Positions 1 to 64,000 of a stretch of DNA of 64,000 bases are shown here, in pieces (positions within the stretch are counted from its first letter, which is position 1; each line of letters begins with the position of its first letter). The notes under the pieces were generated by a model. That model was not told the origin of the DNA and did not search any database. It saw only the letters and a list, made by a program, of their open reading frames with translations. The DNA lies in the IMG/VR virus record IMGVR_UViG_3300032236_002285, positions 124,001 to 188,000 of that record; one strand, given 5' to 3'. The position numbers and the translations under genes are program-made.

Positions 1-1
1 G

Positions 2-151
2 AAACACTCACCAAGTCACAATGAAGTTTTAATGGATCCAAAATATAAATACGCAGGTGTTAGTTGTAAGTTACAAATTACATCAAGTGGATTTAAGAAC
101 ATCTTACACTACTTCTCTTTTGATAGTATGGAGTTTTTTGATAAAAAATAA
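2..151 (+). CDS. partial CDS (3' end), CAP/SCP-like domain C-terminus
   Basis: Manual translation from base 2: KHSPSHNEVLMDPKYKYAGVSC...FFDKK*; resembles the CAP C-terminal SPxH..NML.P.Y...GV motif. Confidence 0.55.
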   Translation, partial: KHSPSHNEVLMDPKYKYAGVSCKLQITSSGFKNILHYFSFDSMEFFDKK

Positions 152-173
152 AACCTCTCAATTGAGAGGTTTT
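150..173. terminator. bidirectional intrinsic terminator, perfect 24-bp palindrome
   Basis: AAAACCTCTCAATTGAGAGGTTTT between convergent genes; identical copy at 60061-60084. Confidence 0.85.
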
Positions 174-176
174 TTA

Positions 177-1073
177 TTAAAATCCAAAACACTTTGATAT
201 ATTCTTATAATGCTTAACTTTTCCGTGATGATGGAATAGTTTAATATGTGGGAATTTAATTTTAATTCTGTGATATTCTTGAGATTTAACATCCTTACTT
301 AAATAGTAAGTTTTTGATTCTTCCGGTGATATTTTTTTAATAGTATTAGATTTAATTACTACATCATTCTCTAAGTAAATAATTTTTACAGTTACAAATC
401 TTGCTGATGGATCTTGTTTTCCTTGTCCCATTTCAAAAAGATGTGCAGTATCAATTAAGCTATCATCAATACCTTCATTCTCAATGATGTATTTTGAAAT
501 AGATTCACATCTTGCTTTAGCTAAACCTTTATTATTTGGTTCGTAACCTTTTGCTTTAAGTTCGTTTTGTAGTTTTATTGACAAACCTTGTTTATCAGTT
601 GATGATTGAATTTGAATACCAATGATTGTATGGTTACTTGATTCAATATTATTAATTACTTGTGAAACACTATCAGCCATTTCAGGTGAAATAGTATAAA
701 CGCCAGAAGCAAAATATTGATTATCGCCAAAAATAATCTTTTCACCTTTTATAACTGTTTCAGGTGCTGTTTCTGTCAATTCTTTAAAAAGTGTATCAAC
801 AACTGTTGAGTCTAAGTTATAACCTTTTTTTTGTAATCTTTCTAATGATTTTTCATCAGTTACTTTTTTATGTAAAGTTTTTGTAACTTCTTTACCAGGC
901 CACTTAACCTCGATGCCACTTTTGTTTACTTTTATAGGTCCAGGTCCACTTGGTGATGCCTTCATTTGACCGGGTAATAATGAACCAGCAGCTATAGCAG
1001 TACCTAAAAGAGCATCTTTCCAACCCTCTTCCTCATTGATTTGAAATTCATCAAATTTTTTAATATTCTTCAT
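177..1073 (-). CDS. OmpA/MotB-like peptidoglycan-binding domain protein with capsid-targeting-like N-terminus
   Basis: N-term MKNIKKFDEFQINEEE, hydrophobic LLGTAIAAGSLL; C-half YFASG...SSTD...NKGLAKARCESISKYI...SARFVTVKI matches the OmpA C-terminal pattern. Confidence 0.6.
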   Translation of the reverse strand: MKNIKKFDEFQINEEEGWKDALLGTAIAAGSLLPGQMKASPSGPGPIKVNKSGIEVKWPGKEVTKTLHKKVTDEKSLERLQKKGYNLDSTVVDTLFKELTETAPETVIKGEKIIFGDNQYFASGVYTISPEMADSVSQVINNIESSNHTIIGIQIQSSTDKQGLSIKLQNELKAKGYEPNNKGLAKARCESISKYIIENEGIDDSLIDTAHLFEMGQGKQDPSARFVTVKIIYLENDVVIKSNTIKKISPEESKTYYLSKDVKSQEYHRIKIKFPHIKLFHHHGKVKHYKNISKCFGF

Positions 1074-1084
1074 AAGTGTATATA

Positions 1085-1888
1085 TTATTTAAATTTATTT
1101 GGGAATATATGTCTCCACTCGTGACCTTGTGGAACATCTGAGACTTTAACACCAAATATCTTTTTTTCTGGACAAGTGTCCTTACCATCCATTAAGAAGT
1201 TATTATTACAAGCCCAAACTTCTACATTTCTTTGTAGTAATTGACCTACTGAAAAAGGAAATCTAATTCCTGTTTCATTTTCAATACCAGTGATTCTACC
1301 ATCTGGTGATTTAGTAACAACTATTTCTAATCTTGGGTTTCTTTTATTAGTGAATTTAACTTCTCTTTCGTGTATAGACTCATCAATTAAATCAGCCGCT
1401 GGATTGATTTCAGTTTGAATTCTATCCATTCTTTTTCTTTCGTTATCTTCTTTATAGATTTTATCTATTAGTTTGAATAATTTAATTCTATAAGATTCTT
1501 TAGATCTAATTCTTTCACATAAACCGGAATTATTACCAATAAATAGTTTCCATTTATTTACACACTTTTCTTCTCTTGCTGGAAGTCCAGTATCTGTGTA
1601 TACTAGAGTATGTCTATCATTTGATATAATTAAATCAACATCATCAAATCTAACAACATATATAACGCTATAATATTCTGATTTAACTCCATTTTCAACA
1701 CTATCTGCTGCTTTAGACATCCAAGCAGGTAACCTCATTTCTTCACTCTGTATATCATGAATTTCATATGGATTATTGTCTTTGACTTTTTCAAGACGAT
1801 GTATCATATCCAATGTGATTTTATCATCATTGGTATCTTTCTTAAAGTAATCTAAGAACCCTTCATTATAAGATTTTAAGTGTTTCAT
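1085..1888 (-). CDS. hypothetical protein with MKHLKSYNE N-terminal motif
   Basis: ORF track 1085..1894; ATG at 1888 lies 6 nt downstream of AATATATA. Confidence 0.75.
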   Translation of the reverse strand: MKHLKSYNEGFLDYFKKDTNDDKITLDMIHRLEKVKDNNPYEIHDIQSEEMRLPAWMSKAADSVENGVKSEYYSVIYVVRFDDVDLIISNDRHTLVYTDTGLPAREEKCVNKWKLFIGNNSGLCERIRSKESYRIKLFKLIDKIYKEDNERKRMDRIQTEINPAADLIDESIHEREVKFTNKRNPRLEIVVTKSPDGRITGIENETGIRFPFSVGQLLQRNVEVWACNNNFLMDGKDTCPEKKIFGVKVSDVPQGHEWRHIFPNKFK

Positions 1889-1906
1889 TAACACTATATA
1901 TTATTT

Positions 1907-2779
1907 TTAGAAACAAGAAAGATATTTTTCTCCTCTATCACATAATATAGTAATGATATTACCTTCCATATCTGGGTATTTTTCTAACAATCTTTCTGAT
2001 GCTAAAATATTAGCACCTGAACTAATACCAACAAATAAACCTTGTTCTTTAGCTAATCTTCTAGCTCTTTCTTTAGCATCTTCTGTTGAAATAACCATAA
2101 TATCATCTACTTGTGTTAAATCAACTAAGAATTTAGAACCATCACCAATTCCTTGAATTCCGTGAAGACCTGGTTCACCACCAGACATAACAGGTGATTC
2201 TGCTGGTTCAACGGCTACTACTTTCATACCTGAGTGATACCATTTTAAAACACGAGAAGTACCCATAAGAGTACCTCCAGTTCCTGTTCCATCCACAAAT
2301 GCCGCAATTTTATTAGTATGTTGATGTAGGATTTCCACAGCAGTTCCTTTTTCATGTGCTTCAATATTCAAAGGGTTGTGAAATTGATTAGGATTAAAGT
2401 AACCATTTTCTTGAGCCATTTTATTTCTTAAAGCAATTGCTGCATCAAATTGACCATCTTCTACTTCGATTAGTTCAGCTCCATATAATCTTAACATTTG
2501 TTTTCTCTCATTGCTCATATTAGAAGGCATAACAATTATACATTTATAACCTCTTTCTGCTGCTAAGAAGGCAAAAGCAATTCCAGAGTTTCCTGATGTT
2601 GCTTCAATGATAGTATCACCTTTTTTAATTAAACCATTTTTTTCAGCGTGATTTATTATGTAAGAAGCCATTCTATCTTTTATCGAACCGCTTGGGTTTT
2701 GACCTTCAAACTTTGCGAAGATTCTTTCAGATATTTTAATTAAAGGAGTTTGACCAACGGTTTTAGATAGATTTGACAT
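1907..2779 (-). CDS. cysK: cysteine synthase (O-acetylserine sulfhydrylase, PLP)
   Basis: SGSIKDR PLP lysine, ATSGNSG, GTGGT, GIQGIG, GISSGAN motifs; start moved to ATG 2779 (MSNLSK) because an AATATATA motif lies at 2803-2810. Confidence 0.93.
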   Translation of the reverse strand: MSNLSKTVGQTPLIKISERIFAKFEGQNPSGSIKDRMASYIINHAEKNGLIKKGDTIIEATSGNSGIAFAFLAAERGYKCIIVMPSNMSNERKQMLRLYGAELIEVEDGQFDAAIALRNKMAQENGYFNPNQFHNPLNIEAHEKGTAVEILHQHTNKIAAFVDGTGTGGTLMGTSRVLKWYHSGMKVVAVEPAESPVMSGGEPGLHGIQGIGDGSKFLVDLTQVDDIMVISTEDAKERARRLAKEQGLFVGISSGANILASERLLEKYPDMEGNIITILCDRGEKYLSCF

Positions 2780-2838
2780 ATTATAGTTGTTTTTTTGTAT
2801 TTTATATATTAGTGACATGTAAGTTTATTTGAAAAAAA

Positions 2839-2869
2839 TTGATATTTTTCAAAAAAATTCATATATTTG
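2839..2869 (+). promoter_or_regulatory. Bacteroidota-type sigma70 promoter (-33 TTG, -7 TATATTTG)
   Basis: TATATTTG at 2862-2869, TTG 20 nt upstream, ATG 4 nt downstream. Confidence 0.65.
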
Positions 2870-2873
2870 CTGT

Positions 2874-3473
2874 ATGAATATATGGTTTACATCTGATACA
2901 CACTTTGGTCATACAAATATTGCGGGTCCTAAAGTTTCTAACTGGAAATCTGGTTATAGAGATTTTAACTCTGTTCATGAAATGAATATGGCTTTGGTTG
3001 AAGGTATCAATAAATATGTTAAAGAAGATGATATTCTCTATCATCTTGGTGATTGGAGCTTTGGGGGAGTTCATAATATTTTACAATTTAGAAATTATAT
3101 TGTCTGTAAAAATATACACCTGATTTTAGGTAATCATGACCAGCATATAACTGACAAGGAAATAAAGTATCATGATACTTCATTTAATCCAATTCAGCTT
3201 TTTTCATCAGTCCAAGATGTTTTACACTTGAAGTTGGGTAAAACTGAGTTGTTTCTTTCTCACTATTCTCATCGTGTTTGGTTAGGTAGTCATAAAGGTG
3301 TTATACATCTTTATGGTCACTCACATGGTTCAATTCCTGACTATGGAAAATCAATGGATGTTGGAGTTGATGTTGCTTTTAAGAGATTTGGTGAGTATCG
3401 TCCATTTAATATTGGTGACATAACAAACATTATGTCTAAAAGAGAAGTAGAAAAAATAGACCACCATGGATAG
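2874..3473 (+). CDS. calcineurin-like metallophosphoesterase
   Basis: SDTHFGH, LGDWSFG, GNHD, HGHSH motifs; likely ATG at 2874. Confidence 0.9.
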   Translation: MNIWFTSDTHFGHTNIAGPKVSNWKSGYRDFNSVHEMNMALVEGINKYVKEDDILYHLGDWSFGGVHNILQFRNYIVCKNIHLILGNHDQHITDKEIKYHDTSFNPIQLFSSVQDVLHLKLGKTELFLSHYSHRVWLGSHKGVIHLYGHSHGSIPDYGKSMDVGVDVAFKRFGEYRPFNIGDITNIMSKREVEKIDHHG

Positions 3474-3636
3474 TTTATATAATAGATTATCTATTCTAAA
3501 GATGATTCTTAATTCGAGTTATGGTGAAGGTAAGACCGTAACTAATGTATATGAGGAATCTTATAAAATAAGAAAAAAGATACACTCAATAAAAACTAGA
3601 AAAGAAAAAATTAAACGAATATTCTATTTGAAATAG
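3466..3636 (+). CDS. 56-aa micro-protein: PolB motif-B-like segment plus RKEKIKRIF helix
   Basis: Not in ORF track; manual translation MDSLYNRLSILKMILNSSYGEGKT...KTRKEKIKRIFYLK*; start overlaps upstream stop (ATGGATAG). Confidence 0.7.
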   Translation: MDSLYNRLSILKMILNSSYGEGKTVTNVYEESYKIRKKIHSIKTRKEKIKRIFYLK

Positions 3637-3656
3637 AAAAATAAAACAAGACTATC

Positions 3657-4526
3657 ATGAACGATGTGAAAGGATTTTGTAAGTTAATGGATATCAGTGT
3701 TCCGGATTACGAACACTTTGATTATTATATCCATCAACTATCAAAAACAGAAAAGTGGAAAAATATTTACGACCTTATTAAACTATTTGAAGACGCTGAA
3801 AGTAAATACGGTGATCTTTACGAATATCGTTTTAAGAAGGCAAATGAAATTATTGAATTTTTAAAAACAACAAGAGCTTATAATGAGCTTCAAGATGATA
3901 ATTTATTACCTGACTATCCAACAACTAAAAACTTTGAGTATTCAGATGATAAAAAATACATTTCTATTGATATTAGAAAGGCAAACTGGGTGGTTCTTAA
4001 AAAATATGACCCAGAGTTTGCACCGGAATTAGGAAATTCATATGAAGACTTTATAGCTAAATTTGATGTACCTGAAATATTCAATCATTCAAAACAATTA
4101 AGGCAGTTTATCTTTGGTAATATCAATCCAAAAAGACAAGGTAAAGCACAAAGAGTTATTATTGAGAGTTTACTGAATAAATATAAACACCTCAATTTAG
4201 AAATTGCTTGTATAAAAAATGATGAGGTTATTTATTCTTTTGATAGCTTTGAAAAAATTGAAGAAATCTTAAATACAATTGATAAAGATTTATTTAAAAC
4301 TAAACTTTTTATCGTTGAAAGAATAAAAGATTTTCGAATCAATACATACTTATCTGAAAAAGGTGAGAAATTACATAGAGAAATGGTAGGATGTAATGGT
4401 AATTTATTTTTCTTATATTTAAAGAAGTATGTGTTGAATGAGCCGATTGATATAAGAGATTTATATTTTAAAATGGATGGTAACCTAGCTATCTGGAATG
4501 TTGAAGGTTTAAAAGTAAGTCTGTAA
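3657..4526 (+). CDS. hypothetical protein
   Basis: 289-aa ORF; ISIDIRKANW and IKNDEVIY segments, function not recognised. Confidence 0.75.
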   Translation: MNDVKGFCKLMDISVPDYEHFDYYIHQLSKTEKWKNIYDLIKLFEDAESKYGDLYEYRFKKANEIIEFLKTTRAYNELQDDNLLPDYPTTKNFEYSDDKKYISIDIRKANWVVLKKYDPEFAPELGNSYEDFIAKFDVPEIFNHSKQLRQFIFGNINPKRQGKAQRVIIESLLNKYKHLNLEIACIKNDEVIYSFDSFEKIEEILNTIDKDLFKTKLFIVERIKDFRINTYLSEKGEKLHREMVGCNGNLFFLYLKKYVLNEPIDIRDLYFKMDGNLAIWNVEGLKVSL

Positions 4527-4528
4527 TT

Positions 4529-4786
4529 ATGTCTTTGTTGGTCAATGTTTATTATGGTGAAGATAAAAATCTTGTAGAATCTTTCTCAATTGAAATAGGA
4601 AGAAAAGTAACATCAATAGATGATGCTAGATTGTTGATAATTGAACATTTAGATAGTTTTTATTTTGATGTTAAATATAAAATAAATGTATTTTCATCTT
4701 TTGATGGTGATACAAGTATTAACTTAAATTTTGAAAAAGATATTTGTTTAAATAGAGAACTCTTAATAAGAAAAATATTAGAATGA
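4529..4786 (+). CDS. hypothetical protein, C-terminal RELLIRKIL helix
   Basis: 85-aa ORF in tight operon. Confidence 0.7.
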   Translation: MSLLVNVYYGEDKNLVESFSIEIGRKVTSIDDARLLIIEHLDSFYFDVKYKINVFSSFDGDTSINLNFEKDICLNRELLIRKILE

Positions 4787-5412
4787 TTGATATATTTGAT
4801 AAAAAGCCTATTAATCTGACAAAAGTAATTTGTCACTCTGGTGGTGCTCTCGGTTCTGACACCTTTTGGGAAACTGAAGGTGCTCTTTACGGAGTTACCA
4901 CCAGAGCTTATTCGTATAAAACAAAGAATCATATATCACCTAATAAGATTGAAATATCAGATGATGATTATAAAGAAGGTGTTATAGAAGTTAATAAAGC
5001 AAATAAGTGGCTTAATCGATATGGGATTCATAAGTATATGAATCTTTTAGCACGCAACTGGGCTCAAGTTAAATACTCTGAACAGATTTTTGCCATTGGT
5101 ACAATTATCAAACCTGGTGATAAAAATACAAAGGGTTACTATAATAAAGGCAAGTATGATATGGTCGATGGTGGTACTGGATATGCCGTTATGATGGGTA
5201 TTAATAATAAAAGAGAAGTATTTGTTTTTGACCAAATAAGAAATAAATGGTTTAGATGGTCTTATTCAACACTTCAGTTTGTTGAAATGAAAGAAGTCCC
5301 TACTATTGATGTTCAAAACTTTGCTGGTATTGGAACAAGAGAAATTCAAGCCAATGGTATTCAAGCCATCAAAGATGTTTATGAAAATACATTTAATAAA
5401 AATAAAAAATAA
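4783..5412 (+). CDS. SLOG superfamily (DprA/YspA-like) protein
   Basis: HSGGALGSD, GGTGYAV and FAGIGTRE motifs. Confidence 0.65.
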   Translation: MIDIFDKKPINLTKVICHSGGALGSDTFWETEGALYGVTTRAYSYKTKNHISPNKIEISDDDYKEGVIEVNKANKWLNRYGIHKYMNLLARNWAQVKYSEQIFAIGTIIKPGDKNTKGYYNKGKYDMVDGGTGYAVMMGINNKREVFVFDQIRNKWFRWSYSTLQFVEMKEVPTIDVQNFAGIGTREIQANGIQAIKDVYENTFNKNKK

Positions 5413-5414
5413 AA

Positions 5415-5882
5415 ATGAAAACAATCCTAACAAAAGAGGGTAAGGAAAAACTTCAAGAGGAATTAAACTTTTTAATGACTACTGAGAAAAGTCGTGTTAT
5501 AAATGACTTAGCTGAGGCTCGTGAAAGTGGAACTCTAGAAGAAAACACACAATATTTGATTGCTAAAGAAGAATATGAAAAGGTTCAAAAAAGAATTGAA
5601 AAAGTTCAATCTATCTTATCAAATGTTGTAGTAGTTGATGCTTCTAATATTAAAACTGACAAAGTTGCTATTTTAACAACGGTTAAAGTTTTGAATATGG
5701 GTAGTAACAAAGAAATGACATTTAAAATTGTGCCGGAAAATGAGATAGATGTTAAAACAAGTAAAATATCAACAAGTAGTCCAATAGGTGCGGGACTTTT
5801 TGGAAAAGTATTAGGTGATATTTGTGATATTAAAACACCGGCTGGTTTATTAAAATTTAAAATATTAGAAATAAGTATATGA
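5415..5882 (+). CDS. greA: transcription elongation factor GreA homologue
   Basis: LTKEGKEKLQEEL...AREsGTLEENTQY..AKEE coiled coil; C-term IVPENE...ISTSSPIGAGLFGK..GD...KTPAG. Confidence 0.92.
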   Translation: MKTILTKEGKEKLQEELNFLMTTEKSRVINDLAEARESGTLEENTQYLIAKEEYEKVQKRIEKVQSILSNVVVVDASNIKTDKVAILTTVKVLNMGSNKEMTFKIVPENEIDVKTSKISTSSPIGAGLFGKVLGDICDIKTPAGLLKFKILEISI

Positions 5883-6280
5883 TAATAAGCTTTGATTTTG
5901 ATGGAACTTTAGTAGATGAGTTTGGTGGTCACCCATCAAATAGTCAAAAAGAAGAAATTCAAGGACTCGCTAAGAAGTATATTAGTTTAGGACATGAAGT
6001 AATTATTATTACTAAACGATTTGGTCCAGAAAATGCAGATAAAGGTATCAAAAATGAACATTTAGAAGTTCAACATCTGGCTAATAAGTTGGGTATTCAA
6101 AAGGTTTACTTTACTAATCGTGAAATGAAATTTTCATATATTATTAACTTGAAAGTTGATAGACATTTTGAAAATGATGATTATGAGGTTTCTTTAATTA
6201 ATCAGGTTTGTAAAGAAAAAGGCCACAACTGTTTAGTTGTTCCGGTAGAAGACCCTTATTGGAGAGATTTAATATATTAA
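5879..6280 (+). CDS. HAD-superfamily phosphatase-like
   Basis: SFDFDGTL motif I, IIITKR motif II, HFEND. Confidence 0.7.
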   Translation: MIISFDFDGTLVDEFGGHPSNSQKEEIQGLAKKYISLGHEVIIITKRFGPENADKGIKNEHLEVQHLANKLGIQKVYFTNREMKFSYIINLKVDRHFENDDYEVSLINQVCKEKGHNCLVVPVEDPYWRDLIY

Positions 6281-6282
6281 AA

Positions 6283-6654
6283 ATGAATAAAACAAATTTT
6301 ATAGAGTTTATTAAAGAGTTAGGATTTGCGCAAGTTTGGCAGACAAATCCTAACTATTTTAGTTTAACAACTGACGTGATTGGTCTCGCTAATCAAAATT
6401 ATCAAGCTTTTTGTGACCAATTAAACGTTCATCTTGATGATGAAAATGAATTGGCACAATTATCACTCTCACAACTGAGTACTCATACGAGTGCTGGTAA
6501 AAGTTTTGGTAGATTTGACTTAAAAACATTTGGTGAACCAGGTGATTTTCAGATGCAGATCTTTATGAGTTTTGTGAAAGGTGCTTTTAAGAATCCACCA
6601 AATAATATAATTCAATATATGAGAGATAAAAAAATCAAAAGTATTCTAAAATAA
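6283..6654 (+). CDS. hypothetical protein, C-terminal RDKKIKSIL helix
   Basis: ORF track 6259..6654; likely ATG 6283. Confidence 0.7.
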   Translation: MNKTNFIEFIKELGFAQVWQTNPNYFSLTTDVIGLANQNYQAFCDQLNVHLDDENELAQLSLSQLSTHTSAGKSFGRFDLKTFGEPGDFQMQIFMSFVKGAFKNPPNNIIQYMRDKKIKSILK

Positions 6655-6667
6655 CTAATAAAATTTT

Positions 6668-6675
6668 TATATTTG
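6668..6675 (+). promoter_or_regulatory. Bacteroidota-type -7 element TATATTTG
   Basis: Exact TAnnTTTG, ATG 4 nt downstream; no clear -33 box seen. Confidence 0.5.
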
Positions 6676-6679
6676 TAAT

Positions 6680-7066
6680 ATGAATTATGATCAAGAAATA
6701 ATAATTATAGAAATGACACCTTTTATATTTGAAGATGGTAATACTTACTATTTTAAAATAGTTAAAAGAGGTTCTTCTAATGATTATCATGATCTTTTTG
6801 TTTATGAAAAAATCAAAACAGAAACCAAAAATATCTTTGGTAGAGTAAAAATTGATGAGTGTTTCAATAAGATAAACAAAAGTCCTGAGCTCGTATCTAC
6901 AAGTTTAGATACGAATGAAATTAAAAGAAATATTAAAAAAATATTGATTGCTACTAAAGCTAACCACCGATTAAAAAATTGGGATGGTTTTGTTGGTGAC
7001 ATACCTAATGATGTTAAAACGGCTCTTAAAAGAGAGAGTTCTTTGAAAAACATTTTAGGTGAATAA
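6680..7066 (+). CDS. hypothetical protein, C-terminal RESSLKNIL helix
   Basis: 128-aa ORF. Confidence 0.7.
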   Translation: MNYDQEIIIIEMTPFIFEDGNTYYFKIVKRGSSNDYHDLFVYEKIKTETKNIFGRVKIDECFNKINKSPELVSTSLDTNEIKRNIKKILIATKANHRLKNWDGFVGDIPNDVKTALKRESSLKNILGE

Positions 7067-7076
7067 TATATAGTAA

Positions 7077-7559
7077 ATGATTAAATTTAGTAAAATGGTA
7101 ACTGAAAATGCTAGTACATCTGGTTTTAAGTTAGGATTAGATGTTCATGGAGTTATAGATGCTATGCCTGAGTTCTTTGCTTTTCTAACTGATTCATTTG
7201 TTAAAAATGGTGGTGAAGTTCACCTAATAACTGGTGGTCATTGGAACGAAGGATTTGAAAAACAACTAACTGAATGGGGTATAAAATGGTCACATAAATT
7301 TTCAGTTTATGACCATCTAATTGAAACTGGTGCTAATATTGTTGGTGAAATTCAATTCCCAGATGGAACAATTCAAAAGAAATTTGAAGATGGTCTTTGG
7401 GACCATGTTAAGTCTGACTATTGTAAACAACATAATATATCATTACATATTGATGATACCTTGGTGTATAATGATTTTTTCCAAACACCATTTGCTAGAT
7501 TATGGTCACATAATCAAAAACCAAAAGCGTCTCATAAAGACCTAAGACACTTAAAATAA
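7077..7559 (+). CDS. HAD-like protein (degenerate motif I)
   Basis: GLDVHGVI, LITGG, LHIDD; preceded by AATATATA at 7065-7072. Confidence 0.55.
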   Translation: MIKFSKMVTENASTSGFKLGLDVHGVIDAMPEFFAFLTDSFVKNGGEVHLITGGHWNEGFEKQLTEWGIKWSHKFSVYDHLIETGANIVGEIQFPDGTIQKKFEDGLWDHVKSDYCKQHNISLHIDDTLVYNDFFQTPFARLWSHNQKPKASHKDLRHLK

Positions 7560-7987
7560 TGAAAAAATCCGCTGGTGTAGTTATTGTCTTGAGAAAAGAC
7601 AAGGTATTTCTTTGTCATCCAACCAACTCAAATTGGTATGGAACTTATTCTTTTCCAAAGGGTGGAGTTGATAAAGATGAAACCACATTAGATGCTGCTA
7701 TACGAGAACTAAAAGAAGAAACATCTATTGTAGTTAATACAAAACAAATATCAAATATTAAAGATCCTATTGTTGTTTATTACCAAAATAAAAAGGGTAT
7801 CTTATATAAGAGTATAGCTTTATATACGGTTTATATAAATAGTGTCTCTGAGATTGGTTTAGAGTCAGAAATTCTTCCAAAAGAAAGACTTCAATTAGAA
7901 GAAGTTGACTGGGCCGGTTTTCTTACAAAAGAAGAAGCTAAATTAAGAATTTTTCATAAGACCGCTTCTGTATTAGAAACAATTTAA
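7559..7987 (+). CDS. Nudix hydrolase
   Basis: FPKGGVDKDETTLDAAIRELKEETSI Nudix box. Confidence 0.9.
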   Translation: MKKSAGVVIVLRKDKVFLCHPTNSNWYGTYSFPKGGVDKDETTLDAAIRELKEETSIVVNTKQISNIKDPIVVYYQNKKGILYKSIALYTVYINSVSEIGLESEILPKERLQLEEVDWAGFLTKEEAKLRIFHKTASVLETI

Positions 7988-8023
7988 TACTAATGGTGTA
8001 TAAATAAAAAATAAACTTTATTT

Positions 8024-8440
8024 ATGCCTTTACCTTTTTCCAATAATTTAAATTCTGCTGTTAATACATCAATACCTATAGCAATGATGTATCAAGGAGA
8101 AGAAAAAATTGAAATAAATTTAGACCATCCTATTTTTGTAGTTTATGTTAATACTAAAAATGTAAGTCCTCAAGTAGCTGAGGAGCATTTATATAAAACA
8201 AAAAAGATGTTTGATATCTATAAAAACATTACCGTTTGGGTTTTATCTTCTGATGAAAACAAAGTTGAATGTGTTTATGATGGTCAGTGTAGACAAAGAG
8301 ATATGGAAATAAGTGACTTAATAAAAGAAATAAATACAAGAATTGACATTATGTCTAAATCAAACTCTTTTGAAGATTTCAAAATTAACATTAGGGATTG
8401 GCGAATAAATGAACTTGTAAATGGCTCTAAAGAAGAATAA
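8024..8440 (+). CDS. hypothetical protein, C-terminal RDWRINELV helix
   Basis: 138-aa ORF. Confidence 0.7.
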   Translation: MPLPFSNNLNSAVNTSIPIAMMYQGEEKIEINLDHPIFVVYVNTKNVSPQVAEEHLYKTKKMFDIYKNITVWVLSSDENKVECVYDGQCRQRDMEISDLIKEINTRIDIMSKSNSFEDFKINIRDWRINELVNGSKEE

Positions 8441-8792
8441 AACAGAAATACTTGATAAGATAATAACCAATGAAGAACTTGGTTATTATCATTGGAGTTG
8501 GTTGGATGATGATGATTGGGATTATCATGATGGTTATTGTGATTGCTATATGTGTATGCCTGTTGACTATGATTACTTACCAGATGAGTTTCAACCTAAA
8601 CCAATTGAGCATATTAGTAAGAGAGGTATTAGAGTAACCATAAGTTCATATCAAACAGGTAGATTAATAGATATGACTTCTATTTATTCTAAAGAAACTC
8701 TTAGGCAAAAAAGAATCAACCATATTTTAGGCATAGAATCAATGGAACATTCTCGTCCAACTTTTGCGGATATTTTGAATATTAAAAAATAA
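8421..8792 (+). CDS. hypothetical protein, acidic/Cys patch and RQKRINHIL helix
   Basis: 123-aa ORF with DDDDWDYHDGYCDCYMC. Confidence 0.7.
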   Translation: MALKKNKTEILDKIITNEELGYYHWSWLDDDDWDYHDGYCDCYMCMPVDYDYLPDEFQPKPIEHISKRGIRVTISSYQTGRLIDMTSIYSKETLRQKRINHILGIESMEHSRPTFADILNIKK

Positions 8793-8804
8793 TCCTTATC
8801 TTTG
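8774..8804 (+). promoter_or_regulatory. Bacteroidota-type sigma70 promoter upstream of tRNA unit
   Basis: TTTG 8774-8777, 19-nt spacer, TATCTTTG 8797-8804. Confidence 0.75.
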
Positions 8805-8823
8805 TATAACAAAATTAAAAGAT

Positions 8824-8964
8824 ATGGATATAACATTATTAGTTTCAGACGTTCTTGACAATCAGAATTTGGATGTTAATGGTGTAGGTGATTTTCTTCA
8901 GATGGCTGAAGATTATAAATATCAACTTTTAATGGATGAACTCAATGCTGAGTTAAATTCATAA
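8824..8964 (+). CDS. 46-aa acidic hypothetical protein
   Basis: Manual translation MDITLLVSDVLDNQNLDVNGVGDFLQMAEDYKYQLLMDELNAELNS*. Confidence 0.55.
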   Translation: MDITLLVSDVLDNQNLDVNGVGDFLQMAEDYKYQLLMDELNAELNS

Positions 8965-8970
8965 TAATAA

Positions 8971-9042
8971 GGTCGGGTGACCGAGTGTTTTAGGTGGAGG
9001 CCTGCAAAGCCTTTAACGGTGGTTAGAATCCATCCCCGACCT
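8971..9042 (+). tRNA. tRNA-Cys (GCA), CCA not encoded
   Basis: Acceptor GGTCGGG/CCCGACC, D stem ACC/GGT, anticodon stem GAGGC/GCCTT with loop CTGCAAA (GCA at 9004-9006), T stem GGTGG/CCATC, discriminator U73 as expected for Cys. Confidence 0.92.
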
Positions 9043-9056
9043 CTAATTTTATATTA

Positions 9057-9650
9057 ATGGCAAATTCATATCGTTTAGGTACGGTTCATACCAACTATTT
9101 ATCAAATGATGAACTAAAAACTGAGTTCAGAGATTACAAGTTAAAAGTTATTAATGGTGACGTAAAGTTTACACCATCTGAAAGGTTCATAGAGAAATAT
9201 AAAGAAACTTTGTATTTCATTTCAGATAAATTTCCTAATGATATTATCAGTGGCTCACTAGCATTGAATTTATTTGGTCTTATTAATCGAGACACAAATG
9301 ATATTGATATCATAATTGATGATAAAGATAGATATCCTAAATATCATAAAGACCATTATGATGATGAATTCTCTTCAGTAAACAGATTGGGTTTTATTGC
9401 GTTCAAATATAAAAGAGGTATTTTTACTTCTGAGAAAAAATATAATGTGGATTTCTTCCATAATACTTATGGTGCTTCTTTTATTACATTTAATTTCAAT
9501 GGTAAGGAACTTAAACTTCACAATCCTTTAGAGGTTATGGATTATAAGTTAAATATGGCTATTGATCCAAAAATTAGTAGAACTACTTCTTTTAAACACA
9601 ATGAAGATTTGACAAGAATTTTTGGTCAAATGTCTTGGCAATTAATGTAA
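9057..9650 (+). CDS. Pol-beta-superfamily nucleotidyltransferase
   Basis: IISGSLAL...RDTNDIDIII (hG[GS]...DxD) and later VDFF; N-terminal RDYKLKVI helix. Confidence 0.7.
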   Translation: MANSYRLGTVHTNYLSNDELKTEFRDYKLKVINGDVKFTPSERFIEKYKETLYFISDKFPNDIISGSLALNLFGLINRDTNDIDIIIDDKDRYPKYHKDHYDDEFSSVNRLGFIAFKYKRGIFTSEKKYNVDFFHNTYGASFITFNFNGKELKLHNPLEVMDYKLNMAIDPKISRTTSFKHNEDLTRIFGQMSWQLM

Positions 9651-9657
9651 ATTTTAG

Positions 9658-9665
9658 TATCTTTG
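9658..9665 (+). promoter_or_regulatory. Bacteroidota-type -7 element TATCTTTG
   Basis: Exact TAnnTTTG, ATG 4 nt downstream. Confidence 0.6.
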
Positions 9666-9669
9666 TGTT

Positions 9670-10305
9670 ATGGCAAAGTACCTCAGTTATCGTTATATTT
9701 TTCCTCCACGTCCAAAAAACGCAATTCCAGACTCTGAATTATCTTTCTGGGATAATGGATCTTTGATTGCTCAACCAAAATTAAATGGTTCAAATTGTGT
9801 TATCTTTACAAATGGCGAAAAAACTATTGTAATGAACCGTCATAATCAAAGACTTACTAACTTTAATCTATCTGATAATGAAATCAAAGATATTTATCAT
9901 GGTGAAGGCTGGATGATTTTGAACGGAGAGTATATGAATAAGTCTAAGTCTGATGAAAATAGCCAAGTATTCAATCACAAGTTTGTTATTTTTGACATTC
10001 TTAGTTATAACGGTGAATATCTTGTAGGTAAAACATTTGAAGAAAGAATTAAATTACTTGATAGTCTTTATGGTCAAGTAGATTCTGAAAAAGAATATCT
10101 ATTCAAAGTAACAGAAAATGTTTATCGTGTTAAATCTTATGAAGTTGATTTCAAAAATATTTTTGATAAATTAACTCCGATTGATATGATTGAAGGCTTG
10201 GTGATGAAGCGTAAGAATGCTCGTCTTGAATTAGGTACTTCTGAAAATAATAATACTAAAAGTCAGTTGAAATGCCGCAAAGCAACCAAAAACTATAAAT
10301 ATTAA
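9670..10305 (+). CDS. ATP-dependent ligase adenylation domain, probably RNA ligase
   Basis: Motif I QPKLNGSN, III ILNGEY, IIIa FVIFDIL, IV EGLVMK, V LKCRK; ends without an OB domain. Confidence 0.8.
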   Translation: MAKYLSYRYIFPPRPKNAIPDSELSFWDNGSLIAQPKLNGSNCVIFTNGEKTIVMNRHNQRLTNFNLSDNEIKDIYHGEGWMILNGEYMNKSKSDENSQVFNHKFVIFDILSYNGEYLVGKTFEERIKLLDSLYGQVDSEKEYLFKVTENVYRVKSYEVDFKNIFDKLTPIDMIEGLVMKRKNARLELGTSENNNTKSQLKCRKATKNYKY

Positions 10306-10308
10306 TTT

Positions 10309-10536
10309 ATGCCAAGTAACTGGAATCATTTTTGTCCTTATTGTTTAACAACGACAAAACAAAATATTAAATGTGGTACTTGTGGTCAAGAGACTATGAC
10401 TATATCAAAACAAGCCAGAGTTCCTAAAAAAGGAGCTAGTAAAAAAGAGTGGAAATTACTTTTTGATACATTTCCCTATATTTTGGCTAATGCTCCTAGA
10501 ACAAAATCTTTAGTTGATTTGGGGTTTCAAAAGTAA
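10309..10536 (+). CDS. small zinc-finger protein
   Basis: CPYC...CGTC. Confidence 0.65.
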   Translation: MPSNWNHFCPYCLTTTKQNIKCGTCGQETMTISKQARVPKKGASKKEWKLLFDTFPYILANAPRTKSLVDLGFQK

Positions 10537-10576
10537 TTCTATTAATTTAATATATAAGAAAAACAATCAAGATAAC

Positions 10577-11146
10577 GTGGATAAATTCTCAAAATTAAAG
10601 CCAAAAGACGAATTTGCAGAAGGTAAAGAAAAAGTTCTTTACAAAGATAATCACTTTCAAATTGTTAAATTTGAAGATTGGTCAATCTTAAAAGAAAGAG
10701 ATGCGGTTTGTTGCATTCCTTATTTGATTGAAACAAATCAAATAGTTTTGAGATATGAATATGTTCCTACTTTCAAATATGCTGATGGTCAAGAATATCA
10801 TGTTACTTTAGTATGTGGTGGTATAGAACAAGGTGAGTCTGTTGAGAAAGCCTTGAGAAGAGAACTTGAAGAAGAAGCTGGTATTGTTATAAGAGACGAT
10901 TTTCAATTTGAAGAAGAAATGAAGCCACTTTTTATCAATAAGGCTACTGCTAATAAATATTATCCATTCCTTATTCCCTTGAATGAAAGAGATTATCACG
11001 AGGTAGTTGCTAAAGGTGATGGATCTAAAGAAGAAGAACTAAGTAAGTCTGTAAAAGTTGATGTTAAATATATCAACTCACTTAATCCATCTGATTTAAT
11101 AACAGATTATATGCTAATGAAACTTAAAGAATATCTTAAACCATAA
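10577..11146 (+). CDS. Nudix hydrolase (ADP-ribose pyrophosphatase-like)
   Basis: GGIEQGESVEKALRRELEEEAGI; likely GTG start 10577, downstream of AATATATA 10549-10556. Confidence 0.88.
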   Translation: MDKFSKLKPKDEFAEGKEKVLYKDNHFQIVKFEDWSILKERDAVCCIPYLIETNQIVLRYEYVPTFKYADGQEYHVTLVCGGIEQGESVEKALRRELEEEAGIVIRDDFQFEEEMKPLFINKATANKYYPFLIPLNERDYHEVVAKGDGSKEEELSKSVKVDVKYINSLNPSDLITDYMLMKLKEYLKP

Positions 11147-11152
11147 AAAACT

Positions 11153-11178
11153 AAAAACCCACTCTAAAGTGGGTTTTT
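11153..11178. terminator. bidirectional intrinsic terminator
   Basis: AAAAACCCAC-TCTAAA-GTGGGTTTTT between convergent genes. Confidence 0.85.
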
Positions 11179-12512
11179 TATTTTAAGTATCTTTCTAAGT
11201 CAGATTTTATTTCACTATTAAGTAATTTTGAATCTACATCACCATAGTCTGAAAAGTTTGGTTGCATTTCATAGGTAAAATATTGTTCACCACACCAGTC
11301 CTTGAATATATCAAATAAACTATTATCCTTTAGTCTATCTGCATCTTCGTTATCTATCCAGTCATTGCTATAAGGGATAGTATAAAATGTATCAAGTTCT
11401 TGATACTCTTTTCTTGTTTGATTTCCATCAGCATCTTTAGTTGTATAGTATTTAGTGACTTCTCTTTTTTCTTTTGTATATGTAAATTCCTTTTCAACTA
11501 TCTCATCAAACTCATTTAGAATTTCTTGGTAGTTAGCATCAACATGAGCATTCATTTCCCAATCTCCAATAGTTTGTTTAACCTCTTGACAGATTTCAGA
11601 ATTTTTACATAGTTTTTTTAATGTATCATAATATCTTTCTTTTAGTAAATAGTTAATAACTTCTTCTTCTGATTTACCTTCCAAGTTTTCATTTTCTGAT
11701 TCTGATATAAAATTTTCTAAACCACCAACTTCTTTAATCATAGCTTTGACTAATAGAATTCCATTTTCTTTATCTAATGTATATTGAAACATTGATGATG
11801 TATCTGGTTGATAATCAGAACCATAGTAATTATCATACATATTTTCTTCTCCGTTTACTAAAATATCTTTATAACTTGACTTTCTTGATAACATAATATC
11901 AGACATGTCTTCTAGATTAACTTCAACATAAACTTTACCTTCTTTGATAATAGCATCTGACCAGTTGTAATATTTTACAAGTTCTTCTTCAGTGAATTCA
12001 AATGTATCTTTTGATTTAGCAAAAATAGCAATATAATCATTTGCTTCTAATAATTCAGGCTCACTGGAATTCCAGTTATCTGTAAAAAATAAACCACCTT
12101 TAATTTCTACACCATCTATATCGCCAATATTACCATCCGCGTCGTGTATTGATACTTCAGCATTTGCTTCTTCTGCTATAATTGAACAAGCAAATTGAAA
12201 TGTAGAAGTAACATCATCGTTTTTAATTTTTTGTCCTTTATGAATGCTAATCCAGTAAGAAGGTATAACTTTATCACCAGCTTTTACTTTATCAGTAAAA
12301 ACATCTTTTTCACTTTCTACCCATTCTCCATTTTTATAAGCACCTCGTTTAACTTTTTCTGAAAATCCAAATTCTACTGAAACAAAATATCCAGCATCTG
12401 TTATTTCTAACATATAGTCGGTGATATCTTCTTCGGTTAGTTTCCAAAGAGTTTTCTCTTCTATTTGCTCTTTAATAGATTCTTTAATAAAGTCTAGATA
12501 CTTTTTAATCAT
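11178..12512 (-). CDS. acidic hypothetical protein with MIKKYLDFIKE N-terminus
   Basis: 444-aa ORF; TATATATA 4 nt upstream. Confidence 0.8.
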   Translation of the reverse strand: MIKKYLDFIKESIKEQIEEKTLWKLTEEDITDYMLEITDAGYFVSVEFGFSEKVKRGAYKNGEWVESEKDVFTDKVKAGDKVIPSYWISIHKGQKIKNDDVTSTFQFACSIIAEEANAEVSIHDADGNIGDIDGVEIKGGLFFTDNWNSSEPELLEANDYIAIFAKSKDTFEFTEEELVKYYNWSDAIIKEGKVYVEVNLEDMSDIMLSRKSSYKDILVNGEENMYDNYYGSDYQPDTSSMFQYTLDKENGILLVKAMIKEVGGLENFISESENENLEGKSEEEVINYLLKERYYDTLKKLCKNSEICQEVKQTIGDWEMNAHVDANYQEILNEFDEIVEKEFTYTKEKREVTKYYTTKDADGNQTRKEYQELDTFYTIPYSNDWIDNEDADRLKDNSLFDIFKDWCGEQYFTYEMQPNFSDYGDVDSKLLNSEIKSDLERYLK

Positions 12513-12523
12513 AGTCTATATAT

Positions 12524-12556
12524 AAAAAAAGAGAGACTATTTTGTCTCTCTTTTTT
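12524..12556 (-). terminator. intrinsic terminator
   Basis: A7-GAGAGAC-TATTTT-GTCTCTC-T6. Confidence 0.85.
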
Positions 12557-12576
12557 AACTGTTCGCTTATTTAATT

Positions 12577-13524
12577 TTAGATTTTACTTAGTAATTCTGC
12601 TTTCTTTTCAGAAAACTCTTCATCTGTTAAGATACCTGCTGAATGTAAATCGCCTAATTTTTTGATTAGTTCAATTACTTCATCAGATTCTTGTTTAAGT
12701 ATGTCTTTAAGACCTATTTTTTTCACATCTTTAACTTCTGCTGGCTTTCTACTTTCAGGTAAAATTTGGATAATAGTAGAAGCAATATAATGCTTTTCAA
12801 AGTCTATATCAACTTCAGTGAATTTTTGATTAGAAGCTTCACCTTTTTCTACTCTACCTGTTTCAACGGAATTGATAGGGGTCATATTACTTGATAGAGA
12901 ACCATATGTTTTTGATAAATCAACATCAGAAGTGTAACTACAATTTACAGCATTGTTACTTGAGTAATAAGCATTTGTTGTAGTTGTAGAGCCTATAATA
13001 CCTGATCCGTTTGTTGTTAAGCAACCACTATAAGTTGGAGTTGTTGTTCCAAACCAAACACTAGGTCTGTAGTAAGGATAAGACGGATAGGTTGGGTAAT
13101 AAACCGGGTACCACTTTTCAACAATGATTTTATCAAATTTTGACTTCCAGTTATCTAAAGTAATAACATCTTCTTTATAGAAGAAAACTTCTAAAAGACC
13201 ATTGTTCTGAGTAGCATCTAATGCTTCTCCAGAGTTTTCAATTTCGTAAGTTGAAAATTTGAATTTTTTTCTATCGTCAATAAAGCAGTCAAGATAAACC
13301 CTTTGTCCTGGTTTTACTACTAATCCTGTTTTTGAGATTGATTGACCGTTTAATTTAATATCAGCGAGTACTGAAACGGTTAGTGGGTTAAATAATTCGA
13401 TTTCGAATTCGTCTCCATCAGTTAAGAAGACTTTCCCATTTTTAATTGATTTTCTCCCTCTGTCGTTAGGAGATACAATCCAAGCATTTGGCTTGGAATT
13501 GCTACTTGCAATTGTTTTTGCCAT
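12577..13524 (-). CDS. hypothetical protein with C-terminal SHOCT domain
   Basis: C-term LIKKLGDLHSAGILTDEEFSEKKAELLSKI is a SHOCT pattern. Confidence 0.75.
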   Translation of the reverse strand: MAKTIASSNSKPNAWIVSPNDRGRKSIKNGKVFLTDGDEFEIELFNPLTVSVLADIKLNGQSISKTGLVVKPGQRVYLDCFIDDRKKFKFSTYEIENSGEALDATQNNGLLEVFFYKEDVITLDNWKSKFDKIIVEKWYPVYYPTYPSYPYYRPSVWFGTTTPTYSGCLTTNGSGIIGSTTTTNAYYSSNNAVNCSYTSDVDLSKTYGSLSSNMTPINSVETGRVEKGEASNQKFTEVDIDFEKHYIASTIIQILPESRKPAEVKDVKKIGLKDILKQESDEVIELIKKLGDLHSAGILTDEEFSEKKAELLSKI

Positions 13525-13637
13525 AGTTATTCATTTTTATTTTATCCTATATCTTTGATTCATTTCTAAATCTCAAAGGCATCCTGATGATACCCGACAT
13601 AAGTGTAGCGAACAGCTAAATTATATATTGAAAAACT

Positions 13638-14171
13638 TTATGCTTGTTGTAAATTTGTTCCACAATTTGGACAAAACTTATAATTATTGTTGACTGAACC
13701 ACAATTATAACAATATTTAACATTACTAGCAGTTGGTGAAATGGTAATATTTTCTGTTTTTTCCATATAGATAAAATTTGTATTTGGATATACTTTATCT
13801 CTTTTACCTTGTATAGTAATTTCTGGATTGTAGTCTATTCTATACACCCATGGACTTTTTATCCATCTTGTAAAAATATTTGTTTTTTGGTCTATTTCAT
13901 TTCTATCATTACCATTTATATAAACTATTATTTTAGAGGCGTTTGTCTTTTCTATCAAACCACCACTACCTGTTAAAATATTGTATAATGTACCCATTGT
14001 TGAAAATACTTCAGAGTTGTCAGGTGTGCCACTTACTAAATTAAACTCTAAAGTCCATAAACCAGATCCACGAGTAGTCTCAACCAATCGTATTGAGTAT
14101 TTAGTTCCGTTATCAGATGTAAAAATTATTACATTTGACCATAAAAGAGATTTATCTATTGTATAAGACAT
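13638..14171 (-). CDS. hypothetical protein with C-terminal double zinc ribbon
   Basis: YCYNCG...FCPNCGTNL. Confidence 0.75.
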   Translation of the reverse strand: MSYTIDKSLLWSNVIIFTSDNGTKYSIRLVETTRGSGLWTLEFNLVSGTPDNSEVFSTMGTLYNILTGSGGLIEKTNASKIIVYINGNDRNEIDQKTNIFTRWIKSPWVYRIDYNPEITIQGKRDKVYPNTNFIYMEKTENITISPTASNVKYCYNCGSVNNNYKFCPNCGTNLQQA

Positions 14172-14198
14172 AAATTATATATTAAAAAATCAACTCCA

Positions 14199-14230
14199 TT
14201 TGTTTTTTACTAATAAATGTTGTATATTTG
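14199..14230 (+). promoter_or_regulatory. Bacteroidota-type sigma70 promoter
   Basis: TTTG 14199-14202, 20-nt spacer, TATATTTG 14223-14230. Confidence 0.75.
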
Positions 14231-14254
14231 TATATAATTAATAATTTAGATAAA

Positions 14255-15481
14255 GTGGATATAAAAGAAAATATAATTTTAGAAACCTTCCTAAGACTTA
14301 CTAGTCGTACATATCCTCATGGTAGTGAGGATGTGTTGGTAGAATCCATGATTGAACAAGGTATTTTTCCAGTAGATTTACAAAAAGATATACACGGTAA
14401 CTATTTCTATAAAATAGGTGAGTCAAGAACTATATTTGCTTCACACTTAGATACCGTTAGTAAAGAAGAAACTGAGGTTGTTCATACATTTGATGGTGAT
14501 ATTATTGGTACTGATGGTAAGACTACCTTAGGTGCTGATGATAAGGCGGGAGTTACCGTTATGTTACATTTAATGAAGAATGGTATTCCAGGTCTTTATT
14601 ACTTTTTTATTGGTGAAGAAGTTGGTTGTATTGGTTCTGGTTTAGCTTCTTCAATGTCTATTCAAGACTTCAAAGGTAAATATGATAGAATTATTTCTTT
14701 TGATAGAAGGGATGTTGATTCTGTTATTACTTATCAATCATCAACAAGATGTTGTTCTGATGCTTTTGCTGATGCTTTGGCAAAACAATTAAATTATTCC
14801 GGATTAAAATATAGAAAAGATGAAGGTGGTGTTTATACAGACTCTGCTGAATTTACTTCTATTATACCAGAGTGTACTAACTTATCTGTAGGTTATTACA
14901 AAGAGCATACTTTTAACGAGACTCAAGATATTAAACACCTTGAAAGATTAGCTAATGCTTGTTTATCAGTTGATTGGGAAAATCTTCCAACTGAAAGAGA
15001 CATGACTAAAAAAGAATATCGCTCTTATGGTTCATATAACTATGGTGGTTATAAAAACTATTCTAATTATGCAACACCTGCTACCAAATCTAATGATTGG
15101 AGAAGAAGAGATTATGGATATCACGATGATTGGTATGACCAAAGCACAAGTAGTTGGGTTACAGATGATGATGCACCAATAGATAATAGTGTAGATGATA
15201 TTGACTGGGAAATTGAGTATGGTAAATACAAAAAAACACGCAGAAAAAATAAAGGTAAAACTTATTTTGATAACGGATCTGGTGGTTTAGTTCCATTCAA
15301 AGAAGCAAAATATCCTAACTATCTTGGTGATAAAAATTATTATGATGGTTTGATTGATAAAATTGTCAAAGATGATTTAACAAGAGAAGATTTAGAAATT
15401 GTTAAAGATCAATATTTAGATATGACTAAAGAAAATGATAGAATGTTTTACCAATATCTTTTAGGAAATATTATCGACTAA
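14255..15481 (+). CDS. M20/M28 family metallopeptidase with low-complexity Y/D-rich tail
   Basis: ASHLDTV, LGADDKAG, GEEVG, SFDRR, YTDSA, NLSVGYY..H; probable GTG start 14255. Confidence 0.85.
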   Translation: MDIKENIILETFLRLTSRTYPHGSEDVLVESMIEQGIFPVDLQKDIHGNYFYKIGESRTIFASHLDTVSKEETEVVHTFDGDIIGTDGKTTLGADDKAGVTVMLHLMKNGIPGLYYFFIGEEVGCIGSGLASSMSIQDFKGKYDRIISFDRRDVDSVITYQSSTRCCSDAFADALAKQLNYSGLKYRKDEGGVYTDSAEFTSIIPECTNLSVGYYKEHTFNETQDIKHLERLANACLSVDWENLPTERDMTKKEYRSYGSYNYGGYKNYSNYATPATKSNDWRRRDYGYHDDWYDQSTSSWVTDDDAPIDNSVDDIDWEIEYGKYKKTRRKNKGKTYFDNGSGGLVPFKEAKYPNYLGDKNYYDGLIDKIVKDDLTREDLEIVKDQYLDMTKENDRMFYQYLLGNIID

Positions 15482-15683
15482 AATCAATAATATCAGAAGA
15501 TTTAATAATTTCATCAGGAGCATTTTTTATTTCAGAATTTGGAACATTATGGCTAACTTTGTAAGAAACTTTAGATATTTTCTCAACAATTTTAACAGGA
15601 GTAATCATGTCATTGTACCAGTATTCTATAAGAACGATGTCACCTTCTTTATAAAACGATTTAAATTCTAATAAAAACTTCAT
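15471..15683 (-). CDS. small SH3/KOW-like protein
   Basis: GDIVLIEY...VKIVEK...YKV; divergent from a shared TATATATA. Confidence 0.5.
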   Translation of the reverse strand: MKFLLEFKSFYKEGDIVLIEYWYNDMITPVKIVEKISKVSYKVSHNVPNSEIKNAPDEIIKSSDIIDFSR

Positions 15684-15698
15684 AAAGTATATATAAAA

Positions 15699-16652
15699 AT
15701 GTCATTACTTATTTTTGATAAAGAAATGCTTGAGTTTCTGAATCTTGCTCAAAGAGATTCAATTATTGCTGCCTTGCTTTTACAAGGTAATTCATCACAT
15801 ATTAATGATGAAGGTAATTATATTAAAAGAGTTGATGATGAAATAGATGCTGTTTCATTTTTGCCTAAATCTAAGTATGAAAAAGTTGAGGATCCTTGGA
15901 ATCAAGGTCGTGTTAAAATAAAAGTAGGTAGATTTCTTAGAAAATTCCTAACTAGCTTTTCAATTAAAAACTGGACTATAAGTGACGCTATGATTGAAAG
16001 ATTTGTTAATCTTTACAAGTCTTACTTTTCAAGAGATATTTCTAAATTAAAGATTGTTGAGGGTAATGATATTCCTAAGTATTACTTAGAAGAAAATTAT
16101 CACACTTTTAATGGTAATACTGCTGGATCTCTTTGGAATTCTTGTATGAGACAAAGAGAAAGAAATAAGTTTATGAAACTTTATGCCATCAATCCAGAAA
16201 AAGTTAAAATGTTAATTTTCTTTTCTGATGATAATAAAGTAAGAGCAAGAGCACTTCTTTGGCAAGATGTTAAAGATCATAAGGATTCTATCAAAAGTTA
16301 TAAGTTCATGGATAGAATTTATTATGTATATGACCATGATATTAACTTCTTCAAAGATTGGGCTAAAGAAAATGGATATCTTTGTAAATGGGAGCAAAGT
16401 GCTAAAACTGAAATGTATTTTGATGATGGTAGTGGAAAATCAGTTACAAAAGATTTATATGTTGAGTTAGACTCTAATGGTTTACTTTACTTTCCTTACT
16501 TAGATACATTTAAGTTCTTTAATGATGGAAAAGGTAGATTTTCAAATTCACAATCATATAATTTTGACTATATTTTAGTTCAAAGTAATGGTGCTGTTGA
16601 AAGAGAACAAGAGCCTGAACAGGAATGGGATGAATCATATGATGAAGATTAA
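15699..16652 (+). CDS. conserved phage protein (SCM / RALLW / DRIY / PYLDT family), paralogue of 45745-47154
   Basis: LWNSCM, RARALLW, FMDRIY, FPYLDT shared with the 471-aa ORF. Confidence 0.75.
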   Translation: MSLLIFDKEMLEFLNLAQRDSIIAALLLQGNSSHINDEGNYIKRVDDEIDAVSFLPKSKYEKVEDPWNQGRVKIKVGRFLRKFLTSFSIKNWTISDAMIERFVNLYKSYFSRDISKLKIVEGNDIPKYYLEENYHTFNGNTAGSLWNSCMRQRERNKFMKLYAINPEKVKMLIFFSDDNKVRARALLWQDVKDHKDSIKSYKFMDRIYYVYDHDINFFKDWAKENGYLCKWEQSAKTEMYFDDGSGKSVTKDLYVELDSNGLLYFPYLDTFKFFNDGKGRFSNSQSYNFDYILVQSNGAVEREQEPEQEWDESYDED

Positions 16653-16678
16653 AAAAACCCACCTATTGGTGGGTTTTT
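16653..16678. terminator. bidirectional intrinsic terminator
   Basis: AAAAACCCACC-TATT-GGTGGGTTTTT. Confidence 0.88.
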
Positions 16679-16681
16679 ATT

Positions 16682-17437
16682 TTATATCTCTTTTTGTTCT
16701 GAACGATATTTATCGTACCTGTTTGCTATTTCAACCAAGAATTTATTTCTAACAATATCCTCATTGTTAAATTCAAACAAACATAGTTCATTCATACCAT
16801 CAACCATTTTAATAAAGTCATTATAACCTGAATCTCTCTTTTTAACATCATATTGTGATGTGTCTCCCATCATAACAGCTTTTGAATCTTGACCTAAACG
16901 AGTTACCCATAACATTAATTGTTTAATTGAAGCGTTCTGACACTCATCAAGAAGCATAATACAATTATCATAAGTAGAACCCCTCATATAAGCAAGTGGT
17001 TCAAACATTATCTCCTCAGTTGAAAATAAAAATTCAACCGTAGCTTTTCCCAATATTTTACAGAATGTTGTATAATATGATTGACGATATGGATCAATCT
17101 TTTCATTAACACTACCAGGAAGCGCTCCTAAGTTTTCACCTGATTCTTGAATTGGTTTGGTAATAATTATTTTTTCTATCTTTTTATCAGCTAAAAGAGC
17201 TAAAGCGGTGTAACAAGTTGTGTAGGTTTTTGATGTTCCAGCTGGTCCGTGGACTACGGTTAGTGTGTTGTTTCTAATTCCTTTGTAAAGTTCGTTTTGT
17301 TTATCACTTAGACGAACATTTGATTTTTGAAATTCCTCTTTAGTTAAAGAGTTCTTTTTTCTAAGGTTTTTCTTGTACTCAAATTCTTGAATTCCTTCTT
17401 GAACTTGGCTTCTTAATTCGCTTTTTTGCTTACTCAT
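16682..17437 (-). CDS. phoH: PhoH family protein
   Basis: GPAGTSKT, ITKP, GENLGALPG, PLAYMRG, LDECQN, GDTSQYD, DIVRN. Confidence 0.92.
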   Translation of the reverse strand: MSKQKSELRSQVQEGIQEFEYKKNLRKKNSLTKEEFQKSNVRLSDKQNELYKGIRNNTLTVVHGPAGTSKTYTTCYTALALLADKKIEKIIITKPIQESGENLGALPGSVNEKIDPYRQSYYTTFCKILGKATVEFLFSTEEIMFEPLAYMRGSTYDNCIMLLDECQNASIKQLMLWVTRLGQDSKAVMMGDTSQYDVKKRDSGYNDFIKMVDGMNELCLFEFNNEDIVRNKFLVEIANRYDKYRSEQKEI

Positions 17438-17542
17438 TTAGAAGATTATTTTCTCTTATATATTGATATTTTTTACCGACCCTTTTCTATTTATAAGAGA
17501 TACTAAAATTTAATATATAAGTCAAACATTACTCTAAAGGAA

Positions 17543-17758
17543 GTGAAAAAGGAGGATGACTTAATTTATGACCTGATTTTCTCAGAAAAAGAAAAATTCA
17601 AAATAGACATATCTGAATATATTGCGGATATATATACCTATGAAGAGTTTATAGAGAAAATAAAAAAGATTTTAAAAAAATCAAAGGTCACTATTGTAAG
17701 TAGCAGTACTTTAATGAGTAGTAAAACCGTAGTTTGGGAGTTAAAAGTTAAAAAATAA
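17543..17758 (+). CDS. hypothetical protein
   Basis: 71-aa ORF (GTG) after AATATATA 17512-17519, heads the structural operon. Confidence 0.6.
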   Translation: MKKEDDLIYDLIFSEKEKFKIDISEYIADIYTYEEFIEKIKKILKKSKVTIVSSSTLMSSKTVVWELKVKK

Positions 17759-17761
17759 AAT

Positions 17762-20700
17762 ATGTGGACATACAATAGTGATTACAATAAATGGTTTGCC
17801 AACGATGATTCAATATCTAAAAATGATTTTGATTATCTAAAACAAGAATTAAAAGCTACTAGATATTATTCTAGAATTCTAAGTGGCGCCACATACTTAC
17901 CAGTAAACGATCTTACCAATATCTATGATATTTTAGGTGATTATCAGTCAAGAGATTGGTATGTAAGTGCTGATCCTACTACTGGATCTCTTTATAGTGT
18001 TACTGCTATACCACCTCAACATGCTACTTCAATTGATTATAATAGCTATAATGATTATTCAAAGTATTTAACAGAATATGGTTTAACATTAAAGAATTTA
18101 TTTACTCCTTATAGATTGATAAAAGATGCTTCAAAAAACTTTTATTATGTAGATGTTGCTACAACTGAATCAATTGACCTTACTGCAATTACTAAAAACT
18201 ATACAATTGACAACATCTTACTAAAAGAAGGTCATCGTGTTTTAGTCAAAAACCAAGTAACAAATATTGTTTTATTATCAACAGCTGATCCAAATACTTA
18301 CTTTACTGGTAATTACACAATAGTTCAAGATTTGGGTGCTACCATTGAATATCAATATTATAATGAGCAGAATGGTATTTATAAGTATATAAATGGTAAT
18401 TTAGTAAGAGAAGCCGATTTAGATATTTATGATCAATGTGTTAGATATAGTGTTTCTGTTAAATTAGGTAATGTTAATGCTAATAAGCAATTTCATTTAT
18501 CAAGATTATTAAATGGTTACTATCCAACAACTCTTTTAGTACAACCAATCGAATTTATTGAAAGACATAACTGGATATTAAGAAATCGAGTTGATTATAA
18601 TAACTTATTTGAAATTAATTATTATGACATCATTAAACACGATTCGCAAACTTATAACTATCAAGGATTTACTTATAGTATTCCTGAAAGAGCTATAGCT
18701 ATTGGTGAATTTGGAGTTATCTTAAATACACAAGAAGGTAAATCAAACATAATAAAGAATAAATATAAAGTTAATTTAAGAGGTATTTCTCAAACAACAC
18801 AATATTATTGGATTTGTGGTGATGAAAATACGCTTTTAAGAGTTAGGAAGCACGATTTCTTTATTGATAGAATACTACTTGAAGACATACCTACAACATT
18901 ACCTCAGTTGATTAAAACAAATTTAAGCTCTGTTTCTTTCTTTGATGATTTGAATGGTGTTTGTGTTGGTGAGTTAAATAGTGTTTTTTATACTAAAAAT
19001 GGTGGTTTCCTTTGGGAAAGAATAGAGGTTTCTGACTTTAGTGAATACAACTATAATAAAGTTTTATACTCAACAAATTCAAGTTTTTATGTTGCTGGTA
19101 ACACCGGCGTTTTAATTGAATTTGTTAATAGTATATCTGGTTGGACTGCTTATAAAAGAAGAGTCTCTAAGATTGAGGATGCTGTTGATGAGTACTTATT
19201 GGTTGAAAATATCAATGATTTGTATAAAACTAAAACTTCTTCTTGGAACATTAGTTACAATTATTATACACAATCCATACCAGCTGATAAAGAATTGCTT
19301 TTCTTAGTTACTAATAACAATAATATTATAGCTTATGATATTAATAATTCATTTTCTCAAATAGGTTCAGATTTTATTTACTTTGACTTTGGTCAAAAAT
19401 ATGGCGATATTAGAAATATTACACAAAAACAAAATAGCAATATTTTTTATTTTACAGGTGTTGACTCAGTTAGTGGACATGATGGTATATTTTCTTTTGA
19501 TATAAATAACTTTAGTACTTTAGGTACTGGTAGCTCTTATTCAAATACTACTATTGGTGATACTGGTGCTACTTTTGAATATACTGGTTATGTAAATCAA
19601 ATATTTGATTATAGTGGTAATGAAATGTTAATTTGTGGTAATACATCTTTATTGGGTGTCTCTACTTATTCTACTTTAAACTTTCAATCTCTTGATACGA
19701 CATTTGAAGATAAGTTAAAATCTAAAATGTTGGTTGTTGATTATGATATTGCTTCTAAGTTGAACTTCTTTACTGATGCTGGTGATTATAGATTACCTAA
19801 CTCAATTACATTTAGTAGTGTTATAAGTTCTAATATTGGTTTTAGTCCTATACAACATAATCAAACATCAACAAATAATGGTACATATTCAGAAACAAAC
19901 TGGATTACATATTGGACAGATACTCAAAAAACATTTGAATATTTTACTAATACACCTATGGATAATTCAAAGGTAGTTCTAATGTCAACTACTTTTTCAT
20001 ATAGTTCTATTAGTGCTTCTAGTTCATTTACAAGTAATTTTATTACATCATCAGCTTCACTTGTTTCCTTATTAGGACCAACCGTTTTATATTCTACACA
20101 AAGTAGATTTGATTCTACTGGAATGCCTGCTATATCAGCACCATCTGGCTCTTATAAGCTTTTTATTTATGATTATTTATTAGTTTATAAAGTAAATACT
20201 AATTACCCAGTTAATGTTGGTGATGTTATGGCTTTTGAAAGTGATGTTGTTAGTGCTCAACTTGTTGTTAACAAAATAGTTACTATATCCACATATAAGT
20301 ATATTTATATGTATAACGATTTTAATGAAAATATAATTACGGATCTTCAACTAACATCGAATAATATAACATTAACTAACTTAAACACATATACAACGGC
20401 TGATGACTTAAAATATAGATTTAATATTCATCCTATTTCAAATGCTTATAGAATGGATTATTTAGATTCTTATGGTAATATTACATCATCAGCTTCAAAT
20501 GTTTTTCAACTAAGTGGTGTTTTCAATAATCTAACATCTTATTATAATTTACAAACATCTGTTAATCTTGGTTCTACTCAGTCTAATATGATTTATACAT
20601 CAGGTTTCTTGAAATTTGGTTATTCGCCTACATATAACTTAATGGATTATCTAACAGGTTTGAATAATCCTAATGATGTTAATCCTAGATTTTATGCTAC

Positions 20701-22909
20701 TAAAGAATATTTAGCAATGCCTGTCTATAAAGGAATACCTTTGGGTAGCTTGACTGCTTCAAATGCTTATATAGATTATAATGGTATGACCGCTTCTTAC
20801 GATTTAAATTCACAGGGTAATAAAATTTTATTTGGTACAGGTCTTAAACTTGAATACGATACTATATTTATTAATACTTTTGTTGATGTTGTTATTCACG
20901 GTTCATCTGATTATACAACCGAGAAATTGCTTGTATTGAATAAATACTATGATTCTATAAATAATGCTTATGTTATTGAGTTTCATAAAAGATTAAATTT
21001 CTCTTTAGGTGATTCCATTATTGGAAATGGTGGTTCACTAGATATTATATCTAGAAGAACGTTAGCTCAAATAAGTGATGATTTACAAGAGTTAAATAAC
21101 ATCCAGAGAGCTAAGATGAAATCAAATTCTTGGCAAGGTCAAGGAGTATTTACTTATGACAATTATCAAAATGAATTAAATTTCAAAGTACCTACTGACT
21201 CATATACTAAAATTTTATTATCAGATTCTGATACGGTTCAACAATTATCAGCCGTTATTTATGTTGATTATAAGAATGAGTTAGCAATGAATATAACTAG
21301 ATTGGCTAAAGAATATAATGTACCTATTTTAAATACTATAAATTATACTAATAAGCTTTATATTTCTTGTTCTGAAAAACATGATTTAGTTACAGGAGAA
21401 GGTGTTGTTTTAAGTTTTATTGGTGGTACTGGTTCTTCACAAGAATTAAATCCTCAATATTTTGGTTATCATGTTATTACAAAAATAAATGATTATGACT
21501 TTTTAACAGATATCGACTATGGTATCACACCAAGTGTTGGTTCTGATATTGGTTATGTTACATATACAAAACAAGATCCTTTCTTAAATTATCAACCAAT
21601 TGACTTAATTGACTTAGGTGTTGATGCTAAGGGTAAAATAGCTTTAGAATTATCTATAGAAAATCTTAAATTAGCAAATAGTGTTTATAGTTTAATTAAT
21701 GTTGACTTTGAGAAATATAGATTTAGACTGATTGATGGTCTTAATATAGAAATTGTTAACCTTTATTATGCTTGGTTACTTGAGGCTGAATTATCTGGTG
21801 CTATTATTGGATTGAATAATAATGATTTAGTTTGGTATGATGGTACTTGGATATACGGTAGATGGTTTGGTGGTACTTGGCACTCTGGTGTTTGGATGGG
21901 TGGTGATTGGTATGGTGGTACTTGGAATGCTAATACGATTACTGATAAAATTTTAACGGTTGATGTTGATACAAAAACTATTAACTTTGAGCAATCTTTC
22001 TGGTATGATGGTAGATGGTATGATGGTACTTGGAATGCTGGTATTTGGAATAATGGTAGATGGTATGGTGGTACTTGGAGTAATGGTATGTGGCATAATG
22101 GTATTTGGAATGATGGTACTTGGAACAATGGACATTTCGAGGGTGGTATTTGGGTACTTGGTACTTGGAATAGTGGTGTATTTAGTTGTACTAATGAACC
22201 AGCTTATTGGTTAGATGGTAAATGGTATGGTGGTGATTTTGAAAATGGTATGTGGTATAATGGTTCTTGGGAACAAAGAAATGGTTTATCAAGATTTGGT
22301 ACTAAAGCTTATAACAGCAGAACAGCCAATTGGCAGTCTGGTAAGTGGATAAGCGGGTCTTTCTATTCAGCTATAGATACAGATGATAATGGAATTATTA
22401 TACCATCACTTGTAAATAAATATTCTATATGGAAAACAGGTCAATGGTTATCTGGTGAATGGTATGGTGGTATTGCTTATAATATGGATTTTAAAACTGG
22501 TACTTGGTATGGTGGTATATTAGAAGAAATTGAAGTTATAGAAATTGATTCTGTAAATAATACTATTACATTAAATGGTGAGTTTTATTTTAATATAGGA
22601 GATACTATTTATATAATTGACAATCAAATAGGTAATGCTAATTCATCTTTGGGTTCTGATTCAAATCCTGGTTCTTATCAAATTTTATACTCATCACAAG
22701 ATGCAACAAATAAGAAAACTATAGTTTATATTGATTATAATATAGTAGGGTTAACACAATCTTCTCCGGTTGATACTGGTTTAAGAGTTGTTTCTAAATT
22801 TAGTAATTTAAATTGGAAAGGTGGTATTTGGACAAATGGTATCTATGATAGTGGACTTTGGGAAGGTGGTATTTGGTATAACGGTGTGTTCAATGGAACT
22901 TGGACATAA
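17762..22909 (+). CDS. 1715-aa putative virion/baseplate structural protein with C-terminal W-x-x-G pentapeptide repeats
   Basis: Size, N/S/T/Y-rich composition, structural context, repeats such as WYDGTWNAGIWNNGRWYGGTW. Confidence 0.7.
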   Translation: MWTYNSDYNKWFANDDSISKNDFDYLKQELKATRYYSRILSGATYLPVNDLTNIYDILGDYQSRDWYVSADPTTGSLYSVTAIPPQHATSIDYNSYNDYSKYLTEYGLTLKNLFTPYRLIKDASKNFYYVDVATTESIDLTAITKNYTIDNILLKEGHRVLVKNQVTNIVLLSTADPNTYFTGNYTIVQDLGATIEYQYYNEQNGIYKYINGNLVREADLDIYDQCVRYSVSVKLGNVNANKQFHLSRLLNGYYPTTLLVQPIEFIERHNWILRNRVDYNNLFEINYYDIIKHDSQTYNYQGFTYSIPERAIAIGEFGVILNTQEGKSNIIKNKYKVNLRGISQTTQYYWICGDENTLLRVRKHDFFIDRILLEDIPTTLPQLIKTNLSSVSFFDDLNGVCVGELNSVFYTKNGGFLWERIEVSDFSEYNYNKVLYSTNSSFYVAGNTGVLIEFVNSISGWTAYKRRVSKIEDAVDEYLLVENINDLYKTKTSSWNISYNYYTQSIPADKELLFLVTNNNNIIAYDINNSFSQIGSDFIYFDFGQKYGDIRNITQKQNSNIFYFTGVDSVSGHDGIFSFDINNFSTLGTGSSYSNTTIGDTGATFEYTGYVNQIFDYSGNEMLICGNTSLLGVSTYSTLNFQSLDTTFEDKLKSKMLVVDYDIASKLNFFTDAGDYRLPNSITFSSVISSNIGFSPIQHNQTSTNNGTYSETNWITYWTDTQKTFEYFTNTPMDNSKVVLMSTTFSYSSISASSSFTSNFITSSASLVSLLGPTVLYSTQSRFDSTGMPAISAPSGSYKLFIYDYLLVYKVNTNYPVNVGDVMAFESDVVSAQLVVNKIVTISTYKYIYMYNDFNENIITDLQLTSNNITLTNLNTYTTADDLKYRFNIHPISNAYRMDYLDSYGNITSSASNVFQLSGVFNNLTSYYNLQTSVNLGSTQSNMIYTSGFLKFGYSPTYNLMDYLTGLNNPNDVNPRFYATKEYLAMPVYKGIPLGSLTASNAYIDYNGMTASYDLNSQGNKILFGTGLKLEYDTIFINTFVDVVIHGSSDYTTEKLLVLNKYYDSINNAYVIEFHKRLNFSLGDSIIGNGGSLDIISRRTLAQISDDLQELNNIQRAKMKSNSWQGQGVFTYDNYQNELNFKVPTDSYTKILLSDSDTVQQLSAVIYVDYKNELAMNITRLAKEYNVPILNTINYTNKLYISCSEKHDLVTGEGVVLSFIGGTGSSQELNPQYFGYHVITKINDYDFLTDIDYGITPSVGSDIGYVTYTKQDPFLNYQPIDLIDLGVDAKGKIALELSIENLKLANSVYSLINVDFEKYRFRLIDGLNIEIVNLYYAWLLEAELSGAIIGLNNNDLVWYDGTWIYGRWFGGTWHSGVWMGGDWYGGTWNANTITDKILTVDVDTKTINFEQSFWYDGRWYDGTWNAGIWNNGRWYGGTWSNGMWHNGIWNDGTWNNGHFEGGIWVLGTWNSGVFSCTNEPAYWLDGKWYGGDFENGMWYNGSWEQRNGLSRFGTKAYNSRTANWQSGKWISGSFYSAIDTDDNGIIIPSLVNKYSIWKTGQWLSGEWYGGIAYNMDFKTGTWYGGILEEIEVIEIDSVNNTITLNGEFYFNIGDTIYIIDNQIGNANSSLGSDSNPGSYQILYSSQDATNKKTIVYIDYNIVGLTQSSPVDTGLRVVSKFSNLNWKGGIWTNGIYDSGLWEGGIWYNGVFNGTWT
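21835..22510 (+). repeat. coding 5-residue Trp/Gly repeat array (approximate bounds)
   Basis: Degenerate 15-nt units such as TGGTATGGTGGTACT; further short array at about 22810-22905. Confidence 0.85.
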
Positions 22910-22937
22910 TTTATAAATTAAATTTAATATATACATT

Positions 22938-23327
22938 ATGATAAAGAAATATCTACAATTTATAAAAGAAGCTGATGAAACAACAGAGGCTCAACCTGCT
23001 GAAAAATATCAAGATACTGGTAAATATACTGAGCTAAAAGATGAGGTTAAATCAATGATTGAAAAAACCATTGAAAAGAATGGTGGTGAGTTCAAATCAT
23101 TTGTAGATAAATTTACAAAATCTCCAGAAGATACTAAGATTGAAGGATTTATTAACGATTCTGATATTTATGAATTTTATTTAAAATTCAGAAATGATAT
23201 TGATGAGTTATTAAATAATATTAAGTATTTTAATGAGGTTCCAAGTGACTCAAACACTTTTGGTCTTTATGACTATATCATACATGGAACTGAAAAAGCT
23301 GTATCAGAAATCGTTAAAGAGTTATAA
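22938..23327 (+). CDS. hypothetical protein with MIKKYLQFIKE N-terminus
   Basis: 129 aa; AATATATA 22926-22933. Confidence 0.8.
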   Translation: MIKKYLQFIKEADETTEAQPAEKYQDTGKYTELKDEVKSMIEKTIEKNGGEFKSFVDKFTKSPEDTKIEGFINDSDIYEFYLKFRNDIDELLNNIKYFNEVPSDSNTFGLYDYIIHGTEKAVSEIVKEL

Positions 23328-23769
23328 ACTTCTTCTTTTCTTTTTTCTTTGTTTCTATAAATTCAATACCTTCAATACTTTTTACATTTTCACCTAATTC
23401 AAAGTGGTGTAGCGTATTTAATACTGATATAAATTTTATTTTTTTGTAGTCTTTTTCAATTTTAGCTAGTCTATCCAACATATTGATAAGTGTTTCACCA
23501 TCATAGTGGCAAACTAAATTTAACGGATCGATAACAACATAAGATAGTTTGTTTTGAAAAAGTCCACCGTGACTTAATATTTCAAATTCCAAATCAACTA
23601 AAAAAGAATTTTTAAAGGCAGTAACTTCTAAGTTTTTGTTTTTTAACTCTAACGACTTTATACTTTTATCAAAATCTAGCGCAAAGTATAAACATTTTTT
23701 ACTTAAATCTATTAGACTAAGTGCTTTAGAAGATTTTCCGGAATTAGATTCACCATGAATAACTACCAT
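23314..23769 (-). CDS. minimal RecA/KaiC-like P-loop NTPase
   Basis: VIHGESNSGKS Walker A, YFALD, YVVIDP Walker B; only 151 aa. Confidence 0.6.
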   Translation of the reverse strand: MVVIHGESNSGKSSKALSLIDLSKKCLYFALDFDKSIKSLELKNKNLEVTAFKNSFLVDLEFEILSHGGLFQNKLSYVVIDPLNLVCHYDGETLINMLDRLAKIEKDYKKIKFISVLNTLHHFELGENVKSIEGIEFIETKKKEKKKFITL

Positions 23770-24206
23770 TTTATGTAATGTTTAACTATGTTATATGTGT
23801 TTTGATGTAAATAAAAGTGATTTACTATCAAATACAAATATAAACATAATCTACTTAATAAAAAAGTAAATGAGAATAATTTGTGAAGTATTGAAAACTT
23901 AAATGGTTTTAATATGATATTAAGCAAGTATGATATAGATAATACTACACCAAATAAATACCAACTAGTTGTAAAAAATCCACCTATAATCCAGAGTAAT
24001 TCAAATAAGCCAAGTATACCGATTGACTCTGATAAAGAATATTCAGTTTTACTTCTATATTCTTTTTTTGATGGTTTTTTACCGGTGATTTTTTCATATT
24101 TTTCTTTCCATTCACTTATTGAATAAATTTTTCTAAATTTTAGAATAATTGATAACACAGAAAGTAATACTAAAACGCCTATTAAATAATATATATTTCC
24201 TAGCAT
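23763..24206 (-). CDS. membrane protein
   Basis: Four hydrophobic segments. Confidence 0.7.
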   Translation of the reverse strand: MLGNIYYLIGVLVLLSVLSIILKFRKIYSISEWKEKYEKITGKKPSKKEYRSKTEYSLSESIGILGLFELLWIIGGFFTTSWYLFGVVLSISYLLNIILKPFKFSILHKLFSFTFLLSRLCLYLYLIVNHFYLHQNTYNIVKHYIKW

Positions 24207-24299
24207 GATTATTATATTTATTAAATATCGATTGTTTCCTTTTAAGAAACAGAAGGTGTAAATAATTATATATAGATAATAAAATTAATTGACAATTAA

Positions 24300-27029
24300 A
24301 TGGCATCTACACCTCTTTATAAGTTTTTAAAATCGAACGGAACTTCGTTTTATGCTTTCCCAGGTGCGGCTGAGGATATATCAGCGGCTTACCAGAACTC
24401 GAATTACAAGATGTACTTCTCAAAATTTGTGTTATTAAACTTTCCTAAACAGAACTTAACATCTGGTACAATGTCAAATAAAATAGTATTTGACTTTGAT
24501 AATTCATTCCAAAAGTCAGTTAATGCTACACCACCTCCTACATATAATGAAGCTATTATAGAATCTTTGAGAAACTATGTAGCTAACCAAGAGGTTGTTA
24601 TTAGAGAATCAAGATTAAACAATACTAAATATTATTACGATACAAATGCTTTAGAAACACCAACTGAAAAGATATTTTTCAAATGGGCTAAAAAACTAAA
24701 TCTTATTGATTTTGAACCAGCTATTCCTGGCGATCAATATTTTAGTAATTTATCAGAGTTTCAAAGAAATAATATTAATGATGACTCTTATTTTCCAGAA
24801 TATTTATGGAGAGAAAGACAAGTTATTGCTTGGGATGCTATTTCATTTTATCAAACAGGTGTTTCTGGTTATAGTCAAAAGTTAGAAATTGAATTTAGTG
24901 GTACTACTAATTTCAAAGTAGGTGATAAAGTTAATATTTTTAATGTTAGTAATTCAAGCATTTATAACAATGATGGTTATAATACTCAACTTGTTGATTC
25001 TCAATACTCTACAGGTGTTAATACAAATGTTCTTTATATTATTCCTGCTGGTGCTACACAAGGTCAAAAAATTGTAATGGATATTGATTCTACAATGTCT
25101 CAACATTATGAAACTACTGGTCAAGTAAAATTAGTTTATGATAGATTTGTTCAATATATTGGTGAAATCACAGGTATTTCTAATGTTCAGGAAGCAAATA
25201 GAAACTATACAGAGGTGCAGGCTCTTATTCCTGACCAAGCTGGTGCTACTCCTGATATTTTATTTAGAACTAATTATGATGTTAACTATAAACCAAACTT
25301 AACATTTCCAATTTTACCAAGTCAATATCAGCCAGAGATTTTAGGTGCTGAGTTATTTACATCCCCTATTGTTAATACTCCTCAGAATTATCCTGGTTCT
25401 TATTTTGCTCAATTTGATACTCCAGATTTTACTTATGAAACAGCTACTGGTGATTCTTTAAGAAGAAGTGGTGCTTATTTTGGTGTTTCTGGTGATATTA
25501 ACAACCCTATTGTTAATGGTTCAACAATTGATGGTGTTGGTGTTGATTTCAATACTAGTCACTATGTTAAGATGAATATTTATAACAGAACGCTAACAAA
25601 CTTTGACCAATTTAACGCTTTGGAAGTTAACAATACACCACCATCCGATTTTGAATATAATGCTATTTTATGGTATTACACCGTTCAAAAAACTGATTTA
25701 ACAGGTATTGTTACAACTAAGACAAATCTATATGGTGTTTCTTTCTTGGATAATCCAGATAATAATCCAGTTGATGCTGAAATAGGTATTAGATTTCCTA
25801 TTTATAAGAAAATGGTTTCTAATGGTAAGCAAGATGGTACTTCTTATGCTTATAGCTTAAACTTAAATTTCAATATAGTAAATGATAACCCTCAAATGGC
25901 TTATAACCCAGAGGCTATTAATTCTTTATTTAGCATGAATTTATTTAATCAGGCTATGTCAAGATTGTCATCTACAAATGATAGTTTTATGAATGTTTTA
26001 TCTAACCAAGGTGTTTTAGAAGATGAATTGAATTCTATAAAACAATTACTTTATACACAAACTGATATTTCAACAATTAATCAAAAAATTGCTAACCTTG
26101 AAAATCTTTTAAGATTGTATTCTTCAAATCAGTTAGTTAGTACTGATAGTATTTCAGTTGTTACAAATCCTGGAACTCCGGTTTCTATATCTTTGTATAA
26201 TACTGAAACATCATATACGACTATCAATAACATTAATACAACAGACTTGTACAATACAAGTGGTATAATTCCTTTGAATTTAGTTGTTCCTCAAAATAAA
26301 AACTTTTTATTAAATATTGTTAATAACGATTCAGTTGCTTTAACACTTCCTAATAATGATAGATTGACTATTGTTTTAGATACTGACTTAGCTTATAAAC
26401 AAAGTGTTGATGTTATGATAACTGGCACACAATTAGCTTCTCAAAATAAAAAGTTAGATATTTATATCAATACAACGGTGCCTTCAACTACAACTACGAC
26501 ATCTGCGACTACAACAGAAGCACTTTTAATTGGTAATATTGATTTACCTGTTTATTATAACACAACAACTTCATTACCTAACTCAGCTTATTTGTGGTCT
26601 GATTTTAACTTTGGTATTGATCTTAATCAAACTATACAATATACGATTGGTAATTTATTAGAAGTTCCTTTGTCTGGTAATACTTTAGTATTGAGTAACT
26701 CTATTAAAGCAGGTGATAGTTTAAAATTAAATAATTTATTTGTTGGTACGGCTTCTGTGTTTAATTTCTCAGGTCAATATAAAGTTGACTCAGTTGTTGG
26801 TTCTACAAGTTCATACATTAGATTAGATGCTACTAGCAATCCTGATTTAGTTGCTTATGGTGCTTCATCTTCATTACCTCTTTATATTCATGGAACATCT
26901 TCAACATTATTATCAAATAATCCTTATTTTAGTTTGAATAAAGGTTTGAAGATAAGAGTAACAAGAATCAATTCTTCAGATGTTTCAATTGCTGATAAAT
27001 ATCAAATAGACGTTCAAGATATAAAATAA
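24300..27029 (+). CDS. 909-aa putative virion structural (baseplate-type) protein
   Basis: Large N/T/S-rich ORF heading the tail/fibre operon; family not identified. Confidence 0.6.
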   Translation: MASTPLYKFLKSNGTSFYAFPGAAEDISAAYQNSNYKMYFSKFVLLNFPKQNLTSGTMSNKIVFDFDNSFQKSVNATPPPTYNEAIIESLRNYVANQEVVIRESRLNNTKYYYDTNALETPTEKIFFKWAKKLNLIDFEPAIPGDQYFSNLSEFQRNNINDDSYFPEYLWRERQVIAWDAISFYQTGVSGYSQKLEIEFSGTTNFKVGDKVNIFNVSNSSIYNNDGYNTQLVDSQYSTGVNTNVLYIIPAGATQGQKIVMDIDSTMSQHYETTGQVKLVYDRFVQYIGEITGISNVQEANRNYTEVQALIPDQAGATPDILFRTNYDVNYKPNLTFPILPSQYQPEILGAELFTSPIVNTPQNYPGSYFAQFDTPDFTYETATGDSLRRSGAYFGVSGDINNPIVNGSTIDGVGVDFNTSHYVKMNIYNRTLTNFDQFNALEVNNTPPSDFEYNAILWYYTVQKTDLTGIVTTKTNLYGVSFLDNPDNNPVDAEIGIRFPIYKKMVSNGKQDGTSYAYSLNLNFNIVNDNPQMAYNPEAINSLFSMNLFNQAMSRLSSTNDSFMNVLSNQGVLEDELNSIKQLLYTQTDISTINQKIANLENLLRLYSSNQLVSTDSISVVTNPGTPVSISLYNTETSYTTINNINTTDLYNTSGIIPLNLVVPQNKNFLLNIVNNDSVALTLPNNDRLTIVLDTDLAYKQSVDVMITGTQLASQNKKLDIYINTTVPSTTTTTSATTTEALLIGNIDLPVYYNTTTSLPNSAYLWSDFNFGIDLNQTIQYTIGNLLEVPLSGNTLVLSNSIKAGDSLKLNNLFVGTASVFNFSGQYKVDSVVGSTSSYIRLDATSNPDLVAYGASSSLPLYIHGTSSTLLSNNPYFSLNKGLKIRVTRINSSDVSIADKYQIDVQDIK

Positions 27030-27074
27030 GTGTCTTTAATTTTTAATATATAAGTTAAAATAAAAAGATACATT

Positions 27075-28250
27075 ATGGGAGTTACATGTGGTGCAAGTCT
27101 ATTCGGTAGTAATAACAACCAATTTATTAAAACTAATGGTGGCGATTTTATAGCTGTTGATGGTTCGGGTACCAGAGAAAGACTTATTCTGTCAGATTTA
27201 AGAATACCTTACAAACAAATTCTAAAAAGTAGAATCATACTTAAAGTAGGACAAACAAATTATTTACTTAATTTTTTAGGATTAGGTGATAATGCTACTT
27301 TTCTTTGCATGAGAGCAAGGTATGATAGTAAATCTGTTATTGAAGCCGATAATTATATAAACTGGAGTTATGCAGATGATTTAACTAGAGTTAATTATTT
27401 TGCTGATATGATGGTTTTAACAGGCAATTCAACAAATAGAGTTCCTCAATTGTATCTTACAAATCCAAGTACCAAATATGCTGTTTCTATTGATATTATG
27501 GTTGGTATTATAGATGATTCTTATTCAATATTTACAGACACTTTAAATCAAAGTGGTACATCATTTGTTAATCTTGAATATACTGATATTCATAGTCATA
27601 TTATTGGTGAATCTATTGTTATTAATGATAAGAGTTCTCCTGTAAAACCTTTAATTTATATTAGATTAAGTGATATTAATTCTATTGAAAGAAGTGGTCA
27701 AATTTTAATTATTGACGATTCAAGCTTAGGTATTATTTTCTTACAATTCTTAACATTAAATGATACTTATCAAGCTCACTCGTTATTAAACTATGTTTTA
27801 CAACATCCAAATACAAATATAGATACTTTACAACCAACGGTTGCTGATTACGCGGATCCTGTTCTTTATTTCTATGGAAATGTTGGTAATACCGCAAGTG
27901 GTGATTATATCACATTTAGTGGTGCTACAACAAGTATTCCTTATAATACATCTCAAGGATTTACATTCTCAACATCTATTTCGTTGGGAACATTTGGTAC
28001 TGGTAGTACTGGTGGTTCAGCAAGTGCTTATTTGGATAAATCACAATTAATTTATTTACTAGTTGATCATATCACAGATAATAGAGATGGTAGTATGTAT
28101 ATGTTACCTTCTAATATAATAATATCAGGTACTGGTGGAAGTGTTAGTAATATTGCAGCTGCTGGCACTTATTCATTAGCATTTGATTTCTCTGATATAG
28201 CTCATAACTATTTAGATGGTGTAATAGTAAACCTTAATATAACTGCTTAA
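27075..28250 (+). CDS. putative structural protein
   Basis: 391 aa, beta-rich, AATATATA 27045-27052 upstream. Confidence 0.6.
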   Translation: MGVTCGASLFGSNNNQFIKTNGGDFIAVDGSGTRERLILSDLRIPYKQILKSRIILKVGQTNYLLNFLGLGDNATFLCMRARYDSKSVIEADNYINWSYADDLTRVNYFADMMVLTGNSTNRVPQLYLTNPSTKYAVSIDIMVGIIDDSYSIFTDTLNQSGTSFVNLEYTDIHSHIIGESIVINDKSSPVKPLIYIRLSDINSIERSGQILIIDDSSLGIIFLQFLTLNDTYQAHSLLNYVLQHPNTNIDTLQPTVADYADPVLYFYGNVGNTASGDYITFSGATTSIPYNTSQGFTFSTSISLGTFGTGSTGGSASAYLDKSQLIYLLVDHITDNRDGSMYMLPSNIIISGTGGSVSNIAAAGTYSLAFDFSDIAHNYLDGVIVNLNITA

Positions 28251-28267
28251 AAAATTAAAATAAAAAG

Positions 28268-30181
28268 ATGATTTTTAGTTACAATACATTTTTGAGACCG
28301 GTAACACCAACTGATAATAATATTCAAATATTAGATAATAATGGTGTTGTTGTTTATACAATAAACCCATTTTCTATAGGAACTACAAGAGTTTCAAATA
28401 ATGTTTTAGAAATATCTTTTAAAAGTGGTAAAACAATACCTCTTCAATTTTCTTCTCAAAATGAAGCTAAAGTGGCTTTAAGTTTACTTCAGTCACAAAT
28501 TGATATACTTTTAACAAAGACTCCAACCGTTATTGATACTCAAATTAAAAACTACATTGAATATGTAGTTAGTTTAAGTAGCTCTTCTGGTACATCAGGT
28601 AGCTCAGGTTCAAGTGGTTCTTCAGGTGTTGATGGTACATTTTATGGTTCGTCAGGCTCTTCCGGTATTAATGGTACTTCAGGTATTAATGGTACTTCAG
28701 GAGTTAATGGCACCTCTGGTCATAATGGTACCTCAGGTGCTAACGGTACATCGGGATCTGATGGTACATCCGGACACAATGGGTTAAATGGTAGCTCAGG
28801 TACATCGGGGACATCAGGCATTTCTGATATTTTACATGGTACATCTTCTACTTATCTTTCGGTTCCAGATGTTGAAGAGTTTGTATTTTTAACAACACAA
28901 CCTGGTTTAGGTTTTTCAACAAATCAAACAGTTGTTGTTTTTGATGATGTTAATGGTTACGCTAACTATTATTATATTGATGGTGATGATACTTTAGGTA
29001 TATTTTATGGTTATATTGACTCTTATGATCAGCAAACAGGTGACATGAGTATTTACACAGCTTTATCTTTTAATGTTGGTTCAACATCAAGTAATTGGGG
29101 TATCAATTTAGCTGGTATACCTGGATCGAGTGGTTCAACTGGTGTATCTGGTACATCTGGTTCAAGTGGCACATCTGGTCACTCTGGTACTTCTGGTTCA
29201 AGTGGATCATCAGGGACTTCTGGTTTAAATGGCTCTTCGGGTACATCTGGATCAAGTAGCACATCTGGATCAAGCGGCACATCGGGTAGCTCAGGATCAA
29301 GTGGGTCAAGCGGATCATCAGGAACTACATCAACTGGTCCTCAAAACTATACTCAAGTTTTAGGATCAAAAGTAACTGGTGTAACAACCACAGGCGTCAC
29401 TCTTGTTTCTGGTAGTATTACTACAAATGGTGGACCTGTTAGTATTACAGCTACTGGTGATGCAAACCCTCAAGGTGGCACAGCTTGGGTAAGATTGCAA
29501 ATATACAGAAATAGCACACCAGTTGGTCAAATAATACAAGCTGAGAATGGTTCAAATTTAAATATACCTTATTGTGTTACATTTATTGATACACCAAGTG
29601 CAGGTACTTATACCTATTCAATGAGAACTGTTAGTGGTATAGCTGGAACATTGGACTTTGGTGAAGTTAATGGTCCAACACTAACTATGATTGAATTAAC
29701 GGGTTCTGGTACATCTGGATCATCAGGTTCTGCTGGTACATCAGGTAGTTCGGGTACTTCACCATCAACAGATTTAACATTAAGTGGAAATTTAGTTGTT
29801 AATGGTCAATCAACATTTACAGAGGTAACAGAGGTTATCAATCAAATACCAGCTGGTGCTACTGCTTCAACTGTTACATATGATTTCAGTAATGGTGATA
29901 TTTGGTATCATGGAACAGCTTCTCAAAACTTTACAGCTAATTTTATAAATGTACCTACTACAACTTGGAGAACAATTACTACTACAATTTTAATTAATCA
30001 AGGTCCTACTGCTTATATACCAACTACTGTAAAAATAAATGGTACTGCTTCTACTGTAAAATGGGCAGGTGGAACTGCTTCAGGTACAGCTAATGGAGTT
30101 GATATAATTGGATTTAGTTTTATCTATACAAATAGTGGTATTCCTACTCAAGTGTTAGGTCAAATAAATTCATTTAGTTAA
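28268..30181 (+). CDS. tail fibre-like protein with Gly-X-Y (SGT/SGS/NGT) repeats
   Basis: Three tracts of SGTSGSSG / NGTSG triplet repeats separated by globular domains. Confidence 0.7.
   Translation: MIFSYNTFLRPVTPTDNNIQILDNNGVVVYTINPFSIGTTRVSNNVLEISFKSGKTIPLQFSSQNEAKVALSLLQSQIDILLTKTPTVIDTQIKNYIEYVVSLSSSSGTSGSSGSSGSSGVDGTFYGSSGSSGINGTSGINGTSGVNGTSGHNGTSGANGTSGSDGTSGHNGLNGSSGTSGTSGISDILHGTSSTYLSVPDVEEFVFLTTQPGLGFSTNQTVVVFDDVNGYANYYYIDGDDTLGIFYGYIDSYDQQTGDMSIYTALSFNVGSTSSNWGINLAGIPGSSGSTGVSGTSGSSGTSGHSGTSGSSGSSGTSGLNGSSGTSGSSSTSGSSGTSGSSGSSGSSGSSGTTSTGPQNYTQVLGSKVTGVTTTGVTLVSGSITTNGGPVSITATGDANPQGGTAWVRLQIYRNSTPVGQIIQAENGSNLNIPYCVTFIDTPSAGTYTYSMRTVSGIAGTLDFGEVNGPTLTMIELTGSGTSGSSGSAGTSGSSGTSPSTDLTLSGNLVVNGQSTFTEVTEVINQIPAGATASTVTYDFSNGDIWYHGTASQNFTANFINVPTTTWRTITTTILINQGPTAYIPTTVKINGTASTVKWAGGTASGTANGVDIIGFSFIYTNSGIPTQVLGQINSFS
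28585..28820 (+). repeat. coding Gly-Ser-Thr triplet repeat tract 1 (tracts 2 and 3 at about 29120-29330 and 29705-29765)
   Basis: Degenerate 9/18-nt units such as AATGGTACTTCAGGT. Confidence 0.85.
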
Positions 30182-30182
30182 T

Positions 30183-32267
30183 ATGATATCAAGAATTAGT
30201 AACTTTTCAGGACCTTTATCACCAGCTTTTAGAATACTAGTTGGTGGATTTACAACTGATGGATTAATTTTAAGATATGAAATATCTGATAATAATTCAT
30301 ATTCAGGTACTAATATTATTACCGACTTAGCTTTTAATAGTAATGCCACATTATATAATGGTCCAACATATTCTATAAACGGCTACATAAATTTTGATGG
30401 TGCTAATGATTATTTACTTACAAACACATCACTCAATTCTAAATTATCACCGATTAATACATCATCTATAATATCACATTTTATTTGGATTTATCCAACT
30501 GATAATGGTGTTATTGTTTCTGAACAAGGAAATCCACCATTAAATTCAGGTTGGCATGATTCTCAAATTGAAATAGTTGCTGGAAATTTAAAATTTGGAT
30601 TATGGCAATCTCCTGGTGGTGTATCAAGTCTAAACTCATCAATTACAACTCCATTTTATAATTGGTATTATGTTGGTCTTACTTATGATGGTGCTATAAT
30701 GAGAGGTTATGTAAATGGTCAATTTGCTGGTTCTAAATCGGTTTCAAGGTGGACACCATATAATAACGGAGGAGGTGTTGGATTAAACTATGCTATTGCT
30801 GCTAATGATGTTACAAGTTTAGGTGATGGTAGTCCAGCTAAAATGAAGTTAGGTGCTTTTCATGTTTATAACACAGCTCTTAGTCAGCAACAAGTTCTTA
30901 ATAATTACAATTATACTAAATCTGATTATATTTATACTGGTAGTATGTCTATTTGGCTTGATGCTAATGATCCAGAAAGTTTCTCAGGTGGTTTAGTTAA
31001 TGATTTAAGTGGTAATAATTATACACATACTCTAACATCAGGTGCTACTTCATCTACAATATTTGGTTTTAAATCTTTTGACTGTACCACTGGACTTAAA
31101 AGAATTGAAGTTAATGGTACAGGACCTACACTACCAACAACTGGATATACATATGTTGTATGGGCACGACTTATAAGTGATAATTTCTCATCATATAGAA
31201 CTTTACTTTATACAAACATATCAGGTGATAAATATACACCAATTACTGTTCCCAATGGGACAAATACATTAGGATGGTGGGATAGAAGCGCCGGTCAGTT
31301 CAGATCTTCTGGGTATGGTCTAACATCTTCTGTTGATGTTTGGGTCCAATATGCTGTTGTTGGTGATAGTTCTTCACAAACATACTATATAAATGATACA
31401 CAAGTAGGAAACTCAGTTCCTTACGGTATTAGTGGCACAACTACACATTGGGGATTAGGTAATAATGCTATAGCTGGTCAACCTTTTGGTTATGTTGGAA
31501 ATATGATGTTTTATAGTAAGAAACTAGCACTGAGTGAGATTAAACAAAACTATGATGCCTTAAAGCATGTTTATGTTAATGGAAATTTTGTAATTAATAA
31601 TTTAAGACTTTATTTTAATCCAGATAGTTATTTAAGTTATCCAGGCTCTGGAACAACTGTTAATGATTTAAGTGGAAATTCATTAAATGGTACAATTTCA
31701 AATATTACTTTTAATAAATCATATTTTACATTTAATGGTTCTAATTCACAAATTGCTATTGCTGATAATGCTTTATTAGAGTCCGGCTCAGGAGATTGGA
31801 CTATGGAGTCTTGGTTTAATACTAACACCAGTTCCGGAAGTCAAGTTGTTTTAGGTAAATTTAGTGGAGGTAACTCATCTGATGTTTCTTATTCTATAAG
31901 AATTAGTGGTACATCATTATTCTCTCAAATTGGTAATGGATTGGGTGGTACATTAAATGTAAACTATGCTAATTCTACATCTTATACAATAAATACCAAT
32001 ACATGGTATCAAATTGTTTACGTTTATTCAAATAGTACTGATACTTTCAAAACTTATATAAACGGTAGTTTGATAGGTTCTATTTCTTGTACTATTGGTA
32101 ACCTACTTAATAACTCAGCAAATTTATACATAGGTTCATTTAATAATGGTCAGTTTGCTCAATATTTTAGTGGTCAAATTGGTATAGTAAGATTATATAG
32201 CTCTGCTTTAAGTGATTCTGATGTTTCTAAAAACTTTGAAGCAAGTAGAAGTATCTATAGTATTTAA
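30183..32267 (+). CDS. tail protein with three LamG/concanavalin-A-like domains
   Basis: Three repeats of L...D...SY.G.G..V.DLSGN...; FDGANDY; WY.V..TY...YVNG; Y..ALS..EI.QNY. Confidence 0.8.
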   Translation: MISRISNFSGPLSPAFRILVGGFTTDGLILRYEISDNNSYSGTNIITDLAFNSNATLYNGPTYSINGYINFDGANDYLLTNTSLNSKLSPINTSSIISHFIWIYPTDNGVIVSEQGNPPLNSGWHDSQIEIVAGNLKFGLWQSPGGVSSLNSSITTPFYNWYYVGLTYDGAIMRGYVNGQFAGSKSVSRWTPYNNGGGVGLNYAIAANDVTSLGDGSPAKMKLGAFHVYNTALSQQQVLNNYNYTKSDYIYTGSMSIWLDANDPESFSGGLVNDLSGNNYTHTLTSGATSSTIFGFKSFDCTTGLKRIEVNGTGPTLPTTGYTYVVWARLISDNFSSYRTLLYTNISGDKYTPITVPNGTNTLGWWDRSAGQFRSSGYGLTSSVDVWVQYAVVGDSSSQTYYINDTQVGNSVPYGISGTTTHWGLGNNAIAGQPFGYVGNMMFYSKKLALSEIKQNYDALKHVYVNGNFVINNLRLYFNPDSYLSYPGSGTTVNDLSGNSLNGTISNITFNKSYFTFNGSNSQIAIADNALLESGSGDWTMESWFNTNTSSGSQVVLGKFSGGNSSDVSYSIRISGTSLFSQIGNGLGGTLNVNYANSTSYTINTNTWYQIVYVYSNSTDTFKTYINGSLIGSISCTIGNLLNNSANLYIGSFNNGQFAQYFSGQIGIVRLYSSALSDSDVSKNFEASRSIYSI

Positions 32268-32342
32268 AGTTTTTATCTACTCAAATTGATAAAATTATAT
32301 TTTATAATTTAATATATACCTTATAAAAATAATTAGACAAAA

Positions 32343-35300
32343 ATGGGTTTAGTATTAAGAACTTCACATATGCCTATGCCAATAGGAGCAACCGTATCTA
32401 ACCATAGATTAACAGTTGAGCAAATGGATAACAACTTTATCTTTTTGCAAAATTTATCACATAGTATATCACCTTTAACCGTTAGTGAGGCAAAAGATTT
32501 AATGTCTTCATCTGGGGTTGTAACTGGTCAGTTCTATTTAATCACAGATGCTGCTCCTTATTTATATGGCACACAGAGTGATTTTGGGTTTGGAGATGGT
32601 ACAAATATAATTGTTCAAGGTTTAGATGAAAATACATTTTCTACAAATGGTTGGGGTAAGTTTTATAACCCTAAATATAACGATTATGATGTTTGGGATT
32701 ACGGAGCTTCTTATAGCGTAAGTTCTATTGTTATTTATGGTGGTCGTGTTTGGCATAAGGCTACCAGTACAGGTAATGATGGTAGTAATGATTACTTGAA
32801 TCTTGATACTGACTGGGTTCCATTGTCTCATCTTGATGAAACATATTATAATGTTGTTTGGGATGAAATCGAACATATTATTGATGCTGAAGTTTATGGG
32901 TATGGTGATCCAATTTCTTTTATATCTTCTAGATATGATGCTAGAAATAATAACTTAGTTAAAAATAATCTTGCTGTTTTATTTTATTACTGTCAAATGG
33001 ATCCTATTCAAGGATTTAGATGGGGTCACGATTTAAATTTGATAGATAATAAAGGTGTTGGTAATTGTGAGGTTATTAACTCATACTTGGGTTGTTTGAA
33101 TTTTGTCTCAGGTTCAATTTATGATATTTATTTAACAGGATTTTCTCATATTTATGATATAAATTTAAGATCTTCTTCACTTTACGGTATTAAACTAAGT
33201 AATAATTCGGGTTTACATAATTTTAGTGTTGTTGATGGTTCAAGTATTTATGGTGTTGAGATAGATAATGATTCTAGCTTTTATAACTTTGATATAAGTG
33301 GTTATATATCAAACGTTAAAATATCCAATAACTCTGATATACATAATTTTGCCTTAGAAGGTTATATGAATGATATAACAGTTGAGAATAATTCTGTAAT
33401 TAATTTAGATAATGAGTTATATGGTACATTTGAATCTATATTGGTTAGTAATTCTTCATCTTTTAATAGTATCTACCTAGATAACAATAATTCAATTTCA
33501 AATATTACTGTAAGTGATGGCTCGGAATTTTCAAATGTAAGTTTATATGATAATTCATATATTGAATATGTAGAGGTTCGCCTTAATTCTAATTTTGGAT
33601 ATATGAATTATTATAATGATGCTTATGTTGAGAACATTATATGTGAGAATGAGAGTTCAATAGGTTATGCTAGTCTATATGATACTAACTTGGATTCTAT
33701 TAAAGTTAGTAATGATTCCTATATTGAATTTAATAGTAATTTATATGGTGGTTATTTATATGGAATTGATATGACAAATGACTCTTCAATCTATGACTTA
33801 TCAATGACAGCTTCTTCTTATATTGACACTGTTAGAATGGATAATGGTTTAATTCAAAATATAGAGATGACTAATAGTGGTTATTTGGAAACATTAACTA
33901 TAGAAACAAACTCTTATATAGAAAACTTGTACCTTGATAACTCATATATTCAATATGTTAATATTTCTGAAAATTCTAGTATTTCTTACTTACAAGATGA
34001 CTATGGGATGTACAATTCATATTTGACCTATATTGAAATATCAAATAATTCGGCTATTGCTTATACATATATGGATAATTCATATATGGAATATATTAAA
34101 CTTACCAATGAATCATATATAGGTGGTTTATTTTTGAATAGAAATAATAGCACATCCGAGTCTTATCTTTCAAATATTGATTTAACAAATAACTCATATA
34201 TATCTGATGATGATGATACTATCTATCTTGATAAAGGTTCTTATTTCCAATATGTAAATTTGGAAAATAACTCATATATAACTGGTTATATGAAATTAAT
34301 TAGTTCAAATTTAAGTAATATAACACTTACTAATGATTCTTATATTGATGCTGGTTATCATGCTGATGGTGACAATGTTGATAATTATGGTAATTATAGC
34401 TATAAAATGGAGTTACATAACTCTAATATATCTCAGTTAACACTTAATAACAACTCATATGTAGGATATGGTCATATATCTTTAACAGCTTCATCTGCTA
34501 TATACAATGTTACTTTAGACAACTTCTCTTATATTAGAAGCTGGATATCATTAGATGATTCTGGTATGGGTCATTTCTCATTAACTAACCACTCTAAATT
34601 TGGTAAAACAAGTAGCAATGGTTCAATTGAATTATATAATGGTTCGGCTATTGAATACTTAACTATGGATAATGCACTATTAGATGGTTTTATTTATATG
34701 GATAACTCATCTATGATACAAGTTAATTTAAATGGTTTGCCTAATCCAGATGATGGTAATTTTGGTAATAGTAATTATTCAAACTACTATGATTTTGATA
34801 TCAATAGCGCAACATTTGGTGAGGATATTGAATTATATGATTCGTTCTTACAGGATATACAAGTTTCTAATGGTGGTCACTTTGGTGGTAATTATGGTAG
34901 CATTTATCTTGAATCTAACTCATTTATGAGATCTATAAAATTAGATAATGGTTCTATTTTCACAGATGTTTATTTAGGTAAGTCAAGAATGGAGTATGTA
35001 GAAGTAACTAACGGTTCTTATATCTATAATATAGATTTAGAAGGTACTGATGGTTCATCAATTACATATTTAACCGTTAATAACTATTCATATTTTGGTG
35101 ATTATATTTATTTAGATAATGCTTCAATGCAATTTATTGAAATTGATAATAACTCACAACTACAAGGTAGTAATCACGGTGATGGTGATATTAGTTTGTA
35201 TAGCGGTTCTTATTTAGAAAATATTAAATTATCTAACTACTCTCAAATTACAGGACCTTTATCTTTACATGACACTTCATATTTTACTTTAATTGAGTTA

Positions 35301-37382
35301 AGTAACTATTCTCAAATTACTGGTGCTAATAACGAAATTCAATTACATAGTGGATCTTACTTTGAAGCAATTAAATTAGATACTGAATCTGCTATAACAG
35401 CATATGATACTGATAATATTTACTTATCATCTTCTGATATTAGTAGTATTGACTTATCAAATCGTTCAACATTCTTTGGAGATGTTTCTCTTTATGATGG
35501 TTCTTATATGAGAAACTTTAATATCACAAATAATTCATCATTTGGTGGTGGTATTTACTTAGGAGATTCTGGTGCTGGTTACATCACTAACCTATCAATA
35601 GATAACAATAGTCAATTTGTTGGCTATATAGATAATGATAGTATTAATTTATATAATGGCTCTACAATTGATAGTGTTAAATTATCTAATGATTCAGCAT
35701 TTACTGGTTATATAGAAATGGGTGAAGGTTCTTACTTTACAGATATTTCTATTGAAAATAACTCTTATATAAGTGGTGATATTTACATCTATTTAGGTTC
35801 TACCGTTAAAAATATTAATATACTAAATGATTCTTATATCGAGGGTTACATGGATATTTATGGTGGTTATGTTAATGATATTAATATTAGTAACTACTCA
35901 TTTATGGGTAATACAACTGAACAAGGTGGTATAAAAGTATATAATAATGCCACATTGGAATATATTACAATTAATAATTATTCAAGATTTAATAGCGTTT
36001 ATTTAACTGATTCTAATACTAAGTTTTACTATGTAAGCTTAAATAACTATTCATATATTGACCCTAATACTAATTTTTATGGCAACTCTTATTTAAATTT
36101 GAGTAGTGCCTCTGAGATGAAGTATATTGAGTTAGATAACCACTCTCATATTAAAGGAAATCTTTTGTTATCTGCTTCTTATATTAAGAGACTACAAATG
36201 GCTAACTATTCTAAAATTGATGGTGATAACTATCTTTCTAATTCACATATTCAGTATTTCTCAATGTTGAATGTTAGTGATAACTCTGGTCAATCTTGCT
36301 ATGGTCCAGGCTTTAACAATTTCTATTTAAGTAATAGTTATATGGAAGGCATCGATCTTAAATGGTCAACTATGGCTGGTTTAACTATAGAGAATAGTTC
36401 TACAATAGAAGGTTTACAAGTATCTAATAGTGGTATATTTAATACACAATTATATAACAACTCTCATATCTATTCAACCAAGATTAATGATTCTTATATT
36501 GATGGTAATGTTAATTACAGTAATGGTTATAGATATGGTGGATTATATTTAGATAGTTCATCAATTATAGCTAGTGTTGATTTTAATGATGTTGGATTCC
36601 CTAATTGGAATGATAGTGAAAATGGTATCTACTTACATAACTCATCTTTTACTAATATATCTTGGAATGATGCTTATACTCAAAGAGTTGTAGCTACTTC
36701 TTCTAATATTGATTCACTTACGTTATTAAGTAACTCTTATTTGGGATATGTTAATTTAAGTGATTCTAATATATATGCTAGTGAGTTAAAAATATCATCA
36801 TTGGATACAATATCTCTTAATAATGCTACCTGGTTTGGTTTATTCTTGAAACAATCTACTATATATGATTATAGACCATCGAGTGGGTTAGATATTTACA
36901 ATCTTGATATGACTGGTTCAGAATTTAACTTAGGTAATACATCAGATACTTATGATTTTAACGAAACATTTGCTCAATATAACACTATAAAACATCAGTT
37001 CGAGTTTAATTTTAGTGGTTCAACTGGTAATGGTGCGGTTGGCTTAGTTGATATTCCAAGAGTTCTAGTACCTGGTGATTATTGGTATATAGAAAAAGTA
37101 ATATTAGACTCAACTAACTTAACAACTTCTGGCACAGCTTCTTTAAGTTTAGGTATTCAAGATACCGATTCTGATTGTGGAGTTGACCATGCTCTTGTTA
37201 GTGATTTGAATAATAGAGTTAGAGTTTTTGATTTATCAAATGGCTTGGCGAATGGTGCTAAATCTTATTCACATGCTATTGACCAAATATCAATGAATGT
37301 TCACACTGCTAACATAACAGGTGGAAATATTAAGGTAGAAGTTACCCTTAAAAATACAAATTATTATAACAGCAATGACTAA
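32343..37382 (+). CDS. 1679-aa long beta-helix tail fibre/spike
   Basis: N-term LTVEQMDNNF.FL fibre-type motif; very long run of about 10-11-residue repeats (I.NI.L.N.SYI). Confidence 0.7.
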   Translation: MGLVLRTSHMPMPIGATVSNHRLTVEQMDNNFIFLQNLSHSISPLTVSEAKDLMSSSGVVTGQFYLITDAAPYLYGTQSDFGFGDGTNIIVQGLDENTFSTNGWGKFYNPKYNDYDVWDYGASYSVSSIVIYGGRVWHKATSTGNDGSNDYLNLDTDWVPLSHLDETYYNVVWDEIEHIIDAEVYGYGDPISFISSRYDARNNNLVKNNLAVLFYYCQMDPIQGFRWGHDLNLIDNKGVGNCEVINSYLGCLNFVSGSIYDIYLTGFSHIYDINLRSSSLYGIKLSNNSGLHNFSVVDGSSIYGVEIDNDSSFYNFDISGYISNVKISNNSDIHNFALEGYMNDITVENNSVINLDNELYGTFESILVSNSSSFNSIYLDNNNSISNITVSDGSEFSNVSLYDNSYIEYVEVRLNSNFGYMNYYNDAYVENIICENESSIGYASLYDTNLDSIKVSNDSYIEFNSNLYGGYLYGIDMTNDSSIYDLSMTASSYIDTVRMDNGLIQNIEMTNSGYLETLTIETNSYIENLYLDNSYIQYVNISENSSISYLQDDYGMYNSYLTYIEISNNSAIAYTYMDNSYMEYIKLTNESYIGGLFLNRNNSTSESYLSNIDLTNNSYISDDDDTIYLDKGSYFQYVNLENNSYITGYMKLISSNLSNITLTNDSYIDAGYHADGDNVDNYGNYSYKMELHNSNISQLTLNNNSYVGYGHISLTASSAIYNVTLDNFSYIRSWISLDDSGMGHFSLTNHSKFGKTSSNGSIELYNGSAIEYLTMDNALLDGFIYMDNSSMIQVNLNGLPNPDDGNFGNSNYSNYYDFDINSATFGEDIELYDSFLQDIQVSNGGHFGGNYGSIYLESNSFMRSIKLDNGSIFTDVYLGKSRMEYVEVTNGSYIYNIDLEGTDGSSITYLTVNNYSYFGDYIYLDNASMQFIEIDNNSQLQGSNHGDGDISLYSGSYLENIKLSNYSQITGPLSLHDTSYFTLIELSNYSQITGANNEIQLHSGSYFEAIKLDTESAITAYDTDNIYLSSSDISSIDLSNRSTFFGDVSLYDGSYMRNFNITNNSSFGGGIYLGDSGAGYITNLSIDNNSQFVGYIDNDSINLYNGSTIDSVKLSNDSAFTGYIEMGEGSYFTDISIENNSYISGDIYIYLGSTVKNINILNDSYIEGYMDIYGGYVNDINISNYSFMGNTTEQGGIKVYNNATLEYITINNYSRFNSVYLTDSNTKFYYVSLNNYSYIDPNTNFYGNSYLNLSSASEMKYIELDNHSHIKGNLLLSASYIKRLQMANYSKIDGDNYLSNSHIQYFSMLNVSDNSGQSCYGPGFNNFYLSNSYMEGIDLKWSTMAGLTIENSSTIEGLQVSNSGIFNTQLYNNSHIYSTKINDSYIDGNVNYSNGYRYGGLYLDSSSIIASVDFNDVGFPNWNDSENGIYLHNSSFTNISWNDAYTQRVVATSSNIDSLTLLSNSYLGYVNLSDSNIYASELKISSLDTISLNNATWFGLFLKQSTIYDYRPSSGLDIYNLDMTGSEFNLGNTSDTYDFNETFAQYNTIKHQFEFNFSGSTGNGAVGLVDIPRVLVPGDYWYIEKVILDSTNLTTSGTASLSLGIQDTDSDCGVDHALVSDLNNRVRVFDLSNGLANGAKSYSHAIDQISMNVHTANITGGNIKVEVTLKNTNYYNSND

Positions 37383-38136
37383 TAAACAAAACAAAGGTTC
37401 AAGAGGAACCCAGAGTATCAGCAAAAATTATAGTTTGACTACATCAGACTCAGCTACATTTAGTTATGAACAAGGTAATAACTTATTTAGTCAACAATTA
37501 GCTAGTAAAGGTATTACATTTAGTTCAATGACTGAATCTGTACCTAGAACACCTAAAGGTAAAACTCAAAGTGATTACAAGGGTTCTACATTCTCATATG
37601 ATAAGAATTTATATTTGAGAACTAAGGAAAATACACCTCAAACTTTTACTTATAGTTTACAAAAAGGAACTCAAAGTCATGGTGTTACACCAAGTCATAA
37701 TCCTTTAAATTTTACTAAAAATACTTTATCATTTAGTAAGAAAACTACAACTACTGGTTATAGAGCATTCAGAGAAGGAGTGGGTACTCAAAGTCATTTT
37801 GAAGTTAAAACTCAAATGCTTAGAAGTACACCAAGTAACTTTTATGTAGCTGGAACCGTAAGTGCTGCTTTTAGTAGACCAAGTATTAAGAAGTTTTATA
37901 TAAAAACTACAGATACAACACCTAAGTTAGATGCTAAATCTCTTGCTGAATTTGTTTCAACTTTATCTAAAACAACAACTGAAGAAGCCACTAAATCAAT
38001 AAAACTAAATAAAGTAACGGTTAATGGGAATTTAGTTACAGATCCTAATCACACGCTTGTTTCGGGTGATGTTGTTAGAGTTGGTTCGGTAGGACACTAT
38101 GTAAATAACAATGAAGGGATAGCAATAGTAAAATAA
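37375..38136 (+). CDS. basic repeat protein with C-terminal S4-like RNA-binding domain
   Basis: C-term EEATKSIKLNKVTVNGNLVTDPNHTLVSGDVVRVG; internal GTQS and TFSY repeats. Confidence 0.6.
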   Translation: MTNKQNKGSRGTQSISKNYSLTTSDSATFSYEQGNNLFSQQLASKGITFSSMTESVPRTPKGKTQSDYKGSTFSYDKNLYLRTKENTPQTFTYSLQKGTQSHGVTPSHNPLNFTKNTLSFSKKTTTTGYRAFREGVGTQSHFEVKTQMLRSTPSNFYVAGTVSAAFSRPSIKKFYIKTTDTTPKLDAKSLAEFVSTLSKTTTEEATKSIKLNKVTVNGNLVTDPNHTLVSGDVVRVGSVGHYVNNNEGIAIVK

Positions 38137-38137
38137 C

Positions 38138-38167
38138 AAAAAAAGAGAGTTTTTAACTCTCTTTTTT
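38138..38167. terminator. bidirectional intrinsic terminator
   Basis: AAAAAAGAGAGT-TTTTA-ACTCTCTTTTTT. Confidence 0.85.
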
Positions 38168-39230
38168 ATTTTACCAATGAAACAAATTCTTCAAACTTAT
38201 AATTTGGAAAATCATTAACATATTTAATACTTACATTAATTTCCACACCAAGTGCCGATTTTATTGTTGATATTAATGACTCTTCTTTTTCCAATAAAGG
38301 TTTTGATATTACTTCTACAATTAAATCTTCAATTGAAGTTTGAGTCATCTTAAACCTTTTTATACCATATTCTTCATGAATATCTCTTGTTCCAAGTAAA
38401 GGCCATTTTTTATCACCATTTGGTAGTACAAACATATTTCTTACTCTACCTTTTATTTCGGTTATTGTTTGTAAAGTTCTACCACAATTACATTCACCTA
38501 ATTCAATATGGTCACCATGTTTATATCTTTTAATATAAGGATTAGTTAAACTGGTTACAATTAATCCGCCATCTTCATCAACCTCACAAATTATATTTTC
38601 CATAACATGTTTTACATTTGGATTATCTGGGCACTCAATAGCTATTGTACCACATTCTTCAGATGAGTATAAAGACCCACCCATTTCACCACTTCCTTTA
38701 ATATCAATAATATTTAATTTACTTAAATCCAATTGTTTTACAATTGAAGGGTTACAATGTAAGTAATCAGGATTCTTTTCTTCCAACCATTTTTGTATAA
38801 CTGAAATAGGTTCATAACCTATCTTAAATGTTTTGCCTTGTATTGGTTCTATATTTCTTGGTATACCCCAATCATTGGTATCTATTGTTTTAGAACCAGG
38901 TCTTATAATAGCTATGTTTTTAGTAACATCCCATTTACGCCATCTTATTTCTCTTATATTTGTAGCTAAATACCATACATAATCTAAATAAGACTTTTGT
39001 ATAGTAACTGGTTCACCGGTGGACCCAGATGTTTTAGACATGTAATAACCTTTTTCCATTTCAATCTTTCTAAGATCCTGTCTGGATATAATAGGCATTT
39101 TATTTATTAGAAAAAAGTTTGGTTTATGCCTCCATTGAGTTTTTTCAAAACCGTCTAAAACCCTTTTAACATCAATATCTAACTTAGAATTCCCAGACAT
39201 AGAATGTATATTCGTTGAAGACTTCAACAT
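38166..39230 (-). CDS. phenylacetate-CoA ligase/CapK-like adenylate-forming (ANL) enzyme
   Basis: TSGSTGEP, YSSEECG, RYKHGD, GRVRNMF motifs; start may be ATG 39200. Confidence 0.8.
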   Translation of the reverse strand: MLKSSTNIHSMSGNSKLDIDVKRVLDGFEKTQWRHKPNFFLINKMPIISRQDLRKIEMEKGYYMSKTSGSTGEPVTIQKSYLDYVWYLATNIREIRWRKWDVTKNIAIIRPGSKTIDTNDWGIPRNIEPIQGKTFKIGYEPISVIQKWLEEKNPDYLHCNPSIVKQLDLSKLNIIDIKGSGEMGGSLYSSEECGTIAIECPDNPNVKHVMENIICEVDEDGGLIVTSLTNPYIKRYKHGDHIELGECNCGRTLQTITEIKGRVRNMFVLPNGDKKWPLLGTRDIHEEYGIKRFKMTQTSIEDLIVEVISKPLLEKEESLISTIKSALGVEINVSIKYVNDFPNYKFEEFVSLVK

Positions 39231-39630
39231 GATTTGGTTTTATTGAGAAGTCTGATTCTTTTGGAAAATTAGCAGCTATTCTCATTTTATCTAATTTATA
39301 ATTAAATGACCTAACTATAAATCTTTTACAATATTTAGAAGCCATTTTTAATAAATTTTCTTGTAGCTCTTTTGTAAAATTAACAACACCATCACCTATT
39401 ATATTATCATAGTAGGTTTTATTATCAGACCAATCACCTATTATCATAGTATCTGATTTATACATAGGGTCTATATCCATCTGATTATCGGTAAATGGTA
39501 TAAGTTTTTTGGTATAACCTAATAGTAATGTAGTACCATTAGTCATATACTTTCTATAAGTATTAACATTCTCTTCAGATGGGCCGTATGGATAAGGAAA
39601 TTCTTGAGCCCAATAACTATTTTCTATCAT
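39184..39630 (-). CDS. small class I methyltransferase-like fold protein
   Basis: TLLLG, MDIDP, IIGDW, IIGDGV pattern, degenerate. Confidence 0.45.
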   Translation of the reverse strand: MIENSYWAQEFPYPYGPSEENVNTYRKYMTNGTTLLLGYTKKLIPFTDNQMDIDPMYKSDTMIIGDWSDNKTYYDNIIGDGVVNFTKELQENLLKMASKYCKRFIVRSFNYKLDKMRIAANFPKESDFSIKPNHVEVFNEYTFYVWEF

Positions 39631-39660
39631 TAAATTTATAAAACTAAAAGTATTAAAAGT

Positions 39661-40395
39661 TTACTTAAATTTAGATTTGATATCATCAAGATCTTTCATT
39701 CTACTTTCATGTGTAGCACTTAACAAAGTATAACTACTTGAGTAAGTACCAGCTGAATATGTTCCGTGTGTATTACCATAAATATCAATAACTTCATAAT
39801 TATCAATAATAATAGCATAACCACCTCTATCAAGAGTTAATGGCGCACTTAAAGTATTCATTCTATTAAAAGGTCTAGAAGTTGAATCTGGACTAAACCA
39901 ATTAGGTAAAACATAATCAGACAAACCAACCTTAATATTACCTGCTAATGTATAAACTATTAAATTACTTTCAACTGGGTCACAAAGTTCAGCCGCCCAG
40001 AAAATACCATTATTATCTAAACACCATTTATTAACTACATTATTACCCATCATCTCTAATAACTCATGACATACACATTGAGCAACGGTAAATGTTGAAT
40101 TATCTTTATAAAGAACAGCACCACCATAATTCAATATTGTTTTAGCAAATACTTTAGCATAAGCTCTGCCAGATGTTTCATCATGATAACCTAAAGCACC
40201 TGGGTAATCAGTAAGATCCATTAAAAATATACTATTGTTTGGATAGTTTCTACCAGTACCTATAACTAATTGTGTAGGTGCCAATCCCCAATCATTACAA
40301 ACATTTGTAAGAAATGAATTTATAGCTTTAACCATATTTTGTAGATTAGTTGTATTAACAACCGTGCTTTGATTGAATATTGTATAGTTTATCAT
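39661..40395 (-). CDS. zincin-like metalloprotease candidate
   Basis: ALGYH, CHELLEM, ELCDPV; canonical HExxH not intact. Confidence 0.45.
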   Translation of the reverse strand: MINYTIFNQSTVVNTTNLQNMVKAINSFLTNVCNDWGLAPTQLVIGTGRNYPNNSIFLMDLTDYPGALGYHDETSGRAYAKVFAKTILNYGGAVLYKDNSTFTVAQCVCHELLEMMGNNVVNKWCLDNNGIFWAAELCDPVESNLIVYTLAGNIKVGLSDYVLPNWFSPDSTSRPFNRMNTLSAPLTLDRGGYAIIIDNYEVIDIYGNTHGTYSAGTYSSSYTLLSATHESRMKDLDDIKSKFK

Positions 40396-40450
40396 AATAG
40401 TTTTTTATTTATTGTATATATTAATAGTAAAAAATTTAATATATACAATT

Positions 40451-41419
40451 ATGATTAAAAGATATTTAGAGTTTATAAAAGAATCAAATTATAATGGCTT
40501 TAACTCACTTGGTGAGTGGGTTGAAACTCTTATGGATGATGAGTATGTTAGAAACATAATCGCTCGTTATACAAAAGATTCTGATGCTTCTATTAATTTA
40601 TCAAATGCTATTAATATCTTAGATGAGAAAGCTCAATCTGAAATTAAATCACAAATTGATAATTATTTACAAAATGGTATTGAAGAAAAAGAACCTCAGT
40701 TTTTAGTTTCAACTGATTTAGAAGAGTTAACAGAAGCACTTGCTGAAGAAATAACAATGGCTGGAAAAGGCATATTTACTTCTTTCTTAAAGGCTTTAAC
40801 ATCTTTAGGTCAAAAAGAAGTTGGACCAAATTGGTCTAAATGTCCAGATGACTTTTTACTATACTATTATTATCCTAATTTACAATCAGAACATGTAAAA
40901 CAAGTATTTTCAAGATTTAAATCTTTAAGTAGATATTTGGACCACGTTGATTATCAAAAGAATGAAGTTGATTTATACTTTGGTATTAAATGTGACGGCA
41001 ATTTTGAATATGGTTTACATTATGATGAACCAACACCAATTGGTCAATTTAAACTAAATCAATCTGTTATTAAATGGATTTGTCAGATTGAATCTAAATC
41101 CGCTCATTCATTAAAGAAGGAATTAGTTAATTTAAGTTTAGCTGATGTAATGACATTGAGTAAGATTAAATTAGATATGAAAGACTTTAATCCTGGGTTC
41201 CACGAGTCAAAAGATGTTGTGAAAATTCAAGATAAGATAATCTCTTTTGGTTACAAAGGTTTAGGTAAATGGGATAATGGTAAATTTGATGAAGGTGAAT
41301 TTATGAATATTAAAAATAACTTTACAACTTGGTTACTTACGAAGAAATGGGGTAGTAGAGTTTTAATTAGTGTTAAACCAACATCATACTATGTTTACAT
41401 ACATATAAAATTAAAATAA
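40451..41419 (+). CDS. hypothetical protein with MIKRYLEFIKE N-terminus
   Basis: ATG 40451, 5 nt after AATATATA 40438-40445. Confidence 0.8.
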   Translation: MIKRYLEFIKESNYNGFNSLGEWVETLMDDEYVRNIIARYTKDSDASINLSNAINILDEKAQSEIKSQIDNYLQNGIEEKEPQFLVSTDLEELTEALAEEITMAGKGIFTSFLKALTSLGQKEVGPNWSKCPDDFLLYYYYPNLQSEHVKQVFSRFKSLSRYLDHVDYQKNEVDLYFGIKCDGNFEYGLHYDEPTPIGQFKLNQSVIKWICQIESKSAHSLKKELVNLSLADVMTLSKIKLDMKDFNPGFHESKDVVKIQDKIISFGYKGLGKWDNGKFDEGEFMNIKNNFTTWLLTKKWGSRVLISVKPTSYYVYIHIKLK

Positions 41420-41422
41420 GAT

Positions 41423-41734
41423 ATGAAATACTTAAAGAAATATAACGAGAATGTAGAACAACAAGACCCTGAGTTTGCTATTGCTAAGATTAAAGGTAGA
41501 TATCCTGAAGATATGGCTAAAGAAATGTTAGACAAAGAAGTTAAACAATGGATTCCAGATGATAAGGATCCTGATTTCTACTCCACTTCAGGAAATGGTG
41601 AAGCAGAAGATGTTATTATTGATCAAATGATTGGTTGGTTTGAGAAAAAGTATTATGCTTTATCTGAAGAAAACTTTCAAAAGGTAAAAGAACTGATTCT
41701 AAAAGAGTATGAATTCTTAAACTTCAACTACTAA
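41423..41734 (+). CDS. hypothetical protein with MKYLKKYNE N-terminus
   Basis: 103-aa ORF. Confidence 0.75.
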   Translation: MKYLKKYNENVEQQDPEFAIAKIKGRYPEDMAKEMLDKEVKQWIPDDKDPDFYSTSGNGEAEDVIIDQMIGWFEKKYYALSEENFQKVKELILKEYEFLNFNY

Positions 41735-41779
41735 ACTAATAAAAAAAAATTTTCTATAACAAGAAAAGTTTTTTTGTTT

Positions 41780-42214
41780 ATGGAAAAACCAAGTAAAGAA
41801 GATATAATGAAAAAATGGGCTCCTGTTTTAGAGTCTATGGGTATGACTGGATCTCAATTGGATAATTTATCACAACTAACCGAAAATCAACCAAATCAAA
41901 TATTAGAAGAAACTAAAACTGAAGAGTTTCCAAGTTTATTACCAATAGCTATGAGGGTAGCCGCTAGAACAATATCAAATGATTTAATATTTGCTTCACA
42001 AGAAGAAATTGACCAAGTTAAAAAGAAAGTTCAATCTGAAAATCGTGATGGTAAGATTGAAGCCATTATAGAAGATAAAGAATTTACTGAGAAGAAATTA
42101 GAAGATGATGAAGAGTATAAGGAATTGATGAAAAAAGGTGTTAAACCTATGTCGGCACCTTCAGGAACTTTATTCTATTTAGATTATAAGTATGGAGGAG
42201 ACAAAGATGAGTAA
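41780..42214 (+). CDS. mini protein resembling the N-terminal part of a T4 gp23-type major capsid protein
   Basis: KEDIMKKWAPVLESMG, LLPIAMRVAARTI, KPMSAPSGTLFYLDYKYG; about 144 aa; internal RDGKIEAII helix. Confidence 0.7.
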   Translation: MEKPSKEDIMKKWAPVLESMGMTGSQLDNLSQLTENQPNQILEETKTEEFPSLLPIAMRVAARTISNDLIFASQEEIDQVKKKVQSENRDGKIEAIIEDKEFTEKKLEDDEEYKELMKKGVKPMSAPSGTLFYLDYKYGGDKDE

Positions 42215-42392
42215 ATATGTAAGTCCTGGAGTTTATATTAAAGAAACTGATTGGAGTGGTATTTATCCAGTATTTCAAAGAAATCTTTTAAGAAAGAATA
42301 AAATAGCTAAAATCTTTGGTTTAGATGTTAGATCGCTTATTATAACTTCAACTCCAAAAGGTCCAAATAATTTTCCAATTATTGCTTGGTGA
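42207..42392 (+). CDS. 61-aa chimera: tail-sheath N-terminal motif, RKNKIAKIF helix, terminase motif-III-like segment
   Basis: MSKYVSPGVYIKETD...LRKNKIAKIFG...LIITSTPKGPNNF; ATG 42207 overlaps upstream stop (ATGAGTAA). Confidence 0.7.
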   Translation: MSKYVSPGVYIKETDWSGIYPVFQRNLLRKNKIAKIFGLDVRSLIITSTPKGPNNFPIIAW

Positions 42393-42421
42393 GGAACATG
42401 AGTGTATAATATATACTCATA

Positions 42422-42754
42422 ATGATTACCGTTTATCTTATATGTGCTGAATTTGACGGCACAAGATTATTTAAAATAGGACATACTCGTAGAAGAGTAG
42501 AAGAAAGAATGAAAGAGTTTAGAACGGGAAATGGCTCTGATCTTTATATAGTCAATCAGTTTAAATCTAAATGGGGCACTAAAATAGAAGCTCAACTTCA
42601 TAGAAGATTCAATTCAAAAAAAGCTAATGGTGAGTGGTTCGCCTTAGATGATGATGATGTGATGGAATTTAAACCTTATTGTGAACTAGCACATAATAAC
42701 TTTGAATTAATAACTACACAAAATAGTTGGTACTTAGAAAGAGGTAAATTCTAA
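42422..42754 (+). CDS. GIY-YIG-related T5orf172/MUG113-like protein
   Basis: VYLI...FKIGHT...EERMKEFRTGN...E.QLHRRF...GEWF. Confidence 0.8.
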   Translation: MITVYLICAEFDGTRLFKIGHTRRRVEERMKEFRTGNGSDLYIVNQFKSKWGTKIEAQLHRRFNSKKANGEWFALDDDDVMEFKPYCELAHNNFELITTQNSWYLERGKF

Positions 42755-42794
42755 ACAATCTAAGTTTTTAATATATAAAAATAAAAACATTAAT

Positions 42795-43061
42795 ATGGGT
42801 TCAATGAAAGAAATAGCAATTAGAGATTATATTTCTAAAATAGACTTCAAGCACGATGATTGGAAGCTTTCTCAATTAAAAGAAGACATGCGTAGATTCT
42901 TAGGTGAAGAACCAGGAATTGAAGTTGTTTATAAAAAAGATGTAATGGTGAATGAAGTATCCGGAGAATCTAAAGAATTCTTAGATATTGATAAAATTCA
43001 AATTGTATTCACTGATACAGATGACAGATTTAAAAAAATAGAATTTACATTAGGTGTTTAA
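42795..43061 (+). CDS. hypothetical protein
   Basis: 88 aa, AATATATA 42770-42777 upstream. Confidence 0.75.
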   Translation: MGSMKEIAIRDYISKIDFKHDDWKLSQLKEDMRRFLGEEPGIEVVYKKDVMVNEVSGESKEFLDIDKIQIVFTDTDDRFKKIEFTLGV

Positions 43062-43284
43062 TATGAATTTTGAAAATTACTACTTAGATATACAAAAAAT
43101 ATCTCAAATACCTTCACTTGAAGATAGGGACCAAATACATAGATACTATATGGATATGCTTATTTTTTTTACTGATGGTTCTGGTAGAGAAAAAGTATCA
43201 CAATCAATTATGAAAACACTTATCAAATCTGGGTATTTAATTGATTCTCGTGATGAAAAATTAGGTGAATTGTTAAATGGATAA
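43054..43284 (+). CDS. hypothetical protein, C-terminal RDEKLGELL helix
   Basis: 76-aa ORF containing IFFTDGS. Confidence 0.65.
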   Translation: MFNMNFENYYLDIQKISQIPSLEDRDQIHRYYMDMLIFFTDGSGREKVSQSIMKTLIKSGYLIDSRDEKLGELLNG

Positions 43285-43630
43285 CCAAATAACCGCTGAT
43301 ATTATTGACTATCTAGGTAAATACGAGAATGGTGTTCTTGTTTTACTATCTATAAACTATAAAGATAACTTTACAGAAGGTACTATTTATTATTCTGATA
43401 AAGCATTGGCTTTAACCGTTGATGAGAGTATAGAAGAAGACTTAGGTATGCGAATTGAATTTTGGCCTGGCTATAGAGATTTACTAATCTCAATTCTTAG
43501 AAGAGTTGTACCTTATAATGAAATTATTAATCGTTTAGATGAGATTGATGTTTCTAAATACTCTGATGTTAATATAGAATCAAAAGAAGCTGAAGATGTA
43601 AACGAAGACGATATTAAGAAGTCAGAATAA
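43277..43630 (+). CDS. acidic hypothetical protein
   Basis: 117 aa, start overlaps upstream stop. Confidence 0.7.
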   Translation: MDNQITADIIDYLGKYENGVLVLLSINYKDNFTEGTIYYSDKALALTVDESIEEDLGMRIEFWPGYRDLLISILRRVVPYNEIINRLDEIDVSKYSDVNIESKEAEDVNEDDIKKSE

Positions 43631-43675
43631 ACTATTTTTGATTATTTTGATATAAATAAAAAATAATCATTATGA

Positions 43676-45424
43676 ATGTTAATTAGTGAATTAGGAATTA
43701 GAGGATTCAAGTCTTATGGCAATAACGAACAAGTATTAAAATTAAACACAGAAAAAGGAGAATTAATTCTCCTTGTTGGAAATAATGGAGCTGGTAAATC
43801 ATCTCTTTTAGATTCCTTCGATTACACACTTTATGGTAAAGTTAGAGGTCGTAAAAAGAAATGGGCCACTTTATCAACACTTCCAAACAGAATTAACGGT
43901 GAATTACTTAATAGAATTAAATTTAATTCTTTAGGTACCGACGTTGAAATCAAACGTGGTATTTCACCAAGCGTATTAGAACTCATTGAAAATGGAGTAA
44001 CCAATGAAAGAGCTGGTAAAGGAAACATTGATGAAAAGATTGAAAAGTATATCGGTATGGATATTGAAACTTTCAAATCATTTATCTCAATGTCTATCAA
44101 TGACTTCAAAAACTTTATCTCTTTATCAAATGAAGAAAAACAACTTCTTTTAGACAAGTTATTTAACTTAGAAGTTATCAATATATTAAATGGTATCTTA
44201 AAAGATATTGCTAAGAGTAATAAAACCAAAGCCGCTTCTTTTGATGCTGAAATTAGAACTTTAGATGACTCTATAGCTTCTATTCAAAGGTCTATTGATA
44301 AAGCCATTGAAAGACAAAAAGAAGAAGCCAGACTAGCCTTAGAACGTGAAAAAGAAGATATTCAATCAGAGATTGATAGAATCACAAATGAGATGAATTC
44401 CAGAAAAGATGATTATAAGTCTTTGAAAGAAAAGATGGATAAAATCAAAGAAAAAGATTCTGAACTTTCTGATGAGATGGATAAAGAAAAAAGACAACTT
44501 ATCAACTGTCAGAATGATATTAAGAATGTTCAAAAAGAATTAGATTTGTATGATTCTGGTAAATGTCCAACTTGTAAAACAGATTTTGATTCAGTTCACT
44601 TTGCTAATTTAAGAACGGCTTTAGAAGAAAAGAAATTAGGCTTTGAAAATATCAAAGCTGAAATTGAAGCCAATGTTACTAAAGTAAGAGAAAGGCAAGC
44701 TAAGTTAAAATCTTTATCAGAAACTACAACAACTACTTTTAATGATTTAAGTTATTTATTGAAGAATTATAAATCAGAGATTGATAAATTAACTCAAAAG
44801 AAAGCTAGTCAAACTGCACCGGTTAATACTACACCTTCTGTCGATATTCAAGAGTTTAAAAATACAATTGATGAACTTGAAGAAAAGAAAGTCATCAGTA
44901 CTGATAAAATTACTGAGTGTAAAGAAAAAGATCTTTACTACAAAGAGTTAAATAGAATTTTTGGTGAAGATGGTGTTAAGAAATCTATCATTTCTGGTAT
45001 TATCAAACCAATCAATCACTTTATTGCTGAGAATATCAAAAAGATGGGTTTACCATTTGAAGTTAAGTTAGATGAGACTTTTACAGCTGAGATTAAACAA
45101 TTAGGTTCTCAAATTGAACACGATTCTTTATCAACTGGTGAAACTAAAAAAGTAAATATTAGTATCTTAATTGCTTACTTGAAATTGATTAGAACTAAAC
45201 GTCATATCAATATTCTCTTCTTAGACGAGGTTTTCTCATCTATTGATATAGAAGGTATAGATTCTATTTTAGCACTCTTAAAATCGTTTGCAAACGATTA
45301 TAACATCAATATCTTTGTTGTTCACCATGCTATTTTGAATCAAGAGATGTTTGATAGAATATTGAAGATTAACAAAGAAGTCTTTTCTTCAATAGAAGAA
45401 GTAAATCTTAACTATGGAAATTAA
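43676..45424 (+). CDS. SbcC/Rad50/gp46-like SMC ATPase
   Basis: GNNGAGKS Walker A, long coiled coil, CPTC zinc hook, LSTGE signature, LFLDE Walker B, VVHH. Confidence 0.92.
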   Translation: MLISELGIRGFKSYGNNEQVLKLNTEKGELILLVGNNGAGKSSLLDSFDYTLYGKVRGRKKKWATLSTLPNRINGELLNRIKFNSLGTDVEIKRGISPSVLELIENGVTNERAGKGNIDEKIEKYIGMDIETFKSFISMSINDFKNFISLSNEEKQLLLDKLFNLEVINILNGILKDIAKSNKTKAASFDAEIRTLDDSIASIQRSIDKAIERQKEEARLALEREKEDIQSEIDRITNEMNSRKDDYKSLKEKMDKIKEKDSELSDEMDKEKRQLINCQNDIKNVQKELDLYDSGKCPTCKTDFDSVHFANLRTALEEKKLGFENIKAEIEANVTKVRERQAKLKSLSETTTTTFNDLSYLLKNYKSEIDKLTQKKASQTAPVNTTPSVDIQEFKNTIDELEEKKVISTDKITECKEKDLYYKELNRIFGEDGVKKSIISGIIKPINHFIAENIKKMGLPFEVKLDETFTAEIKQLGSQIEHDSLSTGETKKVNISILIAYLKLIRTKRHINILFLDEVFSSIDIEGIDSILALLKSFANDYNINIFVVHHAILNQEMFDRILKINKEVFSSIEEVNLNYGN

Positions 45425-45701
45425 TAATCTAATAATTGAATATTTAGAAACAAGATATAATAAAGTTATTAATATCAAGCGTCAAAATTATGATATGGCG
45501 GCTAATTTTAGAGATCTAGAAAGAGAGTTGTCTATTAAGATATTTAGAATTATTAAAGGTGATTATAATGATTTGAATTATAAACAATCAGAAGATGAAA
45601 TTGGTAATTATTGCTTAAAAGAATTTAATTGTAGTATTTATGATTATAATTGTATAAAAGCGATTAAGCGACATATAAAATTAAAGGATTTAGGAATATA
45701 A
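45414..45701 (+). CDS. small protein with UVR (ClpC/UvrB-type) coiled-coil motif and RHIKLKDL helix
   Basis: KRQNYDMAANFRDLEREL. Confidence 0.6.
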   Translation: MEINNLIIEYLETRYNKVINIKRQNYDMAANFRDLERELSIKIFRIIKGDYNDLNYKQSEDEIGNYCLKEFNCSIYDYNCIKAIKRHIKLKDLGI

Positions 45702-45729
45702 AAAAGCCTCTGATTTCTCAGAGGCTTTT
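45702..45729. terminator. bidirectional intrinsic terminator
   Basis: AAAAGCCTCTGA-TTTC-TCAGAGGCTTTT. Confidence 0.88.
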
Positions 45730-45744
45730 CTTTTAATATATTTT

Positions 45745-47154
45745 TTAGCAGTCGTAACAATCTACTGTTCCTCTACCACTACAATTATCACATTCTACTG
45801 TACCATCTCCGTTACATTCTGGACAATCTGTTTCATTTCCCTCTTCATCTTCAATGTGACCTAATCCTTCACAATTTGAACAATCAACACTTCCATCTCC
45901 ACCACAATCGTCACATTCCATTCTACCCGTTCCGCCGCAAGTATCACAAGGTCTAACATAGTCACCACCTGTATCTTCTAAGAAATAACAACCACCAGTA
46001 TCTTCACTTGAAATAGTTTTTTTACGAGGATTGAAATATTTAAGTGTATCTAAGTAAGGGAAATTATCCATACTAGCATCAGTTAAATTAACCGTTAAAT
46101 CTAAATTAACTCTACTTCCATCCGGTGCTACAGCTTGATTACTATCTGAACTATTATTATATTCTTTATAATACCAACCATTTTCTTTAGCATAATCTCT
46201 GAATAATTGAACATCTGAATCATTTACCGTATAAACTCTGTCTAAGAATTCTTTACCATCTCTTAACTTCCAAAGTAAAGCTCTACCAACAATTTTTTCA
46301 GTATCATCCATTGATTTGTAAATAACTAAACCAACTTCTGGATTAGCAGTGTAAACTTCTAACCAACTATCTGGAGCACCAGCCATACAAGACGAACCTA
46401 AAGTCCCACTTCTTTGATAATAATTTGAGTTATGATACCAGTGAGCAATATCAGAACCCCTAACAACTTCAAAGTAAGAGAATTTATCATTCATCTTATC
46501 AATAGTAGCTTTATATAAATTTACAAATTGTTCAAAATCTCTATCAGCAAATGTAGTAATACCAGCAGCTCTTAAAAGTGCTCTCATAGCTCTACCTACT
46601 TTTACTTCTTGTCTGTTTGTTGACCAAACTTTTTTAATTCTCTCATCAACAGCTCTTATCTTTTCAACATTATAAACACCTTGACCAACATCATTACCTG
46701 ATTGGTCTTTGAATTTAACCCAAGCATAAGTTTTACCTGATTGTTCAGATGTTACTCTAGCAATAACCTCACCTAAATCTGTAGATTGTGGTTTATAAGG
46801 CTCAGAGCCTTCTTCAAATGTATAACCTAGTTGAGTAAATAATTTTGCATTTGAATCTTTGTGTTTTAACCAACCACCACCAGAACCGATAAATCTAACT
46901 ACTTCTTTAGTATCACCTAAAATCTCTTGAGCTTTTCTATCAGGAGTAAAAGTAATTGTATCGTTTTTTGTGAACTCAATATCAAGGTAATTAGCTTGAA
47001 CATTGTAGTCATTATTTTCAGCATCTAAAATAGCTTTCGCTACAGGGCTGTCAATCTTAGTCATTGCTTTTCTGAAGTTATCGGAATAAACAACATTAGA
47101 TTCTAGAATAAATTCTAGGTTTTCGTTTATAAAATCTGAATATTTTTTAATCAT
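45745..47154 (-). CDS. SCM/RALLW/PYLDT family protein with capsid-targeting-like N-terminus and C-terminal CxxCxGxG zinc finger
   Basis: MIKKYSDFINE; LGSSCM, GRALLW, FLDRVY, FPYLDT; six CxxC units at C-terminus. Confidence 0.8.
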   Translation of the reverse strand: MIKKYSDFINENLEFILESNVVYSDNFRKAMTKIDSPVAKAILDAENNDYNVQANYLDIEFTKNDTITFTPDRKAQEILGDTKEVVRFIGSGGGWLKHKDSNAKLFTQLGYTFEEGSEPYKPQSTDLGEVIARVTSEQSGKTYAWVKFKDQSGNDVGQGVYNVEKIRAVDERIKKVWSTNRQEVKVGRAMRALLRAAGITTFADRDFEQFVNLYKATIDKMNDKFSYFEVVRGSDIAHWYHNSNYYQRSGTLGSSCMAGAPDSWLEVYTANPEVGLVIYKSMDDTEKIVGRALLWKLRDGKEFLDRVYTVNDSDVQLFRDYAKENGWYYKEYNNSSDSNQAVAPDGSRVNLDLTVNLTDASMDNFPYLDTLKYFNPRKKTISSEDTGGCYFLEDTGGDYVRPCDTCGGTGRMECDDCGGDGSVDCSNCEGLGHIEDEEGNETDCPECNGDGTVECDNCSGRGTVDCYDC

Positions 47155-47184
47155 TTTCAACTATGTTATATTTTAAGATATAAG

Positions 47185-47201
47185 TATATATTAAATATAT
47201 A
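47185..47201. promoter_or_regulatory. back-to-back AATATATA late-promoter candidates
   Basis: TATATATT (47185-47192, minus) and AATATATA (47194-47201, plus) between divergent genes. Confidence 0.55.
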
Positions 47202-47224
47202 AACTACAAAAAACAATTTTTAAT

Positions 47225-47413
47225 ATGCTAGAAATTAAAGTAGAAGGTGTTGGTATTGAAAAAGCCTTAAAAACACTTAAAAGAAAATTTGACAAAACTA
47301 AAACTCTTAGACAATTAAGAGATAGAAAAGAATTTGTTAAAAAATCAGTTAAAAGAAGAGCTGAAATAAACAAAGCTAAATATGTTCAAGAAAAGTTTGG
47401 TAACAACGATTAA
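47225..47413 (+). CDS. rpsU: 30S ribosomal protein bS21
   Basis: IEKALKTLKRKFDKTKTLRQLRDRKEFVKKSVKRR...KAKY resembles Bacteroidota bS21. Confidence 0.92.
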   Translation: MLEIKVEGVGIEKALKTLKRKFDKTKTLRQLRDRKEFVKKSVKRRAEINKAKYVQEKFGNND

Positions 47414-47693
47414 GAATTTATTCAGTGATAATCAAAGAACATTTGATTTAGGTAAACTACAAAAGGTTGGTTTTATAAAACCTTTAGAAGATCTATCTGG
47501 TTGTCCTAATTGTAAAAGTAAAAACATATCTTGGAAGTTCTTTATACCAGTAGATGGCTCAAAACCTACACAACCATCTTTATCTATCTGTAAAGATTGT
47601 GGATATCAAGATATAAGAGGTGAATTTGAAAAAACAAACAAATCATTACTTAGAGAAAAGAAAATTAATAAGATATTAGATGGGATTCAATAA
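47382..47693 (+). CDS. zinc-ribbon protein with REKKINKIL helix
   Basis: CPNC...CKDC. Confidence 0.7.
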   Translation: MFKKSLVTTIKNLFSDNQRTFDLGKLQKVGFIKPLEDLSGCPNCKSKNISWKFFIPVDGSKPTQPSLSICKDCGYQDIRGEFEKTNKSLLREKKINKILDGIQ

Positions 47694-47895
47694 GAGATAT
47701 ATTAATAAAGATAGTTTATTATCAGCCGCTTCTAATGGCTTAGATTATTTAATTAACTATGTAGTTAAGCCAGATGCTCTTATTATAGAGTCAGATGGTA
47801 TATCACATCAAATTTGTGATATTGTTGGTCTTACAAAGGACAAAAGTGAGATGAAGAAAAAATTAAAAGAAATAGGATTCTATGAATTTGAATAA
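47680..47895 (+). CDS. hypothetical protein
   Basis: 71 aa, overlaps both neighbours. Confidence 0.7.
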   Translation: MGFNKRYINKDSLLSAASNGLDYLINYVVKPDALIIESDGISHQICDIVGLTKDKSEMKKKLKEIGFYEFE

Positions 47896-48592
47896 AAATT
47901 ATTATGCTATTCTTGGAGTTGATAATAACTCTGATGAAAAGACTATTAAAAAAGCTTATTATAAATTATCATTTACACATCACCCTGATAAGAATGGCGA
48001 TCCTATAGTTTTTGGTGAAATGACCGAGGCATATGATGTTCTTTGTTCTGATAAAAGAAAAGATTATGATGTTAAAAGTAGATTTGGTAACAACTATAAC
48101 GAATATTTTGAGTTATTTGATATTAAAATAGACTTTGACTATACTAAGGAAAAATCTAACTATGAAAAATTTAAGAAAAATGAGGTATTGGATATCTATA
48201 TTAACATAGATGAGACTTTTGATGGCACCTTAGAATATGAAAGATGGGTTAAATGTAAAACTTGTGATGGTACTGGTAAGGATCTTTCCGCTAAAATTGT
48301 TATTAAAGACAATGATGGTAATATTATAAAAACTTTTGACGCTGATGATGGTTGTGATTTCTGTGAAGGTTCTGGTAAAGACTATAAAGGAGATGATTGT
48401 AATTTCTGTCAGGGTAAGGGTAAAGTAGGTTTAACACCTTGTAAAAAATGTAATGGAGAAAAAAGAATTTTAGGAAAGCAAAAGTTATCTGGTATTAAAT
48501 TAACCGGAGATGAAACTAAAATAGAATCCATGGGTAATTGCTCTAAAGATATAGCTGGTATGGTTGGTTATCTTTTATTAAAAAAGAGTTAA
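47882..48592 (+). CDS. dnaJ: DnaJ-like co-chaperone (J domain plus zinc finger, truncated C-terminus)
   Basis: NYYAILGV...KKAYYKL...HPDKN; four CxxCxGx repeats. Confidence 0.85.
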   Translation: MNLNKNYYAILGVDNNSDEKTIKKAYYKLSFTHHPDKNGDPIVFGEMTEAYDVLCSDKRKDYDVKSRFGNNYNEYFELFDIKIDFDYTKEKSNYEKFKKNEVLDIYINIDETFDGTLEYERWVKCKTCDGTGKDLSAKIVIKDNDGNIIKTFDADDGCDFCEGSGKDYKGDDCNFCQGKGKVGLTPCKKCNGEKRILGKQKLSGIKLTGDETKIESMGNCSKDIAGMVGYLLLKKS

Positions 48593-51500
48593 AATCCTGA
48601 AGAAATTGGTCCAGTTGGAACAGAAATTGGAGTAGTATATATAGTAGTACCACCTGTTGGTGCAGAGCCAATACCAGCTCCAACCCCACTAACTACTGTA
48701 TTAGAATTTTGAGTATTAATACTATCTAATCCAATTGATATATTATCAATAAAATTAAAATTAGCATTTGAATAATCAATAAAAGGTGATATCCCTTGGA
48801 ACGGAATTTGAATACCTTGATTTATATTATCATCAGTAAAATATTGAAAGAAAGGTATCATATCTACTTCATAAAAATGTAAATTATCAATTACATATTC
48901 CGCTGTATCTGTCAATGCTGGTGATATACCATAAAAGTGCATAGCTAAATTTCTCTTATTATAGAAATATTCTGTTTTCTTCTTTTTTGGTGTAGTTATA
49001 TGATTTACATTTTGATACACCGGTAAATATGTAGCATTAACCGTCACTGATGCTGTTGAACCGTATACCGCAGATGAGAGACTAGCACTTCTATTAACAT
49101 AGTTTAAATTATTAAAGTGTATAGGTGGTTCCGGTAACAAAGCATTTAATCCAATCAATTTATATGAATAAGGCGAATGTTTAAGTACGGTAAAAGCATA
49201 TTTACCACTACCAACCACATCATATCTATATTGACTAATATTATTTGAATAAGTAACTAAATCAAAATCAATTTTAGTATATCTAAATCTTTGAACATCT
49301 TCATATATTTTATTCTCTACAAAAATATCACTAAATGGTGTTATGTCTAATATACCACCATTTCCAATTGATTGTACTTTTAACTCCTCACCTATTATTG
49401 AGTTAATTCCTATATCCTCAGTTCTTGAGAATGTTAGTGATGAGTCATCCCATCTTGAGAATGTCCAGCCATATTTTACAAAAGTTGATTCACTACTTGA
49501 ACTATATGTTCCGTAGTTTGATGCCCAAGAATCTGTGAAATTACCAGAGTCACCAATAAAGTCACCAAATATTTTGTATTTTGTTCCTAATCGGTACTTT
49601 CTAACAGTTTTTGAAAAACTATCTCTAAATGTTGAATTACTTTCAAGAACATCATTTGTTATATAACCATATAAGTTATTTTCAGAATATGTTCTATTTG
49701 ATAAATAATTTGTTAATGTTTGTGGTTTACCTATATTAGAAGCATATGAACTATTATATGTAACATCTATCCAAGAATTATAAATAAAAACCGCATTACT
49801 TTCTAATGAGCTATTTGATGTTACACTTGATATATTGTTAGATCTAAAATCCACTCTTTGTAAAAGACCTTTAGATTTATCTATTGTTATTTTTCCAGTT
49901 TCTGGTAAAAGATCATTACCATAATCAACATCTATAACTACTTGATAGTTATTAACCACTGATGTAACATAGTGATCCCCATCATATTGAGGATTTACTA
50001 GTTTATTATCTTTATTTACTGTTATTAAATCACCAACCACTAAGCCATGTGGCGATGAGAATGTTAGTCCTAAACTACCAGACTGATATAATGTTCCAGA
50101 GAAATTAGGAACTGTATATAGTGTTGTATTAAAGTGACCACCATCAAATATACCATCTATCCAATGAGAGTCATACATCTCTGTAATTAAAGGGTAACCC
50201 TTAAATAAACCATAGTTCCAAATTCCGGTAAAGTAACCGTTCAGGAATCCACCAGATAACCAAACATTTTTAGTTACATAAATTCTATGATTGTCCGAAT
50301 CTTTCTCAATTCTTCTAATAGGGAAGTTATTATCAAACTCAACAACAATTGTAGTATCTGTTTTATTAATAATTGTATAATATCCTTTCAACAATTTTCT
50401 TTCCTCATTTATATCAATTGCAACAATATTACCTATTGACACATTGTCACCAATATTAAAATTAGCAACTGAAGATGTCGGACCAGATATTTGAACTCTC
50501 CATCTCTTATCTTTATTATAACCAAAAAACTGATAAATATTATAGAAGGTGTGCATTTGATTATCAACTCTCCAACCACTATTCCAAACACCATTTTCCC
50601 ATATACCTGCTTTGAAAGTACCGTTTCCTATTTTTGCATATATCTTACTAATACCTGGATTAATAAGAGAGGATGTCGCATTAACTGTATTACCAGCTCC
50701 AACAAAAGTTGTATATGTCGCACCAGTTAAGCCAGTTATTGTTGAATATGTTACATAATTAGACATAACATATTGTCTATTATTACCTGGATGATAACCA
50801 CCTTCAATTCTAAGATTTCTTAAATATACTGATGAGTATGTTGTTCCTGATGCAGATGCACCCACAAATGGACCAACAATATATAAGTATTGATTTCCTC
50901 TTAGACTATAAAAAGACTCAGGTATATAATAGTTATATGATGAATATGTTCCTGAAAAACTTTGTGTCAAAGAAGCTATTAATACCGCATCAGATGGAGG
51001 TGTAAATGTATTAGTTACTATAGTTGCCCAATCAGAAGCAGCATTACTAGGTTGTGTATAAGATGTGTATATTTTTAATGGAAAATTACTTATGTTTTGA
51101 TAATCAAAGTACAAATTAAAATAAGAATAAGGAATAAATTTTATTAAAAAGTTATTTAATCTATACCCTACACTTTGCCCTTTACTATTGTTCTGACCAC
51201 CAACTGGTAGATAACCAGCAGATGTTGCATCTGATATTAAAGATGGTGAACCAGTAACTCTATCATACCAGTTATAAACATCAGCCGACTTATCATAATA
51301 CCAACCAAGTGAGTTTGATGTAATTGGTTGTAATTCACTACCGGTTACTTTATAATAAGAAAATCCTTGTAAACCAAAATCTATTTCATTTACTGAAATA
51401 TCTGTTATACCTGGTAAATGTGATGCCGTATTACCGAAATCACCATTAGCCTTATAAGTAACTTGTGCAGTTGAACTTACAGGTGATGTTGGTGTTGAGT

Positions 51501-51813
51501 AGTGGAAAAAACTTTGAGTAGTAGAAGGTGCTGTAGAAGAAGCAGTCAAACCATTAGAATAGTTTAACTGATCTGTCCAAGACCCAGGACTAACCGAAAA
51601 TGAGCCATGTGCTGAATATAAATTCCAAGTATGTGTTACAAATTGATATGTCTTTTTAGTACTATATGAATAATTAGTACCATAGTGTGTAATTGGATAA
51701 ATTGATGATACTGCCGCTGCTCCTATTGCTGAAGTATTTACTTGCATTCTGCCTGGAGCAGGTGATGCTGAGTAAATCCAATAATTATAACCTGTTGGTA
51801 TTGGTGCTGGCAT
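48589..51813 (-). CDS. 1074-aa putative structural protein with W-x-x-G repeats
   Basis: GIWENGVWNSGW, WLSGGFLNGYFTGIWNYG, HWIDGIFDGGHF. Confidence 0.7.
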   Translation of the reverse strand: MPAPIPTGYNYWIYSASPAPGRMQVNTSAIGAAAVSSIYPITHYGTNYSYSTKKTYQFVTHTWNLYSAHGSFSVSPGSWTDQLNYSNGLTASSTAPSTTQSFFHYSTPTSPVSSTAQVTYKANGDFGNTASHLPGITDISVNEIDFGLQGFSYYKVTGSELQPITSNSLGWYYDKSADVYNWYDRVTGSPSLISDATSAGYLPVGGQNNSKGQSVGYRLNNFLIKFIPYSYFNLYFDYQNISNFPLKIYTSYTQPSNAASDWATIVTNTFTPPSDAVLIASLTQSFSGTYSSYNYYIPESFYSLRGNQYLYIVGPFVGASASGTTYSSVYLRNLRIEGGYHPGNNRQYVMSNYVTYSTITGLTGATYTTFVGAGNTVNATSSLINPGISKIYAKIGNGTFKAGIWENGVWNSGWRVDNQMHTFYNIYQFFGYNKDKRWRVQISGPTSSVANFNIGDNVSIGNIVAIDINEERKLLKGYYTIINKTDTTIVVEFDNNFPIRRIEKDSDNHRIYVTKNVWLSGGFLNGYFTGIWNYGLFKGYPLITEMYDSHWIDGIFDGGHFNTTLYTVPNFSGTLYQSGSLGLTFSSPHGLVVGDLITVNKDNKLVNPQYDGDHYVTSVVNNYQVVIDVDYGNDLLPETGKITIDKSKGLLQRVDFRSNNISSVTSNSSLESNAVFIYNSWIDVTYNSSYASNIGKPQTLTNYLSNRTYSENNLYGYITNDVLESNSTFRDSFSKTVRKYRLGTKYKIFGDFIGDSGNFTDSWASNYGTYSSSSESTFVKYGWTFSRWDDSSLTFSRTEDIGINSIIGEELKVQSIGNGGILDITPFSDIFVENKIYEDVQRFRYTKIDFDLVTYSNNISQYRYDVVGSGKYAFTVLKHSPYSYKLIGLNALLPEPPIHFNNLNYVNRSASLSSAVYGSTASVTVNATYLPVYQNVNHITTPKKKKTEYFYNKRNLAMHFYGISPALTDTAEYVIDNLHFYEVDMIPFFQYFTDDNINQGIQIPFQGISPFIDYSNANFNFIDNISIGLDSINTQNSNTVVSGVGAGIGSAPTGGTTIYTTPISVPTGPISSGF

Positions 51814-51857
51814 ATTTAATTTTTTATTTTATATATTAATTTTTTTAATATAGCTTG

Positions 51858-54800
51858 TTAGAAAGGCGTAAGTAATACCAAGTCATTAGAATTTCCAAAA
51901 ACCCAACCACTACTTGTAGAAGCAGTTGCGTTTACTATTGATACTTCCTGACCACTTGAATCTAAGAATATATTCCAAACATGGCAAGATGAAGTGCCAC
52001 TCCAAGACATACCTCTGTGTAATATCTGTAAAACATAGTCATTTGTTACAGAGCCATTAAATTCAAACGATGAACCATACCAGTTACCATTTCTCCAATC
52101 ACCATTTTCCCAGAAGATATTAAAAGCATTCATATAGTTTGCTGTACCATTCTTCCAAATCATACCAGATGCGGTTCCTATATTAAAAGTACCATTTCTC
52201 CATTGTGATATGTAAAACTCACTCTGGTCTAAATAACCATTCTCCCAATAGCAAGTACTATCATTTAGATTAAATGATGATTGAGTTGATCCATTTCTTT
52301 TAACATAAGGATTAAATGAACTTCCAATGAATTTACCTTTTTCAAAAGCACCATCTAACCAAACCGACCCATTCATTTCACCATTTGGGTGACTAAACGT
52401 ACCAGATAACCATAAGCTATTTTTAAATTTAGCTGTTTTAGGCGGCTTATTACTTAATTCTAAGTTTATTGCTCTAACCGGTGTTGTGTAGAATTTTTGA
52501 TCTTTAATGAATCTATCTTTTGTATTAGTAAATATACCATTTCTCCAAAGACCCCAATATGATTGACTATATGAATCAACAAAAGCACTAGCGTTTGAAC
52601 AAGTTAGACCAGATACTGGACTACTTGTACCACTACCTTGTAATTCACCATAAGAGAAAACACCATTGTTCCAAACTCTACCCTTAAATATACCACCATC
52701 AAATTCACCAGTGAACCAAGTTGAATTAGTTAATCCATTTGCATTACCAAATTCACCACCATTAAATGTACCACTTTCCCAACCATAATCAGATTGAGTA
52801 GCAGAACTACTTTGAGTCCAACCATATGCTGATAGAAACTTGCCACCATTGAAAGTACCATTTTTCCATCTACCCATACTTATAAATTGACCTCCGTTAA
52901 ATGAACCATTGTACCAAATTGCGGAATTTTTAGCTGTTTGTGATATATTAGAACCAAAAACACCATTATTAAACACACCGTTTAACCAGTTTATATTTTG
53001 ATTTATATTACCACTATAACTTGTATCAGATGCGTATAAAGTAGCATTATCAACAGTTGTATAACTTACTGTACCGTTATAGATTCTAGTATCGGTTGTA
53101 GATACTTGATTACTTCCTATAACACCACCAATAATATTACCGTTGTAAAAATTAGAATAGTAAAATCTACCACCTGAGAAAGTACCACTTTCCCAATCGC
53201 CTTTATAAAAATCACCGTTTATGAAAATACCATCTTGCCATGAATTTCTATTATTAGGTAATGTACCACTCTTATAATAAGAGTTTATATTTTCTGAATA
53301 ATAATAAGGATTTGAAGTAGTAGCATAACCATTAAATGTTTTTGAGTTATAAAACCAACCATTTAAGAATGTACCATTTACCCATCTTGAATCTCTAATA
53401 ACACCATTACTGAATGTACCATTTATCCATATTGAGTTTTGTATAATACCACTATTCCAAATATCTGAACCATTATTTAAGAAGAACGAGTTTTCATAAG
53501 TTGCATTCGATAGTATATTTCCATTATTTGAAAATATAGAATCTGAAACTACCAAACCTCTAATATTATCTAAGTTGGATAAGTCCTTGTCTAAATAATT
53601 CAAATCTAAATTTTGTATTAATGAACCGTTTATATAAGATCTTCTTAAAAATCCAGATTTAATATTTGATTTATCTATTTTTAGTTTTTTAATATGACCA
53701 TATCTATTTTGAGCACCATTTGTATAAAAATAACCATTTGAAGCTGATAAGCTAATCAACTGACTAACAGTTCCTATTTCTTTTAATTGATAAACACCAC
53801 TTGTATTTGAAACAACTTTATAAGTATCTGGTATTCTTGATACAGAACCATAATTAAAATCAACTGAGTCTAAGAATACAATATCTCCTACACTTATTAA
53901 ATTAGATTCATAATTAGCTGAATCATATGATGTAGTAGCCACAATATAATTTGAGCTATTAATTGATAAGTTATAAGTGCCTCCTGATATTGATGGTATT
54001 GTTATATTATTATCATTATTTGATTCTATATGAGACCCGCTATTCCAGTCAGAATTTTCAATTAAACCACTATCAAAATCAGAGTCAACAATGTAAGCAG
54101 ATGTTACATCAATTACATTTCCTATAGTATTAGGACCTTGTAAAGTAGTAGCATCATAAACCGATGTATCGGTGTTAAAGTTTAAGTTTTCACTTGTTAT
54201 ATTATCATTTATATCAAATCTACTAACCCATAAATCAATTGAGTAGTAACTACTATTCGGATTAACAACATAGTTTATTGTTTGATATTTAATACCTGAG
54301 TATGAAAATGTAGCACTCGTAAACTTATAAGAATTATCTAATGGAGTTGATAAAAAGGCTGAATATTGATAGCCTCTTTTACCACTTGCTGTTAATCCAG
54401 CATACTCTTCTGTATATTCTACCCAAGATCCTATTTTAAACTTTTTATCAAAATAGTTAATTACATTTTTGGTTTTATCATTTATTCTAAGACCTTTTAT
54501 GTAAAAAACATCACCTAACTGAAGTCTCTCATATCCATTTTTGTCTATGTAAAATTTATAGACCTTCTGTACAACATCATTTACATTACTATATGTTTGA
54601 CCAACAATACTAGGATGTTCTGAGGCTGTTAATTCATCATAAGCAAATATTTTAATGATATTATCACTATTATAACTTGAGTTCTTTAAAACAGATTTTG
54701 TAAAGTAAGAATTTATTGATTTTGTTTGTTCAAATTTAGAGTTATTAGCTACCGTGTTTTTTAATTCAACATTAATTAAATGAGAGTTATTAAATTCACA

Positions 54801-56150
54801 ATTATTAAAAAATGCTTGTTTAACAATATTTGAAAAAGGCGAATCATATCCTAATAATTCATTTTCTACTATTGAGTATGTAGCGGATTGTGTACCAAAT
54901 GTTGTTGTATAAATAGAACCATTAGCAATCGTTGACTGATTCATATTAGAATTTACTACAAAGTTATAACCTCTACCTGCGTTGTTAGGTGAGTTAGCTT
55001 TTTGATAAGGTAAACCATAACTATCAAAGCTAGCAAAATAACTTTGAGATGCTGTATATAGCGAATTTAAAGTACCTTTTTTCCAATTAGTATTAATAAG
55101 TGTTCCTATATTCCAAACAGAACCATTACCATCCCAGTTTATTTTGTTATAATATTGGCCAAATATACCAGAATTCCATTTACCGTTAAAAACACCTCCT
55201 CTAAAGTTACTTTTACTTAAATATGGTGGAAAATAAGTTACATCAACAATCCAACTTGATTGTGTTGGTCCAATATTCCACTTATAAATAAATCCTTCTT
55301 TGTAATCTACTCCATTATATGTGAAGTCACCATTCATTATTTTTATTCTATTAGTAATAGAAGCGGTTGCATATGAATAAGAGCCTGTTGTTGTAAAATC
55401 TGATGTAATATTTGTCCAACTTGCTGTTGAGCTTCTAACATAAAATCCAGTACCAGAAACACCACTATTTTTACCCCAGTTTTGAGTAGTTACATAAATG
55501 TTATCAACATATATAATATTATTTTGATAATAACTAAACTTATTGTCAAAGTAACCACTTTTTGTTGTTATAGACCTATTGGCATGTAAAAACTCAGAAT
55601 TGTTTCTTATGTAGTATATTTTAATAAAATCATCATCAGTATGTGATAAATAAGGTAAAACTCCTTTATAATCTATATCTAGTGTAACCTTACATTTATC
55701 TATAGCTAATACTTTATAACCATCTCTTCCTTTTTTATACTTATTCTTTTGAATTAGTAAATCACTATCATAAGTACCATTTAGTATAAATACTTTATCA
55801 CCTACTTTTAATTCTGAGTTAACCTCTGTATAAAAAGTTGTTTTATATGTGCCGTCGTTATTATCATAAGGTTCTACCCAATTTAATAATTTAGGACTAA
55901 ATGTTTTATTTGAGTTTGAAATAAGACCTGCTAGTGGGTCATAGCCTACAAGATTAATATTATTACCAAGATTATTAAGTTCAGCCTTTGTTATTAATTG
56001 AGGTTTTGAAGATATTACATTAGCAACGGTGTTAATACTTGAGTTTGTTAAAGTAGGAACATTACTAGTAGAATAATTAACACTTATAGGATCTGCTGGA
56101 ATATCAAATATTTTTTTTCTAATATTTGGATCTACTGAATATGTTGCCAT
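51858..56150 (-). CDS. 1430-aa putative structural protein with extensive W/F-x-x-G repeats
   Basis: WINGTFSNG...WENGDWRNGNWYG; AATATATA upstream (56174-56181). Confidence 0.7.
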   Translation of the reverse strand: MATYSVDPNIRKKIFDIPADPISVNYSTSNVPTLTNSSINTVANVISSKPQLITKAELNNLGNNINLVGYDPLAGLISNSNKTFSPKLLNWVEPYDNNDGTYKTTFYTEVNSELKVGDKVFILNGTYDSDLLIQKNKYKKGRDGYKVLAIDKCKVTLDIDYKGVLPYLSHTDDDFIKIYYIRNNSEFLHANRSITTKSGYFDNKFSYYQNNIIYVDNIYVTTQNWGKNSGVSGTGFYVRSSTASWTNITSDFTTTGSYSYATASITNRIKIMNGDFTYNGVDYKEGFIYKWNIGPTQSSWIVDVTYFPPYLSKSNFRGGVFNGKWNSGIFGQYYNKINWDGNGSVWNIGTLINTNWKKGTLNSLYTASQSYFASFDSYGLPYQKANSPNNAGRGYNFVVNSNMNQSTIANGSIYTTTFGTQSATYSIVENELLGYDSPFSNIVKQAFFNNCEFNNSHLINVELKNTVANNSKFEQTKSINSYFTKSVLKNSSYNSDNIIKIFAYDELTASEHPSIVGQTYSNVNDVVQKVYKFYIDKNGYERLQLGDVFYIKGLRINDKTKNVINYFDKKFKIGSWVEYTEEYAGLTASGKRGYQYSAFLSTPLDNSYKFTSATFSYSGIKYQTINYVVNPNSSYYSIDLWVSRFDINDNITSENLNFNTDTSVYDATTLQGPNTIGNVIDVTSAYIVDSDFDSGLIENSDWNSGSHIESNNDNNITIPSISGGTYNLSINSSNYIVATTSYDSANYESNLISVGDIVFLDSVDFNYGSVSRIPDTYKVVSNTSGVYQLKEIGTVSQLISLSASNGYFYTNGAQNRYGHIKKLKIDKSNIKSGFLRRSYINGSLIQNLDLNYLDKDLSNLDNIRGLVVSDSIFSNNGNILSNATYENSFFLNNGSDIWNSGIIQNSIWINGTFSNGVIRDSRWVNGTFLNGWFYNSKTFNGYATTSNPYYYSENINSYYKSGTLPNNRNSWQDGIFINGDFYKGDWESGTFSGGRFYYSNFYNGNIIGGVIGSNQVSTTDTRIYNGTVSYTTVDNATLYASDTSYSGNINQNINWLNGVFNNGVFGSNISQTAKNSAIWYNGSFNGGQFISMGRWKNGTFNGGKFLSAYGWTQSSSATQSDYGWESGTFNGGEFGNANGLTNSTWFTGEFDGGIFKGRVWNNGVFSYGELQGSGTSSPVSGLTCSNASAFVDSYSQSYWGLWRNGIFTNTKDRFIKDQKFYTTPVRAINLELSNKPPKTAKFKNSLWLSGTFSHPNGEMNGSVWLDGAFEKGKFIGSSFNPYVKRNGSTQSSFNLNDSTCYWENGYLDQSEFYISQWRNGTFNIGTASGMIWKNGTANYMNAFNIFWENGDWRNGNWYGSSFEFNGSVTNDYVLQILHRGMSWSGTSSCHVWNIFLDSSGQEVSIVNATASTSSGWVFGNSNDLVLLTPF

Positions 56151-56197
56151 CTATTTAACAAAAGAATTTTATGTATATATTATTTATTAAGACTTTC

Positions 56198-56228
56198 TTT
56201 GGTATTAAACTTTATTTGATTATATTTG
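56198..56228 (+). promoter_or_regulatory. Bacteroidota-type sigma70 promoter
   Basis: TTTG 56198-56201, 19-nt spacer, TATATTTG 56221-56228. Confidence 0.75.
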
Positions 56229-56237
56229 TAAAATAAT

Positions 56238-56972
56238 ATGCAAAAGAAAAAGATATTGATTTTTACCGGAGCTGGAGTTTCTGCTGAAAGTGGCGTTGCT
56301 ACTTTTAGAACAGGAGATGATGGGCTTTGGTATAATCACAAAGTAGAAGATGTTGCCACACCTGGTGGATGGCGTAGAGATAGAGAAAAAGTTCTTAATT
56401 TCTACAATATGAGACGTGCTCAACTTAAAGATGTTGAGCCAAACATAGCGCATAAAATAATTACCGATTTAGAAAAAGATTATGATGTTACTGTTGTAAC
56501 TCAGAATGTTGATGATTTACATGAAAGAGCTGGTTCAACAAATATAATTCATCTACACGGTGAATTAACAAAAGCAAGAGGTTGTATGTATGAACATAAA
56601 TCATCTGCTTTAGATAGTATTATTGATATAGGTTACGAACCGATTAAAATTGGTGATAAGTGTCCAACAACTGGTTCACAATTAAGACCTCATATTGTTT
56701 GGTTTGGAGAAGGATTAGATCAATCTGATATAGACAGAGCATCAGCAGCTGCTAATGATTGTAATATTTGTATTATTGTTGGTACTTCAATGCAAGTAGC
56801 ACCGGCTAATACTATTCCATTTTTAACAAAAGAATCAACTAACATTTACTATGTAGATCCATCTGATGCTGATTTTTATGTAGCAGAATATAGAAAAGAA
56901 CTCTTCCACCACTATCAAGAACTAGCATCAACTGGAATGGTAAAAGTTATAGAAGATATAAAAAAATTATAA
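56238..56972 (+). CDS. cobB: Sir2 family NAD-dependent deacylase
   Basis: GAGVSAESG, TFR, QNVDDLHERAG, HLHG, LRPHIVWFGE, VGTSMQV. Confidence 0.93.
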   Translation: MQKKKILIFTGAGVSAESGVATFRTGDDGLWYNHKVEDVATPGGWRRDREKVLNFYNMRRAQLKDVEPNIAHKIITDLEKDYDVTVVTQNVDDLHERAGSTNIIHLHGELTKARGCMYEHKSSALDSIIDIGYEPIKIGDKCPTTGSQLRPHIVWFGEGLDQSDIDRASAAANDCNICIIVGTSMQVAPANTIPFLTKESTNIYYVDPSDADFYVAEYRKELFHHYQELASTGMVKVIEDIKKL

Positions 56973-56974
56973 TT

Positions 56975-57247
56975 ATGAAAAAGGAATATTACAGTTACGA
57001 TTGTTACAAGTCCGCTTCATCATATGGTGATTTTATTAAGTCATTAGGCACATATACCTATGATGATGAAACTGACTCTATCGAATATAATGGTTATATT
57101 GATAGTTCTAGTGTTTATTCAGATTTAACAAGTCAAATAATGAAGTACTATAAAGATAGAGAAACACCTGAACAAAAAGCTATCCGTGAAGCTAAAGAAA
57201 AAGCTGAAAAAAGAAATAATACTATTAATCAAATTTTAGGTGAATAA
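56975..57247 (+). CDS. hypothetical protein, C-terminal RNNTINQIL helix
   Basis: 90-aa ORF. Confidence 0.7.
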   Translation: MKKEYYSYDCYKSASSYGDFIKSLGTYTYDDETDSIEYNGYIDSSSVYSDLTSQIMKYYKDRETPEQKAIREAKEKAEKRNNTINQILGE

Positions 57248-57810
57248 TGTCACATATATCAATTATTGATTGGATTACGGCTTTACTAATAGCATTGCCT
57301 TTATTTACTTTGTTTATTTCAATTCCAAGTTTTGTTGCTATGTATAAACTTGGTTTCAAAGCTTATCGTCAACAACTTCGTGTTTTGAAAATTATGAATC
57401 GTAAGATATCAAGTGGTTATAAAGTCATACATAATCAAGTTTATACATATGCTGGAACGGGTTATAATGTGCCAAATACAGTAACTAGAGTTGAAACTAA
57501 TCATTTTTTCCCAATTGTTATTGATAAAGACCATTTAATAATCTTAACAAAGAAGGAAGGACCTTTCAATACACTTTATATGCAATATTGTGAATTTAAA
57601 AATAAAGAATGGTCAAATGACAATATTGAAATAAAAACTTCAACTTGTTTATTTACTCAACTTCTTAATGATAGATTTCAAAAAAAAGTTGATAATCTTA
57701 TGAAAGAATCTGTTCAAATTGAAGGTGTTGAAAATCTAAACGAGTTATTAAATAGCCAAATAACTTCTATCAAAAGAGAAGAAGTATTAAATTCTATATT
57801 AAATGGATAA
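57247..57810 (+). CDS. membrane-anchored hypothetical protein, C-terminal REEVLNSIL helix
   Basis: N-terminal TM segment. Confidence 0.7.
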   Translation: MSHISIIDWITALLIALPLFTLFISIPSFVAMYKLGFKAYRQQLRVLKIMNRKISSGYKVIHNQVYTYAGTGYNVPNTVTRVETNHFFPIVIDKDHLIILTKKEGPFNTLYMQYCEFKNKEWSNDNIEIKTSTCLFTQLLNDRFQKKVDNLMKESVQIEGVENLNELLNSQITSIKREEVLNSILNG

Positions 57811-57976
57811 GAAAGATATTGTTATAGTAGATTATTTTACTAAACTAACAACTACTGAGCTTTCTGATGATGGTATTGAGGCATTTCGGAAATTAAACTT
57901 TCGTGTTTTAAATATTCGCAAGTGGAGAGGAAAAATAGAAAGACGAAAAGAAAAAATTAAAAGAATCTATGGATAA
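57803..57976 (+). CDS. 57-aa micro-protein: SF4 helicase Walker-B-like segment plus RKEKIKRIY helix
   Basis: Not in ORF track; manual translation MDKKDIVIVDYFTKL...IERRKEKIKRIYG*; ATGGATAA overlaps at both ends. Confidence 0.7.
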   Translation: MDKKDIVIVDYFTKLTTTELSDDGIEAFRKLNFRVLNIRKWRGKIERRKEKIKRIYG

Positions 57977-58157
57977 CAGAGACGTTATTGAAATCTTTGG
58001 TCAATTACTTAATAGTAATAAAGAAATTATGATGTTGAATTCTAGACAAACTGGTAAATCATCATCAGCGGCTCTTGTTAACTGGAGAAAAACATTTGAT
58101 AAGTATAATCGTGCTCAAGATAGAAAAGAAACCATAAAACGACTTTTTAATATATAA
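57969..58157 (+). CDS. 62-aa micro-protein: terminase Walker-A-like segment plus RKETIKRLF helix
   Basis: IMMLNSRQTGKS...DRKETIKRLFNI. Confidence 0.7.
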   Translation: MDNRDVIEIFGQLLNSNKEIMMLNSRQTGKSSSAALVNWRKTFDKYNRAQDRKETIKRLFNI

Positions 58158-58170
58158 TTAATAAAAAGAA

Positions 58171-58737
58171 ATGAATATTATGAATTTACAAGAATTATTA
58201 AATAAATGGGGTATCAAATGTGATGTTAATACTTTGCTTGCTATGTGGAATGAATCTCATAGATCTTATCACACTTTAACTCACTTAAATGATTTAATTG
58301 AACAAATTAACGAAAGTAAGTCAAAGTACTCTGAAAAAGAATATGAGAAGTTGATGTTAGCCGCACTTTTTCATGATTGTGTTTACGATCCAATGAAAAG
58401 TGATAATGAGGAAAAATCAGCTGACTTCTTTATGGAATGTTGCTCTGATAAATCAAATCCAGACGTTTTAGAAGTAAAACAAATGATTCTTGATACAAAG
58501 ACTCACGAAGCTACAACAAACCTTTCAGAGTCGTTTAATCATTATGATATGAGTATTGTAGAAAGAGATTTTGACCAATTATTAGATTGGGAAAATGGTA
58601 TTCACGAAGAGTATAAAGCTTATGGTGAAGCTTACAAAGAAGGTAGATTGAAATTTTTAGAATCTGTTTTAGATAAATACCCTCATAATACAGAAAACTT
58701 ACTTAAATTAATTGAGTGGGTAAAAAATAATTATTAA
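58171..58737 (+). CDS. HD-superfamily metal-dependent phosphohydrolase
   Basis: RSYHTLTH, LAALFHDCVYDP, NEEKSA, HYD. Confidence 0.85.
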   Translation: MNIMNLQELLNKWGIKCDVNTLLAMWNESHRSYHTLTHLNDLIEQINESKSKYSEKEYEKLMLAALFHDCVYDPMKSDNEEKSADFFMECCSDKSNPDVLEVKQMILDTKTHEATTNLSESFNHYDMSIVERDFDQLLDWENGIHEEYKAYGEAYKEGRLKFLESVLDKYPHNTENLLKLIEWVKNNY

Positions 58738-58738
58738 A

Positions 58739-59629
58739 ATGTTTATTAAAAAATTTGAAGATTTTAATCAGTTTAATTTAATTATAGAAAGACTACATAT
58801 AAATAAAGAAATTGATGAATATTCTGATAAAATTTATCCTATAATATCCGATTCTGATAAATTTTATTTTGAATTTACCGATATACCCAGTAAATTAAAT
58901 ATATCTAAACTGGTTATAAATATTAAAGATATGGAACCTGGTTTATCTGGTCAATTAGATTTAAATAAATCTAAAGAGACTAAAAACGGATGGATTATCT
59001 ATGTAGATTTGAAGAAAAAATTTCATTTATATACACTTAAACATGAGTTGAATCATGCTCTTAGACTTACTTTAATTGGTAAGGATAAAATGATTAAAAA
59101 CCTAAACTATATAAAATCTCAAAATATATTCATATCTAAAGATAATGAAATGGAATACTTTTTCTATTTAATATATCTGGCAAATGATGAGGAAATAAAC
59201 TCAAAGATTATGGAAACTAATGGGTTTATAAGAGAAGTTATGACTAAATGGGAAGTTAATAAATTAACAAAAGAACAATTTGATTATATAATAAAAAGTA
59301 CTCATGCTTTTAAACAATCTAATGAATTAATTAATTTTAAATGTGATGATTTGTTTAAGAATTATGATGAAAATAAATTAAATAAGTTATTTTGTATATT
59401 AGAGGAAAATAAATCCGAACTGGACAGAATACAAGATAGTAAATTTTATAAATTAAAATTGATAATTAAGATATTTAAAGATATATTTAACAATAAGACC
59501 GGTTTTAATCAAGATGATAAAAATATCTATAAACCTAAAAAGGGTAAAAAATTTTATGATACTTGGATACCATCACAAGGAGATAAACTAAAAAAAAGAA
59601 TCTATTCATTATATGAACACTACCAATAA
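58739..59629 (+). CDS. protein with HExxH zinc-binding motif and MFIKKFEDF N-terminus
   Basis: LKHELNHA plus downstream DEE. Confidence 0.6.
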   Translation: MFIKKFEDFNQFNLIIERLHINKEIDEYSDKIYPIISDSDKFYFEFTDIPSKLNISKLVINIKDMEPGLSGQLDLNKSKETKNGWIIYVDLKKKFHLYTLKHELNHALRLTLIGKDKMIKNLNYIKSQNIFISKDNEMEYFFYLIYLANDEEINSKIMETNGFIREVMTKWEVNKLTKEQFDYIIKSTHAFKQSNELINFKCDDLFKNYDENKLNKLFCILEENKSELDRIQDSKFYKLKLIIKIFKDIFNNKTGFNQDDKNIYKPKKGKKFYDTWIPSQGDKLKKRIYSLYEHYQ

Positions 59630-60062
59630 CATGCAATATGGAGTAATTTATATTAAAATTTGCCCTAAGGGTTCTGGTGCTTGGATAAAACATTGTCATA
59701 TCTTATCAGCAACACCAATGTCATTTCAAAAAAATGTAGTTGATATTAAGAATAATATTAACTCAAAATACTCAGATGATATTGTGATTAAAATGGATCT
59801 TAGTATTCACCCCGGTTGTACTACAACGGCTGAAAGTGTTGAAAAGGTAGCAACTGATATGTATAATCAATTTTGTGAATTAGCCGAAAGACAAGGTATT
59901 CCTAATTCAATTAGATGTGTTTATTCAGTTGGTGAAATTAAAGATGTTAGTGTAGATTCAACACATCATATAATGCCGGTAAATGGTAAATATGATGATG
60001 TTATGATTAGAGTTGGTCACTTCTTAGACGAATTTGATGAACCTGGATTATTTAAAATATAA
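59613..60062 (+). CDS. hypothetical protein
   Basis: 149-aa ORF. Confidence 0.65.
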   Translation: MNTTNNMQYGVIYIKICPKGSGAWIKHCHILSATPMSFQKNVVDIKNNINSKYSDDIVIKMDLSIHPGCTTTAESVEKVATDMYNQFCELAERQGIPNSIRCVYSVGEIKDVSVDSTHHIMPVNGKYDDVMIRVGHFLDEFDEPGLFKI

Positions 60063-60084
60063 AAACCTCTCAATTGAGAGGTTT
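60061..60084. terminator. bidirectional terminator, identical to 150-173
   Basis: AAAACCTCTCAATTGAGAGGTTTT. Confidence 0.85.
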
Positions 60085-60087
60085 TTT

Positions 60088-60432
60088 TTATTTCTTTCTA
60101 ATTATCATTTTATAAACTTTATCATTATTGATAAAATATTCACCACTTTTCTGTTCAAATTCTGGTCCTATTGTTTTTGCAATCTCACTTCCTAAATCTT
60201 TGATTTTATCTTTAATTGCAAATGCCCAAATATTAATTGTTAATATACCATCTTTTATAATCAGTGCTGAATTATTAGATTTATCTAACTTTACATTATC
60301 AGAAAAGTAGTTTGGATTCAAACCGTATTTTTTCAAGATAGAAAATATATTTTTTGATATTGATTTTAATTCTAAATCTGTATTGGCATCTTCATTTATC
60401 GACCAATTTTCAAATAATTTTAAATATTTCAT
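60088..60432 (-). CDS. hypothetical protein with MKYLKLFE N-terminus
   Basis: 114 aa; AATATATA at 60455-60462. Confidence 0.75.
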   Translation of the reverse strand: MKYLKLFENWSINEDANTDLELKSISKNIFSILKKYGLNPNYFSDNVKLDKSNNSALIIKDGILTINIWAFAIKDKIKDLGSEIAKTIGPEFEQKSGEYFINNDKVYKMIIRKK

Positions 60433-60465
60433 AATGATTATTTTTTTATTAATGTATATATTAAT

Positions 60466-61188
60466 TTAAAAATTCATAATTATTAATTCTGTACCCATAA
60501 TTGTTATTTTAGAATCAAATTTACAATTAGGATAAAGCTCTTCTATTCCATCAAAGTAGTAATAGCTTAGTAAAAATCTACCTTTAATATTATTTAGAAC
60601 TTCAGCAAGTTCTTTATGAGTTTCTTTATTGAAATCGTGATTGATGTAATATTCTTCTTTACCAAAATAAGGAGGATCTACATAAAAGAATGTTGATTCA
60701 GAATCATACATCTCAATTACTTTTTTATAATCGTAGTTGTGTATTTTATTTATTTTATACAAGTGATACTCATAAGCTCGATATTTCATTTTAAGTATAT
60801 TGAACTCACTATTATCTCTCCAAGAGTCTTTTCCTATTTCATATGGTGATGAGCAGCAAAGTACAACTAACCAGTAAAGAGAAAGTAACATTTCATCCTT
60901 TTCGGTTATCATGTTTTTCAAGCAACTTCTGTAGTATTCTTCATCTACTTCAGTTTTTTTGAATATCTCAATAAAGTCAGGATTTTTTAGATTTTTGAAT
61001 AGTAAATAGTTTAGATTGTTTTTATCATTATAGATAAAATTAACATCCTTAAACTTAGTAAAATCTAGTGCAAAAAAAATACCAAACATTCCACCAAATG
61101 GTTCCACATAAGTGGAAATATTCGTAGGTATGTTTGGTATTATGAAATTCGCAAATTTAGATTTTTCTCCTAAGTAGGGTATTAGCAT
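60466..61188 (-). CDS. Dam-like (D12 class) N6-adenine DNA methyltransferase
   Basis: IPYLGEK, YVEPFGG, IYND, FFYVDPPY, FLLSYY. Confidence 0.88.
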   Translation of the reverse strand: MLIPYLGEKSKFANFIIPNIPTNISTYVEPFGGMFGIFFALDFTKFKDVNFIYNDKNNLNYLLFKNLKNPDFIEIFKKTEVDEEYYRSCLKNMITEKDEMLLSLYWLVVLCCSSPYEIGKDSWRDNSEFNILKMKYRAYEYHLYKINKIHNYDYKKVIEMYDSESTFFYVDPPYFGKEEYYINHDFNKETHKELAEVLNNIKGRFLLSYYYFDGIEELYPNCKFDSKITIMGTELIIMNF

Positions 61189-61197
61189 CTAAACTTA

Positions 61198-61431
61198 TTA
61201 ATTTTTTGACTTCACAGATTTCTTAATTTCTTTGTGAAGTTGCTTGAAGATAGATTTAACTTCTCCAAATTTCATTTCCCCACTAATTGCTGCCATATAA
61301 TCAGTTTCTAATTTACTAATTTTTTCATGAACAGGATAAACGGTTATAGCTTTTGTAGCTCTTGGTTTTCTTGTCTTTACATTAGAATTTGCTTCGGCTT
61401 TCATAGAAGGAGTTGTTTTTGAATTTTCCAT
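61198..61431 (-). CDS. small basic hypothetical protein
   Basis: 77 aa, Lys-rich. Confidence 0.65.
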   Translation of the reverse strand: MENSKTTPSMKAEANSNVKTRKPRATKAITVYPVHEKISKLETDYMAAISGEMKFGEVKSIFKQLHKEIKKSVKSKN

Positions 61432-61476
61432 ATGTTTTTATGTTATAAAAGTTATATTAAAAAAATGTTATTTGTT

Positions 61477-62586
61477 TTATTTTTTAAATTCTTTTTTATC
61501 ATTAGAAACATAAAAGTTATCAAAGTTGTAATATTTTTTATAGACTTCTTTAATCTTTTTCATATTAACATCATCTAGGATATCATAAACTGACCAACCT
61601 TCTGGATTAATATATTGATTAACATTCTTATATCTAAGAATCTCGTCTTTTTCCATTCTTACTTTATAATAATCTTTAACAAGATTGAATCTTTCTTTTG
61701 TTAAATACTTATCAGGATTTGTAATTACCTCTTTAACTGAATCAACTACACCATTAAAGTTTTTGTTAGAAGTTTGAGTTGAAATAGTATTAATACCTTG
61801 ATTATTAACTCTTGATAAATAACAATGTACATAATAAACTAAGCCTCTTTTTTCTCTAATTTCTTGATAAAGAGGAGATTTTAATCCTAATGATAACATA
61901 GCATTAATAAAGTGAACATAAGCAAAATCCTCTTCAATTATTGGAGAAAGAATAGCAATAGATGTTTTATCTTTGAATTCATTACTTAATTCCAAATCAA
62001 CATCATGATTTCCAAATTCTAAAGTTTTCTTAATTTCTCTTTTAGCAAAATCAATAGTGTTGTTTTTATAAGGCTTGTTCTTAGAAACATTAATGATTTT
62101 TGTTGGCTTAGCATATTGAAGTTCAAAAAAGTTCAAACAATCCATATACTTTAAGTTTTCCAAATCTTCTTTCAATCCAATTGGGTCAAAGTCACCAAAT
62201 AATTTACGAGAAAGATTTAACATATGTGTTTGAGTTTGGTCATTAAAACAATCCATATACTCTTCAAGTACGATATTTCTTTCATTCTCAAATTGTTCCT
62301 TAGTAACATTAAATTCACCAAGTAAGTCCATAAACTCACCTTTCCACTTATTTACTTTTTCATCTAAACCTGTTAGATAGAAAACGATTTCATTTGAACT
62401 CGTGTAAGCATTCCAATCAATACCATCTTTATCAAAATCTTCTTGAAGATGATCAAAGTTTTTACACATTAAATGTTCCATTAAATGGCTAATACCATAC
62501 CAACCTTTTTTCTCAAGGTTTGTTGAACCTTCATAAACTACATAAAAACCAGAAAGGTCTGTTTGAGATTTTAAATTTATTATCAT
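61477..62586 (-). CDS. M16 family zinc peptidase
   Basis: GISHLMEHL (HxxEH), NAYTS, ERNIVLEEY, LYQEIREKRGLVY. Confidence 0.92.
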   Translation of the reverse strand: MIINLKSQTDLSGFYVVYEGSTNLEKKGWYGISHLMEHLMCKNFDHLQEDFDKDGIDWNAYTSSNEIVFYLTGLDEKVNKWKGEFMDLLGEFNVTKEQFENERNIVLEEYMDCFNDQTQTHMLNLSRKLFGDFDPIGLKEDLENLKYMDCLNFFELQYAKPTKIINVSKNKPYKNNTIDFAKREIKKTLEFGNHDVDLELSNEFKDKTSIAILSPIIEEDFAYVHFINAMLSLGLKSPLYQEIREKRGLVYYVHCYLSRVNNQGINTISTQTSNKNFNGVVDSVKEVITNPDKYLTKERFNLVKDYYKVRMEKDEILRYKNVNQYINPEGWSVYDILDDVNMKKIKEVYKKYYNFDNFYVSNDKKEFKK

Positions 62587-62636
62587 TTATACACACTTTT
62601 ATTTAGTGTTATATATTTAGTAAGTAAGAATGTTTA

Positions 62637-63566
62637 TTATTTATTAATGTCAAATTTAGACCAAATAACAAGGTCACCATCTACATACTGTACTTCAGTA
62701 GGAACCCACTTTAAGTAAACAATAAATCTAGAAGATATTTCTTCACTAGTAATCTTAGTTCCAAATTTTGAATTTATTTTATCAGCAATACCTTGACAGA
62801 AAATAATTAATCTATCTTCTTCAACTACTGAAAATTCATTTATTGTTATAAATTGTTCAACATAGCTTTTTACCGATTTATTATAGTTTGCGGTTGTTGG
62901 ATTATCTGTTAGGTTTTTAGTAATTATTTTTGACCAGTTTTCTTTTAAGTCATCTTGTAAATAAGTAAGAGCTACTTCATGGTATTTTTCCATTAAACCA
63001 GGAATTTCGTTAATATAAAGCTGACCATAAGGTGTTTGATGATATCCATATTTATATCTAATTATGATTTCATCAACACCATTAAATAAAGCCCAACCAT
63101 CACCACCAAGAAAAATTTTATTTTTATCAAGTCCTAATTTATCGGCTGTAAAGTAAAGATAAACATCACAAAAACCATTTGTGCTATCTAATCTTGTTGA
63201 CTTATACCACTCAAAGAAATCCCTACCTGTTATTTTATTTGCTTCCTCTGAGAAGATAAGTTTAATAATTTCAAAAGTCCAACCTTTTTTCTCAAGTTCT
63301 GATTGTAGATATTGATAATCTTCTTCTGGTTTTGCATTTTCTCTTTTACAAAGGTCAGAAAAAGACAAAGTACTAAAATTTTCAGTTACTCCAATAATAT
63401 CATCAGAAAAAGTATCTCTTAATTCTATAAGTTCCTGTCTTTTATTATCAGCAATCATTTTTTTAACATCTGATTCTGATATAACAATTTGTTTTCCATT
63501 AACATCATAAACTACAATGTCTTCCTTAATGAATTCATTATACTTCTTCAACAACTTCTTCTTCAT
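62637..63566 (-). CDS. hypothetical protein with LKKYNEFIKE N-terminus
   Basis: 309-aa ORF. Confidence 0.75.
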   Translation of the reverse strand: MKKKLLKKYNEFIKEDIVVYDVNGKQIVISESDVKKMIADNKRQELIELRDTFSDDIIGVTENFSTLSFSDLCKRENAKPEEDYQYLQSELEKKGWTFEIIKLIFSEEANKITGRDFFEWYKSTRLDSTNGFCDVYLYFTADKLGLDKNKIFLGGDGWALFNGVDEIIIRYKYGYHQTPYGQLYINEIPGLMEKYHEVALTYLQDDLKENWSKIITKNLTDNPTTANYNKSVKSYVEQFITINEFSVVEEDRLIIFCQGIADKINSKFGTKITSEEISSRFIVYLKWVPTEVQYVDGDLVIWSKFDINK

Positions 63567-63684
63567 GTAAAATTTGTTCTTTTTCTAATTCTTTTTTTGC
63601 AACTTCAGCAACATAATTAGCCCACTCTTCATCCATATAGCCGATGTCGCTATTGTTATAAAATGATATTGGTTCTTTTTTCAT
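63538..63684 (-). CDS. 48-aa acidic hypothetical protein
   Basis: Manual translation MKKEPISFYNNSDIGYMDEEWANYVAEVAKKELEKEQILHEEEVVEEV*; ATG 5 nt after AATATATA. Confidence 0.5.
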   Translation of the reverse strand: MKKEPISFYNNSDIGYMDEEWANYVAEVAKKELEKEQILHEEEVVEEV

Positions 63685-63695
63685 AAGAGTATATA

Positions 63696-63998
63696 TTAAG
63701 AAATTTTTCTGTTTTTTAAGTAATTTAAAAAATCAAAAGAGTTATCTTGATAAGTATTTAATATTTCTTTATTGATATTTATTTCTAAAATATCATCTAA
63801 ATATTGGTTCTTTTGGAAGTAGTGTTCAGCCGGATCTTTAGCGACTTTACTGATAACAGTTTTAGTTTTAATATTATTGAGTTCAAAAAAATCTTTTAGA
63901 ATAGCTGATGATCTTAACCCTACTTCATCTTTATCGGAAAAGATAACAATTGAAGAAGGTTTCTTTTTTATTACTTGATAAAGTTGAATACCTGACCA
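63696..63998 (-). CDS. partial CDS (3' end), TOPRIM/primase-like C-terminus
   Basis: Manual translation ...SIVIFSDKDEVGLRSS...KDPAEHYF...; DxD.G and KDPxE resemble the DnaG TOPRIM domain. Confidence 0.5.
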   Translation of the reverse strand, partial: WSGIQLYQVIKKKPSSIVIFSDKDEVGLRSSAILKDFFELNNIKTKTVISKVAKDPAEHYFQKNQYLDDILEININKEILNTYQDNSFDFLNYLKNRKIS

Positions 63999-64000
63999 CA

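Follow-up and report, generated by a model that had tools for sequence, protein, structure and literature searches.

Results

Leader-bearing genes in the window

The window, i.e., the whole 64-kb stretch of DNA that was analysed, is part of the 476-kb genome (30% GC) of an uncultured huge phage, which is kin to the uncultured 'Mahaphage' genomes LR756502 and LR745206. The original prediction described about 12 proteins of the window as sharing an N-terminus like the capsid-targeting sequence (CTS) of phage T4. All 12 peptides exist, and each is the N-terminus of an open reading frame. The leader has the N-terminal consensus M-I-K-K-Y-x-[QDE]-F-[ILV]-x-E, and it is full in five of the 12 proteins, near-full in one and partial in four, while the remaining two do not fit. 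The coordinates first given for minus-strand genes were the low ends of the reading frames, and the Met codons lie at 1073, 1888, 12512, 15683, 47154, 60432 and 63566. The genes are listed below, with the residue past the leader named where it was recorded.

177..1073, minus strand: 298 aa; near-full leader MKNIKKFDEFQINE followed by E (one extra residue before I-N-E); AATATATA 5 nt upstream
1085..1888, minus strand: 267 aa; partial leader MKHLKSYNE (first half, without [ILV]-x-E); the W01 orthologue retains MKHLKSYNEG
6283..6654, plus strand: extra candidate, absent from the original prediction; an internal ATG gives MNKTNFIEFIKE followed by L, 123 aa; AATATATT 4 nt upstream of that ATG; no family match
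11178..12512, minus strand: 444 aa; full leader MIKKYLDFIKE followed by S (codons 12480-12512); cargo without family match; TATATATA 4 nt upstream of the ATG
22938..23327, plus strand: 129 aa; full leader MIKKYLQFIKE followed by A (22938-22970), hypervariable acidic linker, conserved helical domain; AATATATA 4 nt upstream
40451..41419, plus strand: 322 aa; full leader MIKRYLEFIKE followed by S (40451-40483); AATATATA 5 nt upstream of 40451
41423..41734, plus strand: 103 aa; partial leader MKYLKKYNE; begins 3 nt past the stop of the 40451 gene
41774..42214, plus strand: 146 aa; follows two leader genes directly; likeness to the major capsid protein limited to its N-terminal arm
45745..47154, minus strand: 469 aa; full leader MIKKYSDFINE followed by N (47122-47154); paralogue at G000:330774-332006
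58739..59629, plus strand: 296 aa; partial leader MFIKKFEDF
60088..60432, minus strand: 114 aa; partial leader MKYLKLFE; AATATATA 22 nt upstream
62637..63566, minus strand: 309 aa; begins MKKKLLKKYNEFIKE followed by D; the full motif starts 6 residues past Met; no AATATATA upstream

The two that do not fit, at 7077..7559 (plus strand, MIKFSKMVTE) and 15471..15683 (minus strand, MKFLLEFKSF), had been marked as weak from the beginning; they do not match the motif and were not retained as members. The start of the 40451 gene was assigned to the ATG at 40451 and not to the TTG at 40412, and its W01 orthologue begins MKIKNYIQFIKES. The protein encoded at 41774 was matched to the gp23-like protein of the same genome by BLASTP (E 6e-7), with KKWAPVLE-MG and LLP-AM--A--TI in common.

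The PHROGs and Pfam searches of the tagged proteins in the window returned almost nothing besides one OmpA domain. It lies in the protein encoded at 177, where the leader is followed by a hydrophobic segment and then by the OmpA-like peptidoglycan-binding domain (PF00691, E 1.3e-7). For the 469-aa protein, the ESM Atlas search gave viral hypothetical clusters only. The 129-aa protein has more than 1000 homologue clusters in metagenomes, and in the record search its homologues came from uncultured huge-phage records only. In the alignment of 23 of its homologues, Y5, F8, I9 and E11 are invariant; the leader is constant, the linker at residues 12-28 is rich in indels, and the domain is conserved. 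The AlphaFold2 model from this alignment had a mean pLDDT of 44, too low for a fold search, and at this confidence its outline is a helix at residues 2-14, a coil at 15-30 and then further helices.

Enrichment of the leader motif

The pattern [YF]-x-x-F-[ILV]-x-E was built from the positions of the T4 CTS to which function has been mapped. Starting at residues 3-12, it matched 18 proteins of the 476-kb genome against 0.98 expected, and a looser N-terminal pattern for the first half of the leader gave 56 matches against 5.6 expected. Genome-wide enrichment, which the original prediction had proposed as a check, was obtained with both patterns. In the six-frame translation of the same genome, the strict pattern [KR].[YF].[DEQN]F[ILVQ].E occurred 13 times, of which 12 were directly after a start Met. 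Among these 12 strict instances, the Y, F and E positions are invariant and the fourth position is always I, L or V. An iterated PSSM found 35 to 40 N-terminal instances, as compared with 0 to 1 at equal score in shuffled proteomes, and 35 of the 38 matches scoring at least 15 fell within the first 12 residues.

The complete motif is carried by about 18 proteins, of which 5 or 6 are encoded in the window, and a partial one by perhaps 30 to 40 more. The tagged genes form several loose clusters spread across the whole genome. A similar excess was seen in three related huge phages, and the related huge phage W03 has 20 full-motif N-termini. When partial leaders are included, the set reaches 56 to 104 genes per genome across the genomes compared. 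The leader is 62% conserved between the 476-kb genome and W01, against 51-54% for the remaining protein, a modest difference. Phage G, CP220, HTVC008M and PA5oct, used as AT-rich controls (27-33% GC), showed no comparable excess, and AT-richness therefore does not account for the pattern. These results confirm that the N-terminal tag is real and that the set is larger than first noted.

Instances of the motif number three or four in T4, three in the T4-like Campylobacter phage CP220 and none in phage G, in which no S77 protease match was found either. Among the genomes compared, the motif recurs only in those with an S77 protease. HTVC008M and PA5oct have S77 proteases and lack the leader family; presence of the protease is thus not enough to predict the tag. 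PA5oct, the cultured phage with the best match to the protease, has virion proteins annotated by MS; it was considered as a proxy and set aside for its lack of the leader family. The CTS-like proteins of CP220 are all annotated as hypothetical only, and T4 gp61.1, which also has the motif, is recorded as hypothetical with no packaging annotation.

Cargo of the leader

The proteins behind the leader are mostly unrelated to one another; among about 48 of them, only two pairs were similar past the leader by BLAST. Their Pfam families are diverse, and the cargo of the 476-kb genome includes a transmembrane plus OmpA-like protein, NUDIX, a DEDD exonuclease, ankyrin repeats and a CCA/polyA-polymerase head domain. 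It also includes an Acb1-like 2H phosphoesterase, in which both HxT motifs are present, and an Rnl1-type RNA ligase, in which leader and linker together extend the chain by 19 residues over T4 RnlA. A DeoC aldolase and a PQ-loop multi-pass membrane protein are tagged as well. For DeoC, NUDIX, the CCA enzyme and the PQ-loop protein, there is no obvious reason for packaging. No leader was found on homologues of the T4 core replication, packaging or baseplate proteins in the 476-kb genome. The cargo types look like ejection or takeover proteins.

The W02 homologues of the RNA ligase, NUDIX and CCA enzyme have no leader, and no homologues of the tagged proteins of the 476-kb genome were found in W03. 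Leader-bearing proteins with LRR repeats are present in W03, and half of ten leader proteins tested there belong to one LRR family. The tag thus behaves as a portable module, which members of the same enzyme family have gained or lost between phages.

Head genes

The 476-kb genome encodes a T4-type portal (PF07230, E 4e-60) and a gp23-like capsid protein (PF07068, E 6e-27), with conserved V-L-E and I-N-E sites in the N-terminal region of the latter. A gp21-like protease was identified by profile-profile comparison (hhalign) with gp21 of T4, HTVC008M and CP220 (probability 99%, E 5e-18), and it retains the 'DHP' His and 'VSSR' Ser motifs. Its PF03420 match was below the cut-off, and phmmer gave no match of the domain among PDB sequences; the kinship needed the profile-profile comparison. 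The protease and a scaffold-like tail form one polypeptide of 720 aa. The tail contains 11 tandem 14-aa repeats, Y-S-E-Y-[IL]-A-E-N-L-D-K-N-I-x, followed by a His/Glu/Asp-rich tract, and it has 4.8 [LI]-x-E per 100 aa, where the genome-wide value is 1.3. The scaffold repeats are also present in W01, W02 and W03. The head module is flanked by two partial-leader genes, one of which encodes a long acidic tract, like T4 gp67.

The leader and the scaffold repeats have the core Y-x-E-[YF]-[IL]-x-E in common. This likeness was recognised after the fact and is suggestive. A PSSM made from the repeats alone recovered leaders weakly (6 of the top 40 in the 476-kb genome and 3 of 40 in W01), and a statistically independent link between leader and scaffold is therefore not claimed. 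Complex prediction with two copies of the scaffold repeat region and residues 1-60 of the 129-aa protein, run without controls, scored 0.00 and gave no answer; it speaks for binding as little as against it.

Upstream element

The original prediction placed an element upstream of most of the 12 genes and took it as a sign of late synthesis. AATATATA, or TATATATA at an equal 4-nt spacing, does stand ahead of nine of the 12. In the whole genome, AATATATA is a strongly positioned, promoter-like motif before about 128 genes, including those for the portal, giant ORFs and the homologue of T4 NrdA (ribonucleotide reductase). It also precedes DnaJ-, methylase- and homing-endonuclease-like genes, as judged by N-terminal sequences only. 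Its promoter-like nature was accordingly upheld, but late-specificity was not, since the NrdA homologue and these other genes have it too. No homologue of the T4 late sigma factor gp55 was found by phmmer in the 476-kb genome, and the T4 late promoter TATAAATA, tried as a candidate, shows no positioning ahead of genes here (15 of its 153 copies). Of the sampled words, 6% are present in one metatranscriptome run, solely in the form of contigs, which give neither transcript starts nor timing.

Discussion

The leader is probably the counterpart, in a huge phage of the T4 superfamily, of the T4 CTS, that is, a targeting propeptide cut after [ILV]-x-E. The CTS likeness asserted at the outset is well supported: the invariant positions of Y-x-x-F-I-x-E are those of the functional residues of T4 IPIII, and T4-type head genes are present in the genome. 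As a mechanism, we propose that the short amphipathic leader helix would dock a newly made protein onto the prohead scaffolding core, which would be the repeat-rich C-terminal part of the protease-scaffold fusion, and that the shell would then form around this core. The gp21-like serine protease would cut past the Glu of [ILV]-x-E to free the cargo inside the head, and upon infection the cargo would exit together with the DNA. What the genes show directly is the motif, its confinement to N-termini, its modular behaviour and the T4-type head module. Docking, cleavage, packaging and ejection of the tagged proteins are what we infer from them, and head-packaged, injected effectors would be the best reading of the set. 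Among the features that speak against the CTS reading, the extended set makes up 8 to 10% of the genes, which is much to fit in a head, and many partial N-termini of the MKHLKxFNE type have no [ILV]-x-E.

The leader could instead be a portable amphipathic helix with another destination or partner, such as a membrane, a replication or assembly compartment, a phage chaperone or a protease other than that of the prohead, its CTS likeness then being convergent helix chemistry. We regard this as unlikely. The tag is found on such ordinary enzymes as DeoC, NUDIX, the CCA enzyme and the RNA ligase, with T4 counterparts that the T4 reviews consulted do not list as head proteins, and on the PQ-loop membrane protein too; the very large extended set would suit a general sorting tag, and gp61.1 has the motif with no virion annotation. 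Against it, all four functional positions mapped in T4 match at the same spacing, the motif is confined to genomes with S77 proteases, and the protease-scaffold protein contains 11 repeats of a similar core.

A pattern arising at the RNA or translation level, from A/T-rich unstructured 5' codons of leaderless or short-leader mRNAs that start just past the TTAATATATA element, appears very improbable. In its favour, the promoter-like motif lies just 4 to 6 nt from the ATG in about 50 genes, several leader genes among them, and residues 2 and 5 show a general enrichment of Lys. Most of the genes with this spacing, however, are without a leader, and the motif is missing from 23 of 38 leader genes. 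Synonymous codons at the conserved leader positions follow genome-wide usage (Lys: AAA 13, AAG 9; Tyr: TAT 11, TAC 4), which argues that the leader is conserved at the protein level, and AT bias does not explain Glu and Phe at fixed spacing. Chance, compositional bias or paralogy of one family has hardly any probability left. The 30% GC of the genome and the LRR family of W03 might favour it, but the 18 matches against about one, the 56 against 5.6, the nearly empty shuffled proteomes and the few cargo pairs in BLAST do not. Paralogy, AT bias and mRNA-level selection were rejected on cargo BLAST, the AT-rich controls and codon usage, respectively.

The targeting propeptide has a tentative extension, which we consider possible but somewhat doubtful: this clade may pre-load its capsid with dozens of different proteins through one T4-type tag and inject a 'starter proteome' of about 10 times the diversity of that of T4, with the tag as a copy of a single scaffold repeat unit. 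Such a set would take in the enzymes, the ankyrin protein and the membrane-anchored OmpA-like protein of the 476-kb genome, and the leader-bearing LRR proteins that are present in the relative LR756500. The clade is among the largest known phages, and most of their genes have no assigned function. If the tag works as in T4, it would be a predictor of internal and ejected virion proteins in this uncultured clade, and it would help to account for part of the gene expansion in these genomes. It would then suggest that a broad, fast-evolving takeover and counter-defence set is carried in the large capsids and acts before phage gene expression. The targeting system of T4, until now a speciality of the T-even phages, would be extended to a distant branch of the T4 superfamily, which would show that the Y/F/I/E code is old. 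The resemblance of the tag to the scaffold repeat suggests a binding route, and phage engineering in laboratory systems could make use of a tag of 11 residues by which arbitrary proteins are loaded into very large capsids.

Comparison with known systems

The CTS carried by T4's internal proteins IPI, IPII and IPIII was described by Mullaney and Black (1996; summarised in PMC9026906 and PMC3012670). In the T4 reference sequences, IPII and IPIII begin MKTYQEFIAE. Residues 4 and 7 of the IPIII leader are needed for targeting and residues 8 and 10 for processing, and gp21 cuts after L/I-x-E (PMC9026906). The leader described here likewise occupies 10 to 12 residues at the extreme N-terminus of unrelated cargo, has the core K-x-[YF]-x-[EQ]-F-[IL]-x-E with the four functional positions at equal spacing, and occurs in a genome with a gp20/gp21/gp23-type head. 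It differs in having an extra residue before the Lys pair (M-I-K-K-Y versus M-K-T-Y), mostly Ser instead of Ala past the Glu, and about 18 complete and 40 partial instances per genome against three or four in T4; recognisable enzymes and repeat proteins are among the cargo.

The polymorphic internal proteins of the T-even phages have CTS-like leaders on a fast-changing protein set (PMC3012670, PMC9026906). Here too, the leader is kept while the cargo turns over, as W03 has 20 full-motif N-termini and no tagged cargo in common with the 476-kb genome. In contrast to their single hyperplastic locus, the loci are dispersed, and the scale is far larger.

In the giant phages phiKZ, 201phi2-1 and SPN3US, propeptides of head and ejection proteins are cut by gp21-related proteases, and some of the ejection proteins have transmembrane segments (PMC5694885). 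Many of their internal head proteins are processed after Glu by the gp21 homologue, a resemblance to the present proposal in phages that are giant as well. Unlike the leader here, however, their propeptides are mostly 80 to 130 residues long, lack a short leader in common, and their cleavage sites are S/A/G-x-E or A-x-E (PMC5694885). The protease domain of the present phage is homologous to T4 gp21, and its tail resembles gp22 in its acidic, helical character and its high density of [IL]-A-E sites; here, unlike in T4, protease and scaffold form a single chain of 720 aa, in which the scaffold is a regular array of 14-residue repeats.

Leader family and its excess over chance

An N-terminal leader of the form M-I-K-K-Y-x-[QDE]-F-[ILV]-x-E recurs in the window and in the genome as a whole. 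The original prediction had likened the N-termini of twelve window proteins to the T4 capsid-targeting sequence (CTS); all twelve peptides are present, every one at the start of an ORF (for minus-strand genes, the position used is the low end of the ORF). The expected genome-wide enrichment was borne out as well, and the pattern departs strongly from chance. The strict pattern [KR].[YF].[DEQN]F[ILVQ].E had 13 matches in the six-frame genome translation, 12 of them right after a start Met. An iterated PSSM found 35 to 40 N-terminal instances, compared with 0 to 1 in shuffled proteomes at equal score, and a relaxed first-half pattern gave 56 N-terminal matches, where 5.6 were expected from the internal rate.

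The parent virus record, from which the window takes bases 124,001-188,000, is a single record of 476,236 bp with 29.9% GC. Its closest relatives in the phage collection are the uncultured LR745206, LR756502, LR756504 and LR756501/3 (635 to 735 kb) and LR756500 (462 kb); genomes >634 kb form the 'Mahaphage' clade, with Bacteroidetes as predicted hosts (Al-Shayeb et al. 2020, PMC7162821). Because homologues of T4 gp17, gp20, gp4, gp25, gp41, gp43, gp44, gp46, gp47, UvsX, RnlA and NrdA were detected by phmmer, the phage is a distant member of the T4 superfamily. Two further window features are:
8971-9043, tRNA-Cys(GCA) gene
43676-45424, gp46/SbcC-Rad50-like ATPase, 78% identical to its LR756502 counterpart

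Table. N-terminal matches to [YF]..F[ILV].E starting within residues 3-12
Genome; observed; expected
Genome with the window; 18; 1.0
LR756502; 22; 1.0
LR756504; 18; 1.45
LR756500; 20; 0.8
T4; 3 (IPII, IPIII, gp61.1); 0.4
CP220; 3; 0.16
HTVC008M; 0; 0.04
Phage G (220 kb); 0; 0.05
PA5oct; 1; 0.34

As AT-rich controls (27-33% GC), phage G (first 220 kb), Pelagibacter phage HTVC008M, Pseudomonas phage PA5oct and Campylobacter phage CP220 were used. No full-motif leader family was found in phage G (first 220 kb), HTVC008M or PA5oct, and CP220 has only three CTS-like N-termini, which rules out AT bias as the cause. At the conserved leader positions the choice of synonymous codons follows genome-wide usage; the constraint therefore acts on the protein, and an explanation at the mRNA level is largely excluded. 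When the leader was removed, BLAST still linked just two pairs within the set of about 48 tagged proteins, and chance or paralogy as the source of the leader is likewise largely excluded.

Membership of the window proteins

Half of the predicted set carries the complete or a near-complete motif, four proteins have partial N-termini only, and two do not belong:
177, near-complete motif; OmpA-like peptidoglycan-binding protein (177-1073) with a hydrophobic segment directly after the leader
11178, complete motif
22938, complete motif; 129-aa protein (22938-23327, +)
40451, complete motif
45745, complete motif
62637, complete motif
1085, 41423, 58739 and 60088, partial N-termini (MKHLKxFNE or MKYLKxYE type)
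7077 and 15471, not members
6283-6654 (+), additional full-motif candidate beyond the predicted twelve, also graded near-complete; read from an internal ATG, the protein starts MNKTNFIEFIKE, and AATATATT lies 4 nt before this ATG

Partial N-termini of these types occur in 30 to 40 proteins, and the cleavage site is often absent from them.

The leader as a portable module

For most tagged proteins there is no family match. Besides the OmpA-like protein listed above, the recognised cargo comprises an Acb1-like 2H phosphoesterase with both H-x-T motifs, an Rnl1-type RNA ligase, a CCA/polyA-polymerase head-domain protein, a DEDD exonuclease, a NUDIX hydrolase, a DeoC-family aldolase, an ankyrin-repeat protein and a PQ-loop membrane protein. 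Each of these domains begins 30 to 78 residues from the N-terminus. No leader was found on the homologues of the T4-core replication, packaging or baseplate proteins. The alignment of the RNA ligase to T4 RnlA begins at ligase residue 24, so that the leader and a short linker form a 19-residue add-on. In LR756504 the homologues of the ligase, NUDIX and CCA-type enzymes have N-termini without the leader, and that of the 2H phosphoesterase keeps one. Among LR756502 orthologues, 23 of 30 have leader-like N-termini by pattern, as do all 29 aligned pairs by eye, and conservation of the leader exceeds that of the remaining sequence only modestly (62% vs 51-54%).

The 129-aa protein has >1000 homologue clusters at E<=0.001; identities are 79-99% among the 120 matches listed, one of which lies on an 816,658-bp contig. 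The JGI product names on these homologues ('ClpP class serine protease', 'deoxyribodipyrimidine photolyase') are apparently spurious. In the alignment of its metagenomic homologues, an invariant 11-residue leader is followed by hypervariable, indel-rich acidic residues 12-28 and then by a conserved domain.

LR756500 has no homologues of the tagged proteins of the present genome, despite 20 full-motif N-termini, and 5 of the 10 leader proteins tested there are leucine-rich-repeat (LRR) proteins. These have N-termini of the type MKYIKEYE-F-[IL]-x-E followed by the LRR, and from their sequences they look like a set of tag-bearing protein-binding modules; examples are:
LR756500 locus L145, 13446-14282
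LR756500 locus L154, 972-1730
LR756500 locus L154, 18758-19531
LR756500 locus L161, 11856-12545
LR756500 locus L160, 13382-13912

Upstream promoter-like element

A short motif had been predicted upstream of most of the twelve proteins, and 9 of the 12 have it, or TATATATA at the same spacing. The element AATATATA (extended consensus TTAATATATA) has 181 copies in the genome, of which 127 lie no more than 40 nt upstream of a gene start on the same strand. Their spacing falls into two sharp classes, 4-6 nt for about 50 genes and 19-25 nt for about 55. The overlapping octamer ATATATAA is so positioned in 68 of 146 copies, and T4 late TATAAATA shows no such positioning before genes here; for TATAAATA and other AT-rich octamers the figure is 10-28 of 131-181 copies, far fewer than for AATATATA. 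TTAATATATA is thus a genuine promoter-like element, and its 4-6 nt class implies leaderless or near-leaderless mRNAs. Examples in the window are:
7065-7072, TTAATATATA
22926-22933, TTAATATATA
40438-40445, TTAATATATA

The motif is enriched on leader genes (15/38 vs 113/612, Fisher p 0.005). It also precedes the portal gene, most giant ORFs and the gene homologous to T4 NrdA. On the strength of their N-terminal sequences only, further genes preceded by it resemble those for DnaJ, DNA methylase and homing endonucleases. The giant ORFs (1715, 909, 1679, 1074 and 1430 aa), which probably represent fibre or surface structures, run through the window at 17762-22909, 24300-27029, 28268-32267, 32343-37382 and 48589-56150, and include a collagen-repeat protein (28268-30181) and a Laminin_G_3/ConA-like protein (30183-32267); in most genes of this run, AATATATA lies 16-24 nt upstream.

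Head genes and a scaffold-like tail

The head module lies outside the window in the whole genome record (G000):
G000:54435-56162, portal (PF07230, E 4e-60)
G000:59876-62038 (locus L001 1435-3351), 720-aa protease ORF, between the portal and capsid genes
G000:62115-63809, gp23-like capsid protein (PF07068, E 6e-27)

The first ~170 residues of the protease ORF match gp21 of T4, HTVC008M and CP220 (hhalign probability 99%, E 5e-18) and retain the 'DHP' histidine and 'VSSR' serine motifs; Pfam alone gave only a sub-threshold match. The protease domain as a whole takes up about residues 1-200. The remainder is acidic, with 4.8 [LI]-x-E sites per 100 residues vs 1.3 genome-wide. Its tail has 11 tandem 14-residue repeats, Y-S-E-Y-[IL]-A-E-N-L-D-K-N-I-x, at about residues 283-446 of the ORF, and then a His/Glu/Asp-rich tract with duplicated 'EEDCGPM(G/S)HEEEGHE' units. 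This protease-scaffold-like fusion is kept in three related huge phages, the repeat array being retained in LR756502 and LR756504 and degenerate in LR756500. T4 gp22 also has several [IL]-A-E sites (e.g. Q-L-I-A-E-A at its start, W-L-A-E-N).

The core of the repeat, Y-x-E-Y-[IL]-A-E, is similar to the leader as well as to the T4 CTS. A Y/F-tolerant core pattern had 38 proteome matches; leaders account for 15-16 of them and scaffold repeats for 11, which leaves about 10 others. Since a PSSM built from the scaffold repeats alone recovered the leaders only weakly, this likeness, recognised after the fact, is taken as a possible mechanistic lead rather than a result.

Relatives conserve the V-L-E and I-N-E sites of the capsid protein's N-terminal region. 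The head module has a partial-leader gene on either side. The first lies immediately upstream of the portal gene and the second shortly downstream of the capsid gene; the product of the second has a long acidic tract like that of T4 gp67. Within the window, directly after two leader genes, 41774-42214 (+) encodes a 146-aa protein whose similarity to the gp23-like capsid protein is confined to the N-terminal arm (KKWAPVLE-MG, LLP-AM--A); the main fold is missing from it. This protein has a counterpart in LR756502.

Comparison with the T4 capsid-targeting sequence

In the T4 record, IPII and IPIII begin with MKTYQEFIAE and IPI with MKTFKEFTS...ITE. According to the review PMC9026906, encapsidation requires no more than the first 10 residues of IPIII, of which Y4 and F7 mainly govern targeting and I8 and E10 mainly govern processing; gp21 cleaves after L/I-x-E. 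The positions mapped as functional in T4 are those conserved in the huge-phage leader: Y, F and E are invariant in the 12 strict leaders and the equivalent of the T4 I is always I, L or V. The 129-aa protein and its homologues give the same picture, with no variation at Y5, F8, I9 or E11 across 23 metagenomic sequences.

CTS-type N-termini also occur elsewhere. T4 gp61.1 (AF158101 18966-19130, locus L092), a 54-aa hypothetical protein beside the primase gene, begins with MKTFKEFIKE, a complete motif of this type, and the T4 record has no internal-protein annotation for it. CP220, from another distant T4-like lineage, has three hypothetical proteins (FN667788 35925-37275 and 59622-60116; loci L188 and L189) starting with MKFSDFLEE (two paralogues) or MTFTEFINE.

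The best-supported reading of the complete leader, borne by roughly 18 proteins, is that of a T4-type capsid-targeting propeptide, which we regard as probable from sequence comparison. The leader would dock cargo onto the scaffold core, the gp21-like protease would cut it off after [ILV]-x-E, and the cargo would ride in the head and enter the host along with the DNA. For the 30 to 40 partial N-termini, the same role is proposed with well lower confidence. In the main rival, the leader would be a portable helix bound for some other site or partner; we judge this unlikely, and the propeptide reading is preferred given the match to the positions mapped in T4.

No literature linking capsid-targeting leaders to these huge phages was found. 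CTS-like leaders on polymorphic internal proteins are already known from T-even phages (PMC3012670, PMC9026906). What distinguishes the present leaders from those of the T-even phages is their scale, the enzymes and repeat proteins among their cargo, and the repeat-built protease-scaffold fusion.

What the first reader, a model, noticed from the sequence alone, without database searches (positions are those of the whole stretch)
3466..4526. PolB motif B (KxxxNSxYG) as a stand-alone 56-aa ORF, next to a protein with possible palm motifs
LKMILNSSYG is an exact K-x3-N-S-x-Y-G match. The next gene has ISIDIRKANW and IKNDEVIY, loosely like polymerase palm motifs A and C, with no motif B that I can see. 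Two readings: a polymerase-fingers decoy (fits the mimic family), or, more speculatively, a split polymerase-like enzyme with the fingers helix supplied in trans.
Basis: partly seen in the sequence, partly recalled or inferred. Interest (0 to 1): 0.6.

Follow-up and report, generated by a model that had tools for sequence, protein, structure and literature searches.

The report
Mini PolB-like enzyme plus motif-B micro-protein
In a roughly 476-kb phage, a conserved 56-residue protein carrying an exact DNA-polymerase "motif B" lies next to a 289-residue protein that folds like a stripped-down family-B DNA polymerase, but the larger protein has its own motif B equivalent and does not appear to need the small one.

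Summary
ORF 3466-3636 encodes KMILNSSYG, the only K-x3-N-S-x-Y-G in six frames of the window (chance about 0.04 over the coding residues). It is a genuine gene: dN/dS is 0.12-0.6, and the motif is the one block kept in every copy of this gene found in related phages.

The neighbour, 3657-4526, belongs to a large, unannotated, virus-only family of about 960 clusters at 50% identity. Its AlphaFold model (pLDDT 96.5) matches family-B DNA polymerase palm-plus-fingers best, by Foldseek and by an independent all-against-all aligner. The closest folds are uncharacterised giant-virus proteins.

It carries K146-x3-Q-x2-F-G154 where the fingers sit, between Asp105 (motif A position) and Asp189-Glu190 (motif C position).

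The split-enzyme reading is not supported:
- The 289-aa family is far wider than the micro-ORF.
- Its fingers stub is the same with or without the micro-ORF.
- A variable gene often separates the two.
- The interaction prediction gave no verdict.

A relative has a complete T4-type PolB, itself split into two distant genes, so the 289-aa protein is an extra enzyme. The decoy reading remains untested.

The parts
2829..3473 (+). Metallophosphoesterase gene (context). Its TAG stop overlaps the micro-ORF start (ATGGATAG).
   Evidence: Pfam Metallophos_2 at 1.4e-4 (below the family's curated cut-off) and phrog_547 phosphoesterase at 9e-45. It precedes the micro-ORF in all relatives that have one, even where a different phosphoesterase paralogue is present.
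3466..3636 (+). Micro-ORF of 56 aa, a basic (pI about 10) helix-loop-helix protein.
   Evidence: (dN/dS 0.12-0.6). AlphaFold model pLDDT 87 with helices 2-16 and 23-54. Related copies stop at the same place with TAG, TGA or TAA.
3499..3525 (+). KMILNSSYG, an exact PolB motif B pattern at the C-terminal end of helix 1 and into the loop.
   Evidence: Unique in the window. K12 and N16 are invariant, Y19 and G20 at least 90% conserved, S17 is S or T. The motif is kept in L014 and L018, where the rest has diverged. hhalign against a T4-type PolB profile aligns it on motif B with P = 3.4e-4.
3598..3624 (+). C-terminal tail RKEKIKRIF, of a type shared with at least 9 other genes in the window.
   Evidence: R-x3-[IL]-x2-[IL]-[LFY] lies within 5 residues of the C-terminus in 10 of 72 genes, against 0.11 expected. 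It is conserved at the peptide level, with synonymous changes, whatever lies downstream.
3657..4526 (+). 289-aa stand-alone family-B-polymerase-like protein: N-terminal helical domain, RRM-type palm, short fingers stub, small C-terminal region.
   Evidence: 435 close homologues and 959 clusters at 50% identity. Model pLDDT 96.5, pTM 0.90. PolB is the top match in Foldseek PDB, VIA second look (Z up to 8.2, model 85-246 on KOD-type PolB 385-608) and the VIA wide search. Giant-virus proteins match at TM 0.69-0.80.
3960..3989 (+). Motif A position: strand 100-106 ending in Asp105, followed by helix 109-116 (ISIDIRKANW).
   Evidence: Secondary structure. S103, D105, A109 and N110 are at least 90% conserved. 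A low-stringency hhalign run pairs this block with T4 gp43 motif A. This is a weak alignment and is used only for register.
4089..4136 (+). The protein's own motif-B-like block, SKQLRQFIFGNINPKR, in the insert between the palm helices.
   Evidence: R149 is invariant. S145, K146, Q150, G154 and P158 are at least 90% conserved. The K-to-G spacing of 8 equals that of PolB motif B. The block is the same in genomes with and without the micro-ORF.
4212..4235 (+). Motif C position: beta-hairpin 182-186/190-195 with Asp189-Glu190 at the turn (IKNDEVIY).
   Evidence: strands. D189 and E190 are at least 90% conserved.
4529..4786 (+). 85-aa gene of unknown function, found next to the 289-aa gene in close relatives. 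It ends with the shared tail type.
4783..5412 (+). 209-aa DprA/SLOG-like protein, the most constant neighbour of the 289-aa gene.
   Evidence: phrog_768 at 1.8e-9. It lies downstream of the 289-aa gene in loci L001-L024, where the 289-aa protein is as little as 47% identical to the window's, and was not found next to it in the more distant loci L025-L031.

Best explanation
These are two neighbouring but separable genes. They sit in one same-strand, tightly packed run of genes, probably co-transcribed, in a roughly 476-kb phage.

Gene 3657-4526 encodes a self-contained, miniature family-B-polymerase-like enzyme. It has an RRM-type palm. The metal-binding carboxylates are in the canonical places: Asp105 at the end of strand 1, and Asp189-Glu190 on the strand 2-3 hairpin. 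A roughly 40-residue stub replaces the long fingers and carries its own motif B equivalent (K146-x3-Q150-x2-F153-G154, plus R149 and K159/R160). There is no exonuclease domain and only a small thumb-like end.

I infer that it is an active accessory nucleotidyl transferase or polymerase, for repair, end-filling or primer extension. I infer that it is not part of the replicase, because a relative carries a complete T4-type PolB elsewhere.

Gene 3466-3636 encodes a small basic helical hairpin. Its functional core is a PolB-motif-B-like helix end. Its C-terminal helix carries a docking or targeting tail shared with many other small genes of this phage.

My committed reading is that the small protein is an accessory modulator built on, or converged on, the fingers motif of a PolB-type polymerase. 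It is not a missing piece that the 289-aa enzyme needs.

Shown here: fold, motif positions, conservation, distribution. Inferred: catalytic activity, any contact between the two proteins, and the target of the small protein.
For: - Fold of the 289-aa protein: pLDDT 96.5. Foldseek PDB top 50 is almost entirely PolB, best E 7e-5. In the VIA second look, model 85-246 aligns on archaeal PolB 385-608, which is palm plus fingers, at Z 7.5-8.2. In the independent VIA wide search, 10 of the top 12 chains are PolBs.
- Family: 959 representative clusters, with conserved D105, K146, R149, Q150, G154, D189 and E190. Giant-virus relatives match at TM 0.69-0.80. One BFVD match at TM 0.56 is annotated as a DEDDy exonuclease and two as R3H-domain proteins.
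- Self-sufficiency: the fingers stub and acidic residues are unchanged in genomes lacking the micro-ORF. The micro-ORF was found only where the 289-aa protein is at least 64% identical to the window's, plus one 55% lineage. The slot between the phosphoesterase gene and the 289-aa gene is variable, holding a 109-aa gene or other ORFs.
- Extra enzyme: relative LR756502 has the 289-aa homologue and also a complete T4-type PolB, encoded as two separate genes at about 254 kb and about 120 kb.
- Micro-ORF is real: dN/dS 0.12-0.6, motif invariant, hairpin model pLDDT 87, tail conserved at peptide level and shared by 10 of 72 genes.
Against: - No sequence profile links the 289-aa family to PolB (Pfam, PHROGs, NCBIfam and PDB profiles are all blank; hhalign probability 5%).
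- Structural Z scores of 7-8 are middling, and TM normalised to the query is only about 0.3 against full-length PolBs.
- The residue-level equivalence of D105, K146 and D189/E190 rests on strand order and aligned ranges, not on a superposition I could inspect.
- Glu in place of the second motif C Asp, and Gln/Phe in place of Asn/Tyr, are unusual for PolB.
- An exact, invariant motif B sitting one or two genes from a PolB-like palm has a chance of roughly 1e-3. That is my own estimate: 2.3e-6 per position times about 300 neighbouring residues. This argues for some functional or evolutionary link that the 'separable genes' reading does not explain.
Confidence: 0.55

Rival explanations
1. Split enzyme. 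The 56-aa hairpin supplies a canonical motif B (Lys, Asn, Tyr for the incoming nucleotide) in trans to the short-fingered 289-aa palm, forming a two-subunit polymerase in this sub-clade.
For: - The palm fold is confirmed and the fingers are cut down to a roughly 40-residue stub.
- The motif is the only family-wide invariant block of the micro-ORF.
- In the window and in L015 the two genes abut, with a 20-nt gap and an ATGA overlap respectively.
- Splitting of PolB within the fingers occurs in this phage group: in LR756502 the break between the two PolB genes lies between the two fingers helices.
Against: - The 289-aa protein keeps its own K-x3-Q-x2-F-G in every lineage, identical with or without the micro-ORF.
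- The family is present in giant viruses, Salicola phage SCTP-2 and many phages with no micro-ORF nearby.
- A 109-aa gene usually lies between the two.
- The micro-ORF follows the phosphoesterase gene rather than the 289-aa gene. In L018 it lies 1.3 kb upstream of the 289-aa gene.
Confidence: 0.15
2. Decoy or modulator of the replicative polymerase. The micro-protein is a PolB-fingers-derived fragment that competes with, or regulates, a full PolB-type polymerase of the phage, a competitor phage or the host. It would be one member of a set of small proteins that each display a catalytic motif of a core enzyme on a common tail.
For: - Two other micro-ORFs in the window (57803-57976 and 57969-58157) share the RKEKIKRI-type tail.
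- LR756502 has a 49-aa ORF that the PolB HMM hits on motif A (E 1.4e-4) and that ends in a similar basic helix.
- hhalign places the micro-ORF on PolB motif B with P = 3.4e-4.
Against: - Similarity to PolB vanishes when the nine motif columns are removed (P = 0.14 and 0.28, out of register).
- The PDB profile search and Foldseek find no PolB.
- No target is identified. The window phage's own PolB could not be retrieved.
- The motif resemblances of the other two micro-ORFs rest on my memory and were not tested.
Confidence: 0.15
3. Convergent motif. The hairpin has nothing to do with polymerases. N-S-x-Y-G is simply a helix cap and turn with a packing Tyr. The protein is a small adaptor targeted by its amphipathic basic tail, to a membrane or a hub protein, possibly working with the upstream phosphoesterase.
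For: - The fold search returns only generic helical hairpins. The top hit is the ExoVII small subunit at TM 0.85 but E 0.86.
- The flanks show no PolB signal.
- Its start overlaps the stop of the phosphoesterase gene.
- The tail is generic in this genome.
- A reader scanning for many motifs had about a 4% chance of such a hit per window.
Against: The full nine-residue pattern, including the hydrophobic positions, matches T4-type motif B (KILINSLYG) very closely, for example KIIINSNYG in L018. The invariant Lys four residues before Asn is not needed for a helix cap. The adjacency to a PolB-like gene is also unexplained.
Confidence: 0.15

Closest known systems
Family B DNA polymerases (Pfam PF00136; archaeal KOD/9N/Tgo, Pol alpha/delta, E. 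coli Pol II, T4/RB69 gp43, phi29)
   Same: PolBs are the best structural match for residues 85-246, and in several alignments for 1-289. The order of elements is the same: strand ending in Asp, helix, fingers insert with K-x7-[aromatic]-G, helix, acidic beta-hairpin.
   Different: The protein is 289 aa against 570-1200 aa. It has no exonuclease or N-terminal domains, a fingers stub of about 40 residues and a tiny thumb. Its motifs read S-x-D-x3-A-N, K-x2-R-Q-x2-F-G and D-E, rather than D-x2-SLYPS, K-x3-NS-x-YG and DTDS. There is no HMM-level similarity.
Uncharacterised giant-virus proteins (BFVD: Hyperionvirus A0A3G5ABH4, Klosneuvirus 'R3H domain protein' A0A1V0SKG9, Barrevirus, Clandestinovirus, Medusavirus 'DEDDy 3'-5' exonuclease' A0A3T1CWG1)
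   Same: They share the same overall fold (TM 0.56-0.80, 17-24% identity, E down to 4e-16). They probably belong to the same family.
   Different: Some are longer (268-695 aa) and are annotated by UniProt name with R3H or exonuclease modules. None has a described function. I could not fetch their sequences, so the domain order is unverified.
Split gene 43 (gp43A/gp43B) of some T4-related phages (recalled from Petrov, Karam and co-workers, not checked here), and the split PolB found here in LR756502
   Same: This is a PolB delivered as separate polypeptides, with the break inside the fingers.
   Different: Those pieces are colinear halves of a normal PolB and are hit strongly by a T4-type PolB HMM (3e-42 and 4e-28). 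Neither the micro-ORF nor the 289-aa protein is hit (no window hits).
Herpesvirus UL8, a helicase-primase accessory subunit with an inactivated PolB-like fold
   Same: It appears among the structural matches (9ut1_C, 9nn2_C and BFVD UL8 homologues). It shows that PolB-like folds are reused as accessory proteins.
   Different: UL8 is about 750 aa. From memory, it lacks the catalytic carboxylates. The 289-aa family keeps its acidic residues almost invariant.
Exodeoxyribonuclease VII small subunit XseB
   Same: It is the top fold match of the micro-ORF model: a 60-residue helical hairpin, TM 0.85, rmsd 1.0 Å.
   Different: The E-value is 0.86. No Pfam match was found for the micro-ORF at E up to 1. 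Helical hairpins are generic.

Membership tests
Family B DNA polymerase (for the 289-aa protein) | Significant match to the PolB sequence family (Pfam DNA_pol_B or PDB PolB sequences) | tested here: not met
   No Pfam, PHROGs, NCBIfam or PDB-profile hit, for the protein or for 75 family members. hhalign against a T4-type PolB profile gives probability 5%.
Family B DNA polymerase (for the 289-aa protein) | Right-hand palm whose closest structural relatives are PolBs | tested here: met
   Foldseek PDB, VIA second look at Z 7.5-8.2 over 150-250 residues, and the VIA wide search with 10 of the top 12 chains being PolBs. The Z values are middling, so this counts as fold-level support only.
Family B DNA polymerase (for the 289-aa protein) | Motif A Asp at the end of palm strand 1 and motif C acidic pair on the beta-hairpin | tested here: inconclusive
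   D105 and D189-E190 sit at those positions by strand order and are at least 90% conserved. The canonical strings DxxSLYPS and DTDS are absent, and I could not inspect a residue-level superposition.
Family B DNA polymerase (for the 289-aa protein) | Motif B K-x3-N-S-x-Y-G on the second fingers helix | tested here: inconclusive
   The variant K146-x3-Q-x2-F-G154 has the same spacing and lies in the fingers insert, but it does not match the canonical residues.
Family B DNA polymerase (for the 289-aa protein) | 3'-5' exonuclease and N-terminal domains | tested here: not met
   The protein is 289 aa. Residues 1-80 are a helical domain that aligns only to KOD residues 258-380.
Family B DNA polymerase (for the 289-aa protein) | Template-directed DNA synthesis | not testable with these tools
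   This needs a biochemical assay.
PolB fingers fragment (for the micro-ORF) | Exact motif B at the C-terminal end of a helix | tested here: met
   KMILNSSYG at residues 12-20. The helix ends at N16 in the model. The motif is invariant across the family.
PolB fingers fragment (for the micro-ORF) | Similarity to PolB extending beyond the motif | tested here: not met
   The parts before and after the motif give P = 0.28 and 0.14, out of register. No PolB appears in the PDB profile search, Foldseek or tblastn against phage genomes.
Two-gene split PolB (micro-ORF plus 289-aa protein) | Pieces colinear with one PolB and always found together | tested here: not met
   The T4-type PolB HMM hits neither gene, although it hits both PolB genes of LR756502. 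The 289-aa gene occurs without the micro-ORF in L001, L017, L020-L034 and, by the BFVD fold matches, in giant viruses.
Two-gene split PolB (micro-ORF plus 289-aa protein) | Physical complex of the two products | tested here: inconclusive
   The interaction prediction returned no verdict. This is evidence neither for nor against binding.

The most novel reading that the evidence does not exclude
This phage group makes a class of micro-proteins. Each displays one catalytic motif of a core DNA enzyme on a common basic C-terminal tail. Examples are PolB motif B here, a PolB motif A-like 49-aa ORF in LR756502, and possibly helicase- and terminase-like motifs in 57803-57976 and 57969-58157. They would act in trans on polymerase-type enzymes: as a detachable fingers element for the mini-PolB, as a stand-in when the replicative PolB is interrupted at motif B by the GC-rich hairpin element seen in 36 of 67 related PolB loci, or as decoys.
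Probability: 0.15. Interest if true: 0.85.

Novelty: new variant of a known kind. Interest (0 to 1): 0.6.

Why it matters
If the 289-aa protein is active, it would be one of the smallest right-hand, PolB-like polymerases known. It would also give a function to a family of about 960 clusters, shared by huge phages and giant viruses, that no database currently names.

A conserved micro-protein whose only invariant block is a polymerase active-site motif is an unusual thing to find. It gives a direct bench test of whether polymerase fingers can be supplied, or jammed, in trans.

The follow-up also turned up three other things in this phage group:
- a replicative PolB encoded as two distant genes;
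- a hairpin element inserted specifically in its motif B coding sequence;
- a genome-wide C-terminal tail.

Each of these deserves its own study.

Tried and rejected
1. Interaction prediction of the pair gave no verdict (score 0.00, partner fold uncertain). It counts neither for nor against binding.
2. TAG read-through of the micro-ORF. In the window it would end at a TGA overlapping ATG 3657, and the ~476-kb length resembles the TAG-recoding Lak phages. Rejected because related copies stop at the same position with TGA or TAA, and because recoding TAG does not improve coding density more than recoding TGA does.
3. A PolA-like reading of the 289-aa motifs (SID..AN as DYSQIELR, DE as HDE). Rejected because the K-to-G spacing fits PolB rather than PolA, and PolB outranks the one PolA hit, Pol nu at Z 5.7.
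4. An alternative register suggested by hhalign, pairing G-x2-G-N at 245-250 with the PolB YGALGN. Rejected: probability 5%, and it conflicts with the structural ranges.
5. Sequence-family searches with Pfam, PHROGs, NCBIfam, PADLOC and PDB, on single proteins and on alignments, found nothing.
6. tblastn of the micro-ORF against 50,697 phage genomes found no polymerase.
7. Foldseek on the micro-ORF model found only generic hairpins.
8. Three collection scans to fetch the window phage's own PolB never returned its contig. I therefore could not test whether its replicative PolB keeps motif B.
9. A scan of bacterial genomes found only 3 contigs, all from metagenome-assembled genomes and probably mis-binned phage. 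The family looks viral.
10. Literature searches found no description of this family or of the hairpin element.
Full report
**Setting**

The window is 29% G+C, densely coded, and almost every gene ends in TAA. The 289-aa protein of the finding is encoded identically on IMG/VR contig UViG_3300032236_002285, which is 476 kb (locus L007). The only phage-genome record with DNA similarity is the 642-kb uncultured phage LR756502.1. So this is a huge phage. The contig length recalls the 476-kb Lak genomes described in PMC8346664, but I did not establish that identity. I saw no sign of TAG recoding in this window.

**Check of the observation**

ORF 3466-3636 (56 aa) reads as reported. K-x3-N-S-x-Y-G occurs once in six frames of the window. 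From the amino-acid composition of the long ORFs, 0.048 occurrences are expected, and 4% of shuffles contain one.

The ORF is a real gene. A word-index search found 25 clusters of 54-64 aa. Contigs carrying homologues of the neighbouring gene carry the ORF in the same slot. Pairwise dN/dS is 0.12-0.60.

In the extended alignment the invariant or near-invariant positions are M1, L8, K12, N16, Y19, G20 and a basic C-terminal block. Two diverged copies show that the motif is the core. L018 scores only 19 bits against the family HMM but reads KIIINSNYG. L014 is missed by the HMM but reads KMQLNSIYG. Related copies end at the same position with TAG, TGA or TAA, so the TAG in the window is a true stop.

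AlphaFold gives a helical hairpin (pLDDT 87, helices 2-16 and 23-54). The motif spans the end of helix 1 and the loop.

**The neighbouring gene**

The 289-aa protein has 435 close homologues. In an exhaustive HMMER search it has 959 clusters at 50% identity with E up to 1e-3. None of Pfam, PHROGs, NCBIfam, PADLOC or PDB sequence profiles recognises it or its relatives.

With a 75-sequence alignment AlphaFold gives pLDDT 96.5 and pTM 0.90. Three searches agree on the fold:
- Foldseek against the PDB returns family-B DNA polymerases in nearly all of the top 50, best E 7e-5.
- The VIA second look aligns model 85-246 on archaeal PolB 385-608, which is the palm with its fingers. Several alignments cover 1-289. 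Z is 7.5-8.2.
- An all-against-48,161-chains VIA search that does not depend on Foldseek puts PolBs in 10 of its top 12 places. Small ferredoxin/RRM-like domains match only residues 97-222.

The Z values are middling. I therefore treat this as fold-level, not family-level, evidence.

Against predicted viral structures, the best matches are uncharacterised giant-virus proteins at TM 0.56-0.80. Two are annotated as R3H-domain proteins and one as a DEDDy exonuclease. Phage PolBs and herpesvirus UL8-type proteins follow. The family also occurs in Salicola phage SCTP-2. In bacterial genome collections it appears only in three contigs from metagenome-assembled genomes. It therefore looks viral.

**Motifs of the 289-aa protein**

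The model has the RRM-type palm order: strand 100-106, helix 109-116, an insert at 117-157, helix 158-175, hairpin 182-186/190-195, helix 198-207, strand 213-223. Polymerases of this fold bind their two metals through residues at the end of strand 1 and on the strand 2-3 hairpin. The fingers are inserted after strand 1 (as summarised in PMC7824862).

In this family those positions hold Asp105 and Asp189-Glu190, both at least 90% conserved.

The insert contains the best-conserved block of the family, S145-K146-x2-R149-Q150-x2-F153-G154-N-x-N-P-K-R. The distance from Lys to Gly is eight residues, as in PolB K-x3-N-S-x-Y-G and unlike PolA. Asn is replaced by Gln and Tyr by Phe. This equivalence rests on topology and aligned ranges. 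I could not inspect coordinates.

**Is it a split enzyme?**

Four results argue against an obligatory partnership.
1. Distribution. The micro-ORF is found only next to 289-aa genes that are at least 64% identical to the window's, plus one 55% lineage. It was not found within 4 kb in L001, L017 or L020-L034, and the 289-aa fold also occurs in giant viruses.
2. No compensating loss. The fingers stub and both acidic motifs are the same in genomes with and without the micro-ORF.
3. Gene order. Most relatives have a 109-aa gene between the two. LR756502 has an unrelated 108-aa ORF there and no micro-ORF. L017 and L018 have four or five small ORFs in the slot. The micro-ORF keeps its place after the phosphoesterase gene even where that gene is a different paralogue. 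The constant neighbour of the 289-aa gene is the downstream DprA/SLOG-like gene.
4. The interaction prediction gave no verdict, so it adds nothing either way.

In favour of some link:
- In the window and in L015 the two genes abut.
- The chance that an exact motif B falls within a gene or two of a PolB-like palm is of order 1e-3. That is my own arithmetic from the per-position rate.

**Is the micro-ORF derived from PolB?**

A profile of T4-type PolBs (built) aligns the micro-ORF on motif B with P = 3.4e-4. When the nine motif columns are removed, the flanks score P = 0.28 and 0.14 and fall out of register. The PDB profile search, Foldseek and tblastn find no polymerase. The resemblance is therefore confined to the motif, and homology is unproven.

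**What the relatives add**

I read the whole LR756502 genome and searched it with the PolB HMM.
- It encodes a complete T4-type PolB as two distant genes. A 515-aa product carries the exonuclease, motif A and the first fingers helix. A 474-aa product starts in the second fingers helix with KLVLNGSYG and continues through DTDS and the thumb.
- It also encodes the 289-aa homologue. The mini-PolB is therefore an additional enzyme, not a fragment of the replicase.
- It has a 49-aa ORF that the HMM hits on motif A and that ends in a basic helix.

I could not retrieve the window phage's own PolB. So the most interesting possibility remains open: that its replicative PolB lacks an intact motif B.

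**Conclusion**

The 'no motif B' premise and the obligatory split enzyme are not supported. The decoy idea is untested.

I commit, at 0.55, to two separable genes: a self-contained miniature PolB-like nucleotidyl transferase, and a small accessory hairpin protein whose conserved core imitates or descends from the PolB fingers motif.

Noticed in passing
window 3598-3624, 4529-4786, 6259-6654, 6680-7066, 43054-43284, 47382-47693, 56975-57247, 57247-57810, 57803-57976, 57969-58157: Ten of 72 genes end, within five residues of the C-terminus, with R-x3-[IL]-x2-[IL]-[LFY], for example RKEKIKRIF, REKKINKIL and REEVLNSIL. The expected number is 0.11 (Poisson P about 7e-17, for a pattern chosen after seeing the data). 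LR756502 genes end in the same way (...DKLSKILGD). In the micro-ORF the tail is conserved at the peptide level, with synonymous changes. It could be an amphipathic targeting or docking helix. From memory it resembles the MinD membrane-targeting end. It could also partly reflect the start region of the next gene.
   Followed up: partly
window 57803-57976 and 57969-58157: These two adjacent micro-ORFs (57 and 62 aa) share the RKEKIKRI-type tail with 3466-3636. The micro-ORF HMM hits them only through the tail (E 0.004 and 0.013). Their N-terminal halves contain DIVIVDYFTKL and LNSRQTGKSS. From memory these resemble a DnaB-type Walker B and a terminase Walker A. That resemblance was not tested.
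   Followed up: partly
LR756502.1: L043:8844-10388 (+) and L040:22486-23907 (-): The replicative T4-type PolB of this 642-kb relative is encoded as two genes about 130 kb apart. The break lies between the two fingers helices. The HMM E-values are 3e-42 and 4e-28.
   Followed up: yes
loci L052-L118, about 100-135 nt into the gene for the C-terminal PolB piece (locus positions 3103-3133): 36 of 67 related loci carry exactly one GC-rich perfect hairpin, C5...G5, with folding energy of -22 to -35 kcal/mol. It is inserted inside the sequence coding for motif B (KLVLNGSYG), at four or more different points. In the eight copies read in detail, a stop codon lies just before or within the stem and the reading frame often changes. 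No such hairpin occurs in the flanks of these loci, in the whole LR756502 genome or in the window. It could be a mobile element that is bypassed or spliced out, or it could split the gene further. I found no description of it in the literature searched.
   Followed up: partly
L048:33495-33641 (+) of LR756502.1: This 49-aa ORF contains MDYTSLYSNII, which the PolB HMM aligns on motif A (E 1.4e-4). It is followed by a basic helix, RRIAKIKRIL. It is a motif A counterpart of the window's motif B micro-ORF.
   Followed up: partly
L087:2854-4092 (+): The ORF holding the C-terminal part of the PolB piece begins with a stretch ending ...DILVHN, which looks like an intein C-terminal block (from memory). 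In L087, L103 and L112 the tblastn match to this PolB piece starts only at query residue 115, which would fit a large insert upstream, but only L087 was read. L088, L090 and L091 carry an extra roughly 560 nt inside the gene.
   Followed up: no
window, upstream of many genes (for example 22938, 27075, 32343, 39661-40395, 42795, 45745-47160, 48589-51813, 60088-60432): A recurring TTAATATATA-like element lies 10-35 nt upstream of start codons. It is probably a phage promoter.
   Followed up: no
window 3636-3657 compared with L002:2670-2999 and L006:2669-2998: A 109-aa gene present between the micro-ORF and the 289-aa gene in most relatives is absent from the window. The micro-ORF C-terminus changes from ...FNG/FDGR to ...FYLK. 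Database protein P0129 shares this form.
   Followed up: yes
window 1907-2818 (-), 5415-5882 (+), 8971-9043 (+), 28268-30181 (+), 43676-45424 (+): Other genes in the window include a probable cysteine-synthase-like PALP enzyme (the Pfam PALP hit is on the neighbouring gene in relatives), a GreA/GreB homologue, tRNA-Cys, a collagen-repeat protein and an SbcC/Rad50-like ATPase.
   Followed up: no
window 2829-2873: The listed TTG start of the phosphoesterase gene is probably too far upstream. The conserved metallophosphoesterase N-terminus begins at Met16 (ATG 2874).
   Followed up: no

What the first reader, a model, noticed from the sequence alone, without database searches (positions are those of the whole stretch)
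3466..58157. Candidate decoy/mimic system: micro-proteins made of isolated core-gene signature motifs fused to a shared R-x-x-K-I-x-x-I helix
Seen: six short intact ORFs each carry the hallmark motif of a different essential protein without the rest of the fold, plus the shared helix. They are PolB motif B (3466), capsid N-terminus (41780), sheath N-terminus plus terminase motif III (42207), UVR (45414), helicase Walker B (57803) and terminase Walker A (57969). Several sit in translationally coupled pairs (8-nt overlaps). Established: bacterial immune sensors recognise conserved phage proteins (Avs senses terminase/portal, CapRel senses capsid). Inference: these ORFs are decoys that titrate such sensors, or adaptors that hijack the partners of the mimicked proteins, with the shared helix as a docking or oligomerisation module. 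I know of no description of such a family.
Basis: partly seen in the sequence, partly recalled or inferred. Interest (0 to 1): 0.92.

Follow-up and report, generated by a model that had tools for sequence, protein, structure and literature searches.

The report
Phage micro-proteins: core-protein snippets plus shared tail
A huge bacteriophage encodes conserved 35-150-residue proteins, each joining a short copy of one of its own essential proteins to a common basic end-helix that is a variant of a tail carried by about one in eight of the phage's proteins, which suggests an undescribed tagging system whose partner is unknown.

Summary
The six ORFs are real, intact and conserved. The window is standard-code DNA (29% GC, 97% coding) from a huge phage syntenic with LR745206.1 (634 kb).

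**Core-protein pieces**
- B copies the capsid protein N-terminus.
- C copies the tail-sheath N-terminus. Its 'terminase motif III' is really the sheath 'KGPxNxP' stretch.
- D copies the UVR segment of a phage ClpC-like ATPase.
- A and F carry exact PolB motif B and terminase Walker A signatures. These stay invariant across 24 and 63 homologues.
- E's helicase Walker B match is not significant.

**The shared helix**
- It is a protein-level motif, and it is a C-terminal tail in every carrier except C, where it is internal.
At least nine of them carry a core-protein piece.

**Function**
My best reading is tail-tethered mimic peptides docking on one hub. The hub candidates are the sliding clamp or the phage's Clp machinery. 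The immune-decoy idea is untested. I found no prior description.

The parts
3466..3636 (+). ORF A, 56 aa. N-terminal helix with a PolB motif-B-like stretch (LYNRLSILKMILNSSYG), then a long basic helix ending in the tail RKEKIKRIF (nt 3598-3624).
   Evidence: There are 24 homologues at 69-89% identity with K12, N16 and G20 invariant. It is absent from the syntenic site of LR745206.1. AF2 predicts helices 2-16 and 23-54 (pLDDT 80).
41780..42214 (+). ORF B, 144 aa. A paralogue of the first ~120 residues of the gp23-type major capsid protein, with an inserted charged segment and no tail.
   Evidence: It is conserved in LR745206.1 (45% identity) and LR756502.1.
42207..42392 (+). ORF C, 61 aa (66 aa from the ATG at 42192). 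A copy of tail-sheath residues ~4-48, interrupted by a ~15-residue insert carrying RKNKIAKIF (nt 42291-42317).
   Evidence: The PGVY..E start is shared with the LR756502.1 orthologue. The tail is shared by all three orthologues.
45414..45701 (+). ORF D, 95 aa. A UVR-like segment (NYDMAANFRDLEREL) and a degenerate tail (IKAIKRHIKLKDLGI).
57803..57976 (+). ORF E, 57 aa. DIVIVDY start (Walker-B-like, not significant) and the tail RRKEKIKRIYG (nt 57944-57970).
   Evidence: There are 35 homologues with I6, I8, D10 and the tail invariant.
57969..58157 (+). ORF F, 62 aa. Terminase-type P-loop signature (LNSRQTGKS) and the tail DRKETIKRLFNI (nt 58122-58148).
4529..4786 (+). 85-aa protein ending in the general tail (NRELLIRKILE).
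6259..6654 (+). 131-aa protein ending in the general tail (MRDKKIKSILK).
6680..7066 (+). 128-aa protein ending in the general tail (KRESSLKNILGE).
8024..8440 (+). 138-aa protein with a weaker tail (IRDWRINELVNGSKEE).
   Evidence: The orthologue in L003 carries it too.
43054..43284 (+). 76-aa protein ending in the general tail (SRDEKLGELLNG).
47382..47693 (+). 103-aa zinc-ribbon-like protein ending in the general tail (LREKKINKILDGIQ).
56975..57247 (+). 90-aa protein ending in the general tail (KRNNTINQILGE).
57247..57810 (+). 187-aa protein ending in the general tail (KREEVLNSILNG). It lies directly upstream of E and F.

Best explanation
**Shown**
- The window comes from a huge T4-related phage whose proteome uses a short tail as a common tag; it is C-terminal in every case seen except C. 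The general form is K-S-x-L-R-[DEN]-x-K-[IL]-x-x-[IL]-L, followed by 0-8 residues.
- About 12% of the proteins of a close relative carry it. Most are small and uncharacterised, the carriers I compared (49 of them) are unrelated to one another upstream of the tail, and none is encoded in the 150-200 kb block that holds the terminase and sheath genes.
- A basic sub-form, R-K-x-K-I-x-x-I-[FY], is confined to micro-proteins of 35-84 residues.
- ORFs A, C, E and F belong to that sub-form. D has a degenerate tail and B has none.
- Upstream of the tail, many of these micro-proteins carry a short copy of a conserved segment of one of the phage's own large proteins: capsid, sheath, scaffold, PolB, terminase or ClpC-like ATPase.

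**Inferred**
- The tail is a docking helix for one shared partner.
- The copied segment gives each micro-protein its specificity. It would compete with, or report on, the interactions of the parent protein, in the manner of the 'microProteins' of eukaryotes.
- Most likely hubs, in order: the phage sliding clamp, the phage-encoded ClpC/ClpP/ClpS machinery, or an unidentified host protein. The clamp ranks first because the conserved PolB C-terminal tail has the same R-x3-V-x2-I-F spacing, and T4 uses such tails on gp43, gp33 and gp55.
- B is more likely a prohead-targeted protein that uses the capsid protein's own N-terminal region.
For: **The tail**
- It lies within 8 residues of the stop in 120 of 968 proteins of LR745206.1, against 5.35 ± 2.0 by shuffling. 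In the window plus L001 the count is 16 of 118 against 0.34.
- A position matrix scoring at least 8 finds 162 real proteins and 1 shuffled.
- Arg, Ile and Leu codons vary between copies. The tail also occurs on genes with no co-directional downstream gene.
- Upstream parts are unrelated: 45 clusters from 49 carriers.
- No carrier lies in the 150-200 kb block that holds the terminase and sheath genes.

**The micro-protein sub-class**
- 16 proteins against 1.3 expected, all 35-84 aa.

**Core-protein pieces**
- BLAST of small against large proteins: 19 real hits of at least 30 bits against 1 for reversed queries.

**Conservation**
- 63, 24 and 35 homologues, with the signature residues and the tail invariant.

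**Hub candidates**
- The PolB tail RLSVVMDIF[GS]GF is conserved in 43 relatives.
- The small gene next to PolB ends in RDKKIDDLFDGFDFD.
- T4 gp43, gp33 and gp55 bind the clamp by interchangeable C-terminal tails (PMC2988020).
- The phage encodes ClpP, ClpS and a ClpC-like ATPase.

**Predicted structure**
- AF2 places the tail at the end of a long, confident helix in A and F.
Against: - No binding partner was identified, and no tool here predicts complexes.
- The PolB tail fits the tail matrix only weakly (score 3.4). It is hydrophobic and acidic, whereas the micro-protein tail is basic.
- More than 100 clamp ligands in one phage would be unprecedented.
- For A, E and F the similarity to PolB, helicase and TerL is too short for alignment statistics. 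The evidence for A and F rests on exact signatures and their conservation; E's signature is not enriched over shuffles.
- AF2 models F's P-loop-like stretch as a low-confidence helix, not as a strand-loop-helix.
- No annotated function was found for any large tail carrier except PolB and ClpP, and ClpP's match is its native C-terminus.
Confidence: 0.45

Rival explanations
1. The micro-proteins are decoys that present conserved epitopes of terminase, capsid, sheath, polymerase and helicase to bacterial immune sensors. The tail serves to oligomerise the captured sensor or to hand it to another machine, for example the phage Clp protease.
For: - The parent proteins (TerL, capsid, sheath, PolB, helicase) overlap with known triggers of abortive-infection systems. 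This rests on established knowledge and was not tested here.
- The pieces are conserved and tail-linked.
- The phage encodes its own ClpC-like ATPase, ClpP and ClpS.
Against: - Pieces of 10-50 residues lack the folds that Avs-type sensors recognise.
- A decoy that binds a sensor would be expected to trigger it.
- No defence or anti-defence annotation was found for these ORFs or the neighbours I tested.
- The host and its sensors are unknown.
Confidence: 0.15
2. The tail is a recognition tag for the phage-encoded ClpC-like/ClpP protease, acting either as a degron or as an adaptor-docking peptide. It would allow timed removal of a large set of non-structural proteins (their expression timing was not examined). 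The core-like pieces would be incidental.
For: - A ClpC-like ATPase with a UVR motif, ClpP and ClpS are encoded by the relative.
- Carriers are small and uncharacterised, none lies in the 150-200 kb block that holds the terminase and sheath genes, and they make up about 12% of the proteome.
- D mimics the ClpC UVR segment.
Against: - Zero to eight variable residues follow the motif, and in C the motif is internal. That is atypical for C-terminal degrons.
- PolB carries a related tail.
- There is no direct link between the tail and the Clp genes.
Confidence: 0.15
3. The core-like pieces are by-products of mobile intervening sequences (introns, inteins, homing-endonuclease cassettes) that target conserved motifs and carry exon flanks to new sites. 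The ORFs persist without a function of their own.
For: - In many IMG/VR relatives the PolB C-half frame is broken just before or inside motif B, and intein ends (…VHN|S/T) sit at motif C.
- A and the following 289-aa ORF are an insertion relative to LR745206.1.
Against: - A-to-PolB DNA identity is only 48%, with 2 of 7 shared codons at identical residues.
- The families are conserved over 50-90% identity with no frameshifts or stops in any homologue retrieved.
- TerL is uninterrupted in the best 80 relatives.
- No Rfam intron was found.
- The 289-aa ORF has no endonuclease domain.
Confidence: 0.1
4. The motif resemblances are chance matches in small lysine- and isoleucine-rich proteins, noticed because the reader knows many signatures. 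Only B is a true homologue.
For: - Alignment scores of A, E and F against PolB, helicase and TerL (21-23 bits) lie inside the reversed-query range, which reaches 30.8 bits.
- Column-permuted profiles reach the observed scores in 6/60, 6/60 and 23/60 trials.
- hhalign gives a probability of 6.5% for F against TerL.
- Pfam finds nothing at E ≤ 5.
Against: - Exact signatures are far rarer than observed: 0.000 to 0.105 expected per signature in 62.5 k residues of small ORFs.
- C and D are significant at proteome level.
Confidence: 0.07

Closest known systems
C-terminal sliding-clamp-binding tails of T4 gp43, gp33 and gp55 (and PIP-box or clamp-binding peptides in general)
   Same: A short peptide at the extreme C-terminus, with Φ-x-x-Φ-Φ spacing, shared by otherwise unrelated proteins to dock on one hub. 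This clade's PolB C-terminus has a conserved tail with the same spacing.
   Different: - The T4 tails are hydrophobic and acidic and sit on three proteins. Here the tail is basic, has an invariant Arg at -4 and Lys at -1, and sits on more than 100 proteins.
- There is no Gln and no aromatic pair as in PIP boxes.
- Binding to a clamp is untested.
microProteins (miPs) of plants and animals: small proteins derived from one interaction domain of a larger protein that act as competitive regulators
   Same: They are small, they are homologous to a fragment of a larger protein encoded in the same genome, and they are conserved as separate genes.
   Different: - The pieces here are much shorter (10-120 residues). 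Several are catalytic-site motifs rather than interaction domains.
- They are fused to a common tail.
- I know of no such class in phages.
T4 prohead-targeted internal proteins and the gp23 N-terminal propeptide
   Same: B and two small proteins of the relative (LR_93266, LR_554784) share the capsid protein's N-terminal region, including the SGMGAVxSAQPxxLAG…GSGD segment.
   Different: - T4 internal proteins use a ~10-residue targeting sequence unrelated to gp23.
- Processing and packaging are untested here.
Phage anti-defence mimics and sponges (e.g. Ocr DNA mimic, Tad sponges)
   Same: They are small phage proteins proposed to act by mimicry or titration.
   Different: Known examples mimic DNA or bind signalling nucleotides. 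None is a set of snippets of the phage's own core proteins with a common tail. No homology was found in the Pfam and PHROGs scans; the defence-specific PADLOC library was not searched.

Membership tests
T4-type clamp-binding C-terminal tail | Located at the extreme C-terminus of otherwise unrelated proteins | tested here: met
   Zero to eight residues follow the motif, most often one or two. Upstream parts are unrelated.
T4-type clamp-binding C-terminal tail | Hydrophobic and acidic composition (PMC2988020) | tested here: not met
   The consensus is K-S-x-L-R-D-x-K-I-N-K-I-L. The micro-protein form, R-K-x-K-I-x-x-I-F, is strongly basic.
T4-type clamp-binding C-terminal tail | Present on the replicative DNA polymerase C-terminus | tested here: inconclusive
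   The PolB C-half ends in RRLSVVMDIFGGFK and this is conserved in 43 relatives. It has the same R-x3-Φ-x2-Φ-Φ spacing, but its matrix score is only 3.4.
T4-type clamp-binding C-terminal tail | Binds the phage sliding clamp | not testable with these tools
   No complex prediction or experiment is available. The clamp gene was not located.
PIP box | Q-x-x-[ILM]-x-x-[FY]-[FY] | tested here: not met
   The logo shows Arg at -4, no Gln at -3, and I/L then L/F in place of the aromatic pair.
microProtein (fragment-derived competitive regulator) | Small protein homologous to part of a larger protein of the same genome | tested here: met
   - B to capsid: E=1e-6, and 1e-19 for the orthologue.
- C to sheath: pairwise E=3e-4.
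- D to ClpC-like UVR: pairwise E=3e-4, and 7e-7 for the orthologue.
- A and F rest on exact signatures only.
- E is not significant.

microProtein (fragment-derived competitive regulator) | Acts by binding the parent protein or its partners | not testable with these tools
   This needs interaction assays.
Pseudogene debris of core genes | No conservation of reading frame or residues among relatives | tested here: not met
   The intact families have 24, 35 and 63 homologues of constant length with invariant columns. B, C, D, E and F have orthologues in LR745206.1.
DNA-level repeat or regulatory element read as protein | Conservation at nucleotide level with fixed spacing to the next gene | tested here: not met
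   Arg is encoded by AGA, CGT, CGA and AGG, and Ile and Leu codons vary. The distance to the next start ranges from -14 to +25 nt. The tail is also present before convergent genes.
Terminase large subunit / PolB / DnaB helicase (as enzymes) | Complete catalytic domain | tested here: not met
   The proteins are 56-62 residues long, Pfam finds nothing at E ≤ 5, and AF2 predicts two helices only.

The most novel reading that the evidence does not exclude
Huge phages of this clade run a proteome-wide addressing system. One short tail tethers more than 100 small effectors to a single hub. A dedicated sub-class of 35-84-residue proteins uses the tail to deliver mimic peptides cut from the phage's own capsid, sheath, scaffold, polymerase, terminase and ClpC-like proteins. 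These could act as decoys for host sensors of those proteins, or as dominant-negative weapons against co-infecting relatives.
Probability: 0.2. Interest if true: 0.9.

Novelty: new variant of a known kind. Interest (0 to 1): 0.75.

Why it matters
- **A handle on unannotated genes.** Most genes of huge phages have no annotation. A tail shared by about 12% of the proteome would let one pull-down assign a common partner to more than 100 unknown proteins.
- **A class not reported in phages.** As far as I know, micro-proteins built from snippets of a phage's own essential proteins are new. They would be a natural source of peptide inhibitors or mimics of capsid, sheath, terminase and polymerase functions.
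- **A testable immune link.** If the decoy reading holds, they would show how phages blunt immune sensors that recognise conserved phage proteins.

Tried and rejected
1. **DNA-level element or translational-coupling signal behind the tail.** Rejected on codon diversity, variable spacing and presence before convergent genes.
2. **One paralogous family.** Rejected, because the upstream parts do not cluster.
3. **Membrane-targeting amphipathic helix of the MinD type.** Set aside: only three hydrophobic positions, with a conserved Arg and Lys and polar residues between.
4. **Micro-ORFs as missing pieces of split core genes.** Rejected for F, since LR745206.1 has both an intact TerL and F. Rejected for LR_83154, whose neighbours are unrelated. 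Left open for A, because the PolB of the window's own phage was not seen.
5. **Homing-site mimic at DNA level.** Rejected on 48% nucleotide identity.
6. **The 289-aa ORF beside A as a LAGLIDADG endonuclease.** The only hit was E=0.063. Eight distant homologues have no Pfam domain.
7. **Function of large tail carriers.** No Pfam or PHROG hits.
8. **Profile tests of A, E and F against core proteins.** The top hit is the predicted protein each time, but the scores are not above permuted nulls. hhalign probability for F is 6.5%.
9. **Literature searches for a description of the tail.** Nothing relevant found.
10. **Rfam search for introns in interrupted PolB loci.** None at gathering score.

Full report
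**Setting**

The window has 29% GC and uses the standard genetic code. About 97% of it is covered by 73 non-overlapping ORFs, almost all ending in TAA, and it holds one tRNA-Cys. It is syntenic, gene by gene, with the metagenomic 'uncultured phage' genomes LR745206.1 (634,780 bp) and LR756502.1 (642,428 bp). Records of that size and type are those of the huge-phage study PMC7162821. The window's own contig is 481 kb. Annotated window genes include:
- an SbcC-like nuclease subunit (43676-45424);
- a phosphoesterase (2829-3473);
- collagen-like tail-fibre proteins;
- a DnaJ (47882-48592);
- a Sir2 protein (56238-56972).

**The six ORFs**

All six are intact. The 8-nt overlaps are real and have the form ATGGATAA, ATGGATAG or ATGAGTAA. 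These overlaps are why several upstream genes end in '…G-stop' and several of these ORFs begin with 'MD'.

**The shared helix is a proteome-wide C-terminal tail**

Scanning all frames showed that R-x-x-K-I-x-x-I falls almost only in real ORFs, close to their stops. With the looser pattern R-x3-[ILVM]-x2-[ILM]-[LFYI], the counts are:
- 16 of 118 genes of the window plus L001 have it within 6 residues of the C-terminus, against 0.34 ± 0.54 after shuffling each protein;
- 120 of 968 ORFs in the whole of LR745206.1 have it within 8 residues of the stop, against 5.35 ± 2.0;
- no carrier lies in the 150-200 kb block that contains the sheath and TerL genes (the capsid gene starts just beyond it, at 200.7 kb).

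The logo is K(-4) S/Q(-3) x L/I(-1) R(0) D/E/N x K I/L N/K/D x I/L L/F, followed by K, N or D and 0-8 further residues. A matrix built from it scores at least 8 in 162 real proteins and 1 shuffled protein.

The conservation is at the protein level:
- Arg is encoded by AGA, CGT, CGA and AGG, and Ile and Leu codons vary.
- The distance to the next start codon ranges from an overlap of 14 nt to a gap of 25 nt.
- The tail also ends genes that face a convergent neighbour.

The parts upstream of the tail are unrelated to one another. Forty-nine carriers fall into 45 BLAST clusters, and the only multi-member clusters are window/relative orthologue pairs. Tail-bearing small genes also occur in the flanks of PolB and TerL loci of IMG/VR relatives.

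**A micro-protein sub-class**

All are 35-84 residues long, with a median of 59. By contrast, the 82 proteins with the R-[DEN]…L form have a median length of 110. A, C, E and F belong to this sub-class. D has a degenerate tail (matrix score 10.1) and B has none.

**Core-protein pieces that pass statistics**

- **B.** It aligns with the first ~120 residues of the relative's 560-aa gp23-type capsid protein (shared KKWxPvlEsmGvtG and LLPiAxkiAaqTiGLdLv). It carries an inserted charged segment. BLASTP gives E=1e-6, and 1e-19 for its orthologue.
- **C.** It aligns over residues 5-63 with residues 4-48 of the 1295-aa sheath, with a 15-residue gap that is exactly the RKNKIAKIF insert. As a result, 'LIITSTPKGPNNFPI' matches the sheath's 'LIMGVSKKGPVNTPI' and not the terminase. 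The LR756502.1 orthologue keeps VSPGVYTKEVDISG. The LR745206.1 orthologue keeps only the tail.
- **D.** Its UVR-like stretch matches the UVR motif of a 701-aa ClpC-like double-AAA+ ATPase of the phage (Pfam AAA, AAA_lid_9, UVR, AAA_2, ClpB_D2-small). Identity is 53% over 19 residues, and 71% over 21 for the orthologue, whose proteome-level E is 1e-4.
- **Unbiased comparison.** All 614 small proteins were compared with the 210 proteins of 250 aa or more. Nineteen gave hits of at least 30 bits, against 1 for reversed queries. These include:
  - other capsid pieces (LR_93266 and LR_554784, which share the propeptide segment; LR_255010, which has capsid residues 494-539 plus an RK..F tail; LR_598978);
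  - a scaffold-repeat piece (LR_460435, which has an RK..F tail).

**A, E and F**

Their similarity to PolB, a DnaB-like helicase and TerL is too short for alignment statistics:
- Pairwise E-values are 5e-4 to 5e-3, but at proteome level they lie inside the reversed-query noise.
- Family profiles with the tail removed do rank the predicted protein and motif first among 968 proteins each time: PolB C-half residues 25-44, helicase 311-327 and TerL 101-130.
- Column-permuted profiles reach those scores in 6/60, 6/60 and 23/60 trials. The hhalign probability for F against TerL is 6.5%.

What does stand is the rarity of the exact signatures. Counts in 62.5 k residues of small ORFs:

| Signature | Found in small ORFs | Expected by shuffling |
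|---|---|---|
| [SA]RQxGK[ST] | 2 (F and its orthologue; otherwise only in TerL) | 0.000 |
| Kx3N[SG]xYG | 2 (A and LR_255010) | 0.105 |
| DxxSLYPS (PolB motif A) | 1 (LR_83154, 79 aa, RK..F-like tail; no large ORF matched) | 0.000 |
| Walker-B-like pattern (E) | 1 | 0.33 (not significant) |

The families are strongly conserved:
- F has 63 homologues at 52-94% identity. R26, Q27, G29, K30 and the tail are invariant.
- A has 24 homologues. K12, N16 and G20 are invariant, Y19 is nearly so, and the tail is conserved.
- E has 35 homologues. I6, I8, D10 and the tail are invariant.

At DNA level, A and the relative's PolB share only 48% identity at motif B, so the resemblance is protein-level and old. 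AF2 predicts a short helix followed by a long, confident helix that ends in the tail for both A and F. F's P-loop-like stretch is modelled with low confidence.

**What the tail might bind**

- **Sliding clamp.**
  - The relative's PolB is split. Its 474-aa C-half starts just before motif B and ends in RRLSVVMDIFGGFK.
  - This tail is conserved in 43 IMG/VR relatives. It has the R-x3-Φ-x2-Φ-Φ spacing of the general tail but a low matrix score of 3.4.
  - The small gene next to PolB ends in RDKKIDDLFDGFDFD. From memory, that resembles the RB69 polymerase clamp-binding peptide.
  - In T4, gp43, gp33 and gp55 bind the gp45 clamp through interchangeable C-terminal tails (PMC2988020).
- **Clp machinery.** The phage also encodes ClpP, ClpS and the ClpC-like ATPase, and D mimics the ATPase's UVR segment.
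- **Limits.** None of the large tail carriers has a recognisable domain. The hub is therefore inferred, not shown.

**Alternatives considered**

- **Mobile-element by-products.** In about half of the relatives the PolB C-half frame is broken just before or inside motif B, and inteins sit at motif C. A and the following 289-aa ORF are absent from the syntenic site of LR745206.1. Against this reading:
  - DNA identity is low;
  - the families are conserved;
  - TerL is uninterrupted in the best 80 relatives;
  - no Rfam intron was found;
  - the 289-aa ORF has no endonuclease domain.
- **Chance.** This is untenable for B, C and D and unlikely for A and F. It is possible for E's motif.

**Verdict**

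C has no terminase motif, B has no helix, and the helix is a variant of a tail used by more than 100 proteins. It is untested about the purpose. I found no description of either the tail or the micro-protein class. The nearest known things are T4 clamp-binding tails and eukaryotic microProteins.

Noticed in passing
L017:33567-34991 (-) in LR745206.1; relatives L029-L074: The family-B DNA polymerase is split: a 474-aa C-half begins just before motif B. In about half of 43 IMG/VR relatives the frame is broken by stops immediately before or inside motif B. Some relatives carry intein ends (…ILVHN|S/T) at motif C. A few end in an acidic DDFPW tail instead of RLSVVMDIFGGF. Rfam finds no intron at gathering score.
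   Followed up: partly
LR745206.1 123556-124221 (-), 180414-180695 (-), 423224-425329 (+): The huge phage encodes its own ClpP, ClpS and a 701-aa ClpC-like double-AAA+ ATPase. The ATPase has a UVR motif but no evident N-domain.
   Followed up: partly
window 28268-40395: About 12 kb of genes has no counterpart at the syntenic junction in LR745206.1. It includes collagen-like tail-fibre proteins and a 1679-aa ORF. This looks like a variable host-range module.
   Followed up: no
window 3657-4526 (+): A 289-aa ORF sits beside A and is absent from the syntenic site of the relative. Its family has 959 representative sequences in public data but no Pfam domain.
   Followed up: partly
L021:34153-34392 (LR745206.1 83154-83393, +): A 79-aa ORF holds the only exact DxxSLYPS (PolB motif A) among the ORFs I called in the relative, followed by RRKKKIQKVF. 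Its neighbours are unrelated small genes, and several of those also carry tails. The polymerase N-half was not located.
   Followed up: partly
window 45745-47160 (-) and 47882-48592 (+): A DnaJ (J domain plus CxxCxGxG) and a 471-aa protein rich in CxxCxGxG-like repeats flank ORF D. Together with the Clp genes elsewhere, this suggests a phage-encoded proteostasis set.
   Followed up: no
window 3466, 43054, 43277, 57803, 57969: A recurrent 8-nt stop/start overlap of the form ATGGATAA or ATGGATAG fixes '…G-stop' on the upstream gene and 'MD…' on the downstream one.
   Followed up: partly
LR745206.1 93266-93520 and 554784-555284: Two small proteins share with the capsid propeptide the segment SGMGAVxSAQPxxLAG…GSGD. 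This may be a prohead-targeting or protease-processing signal.
   Followed up: no
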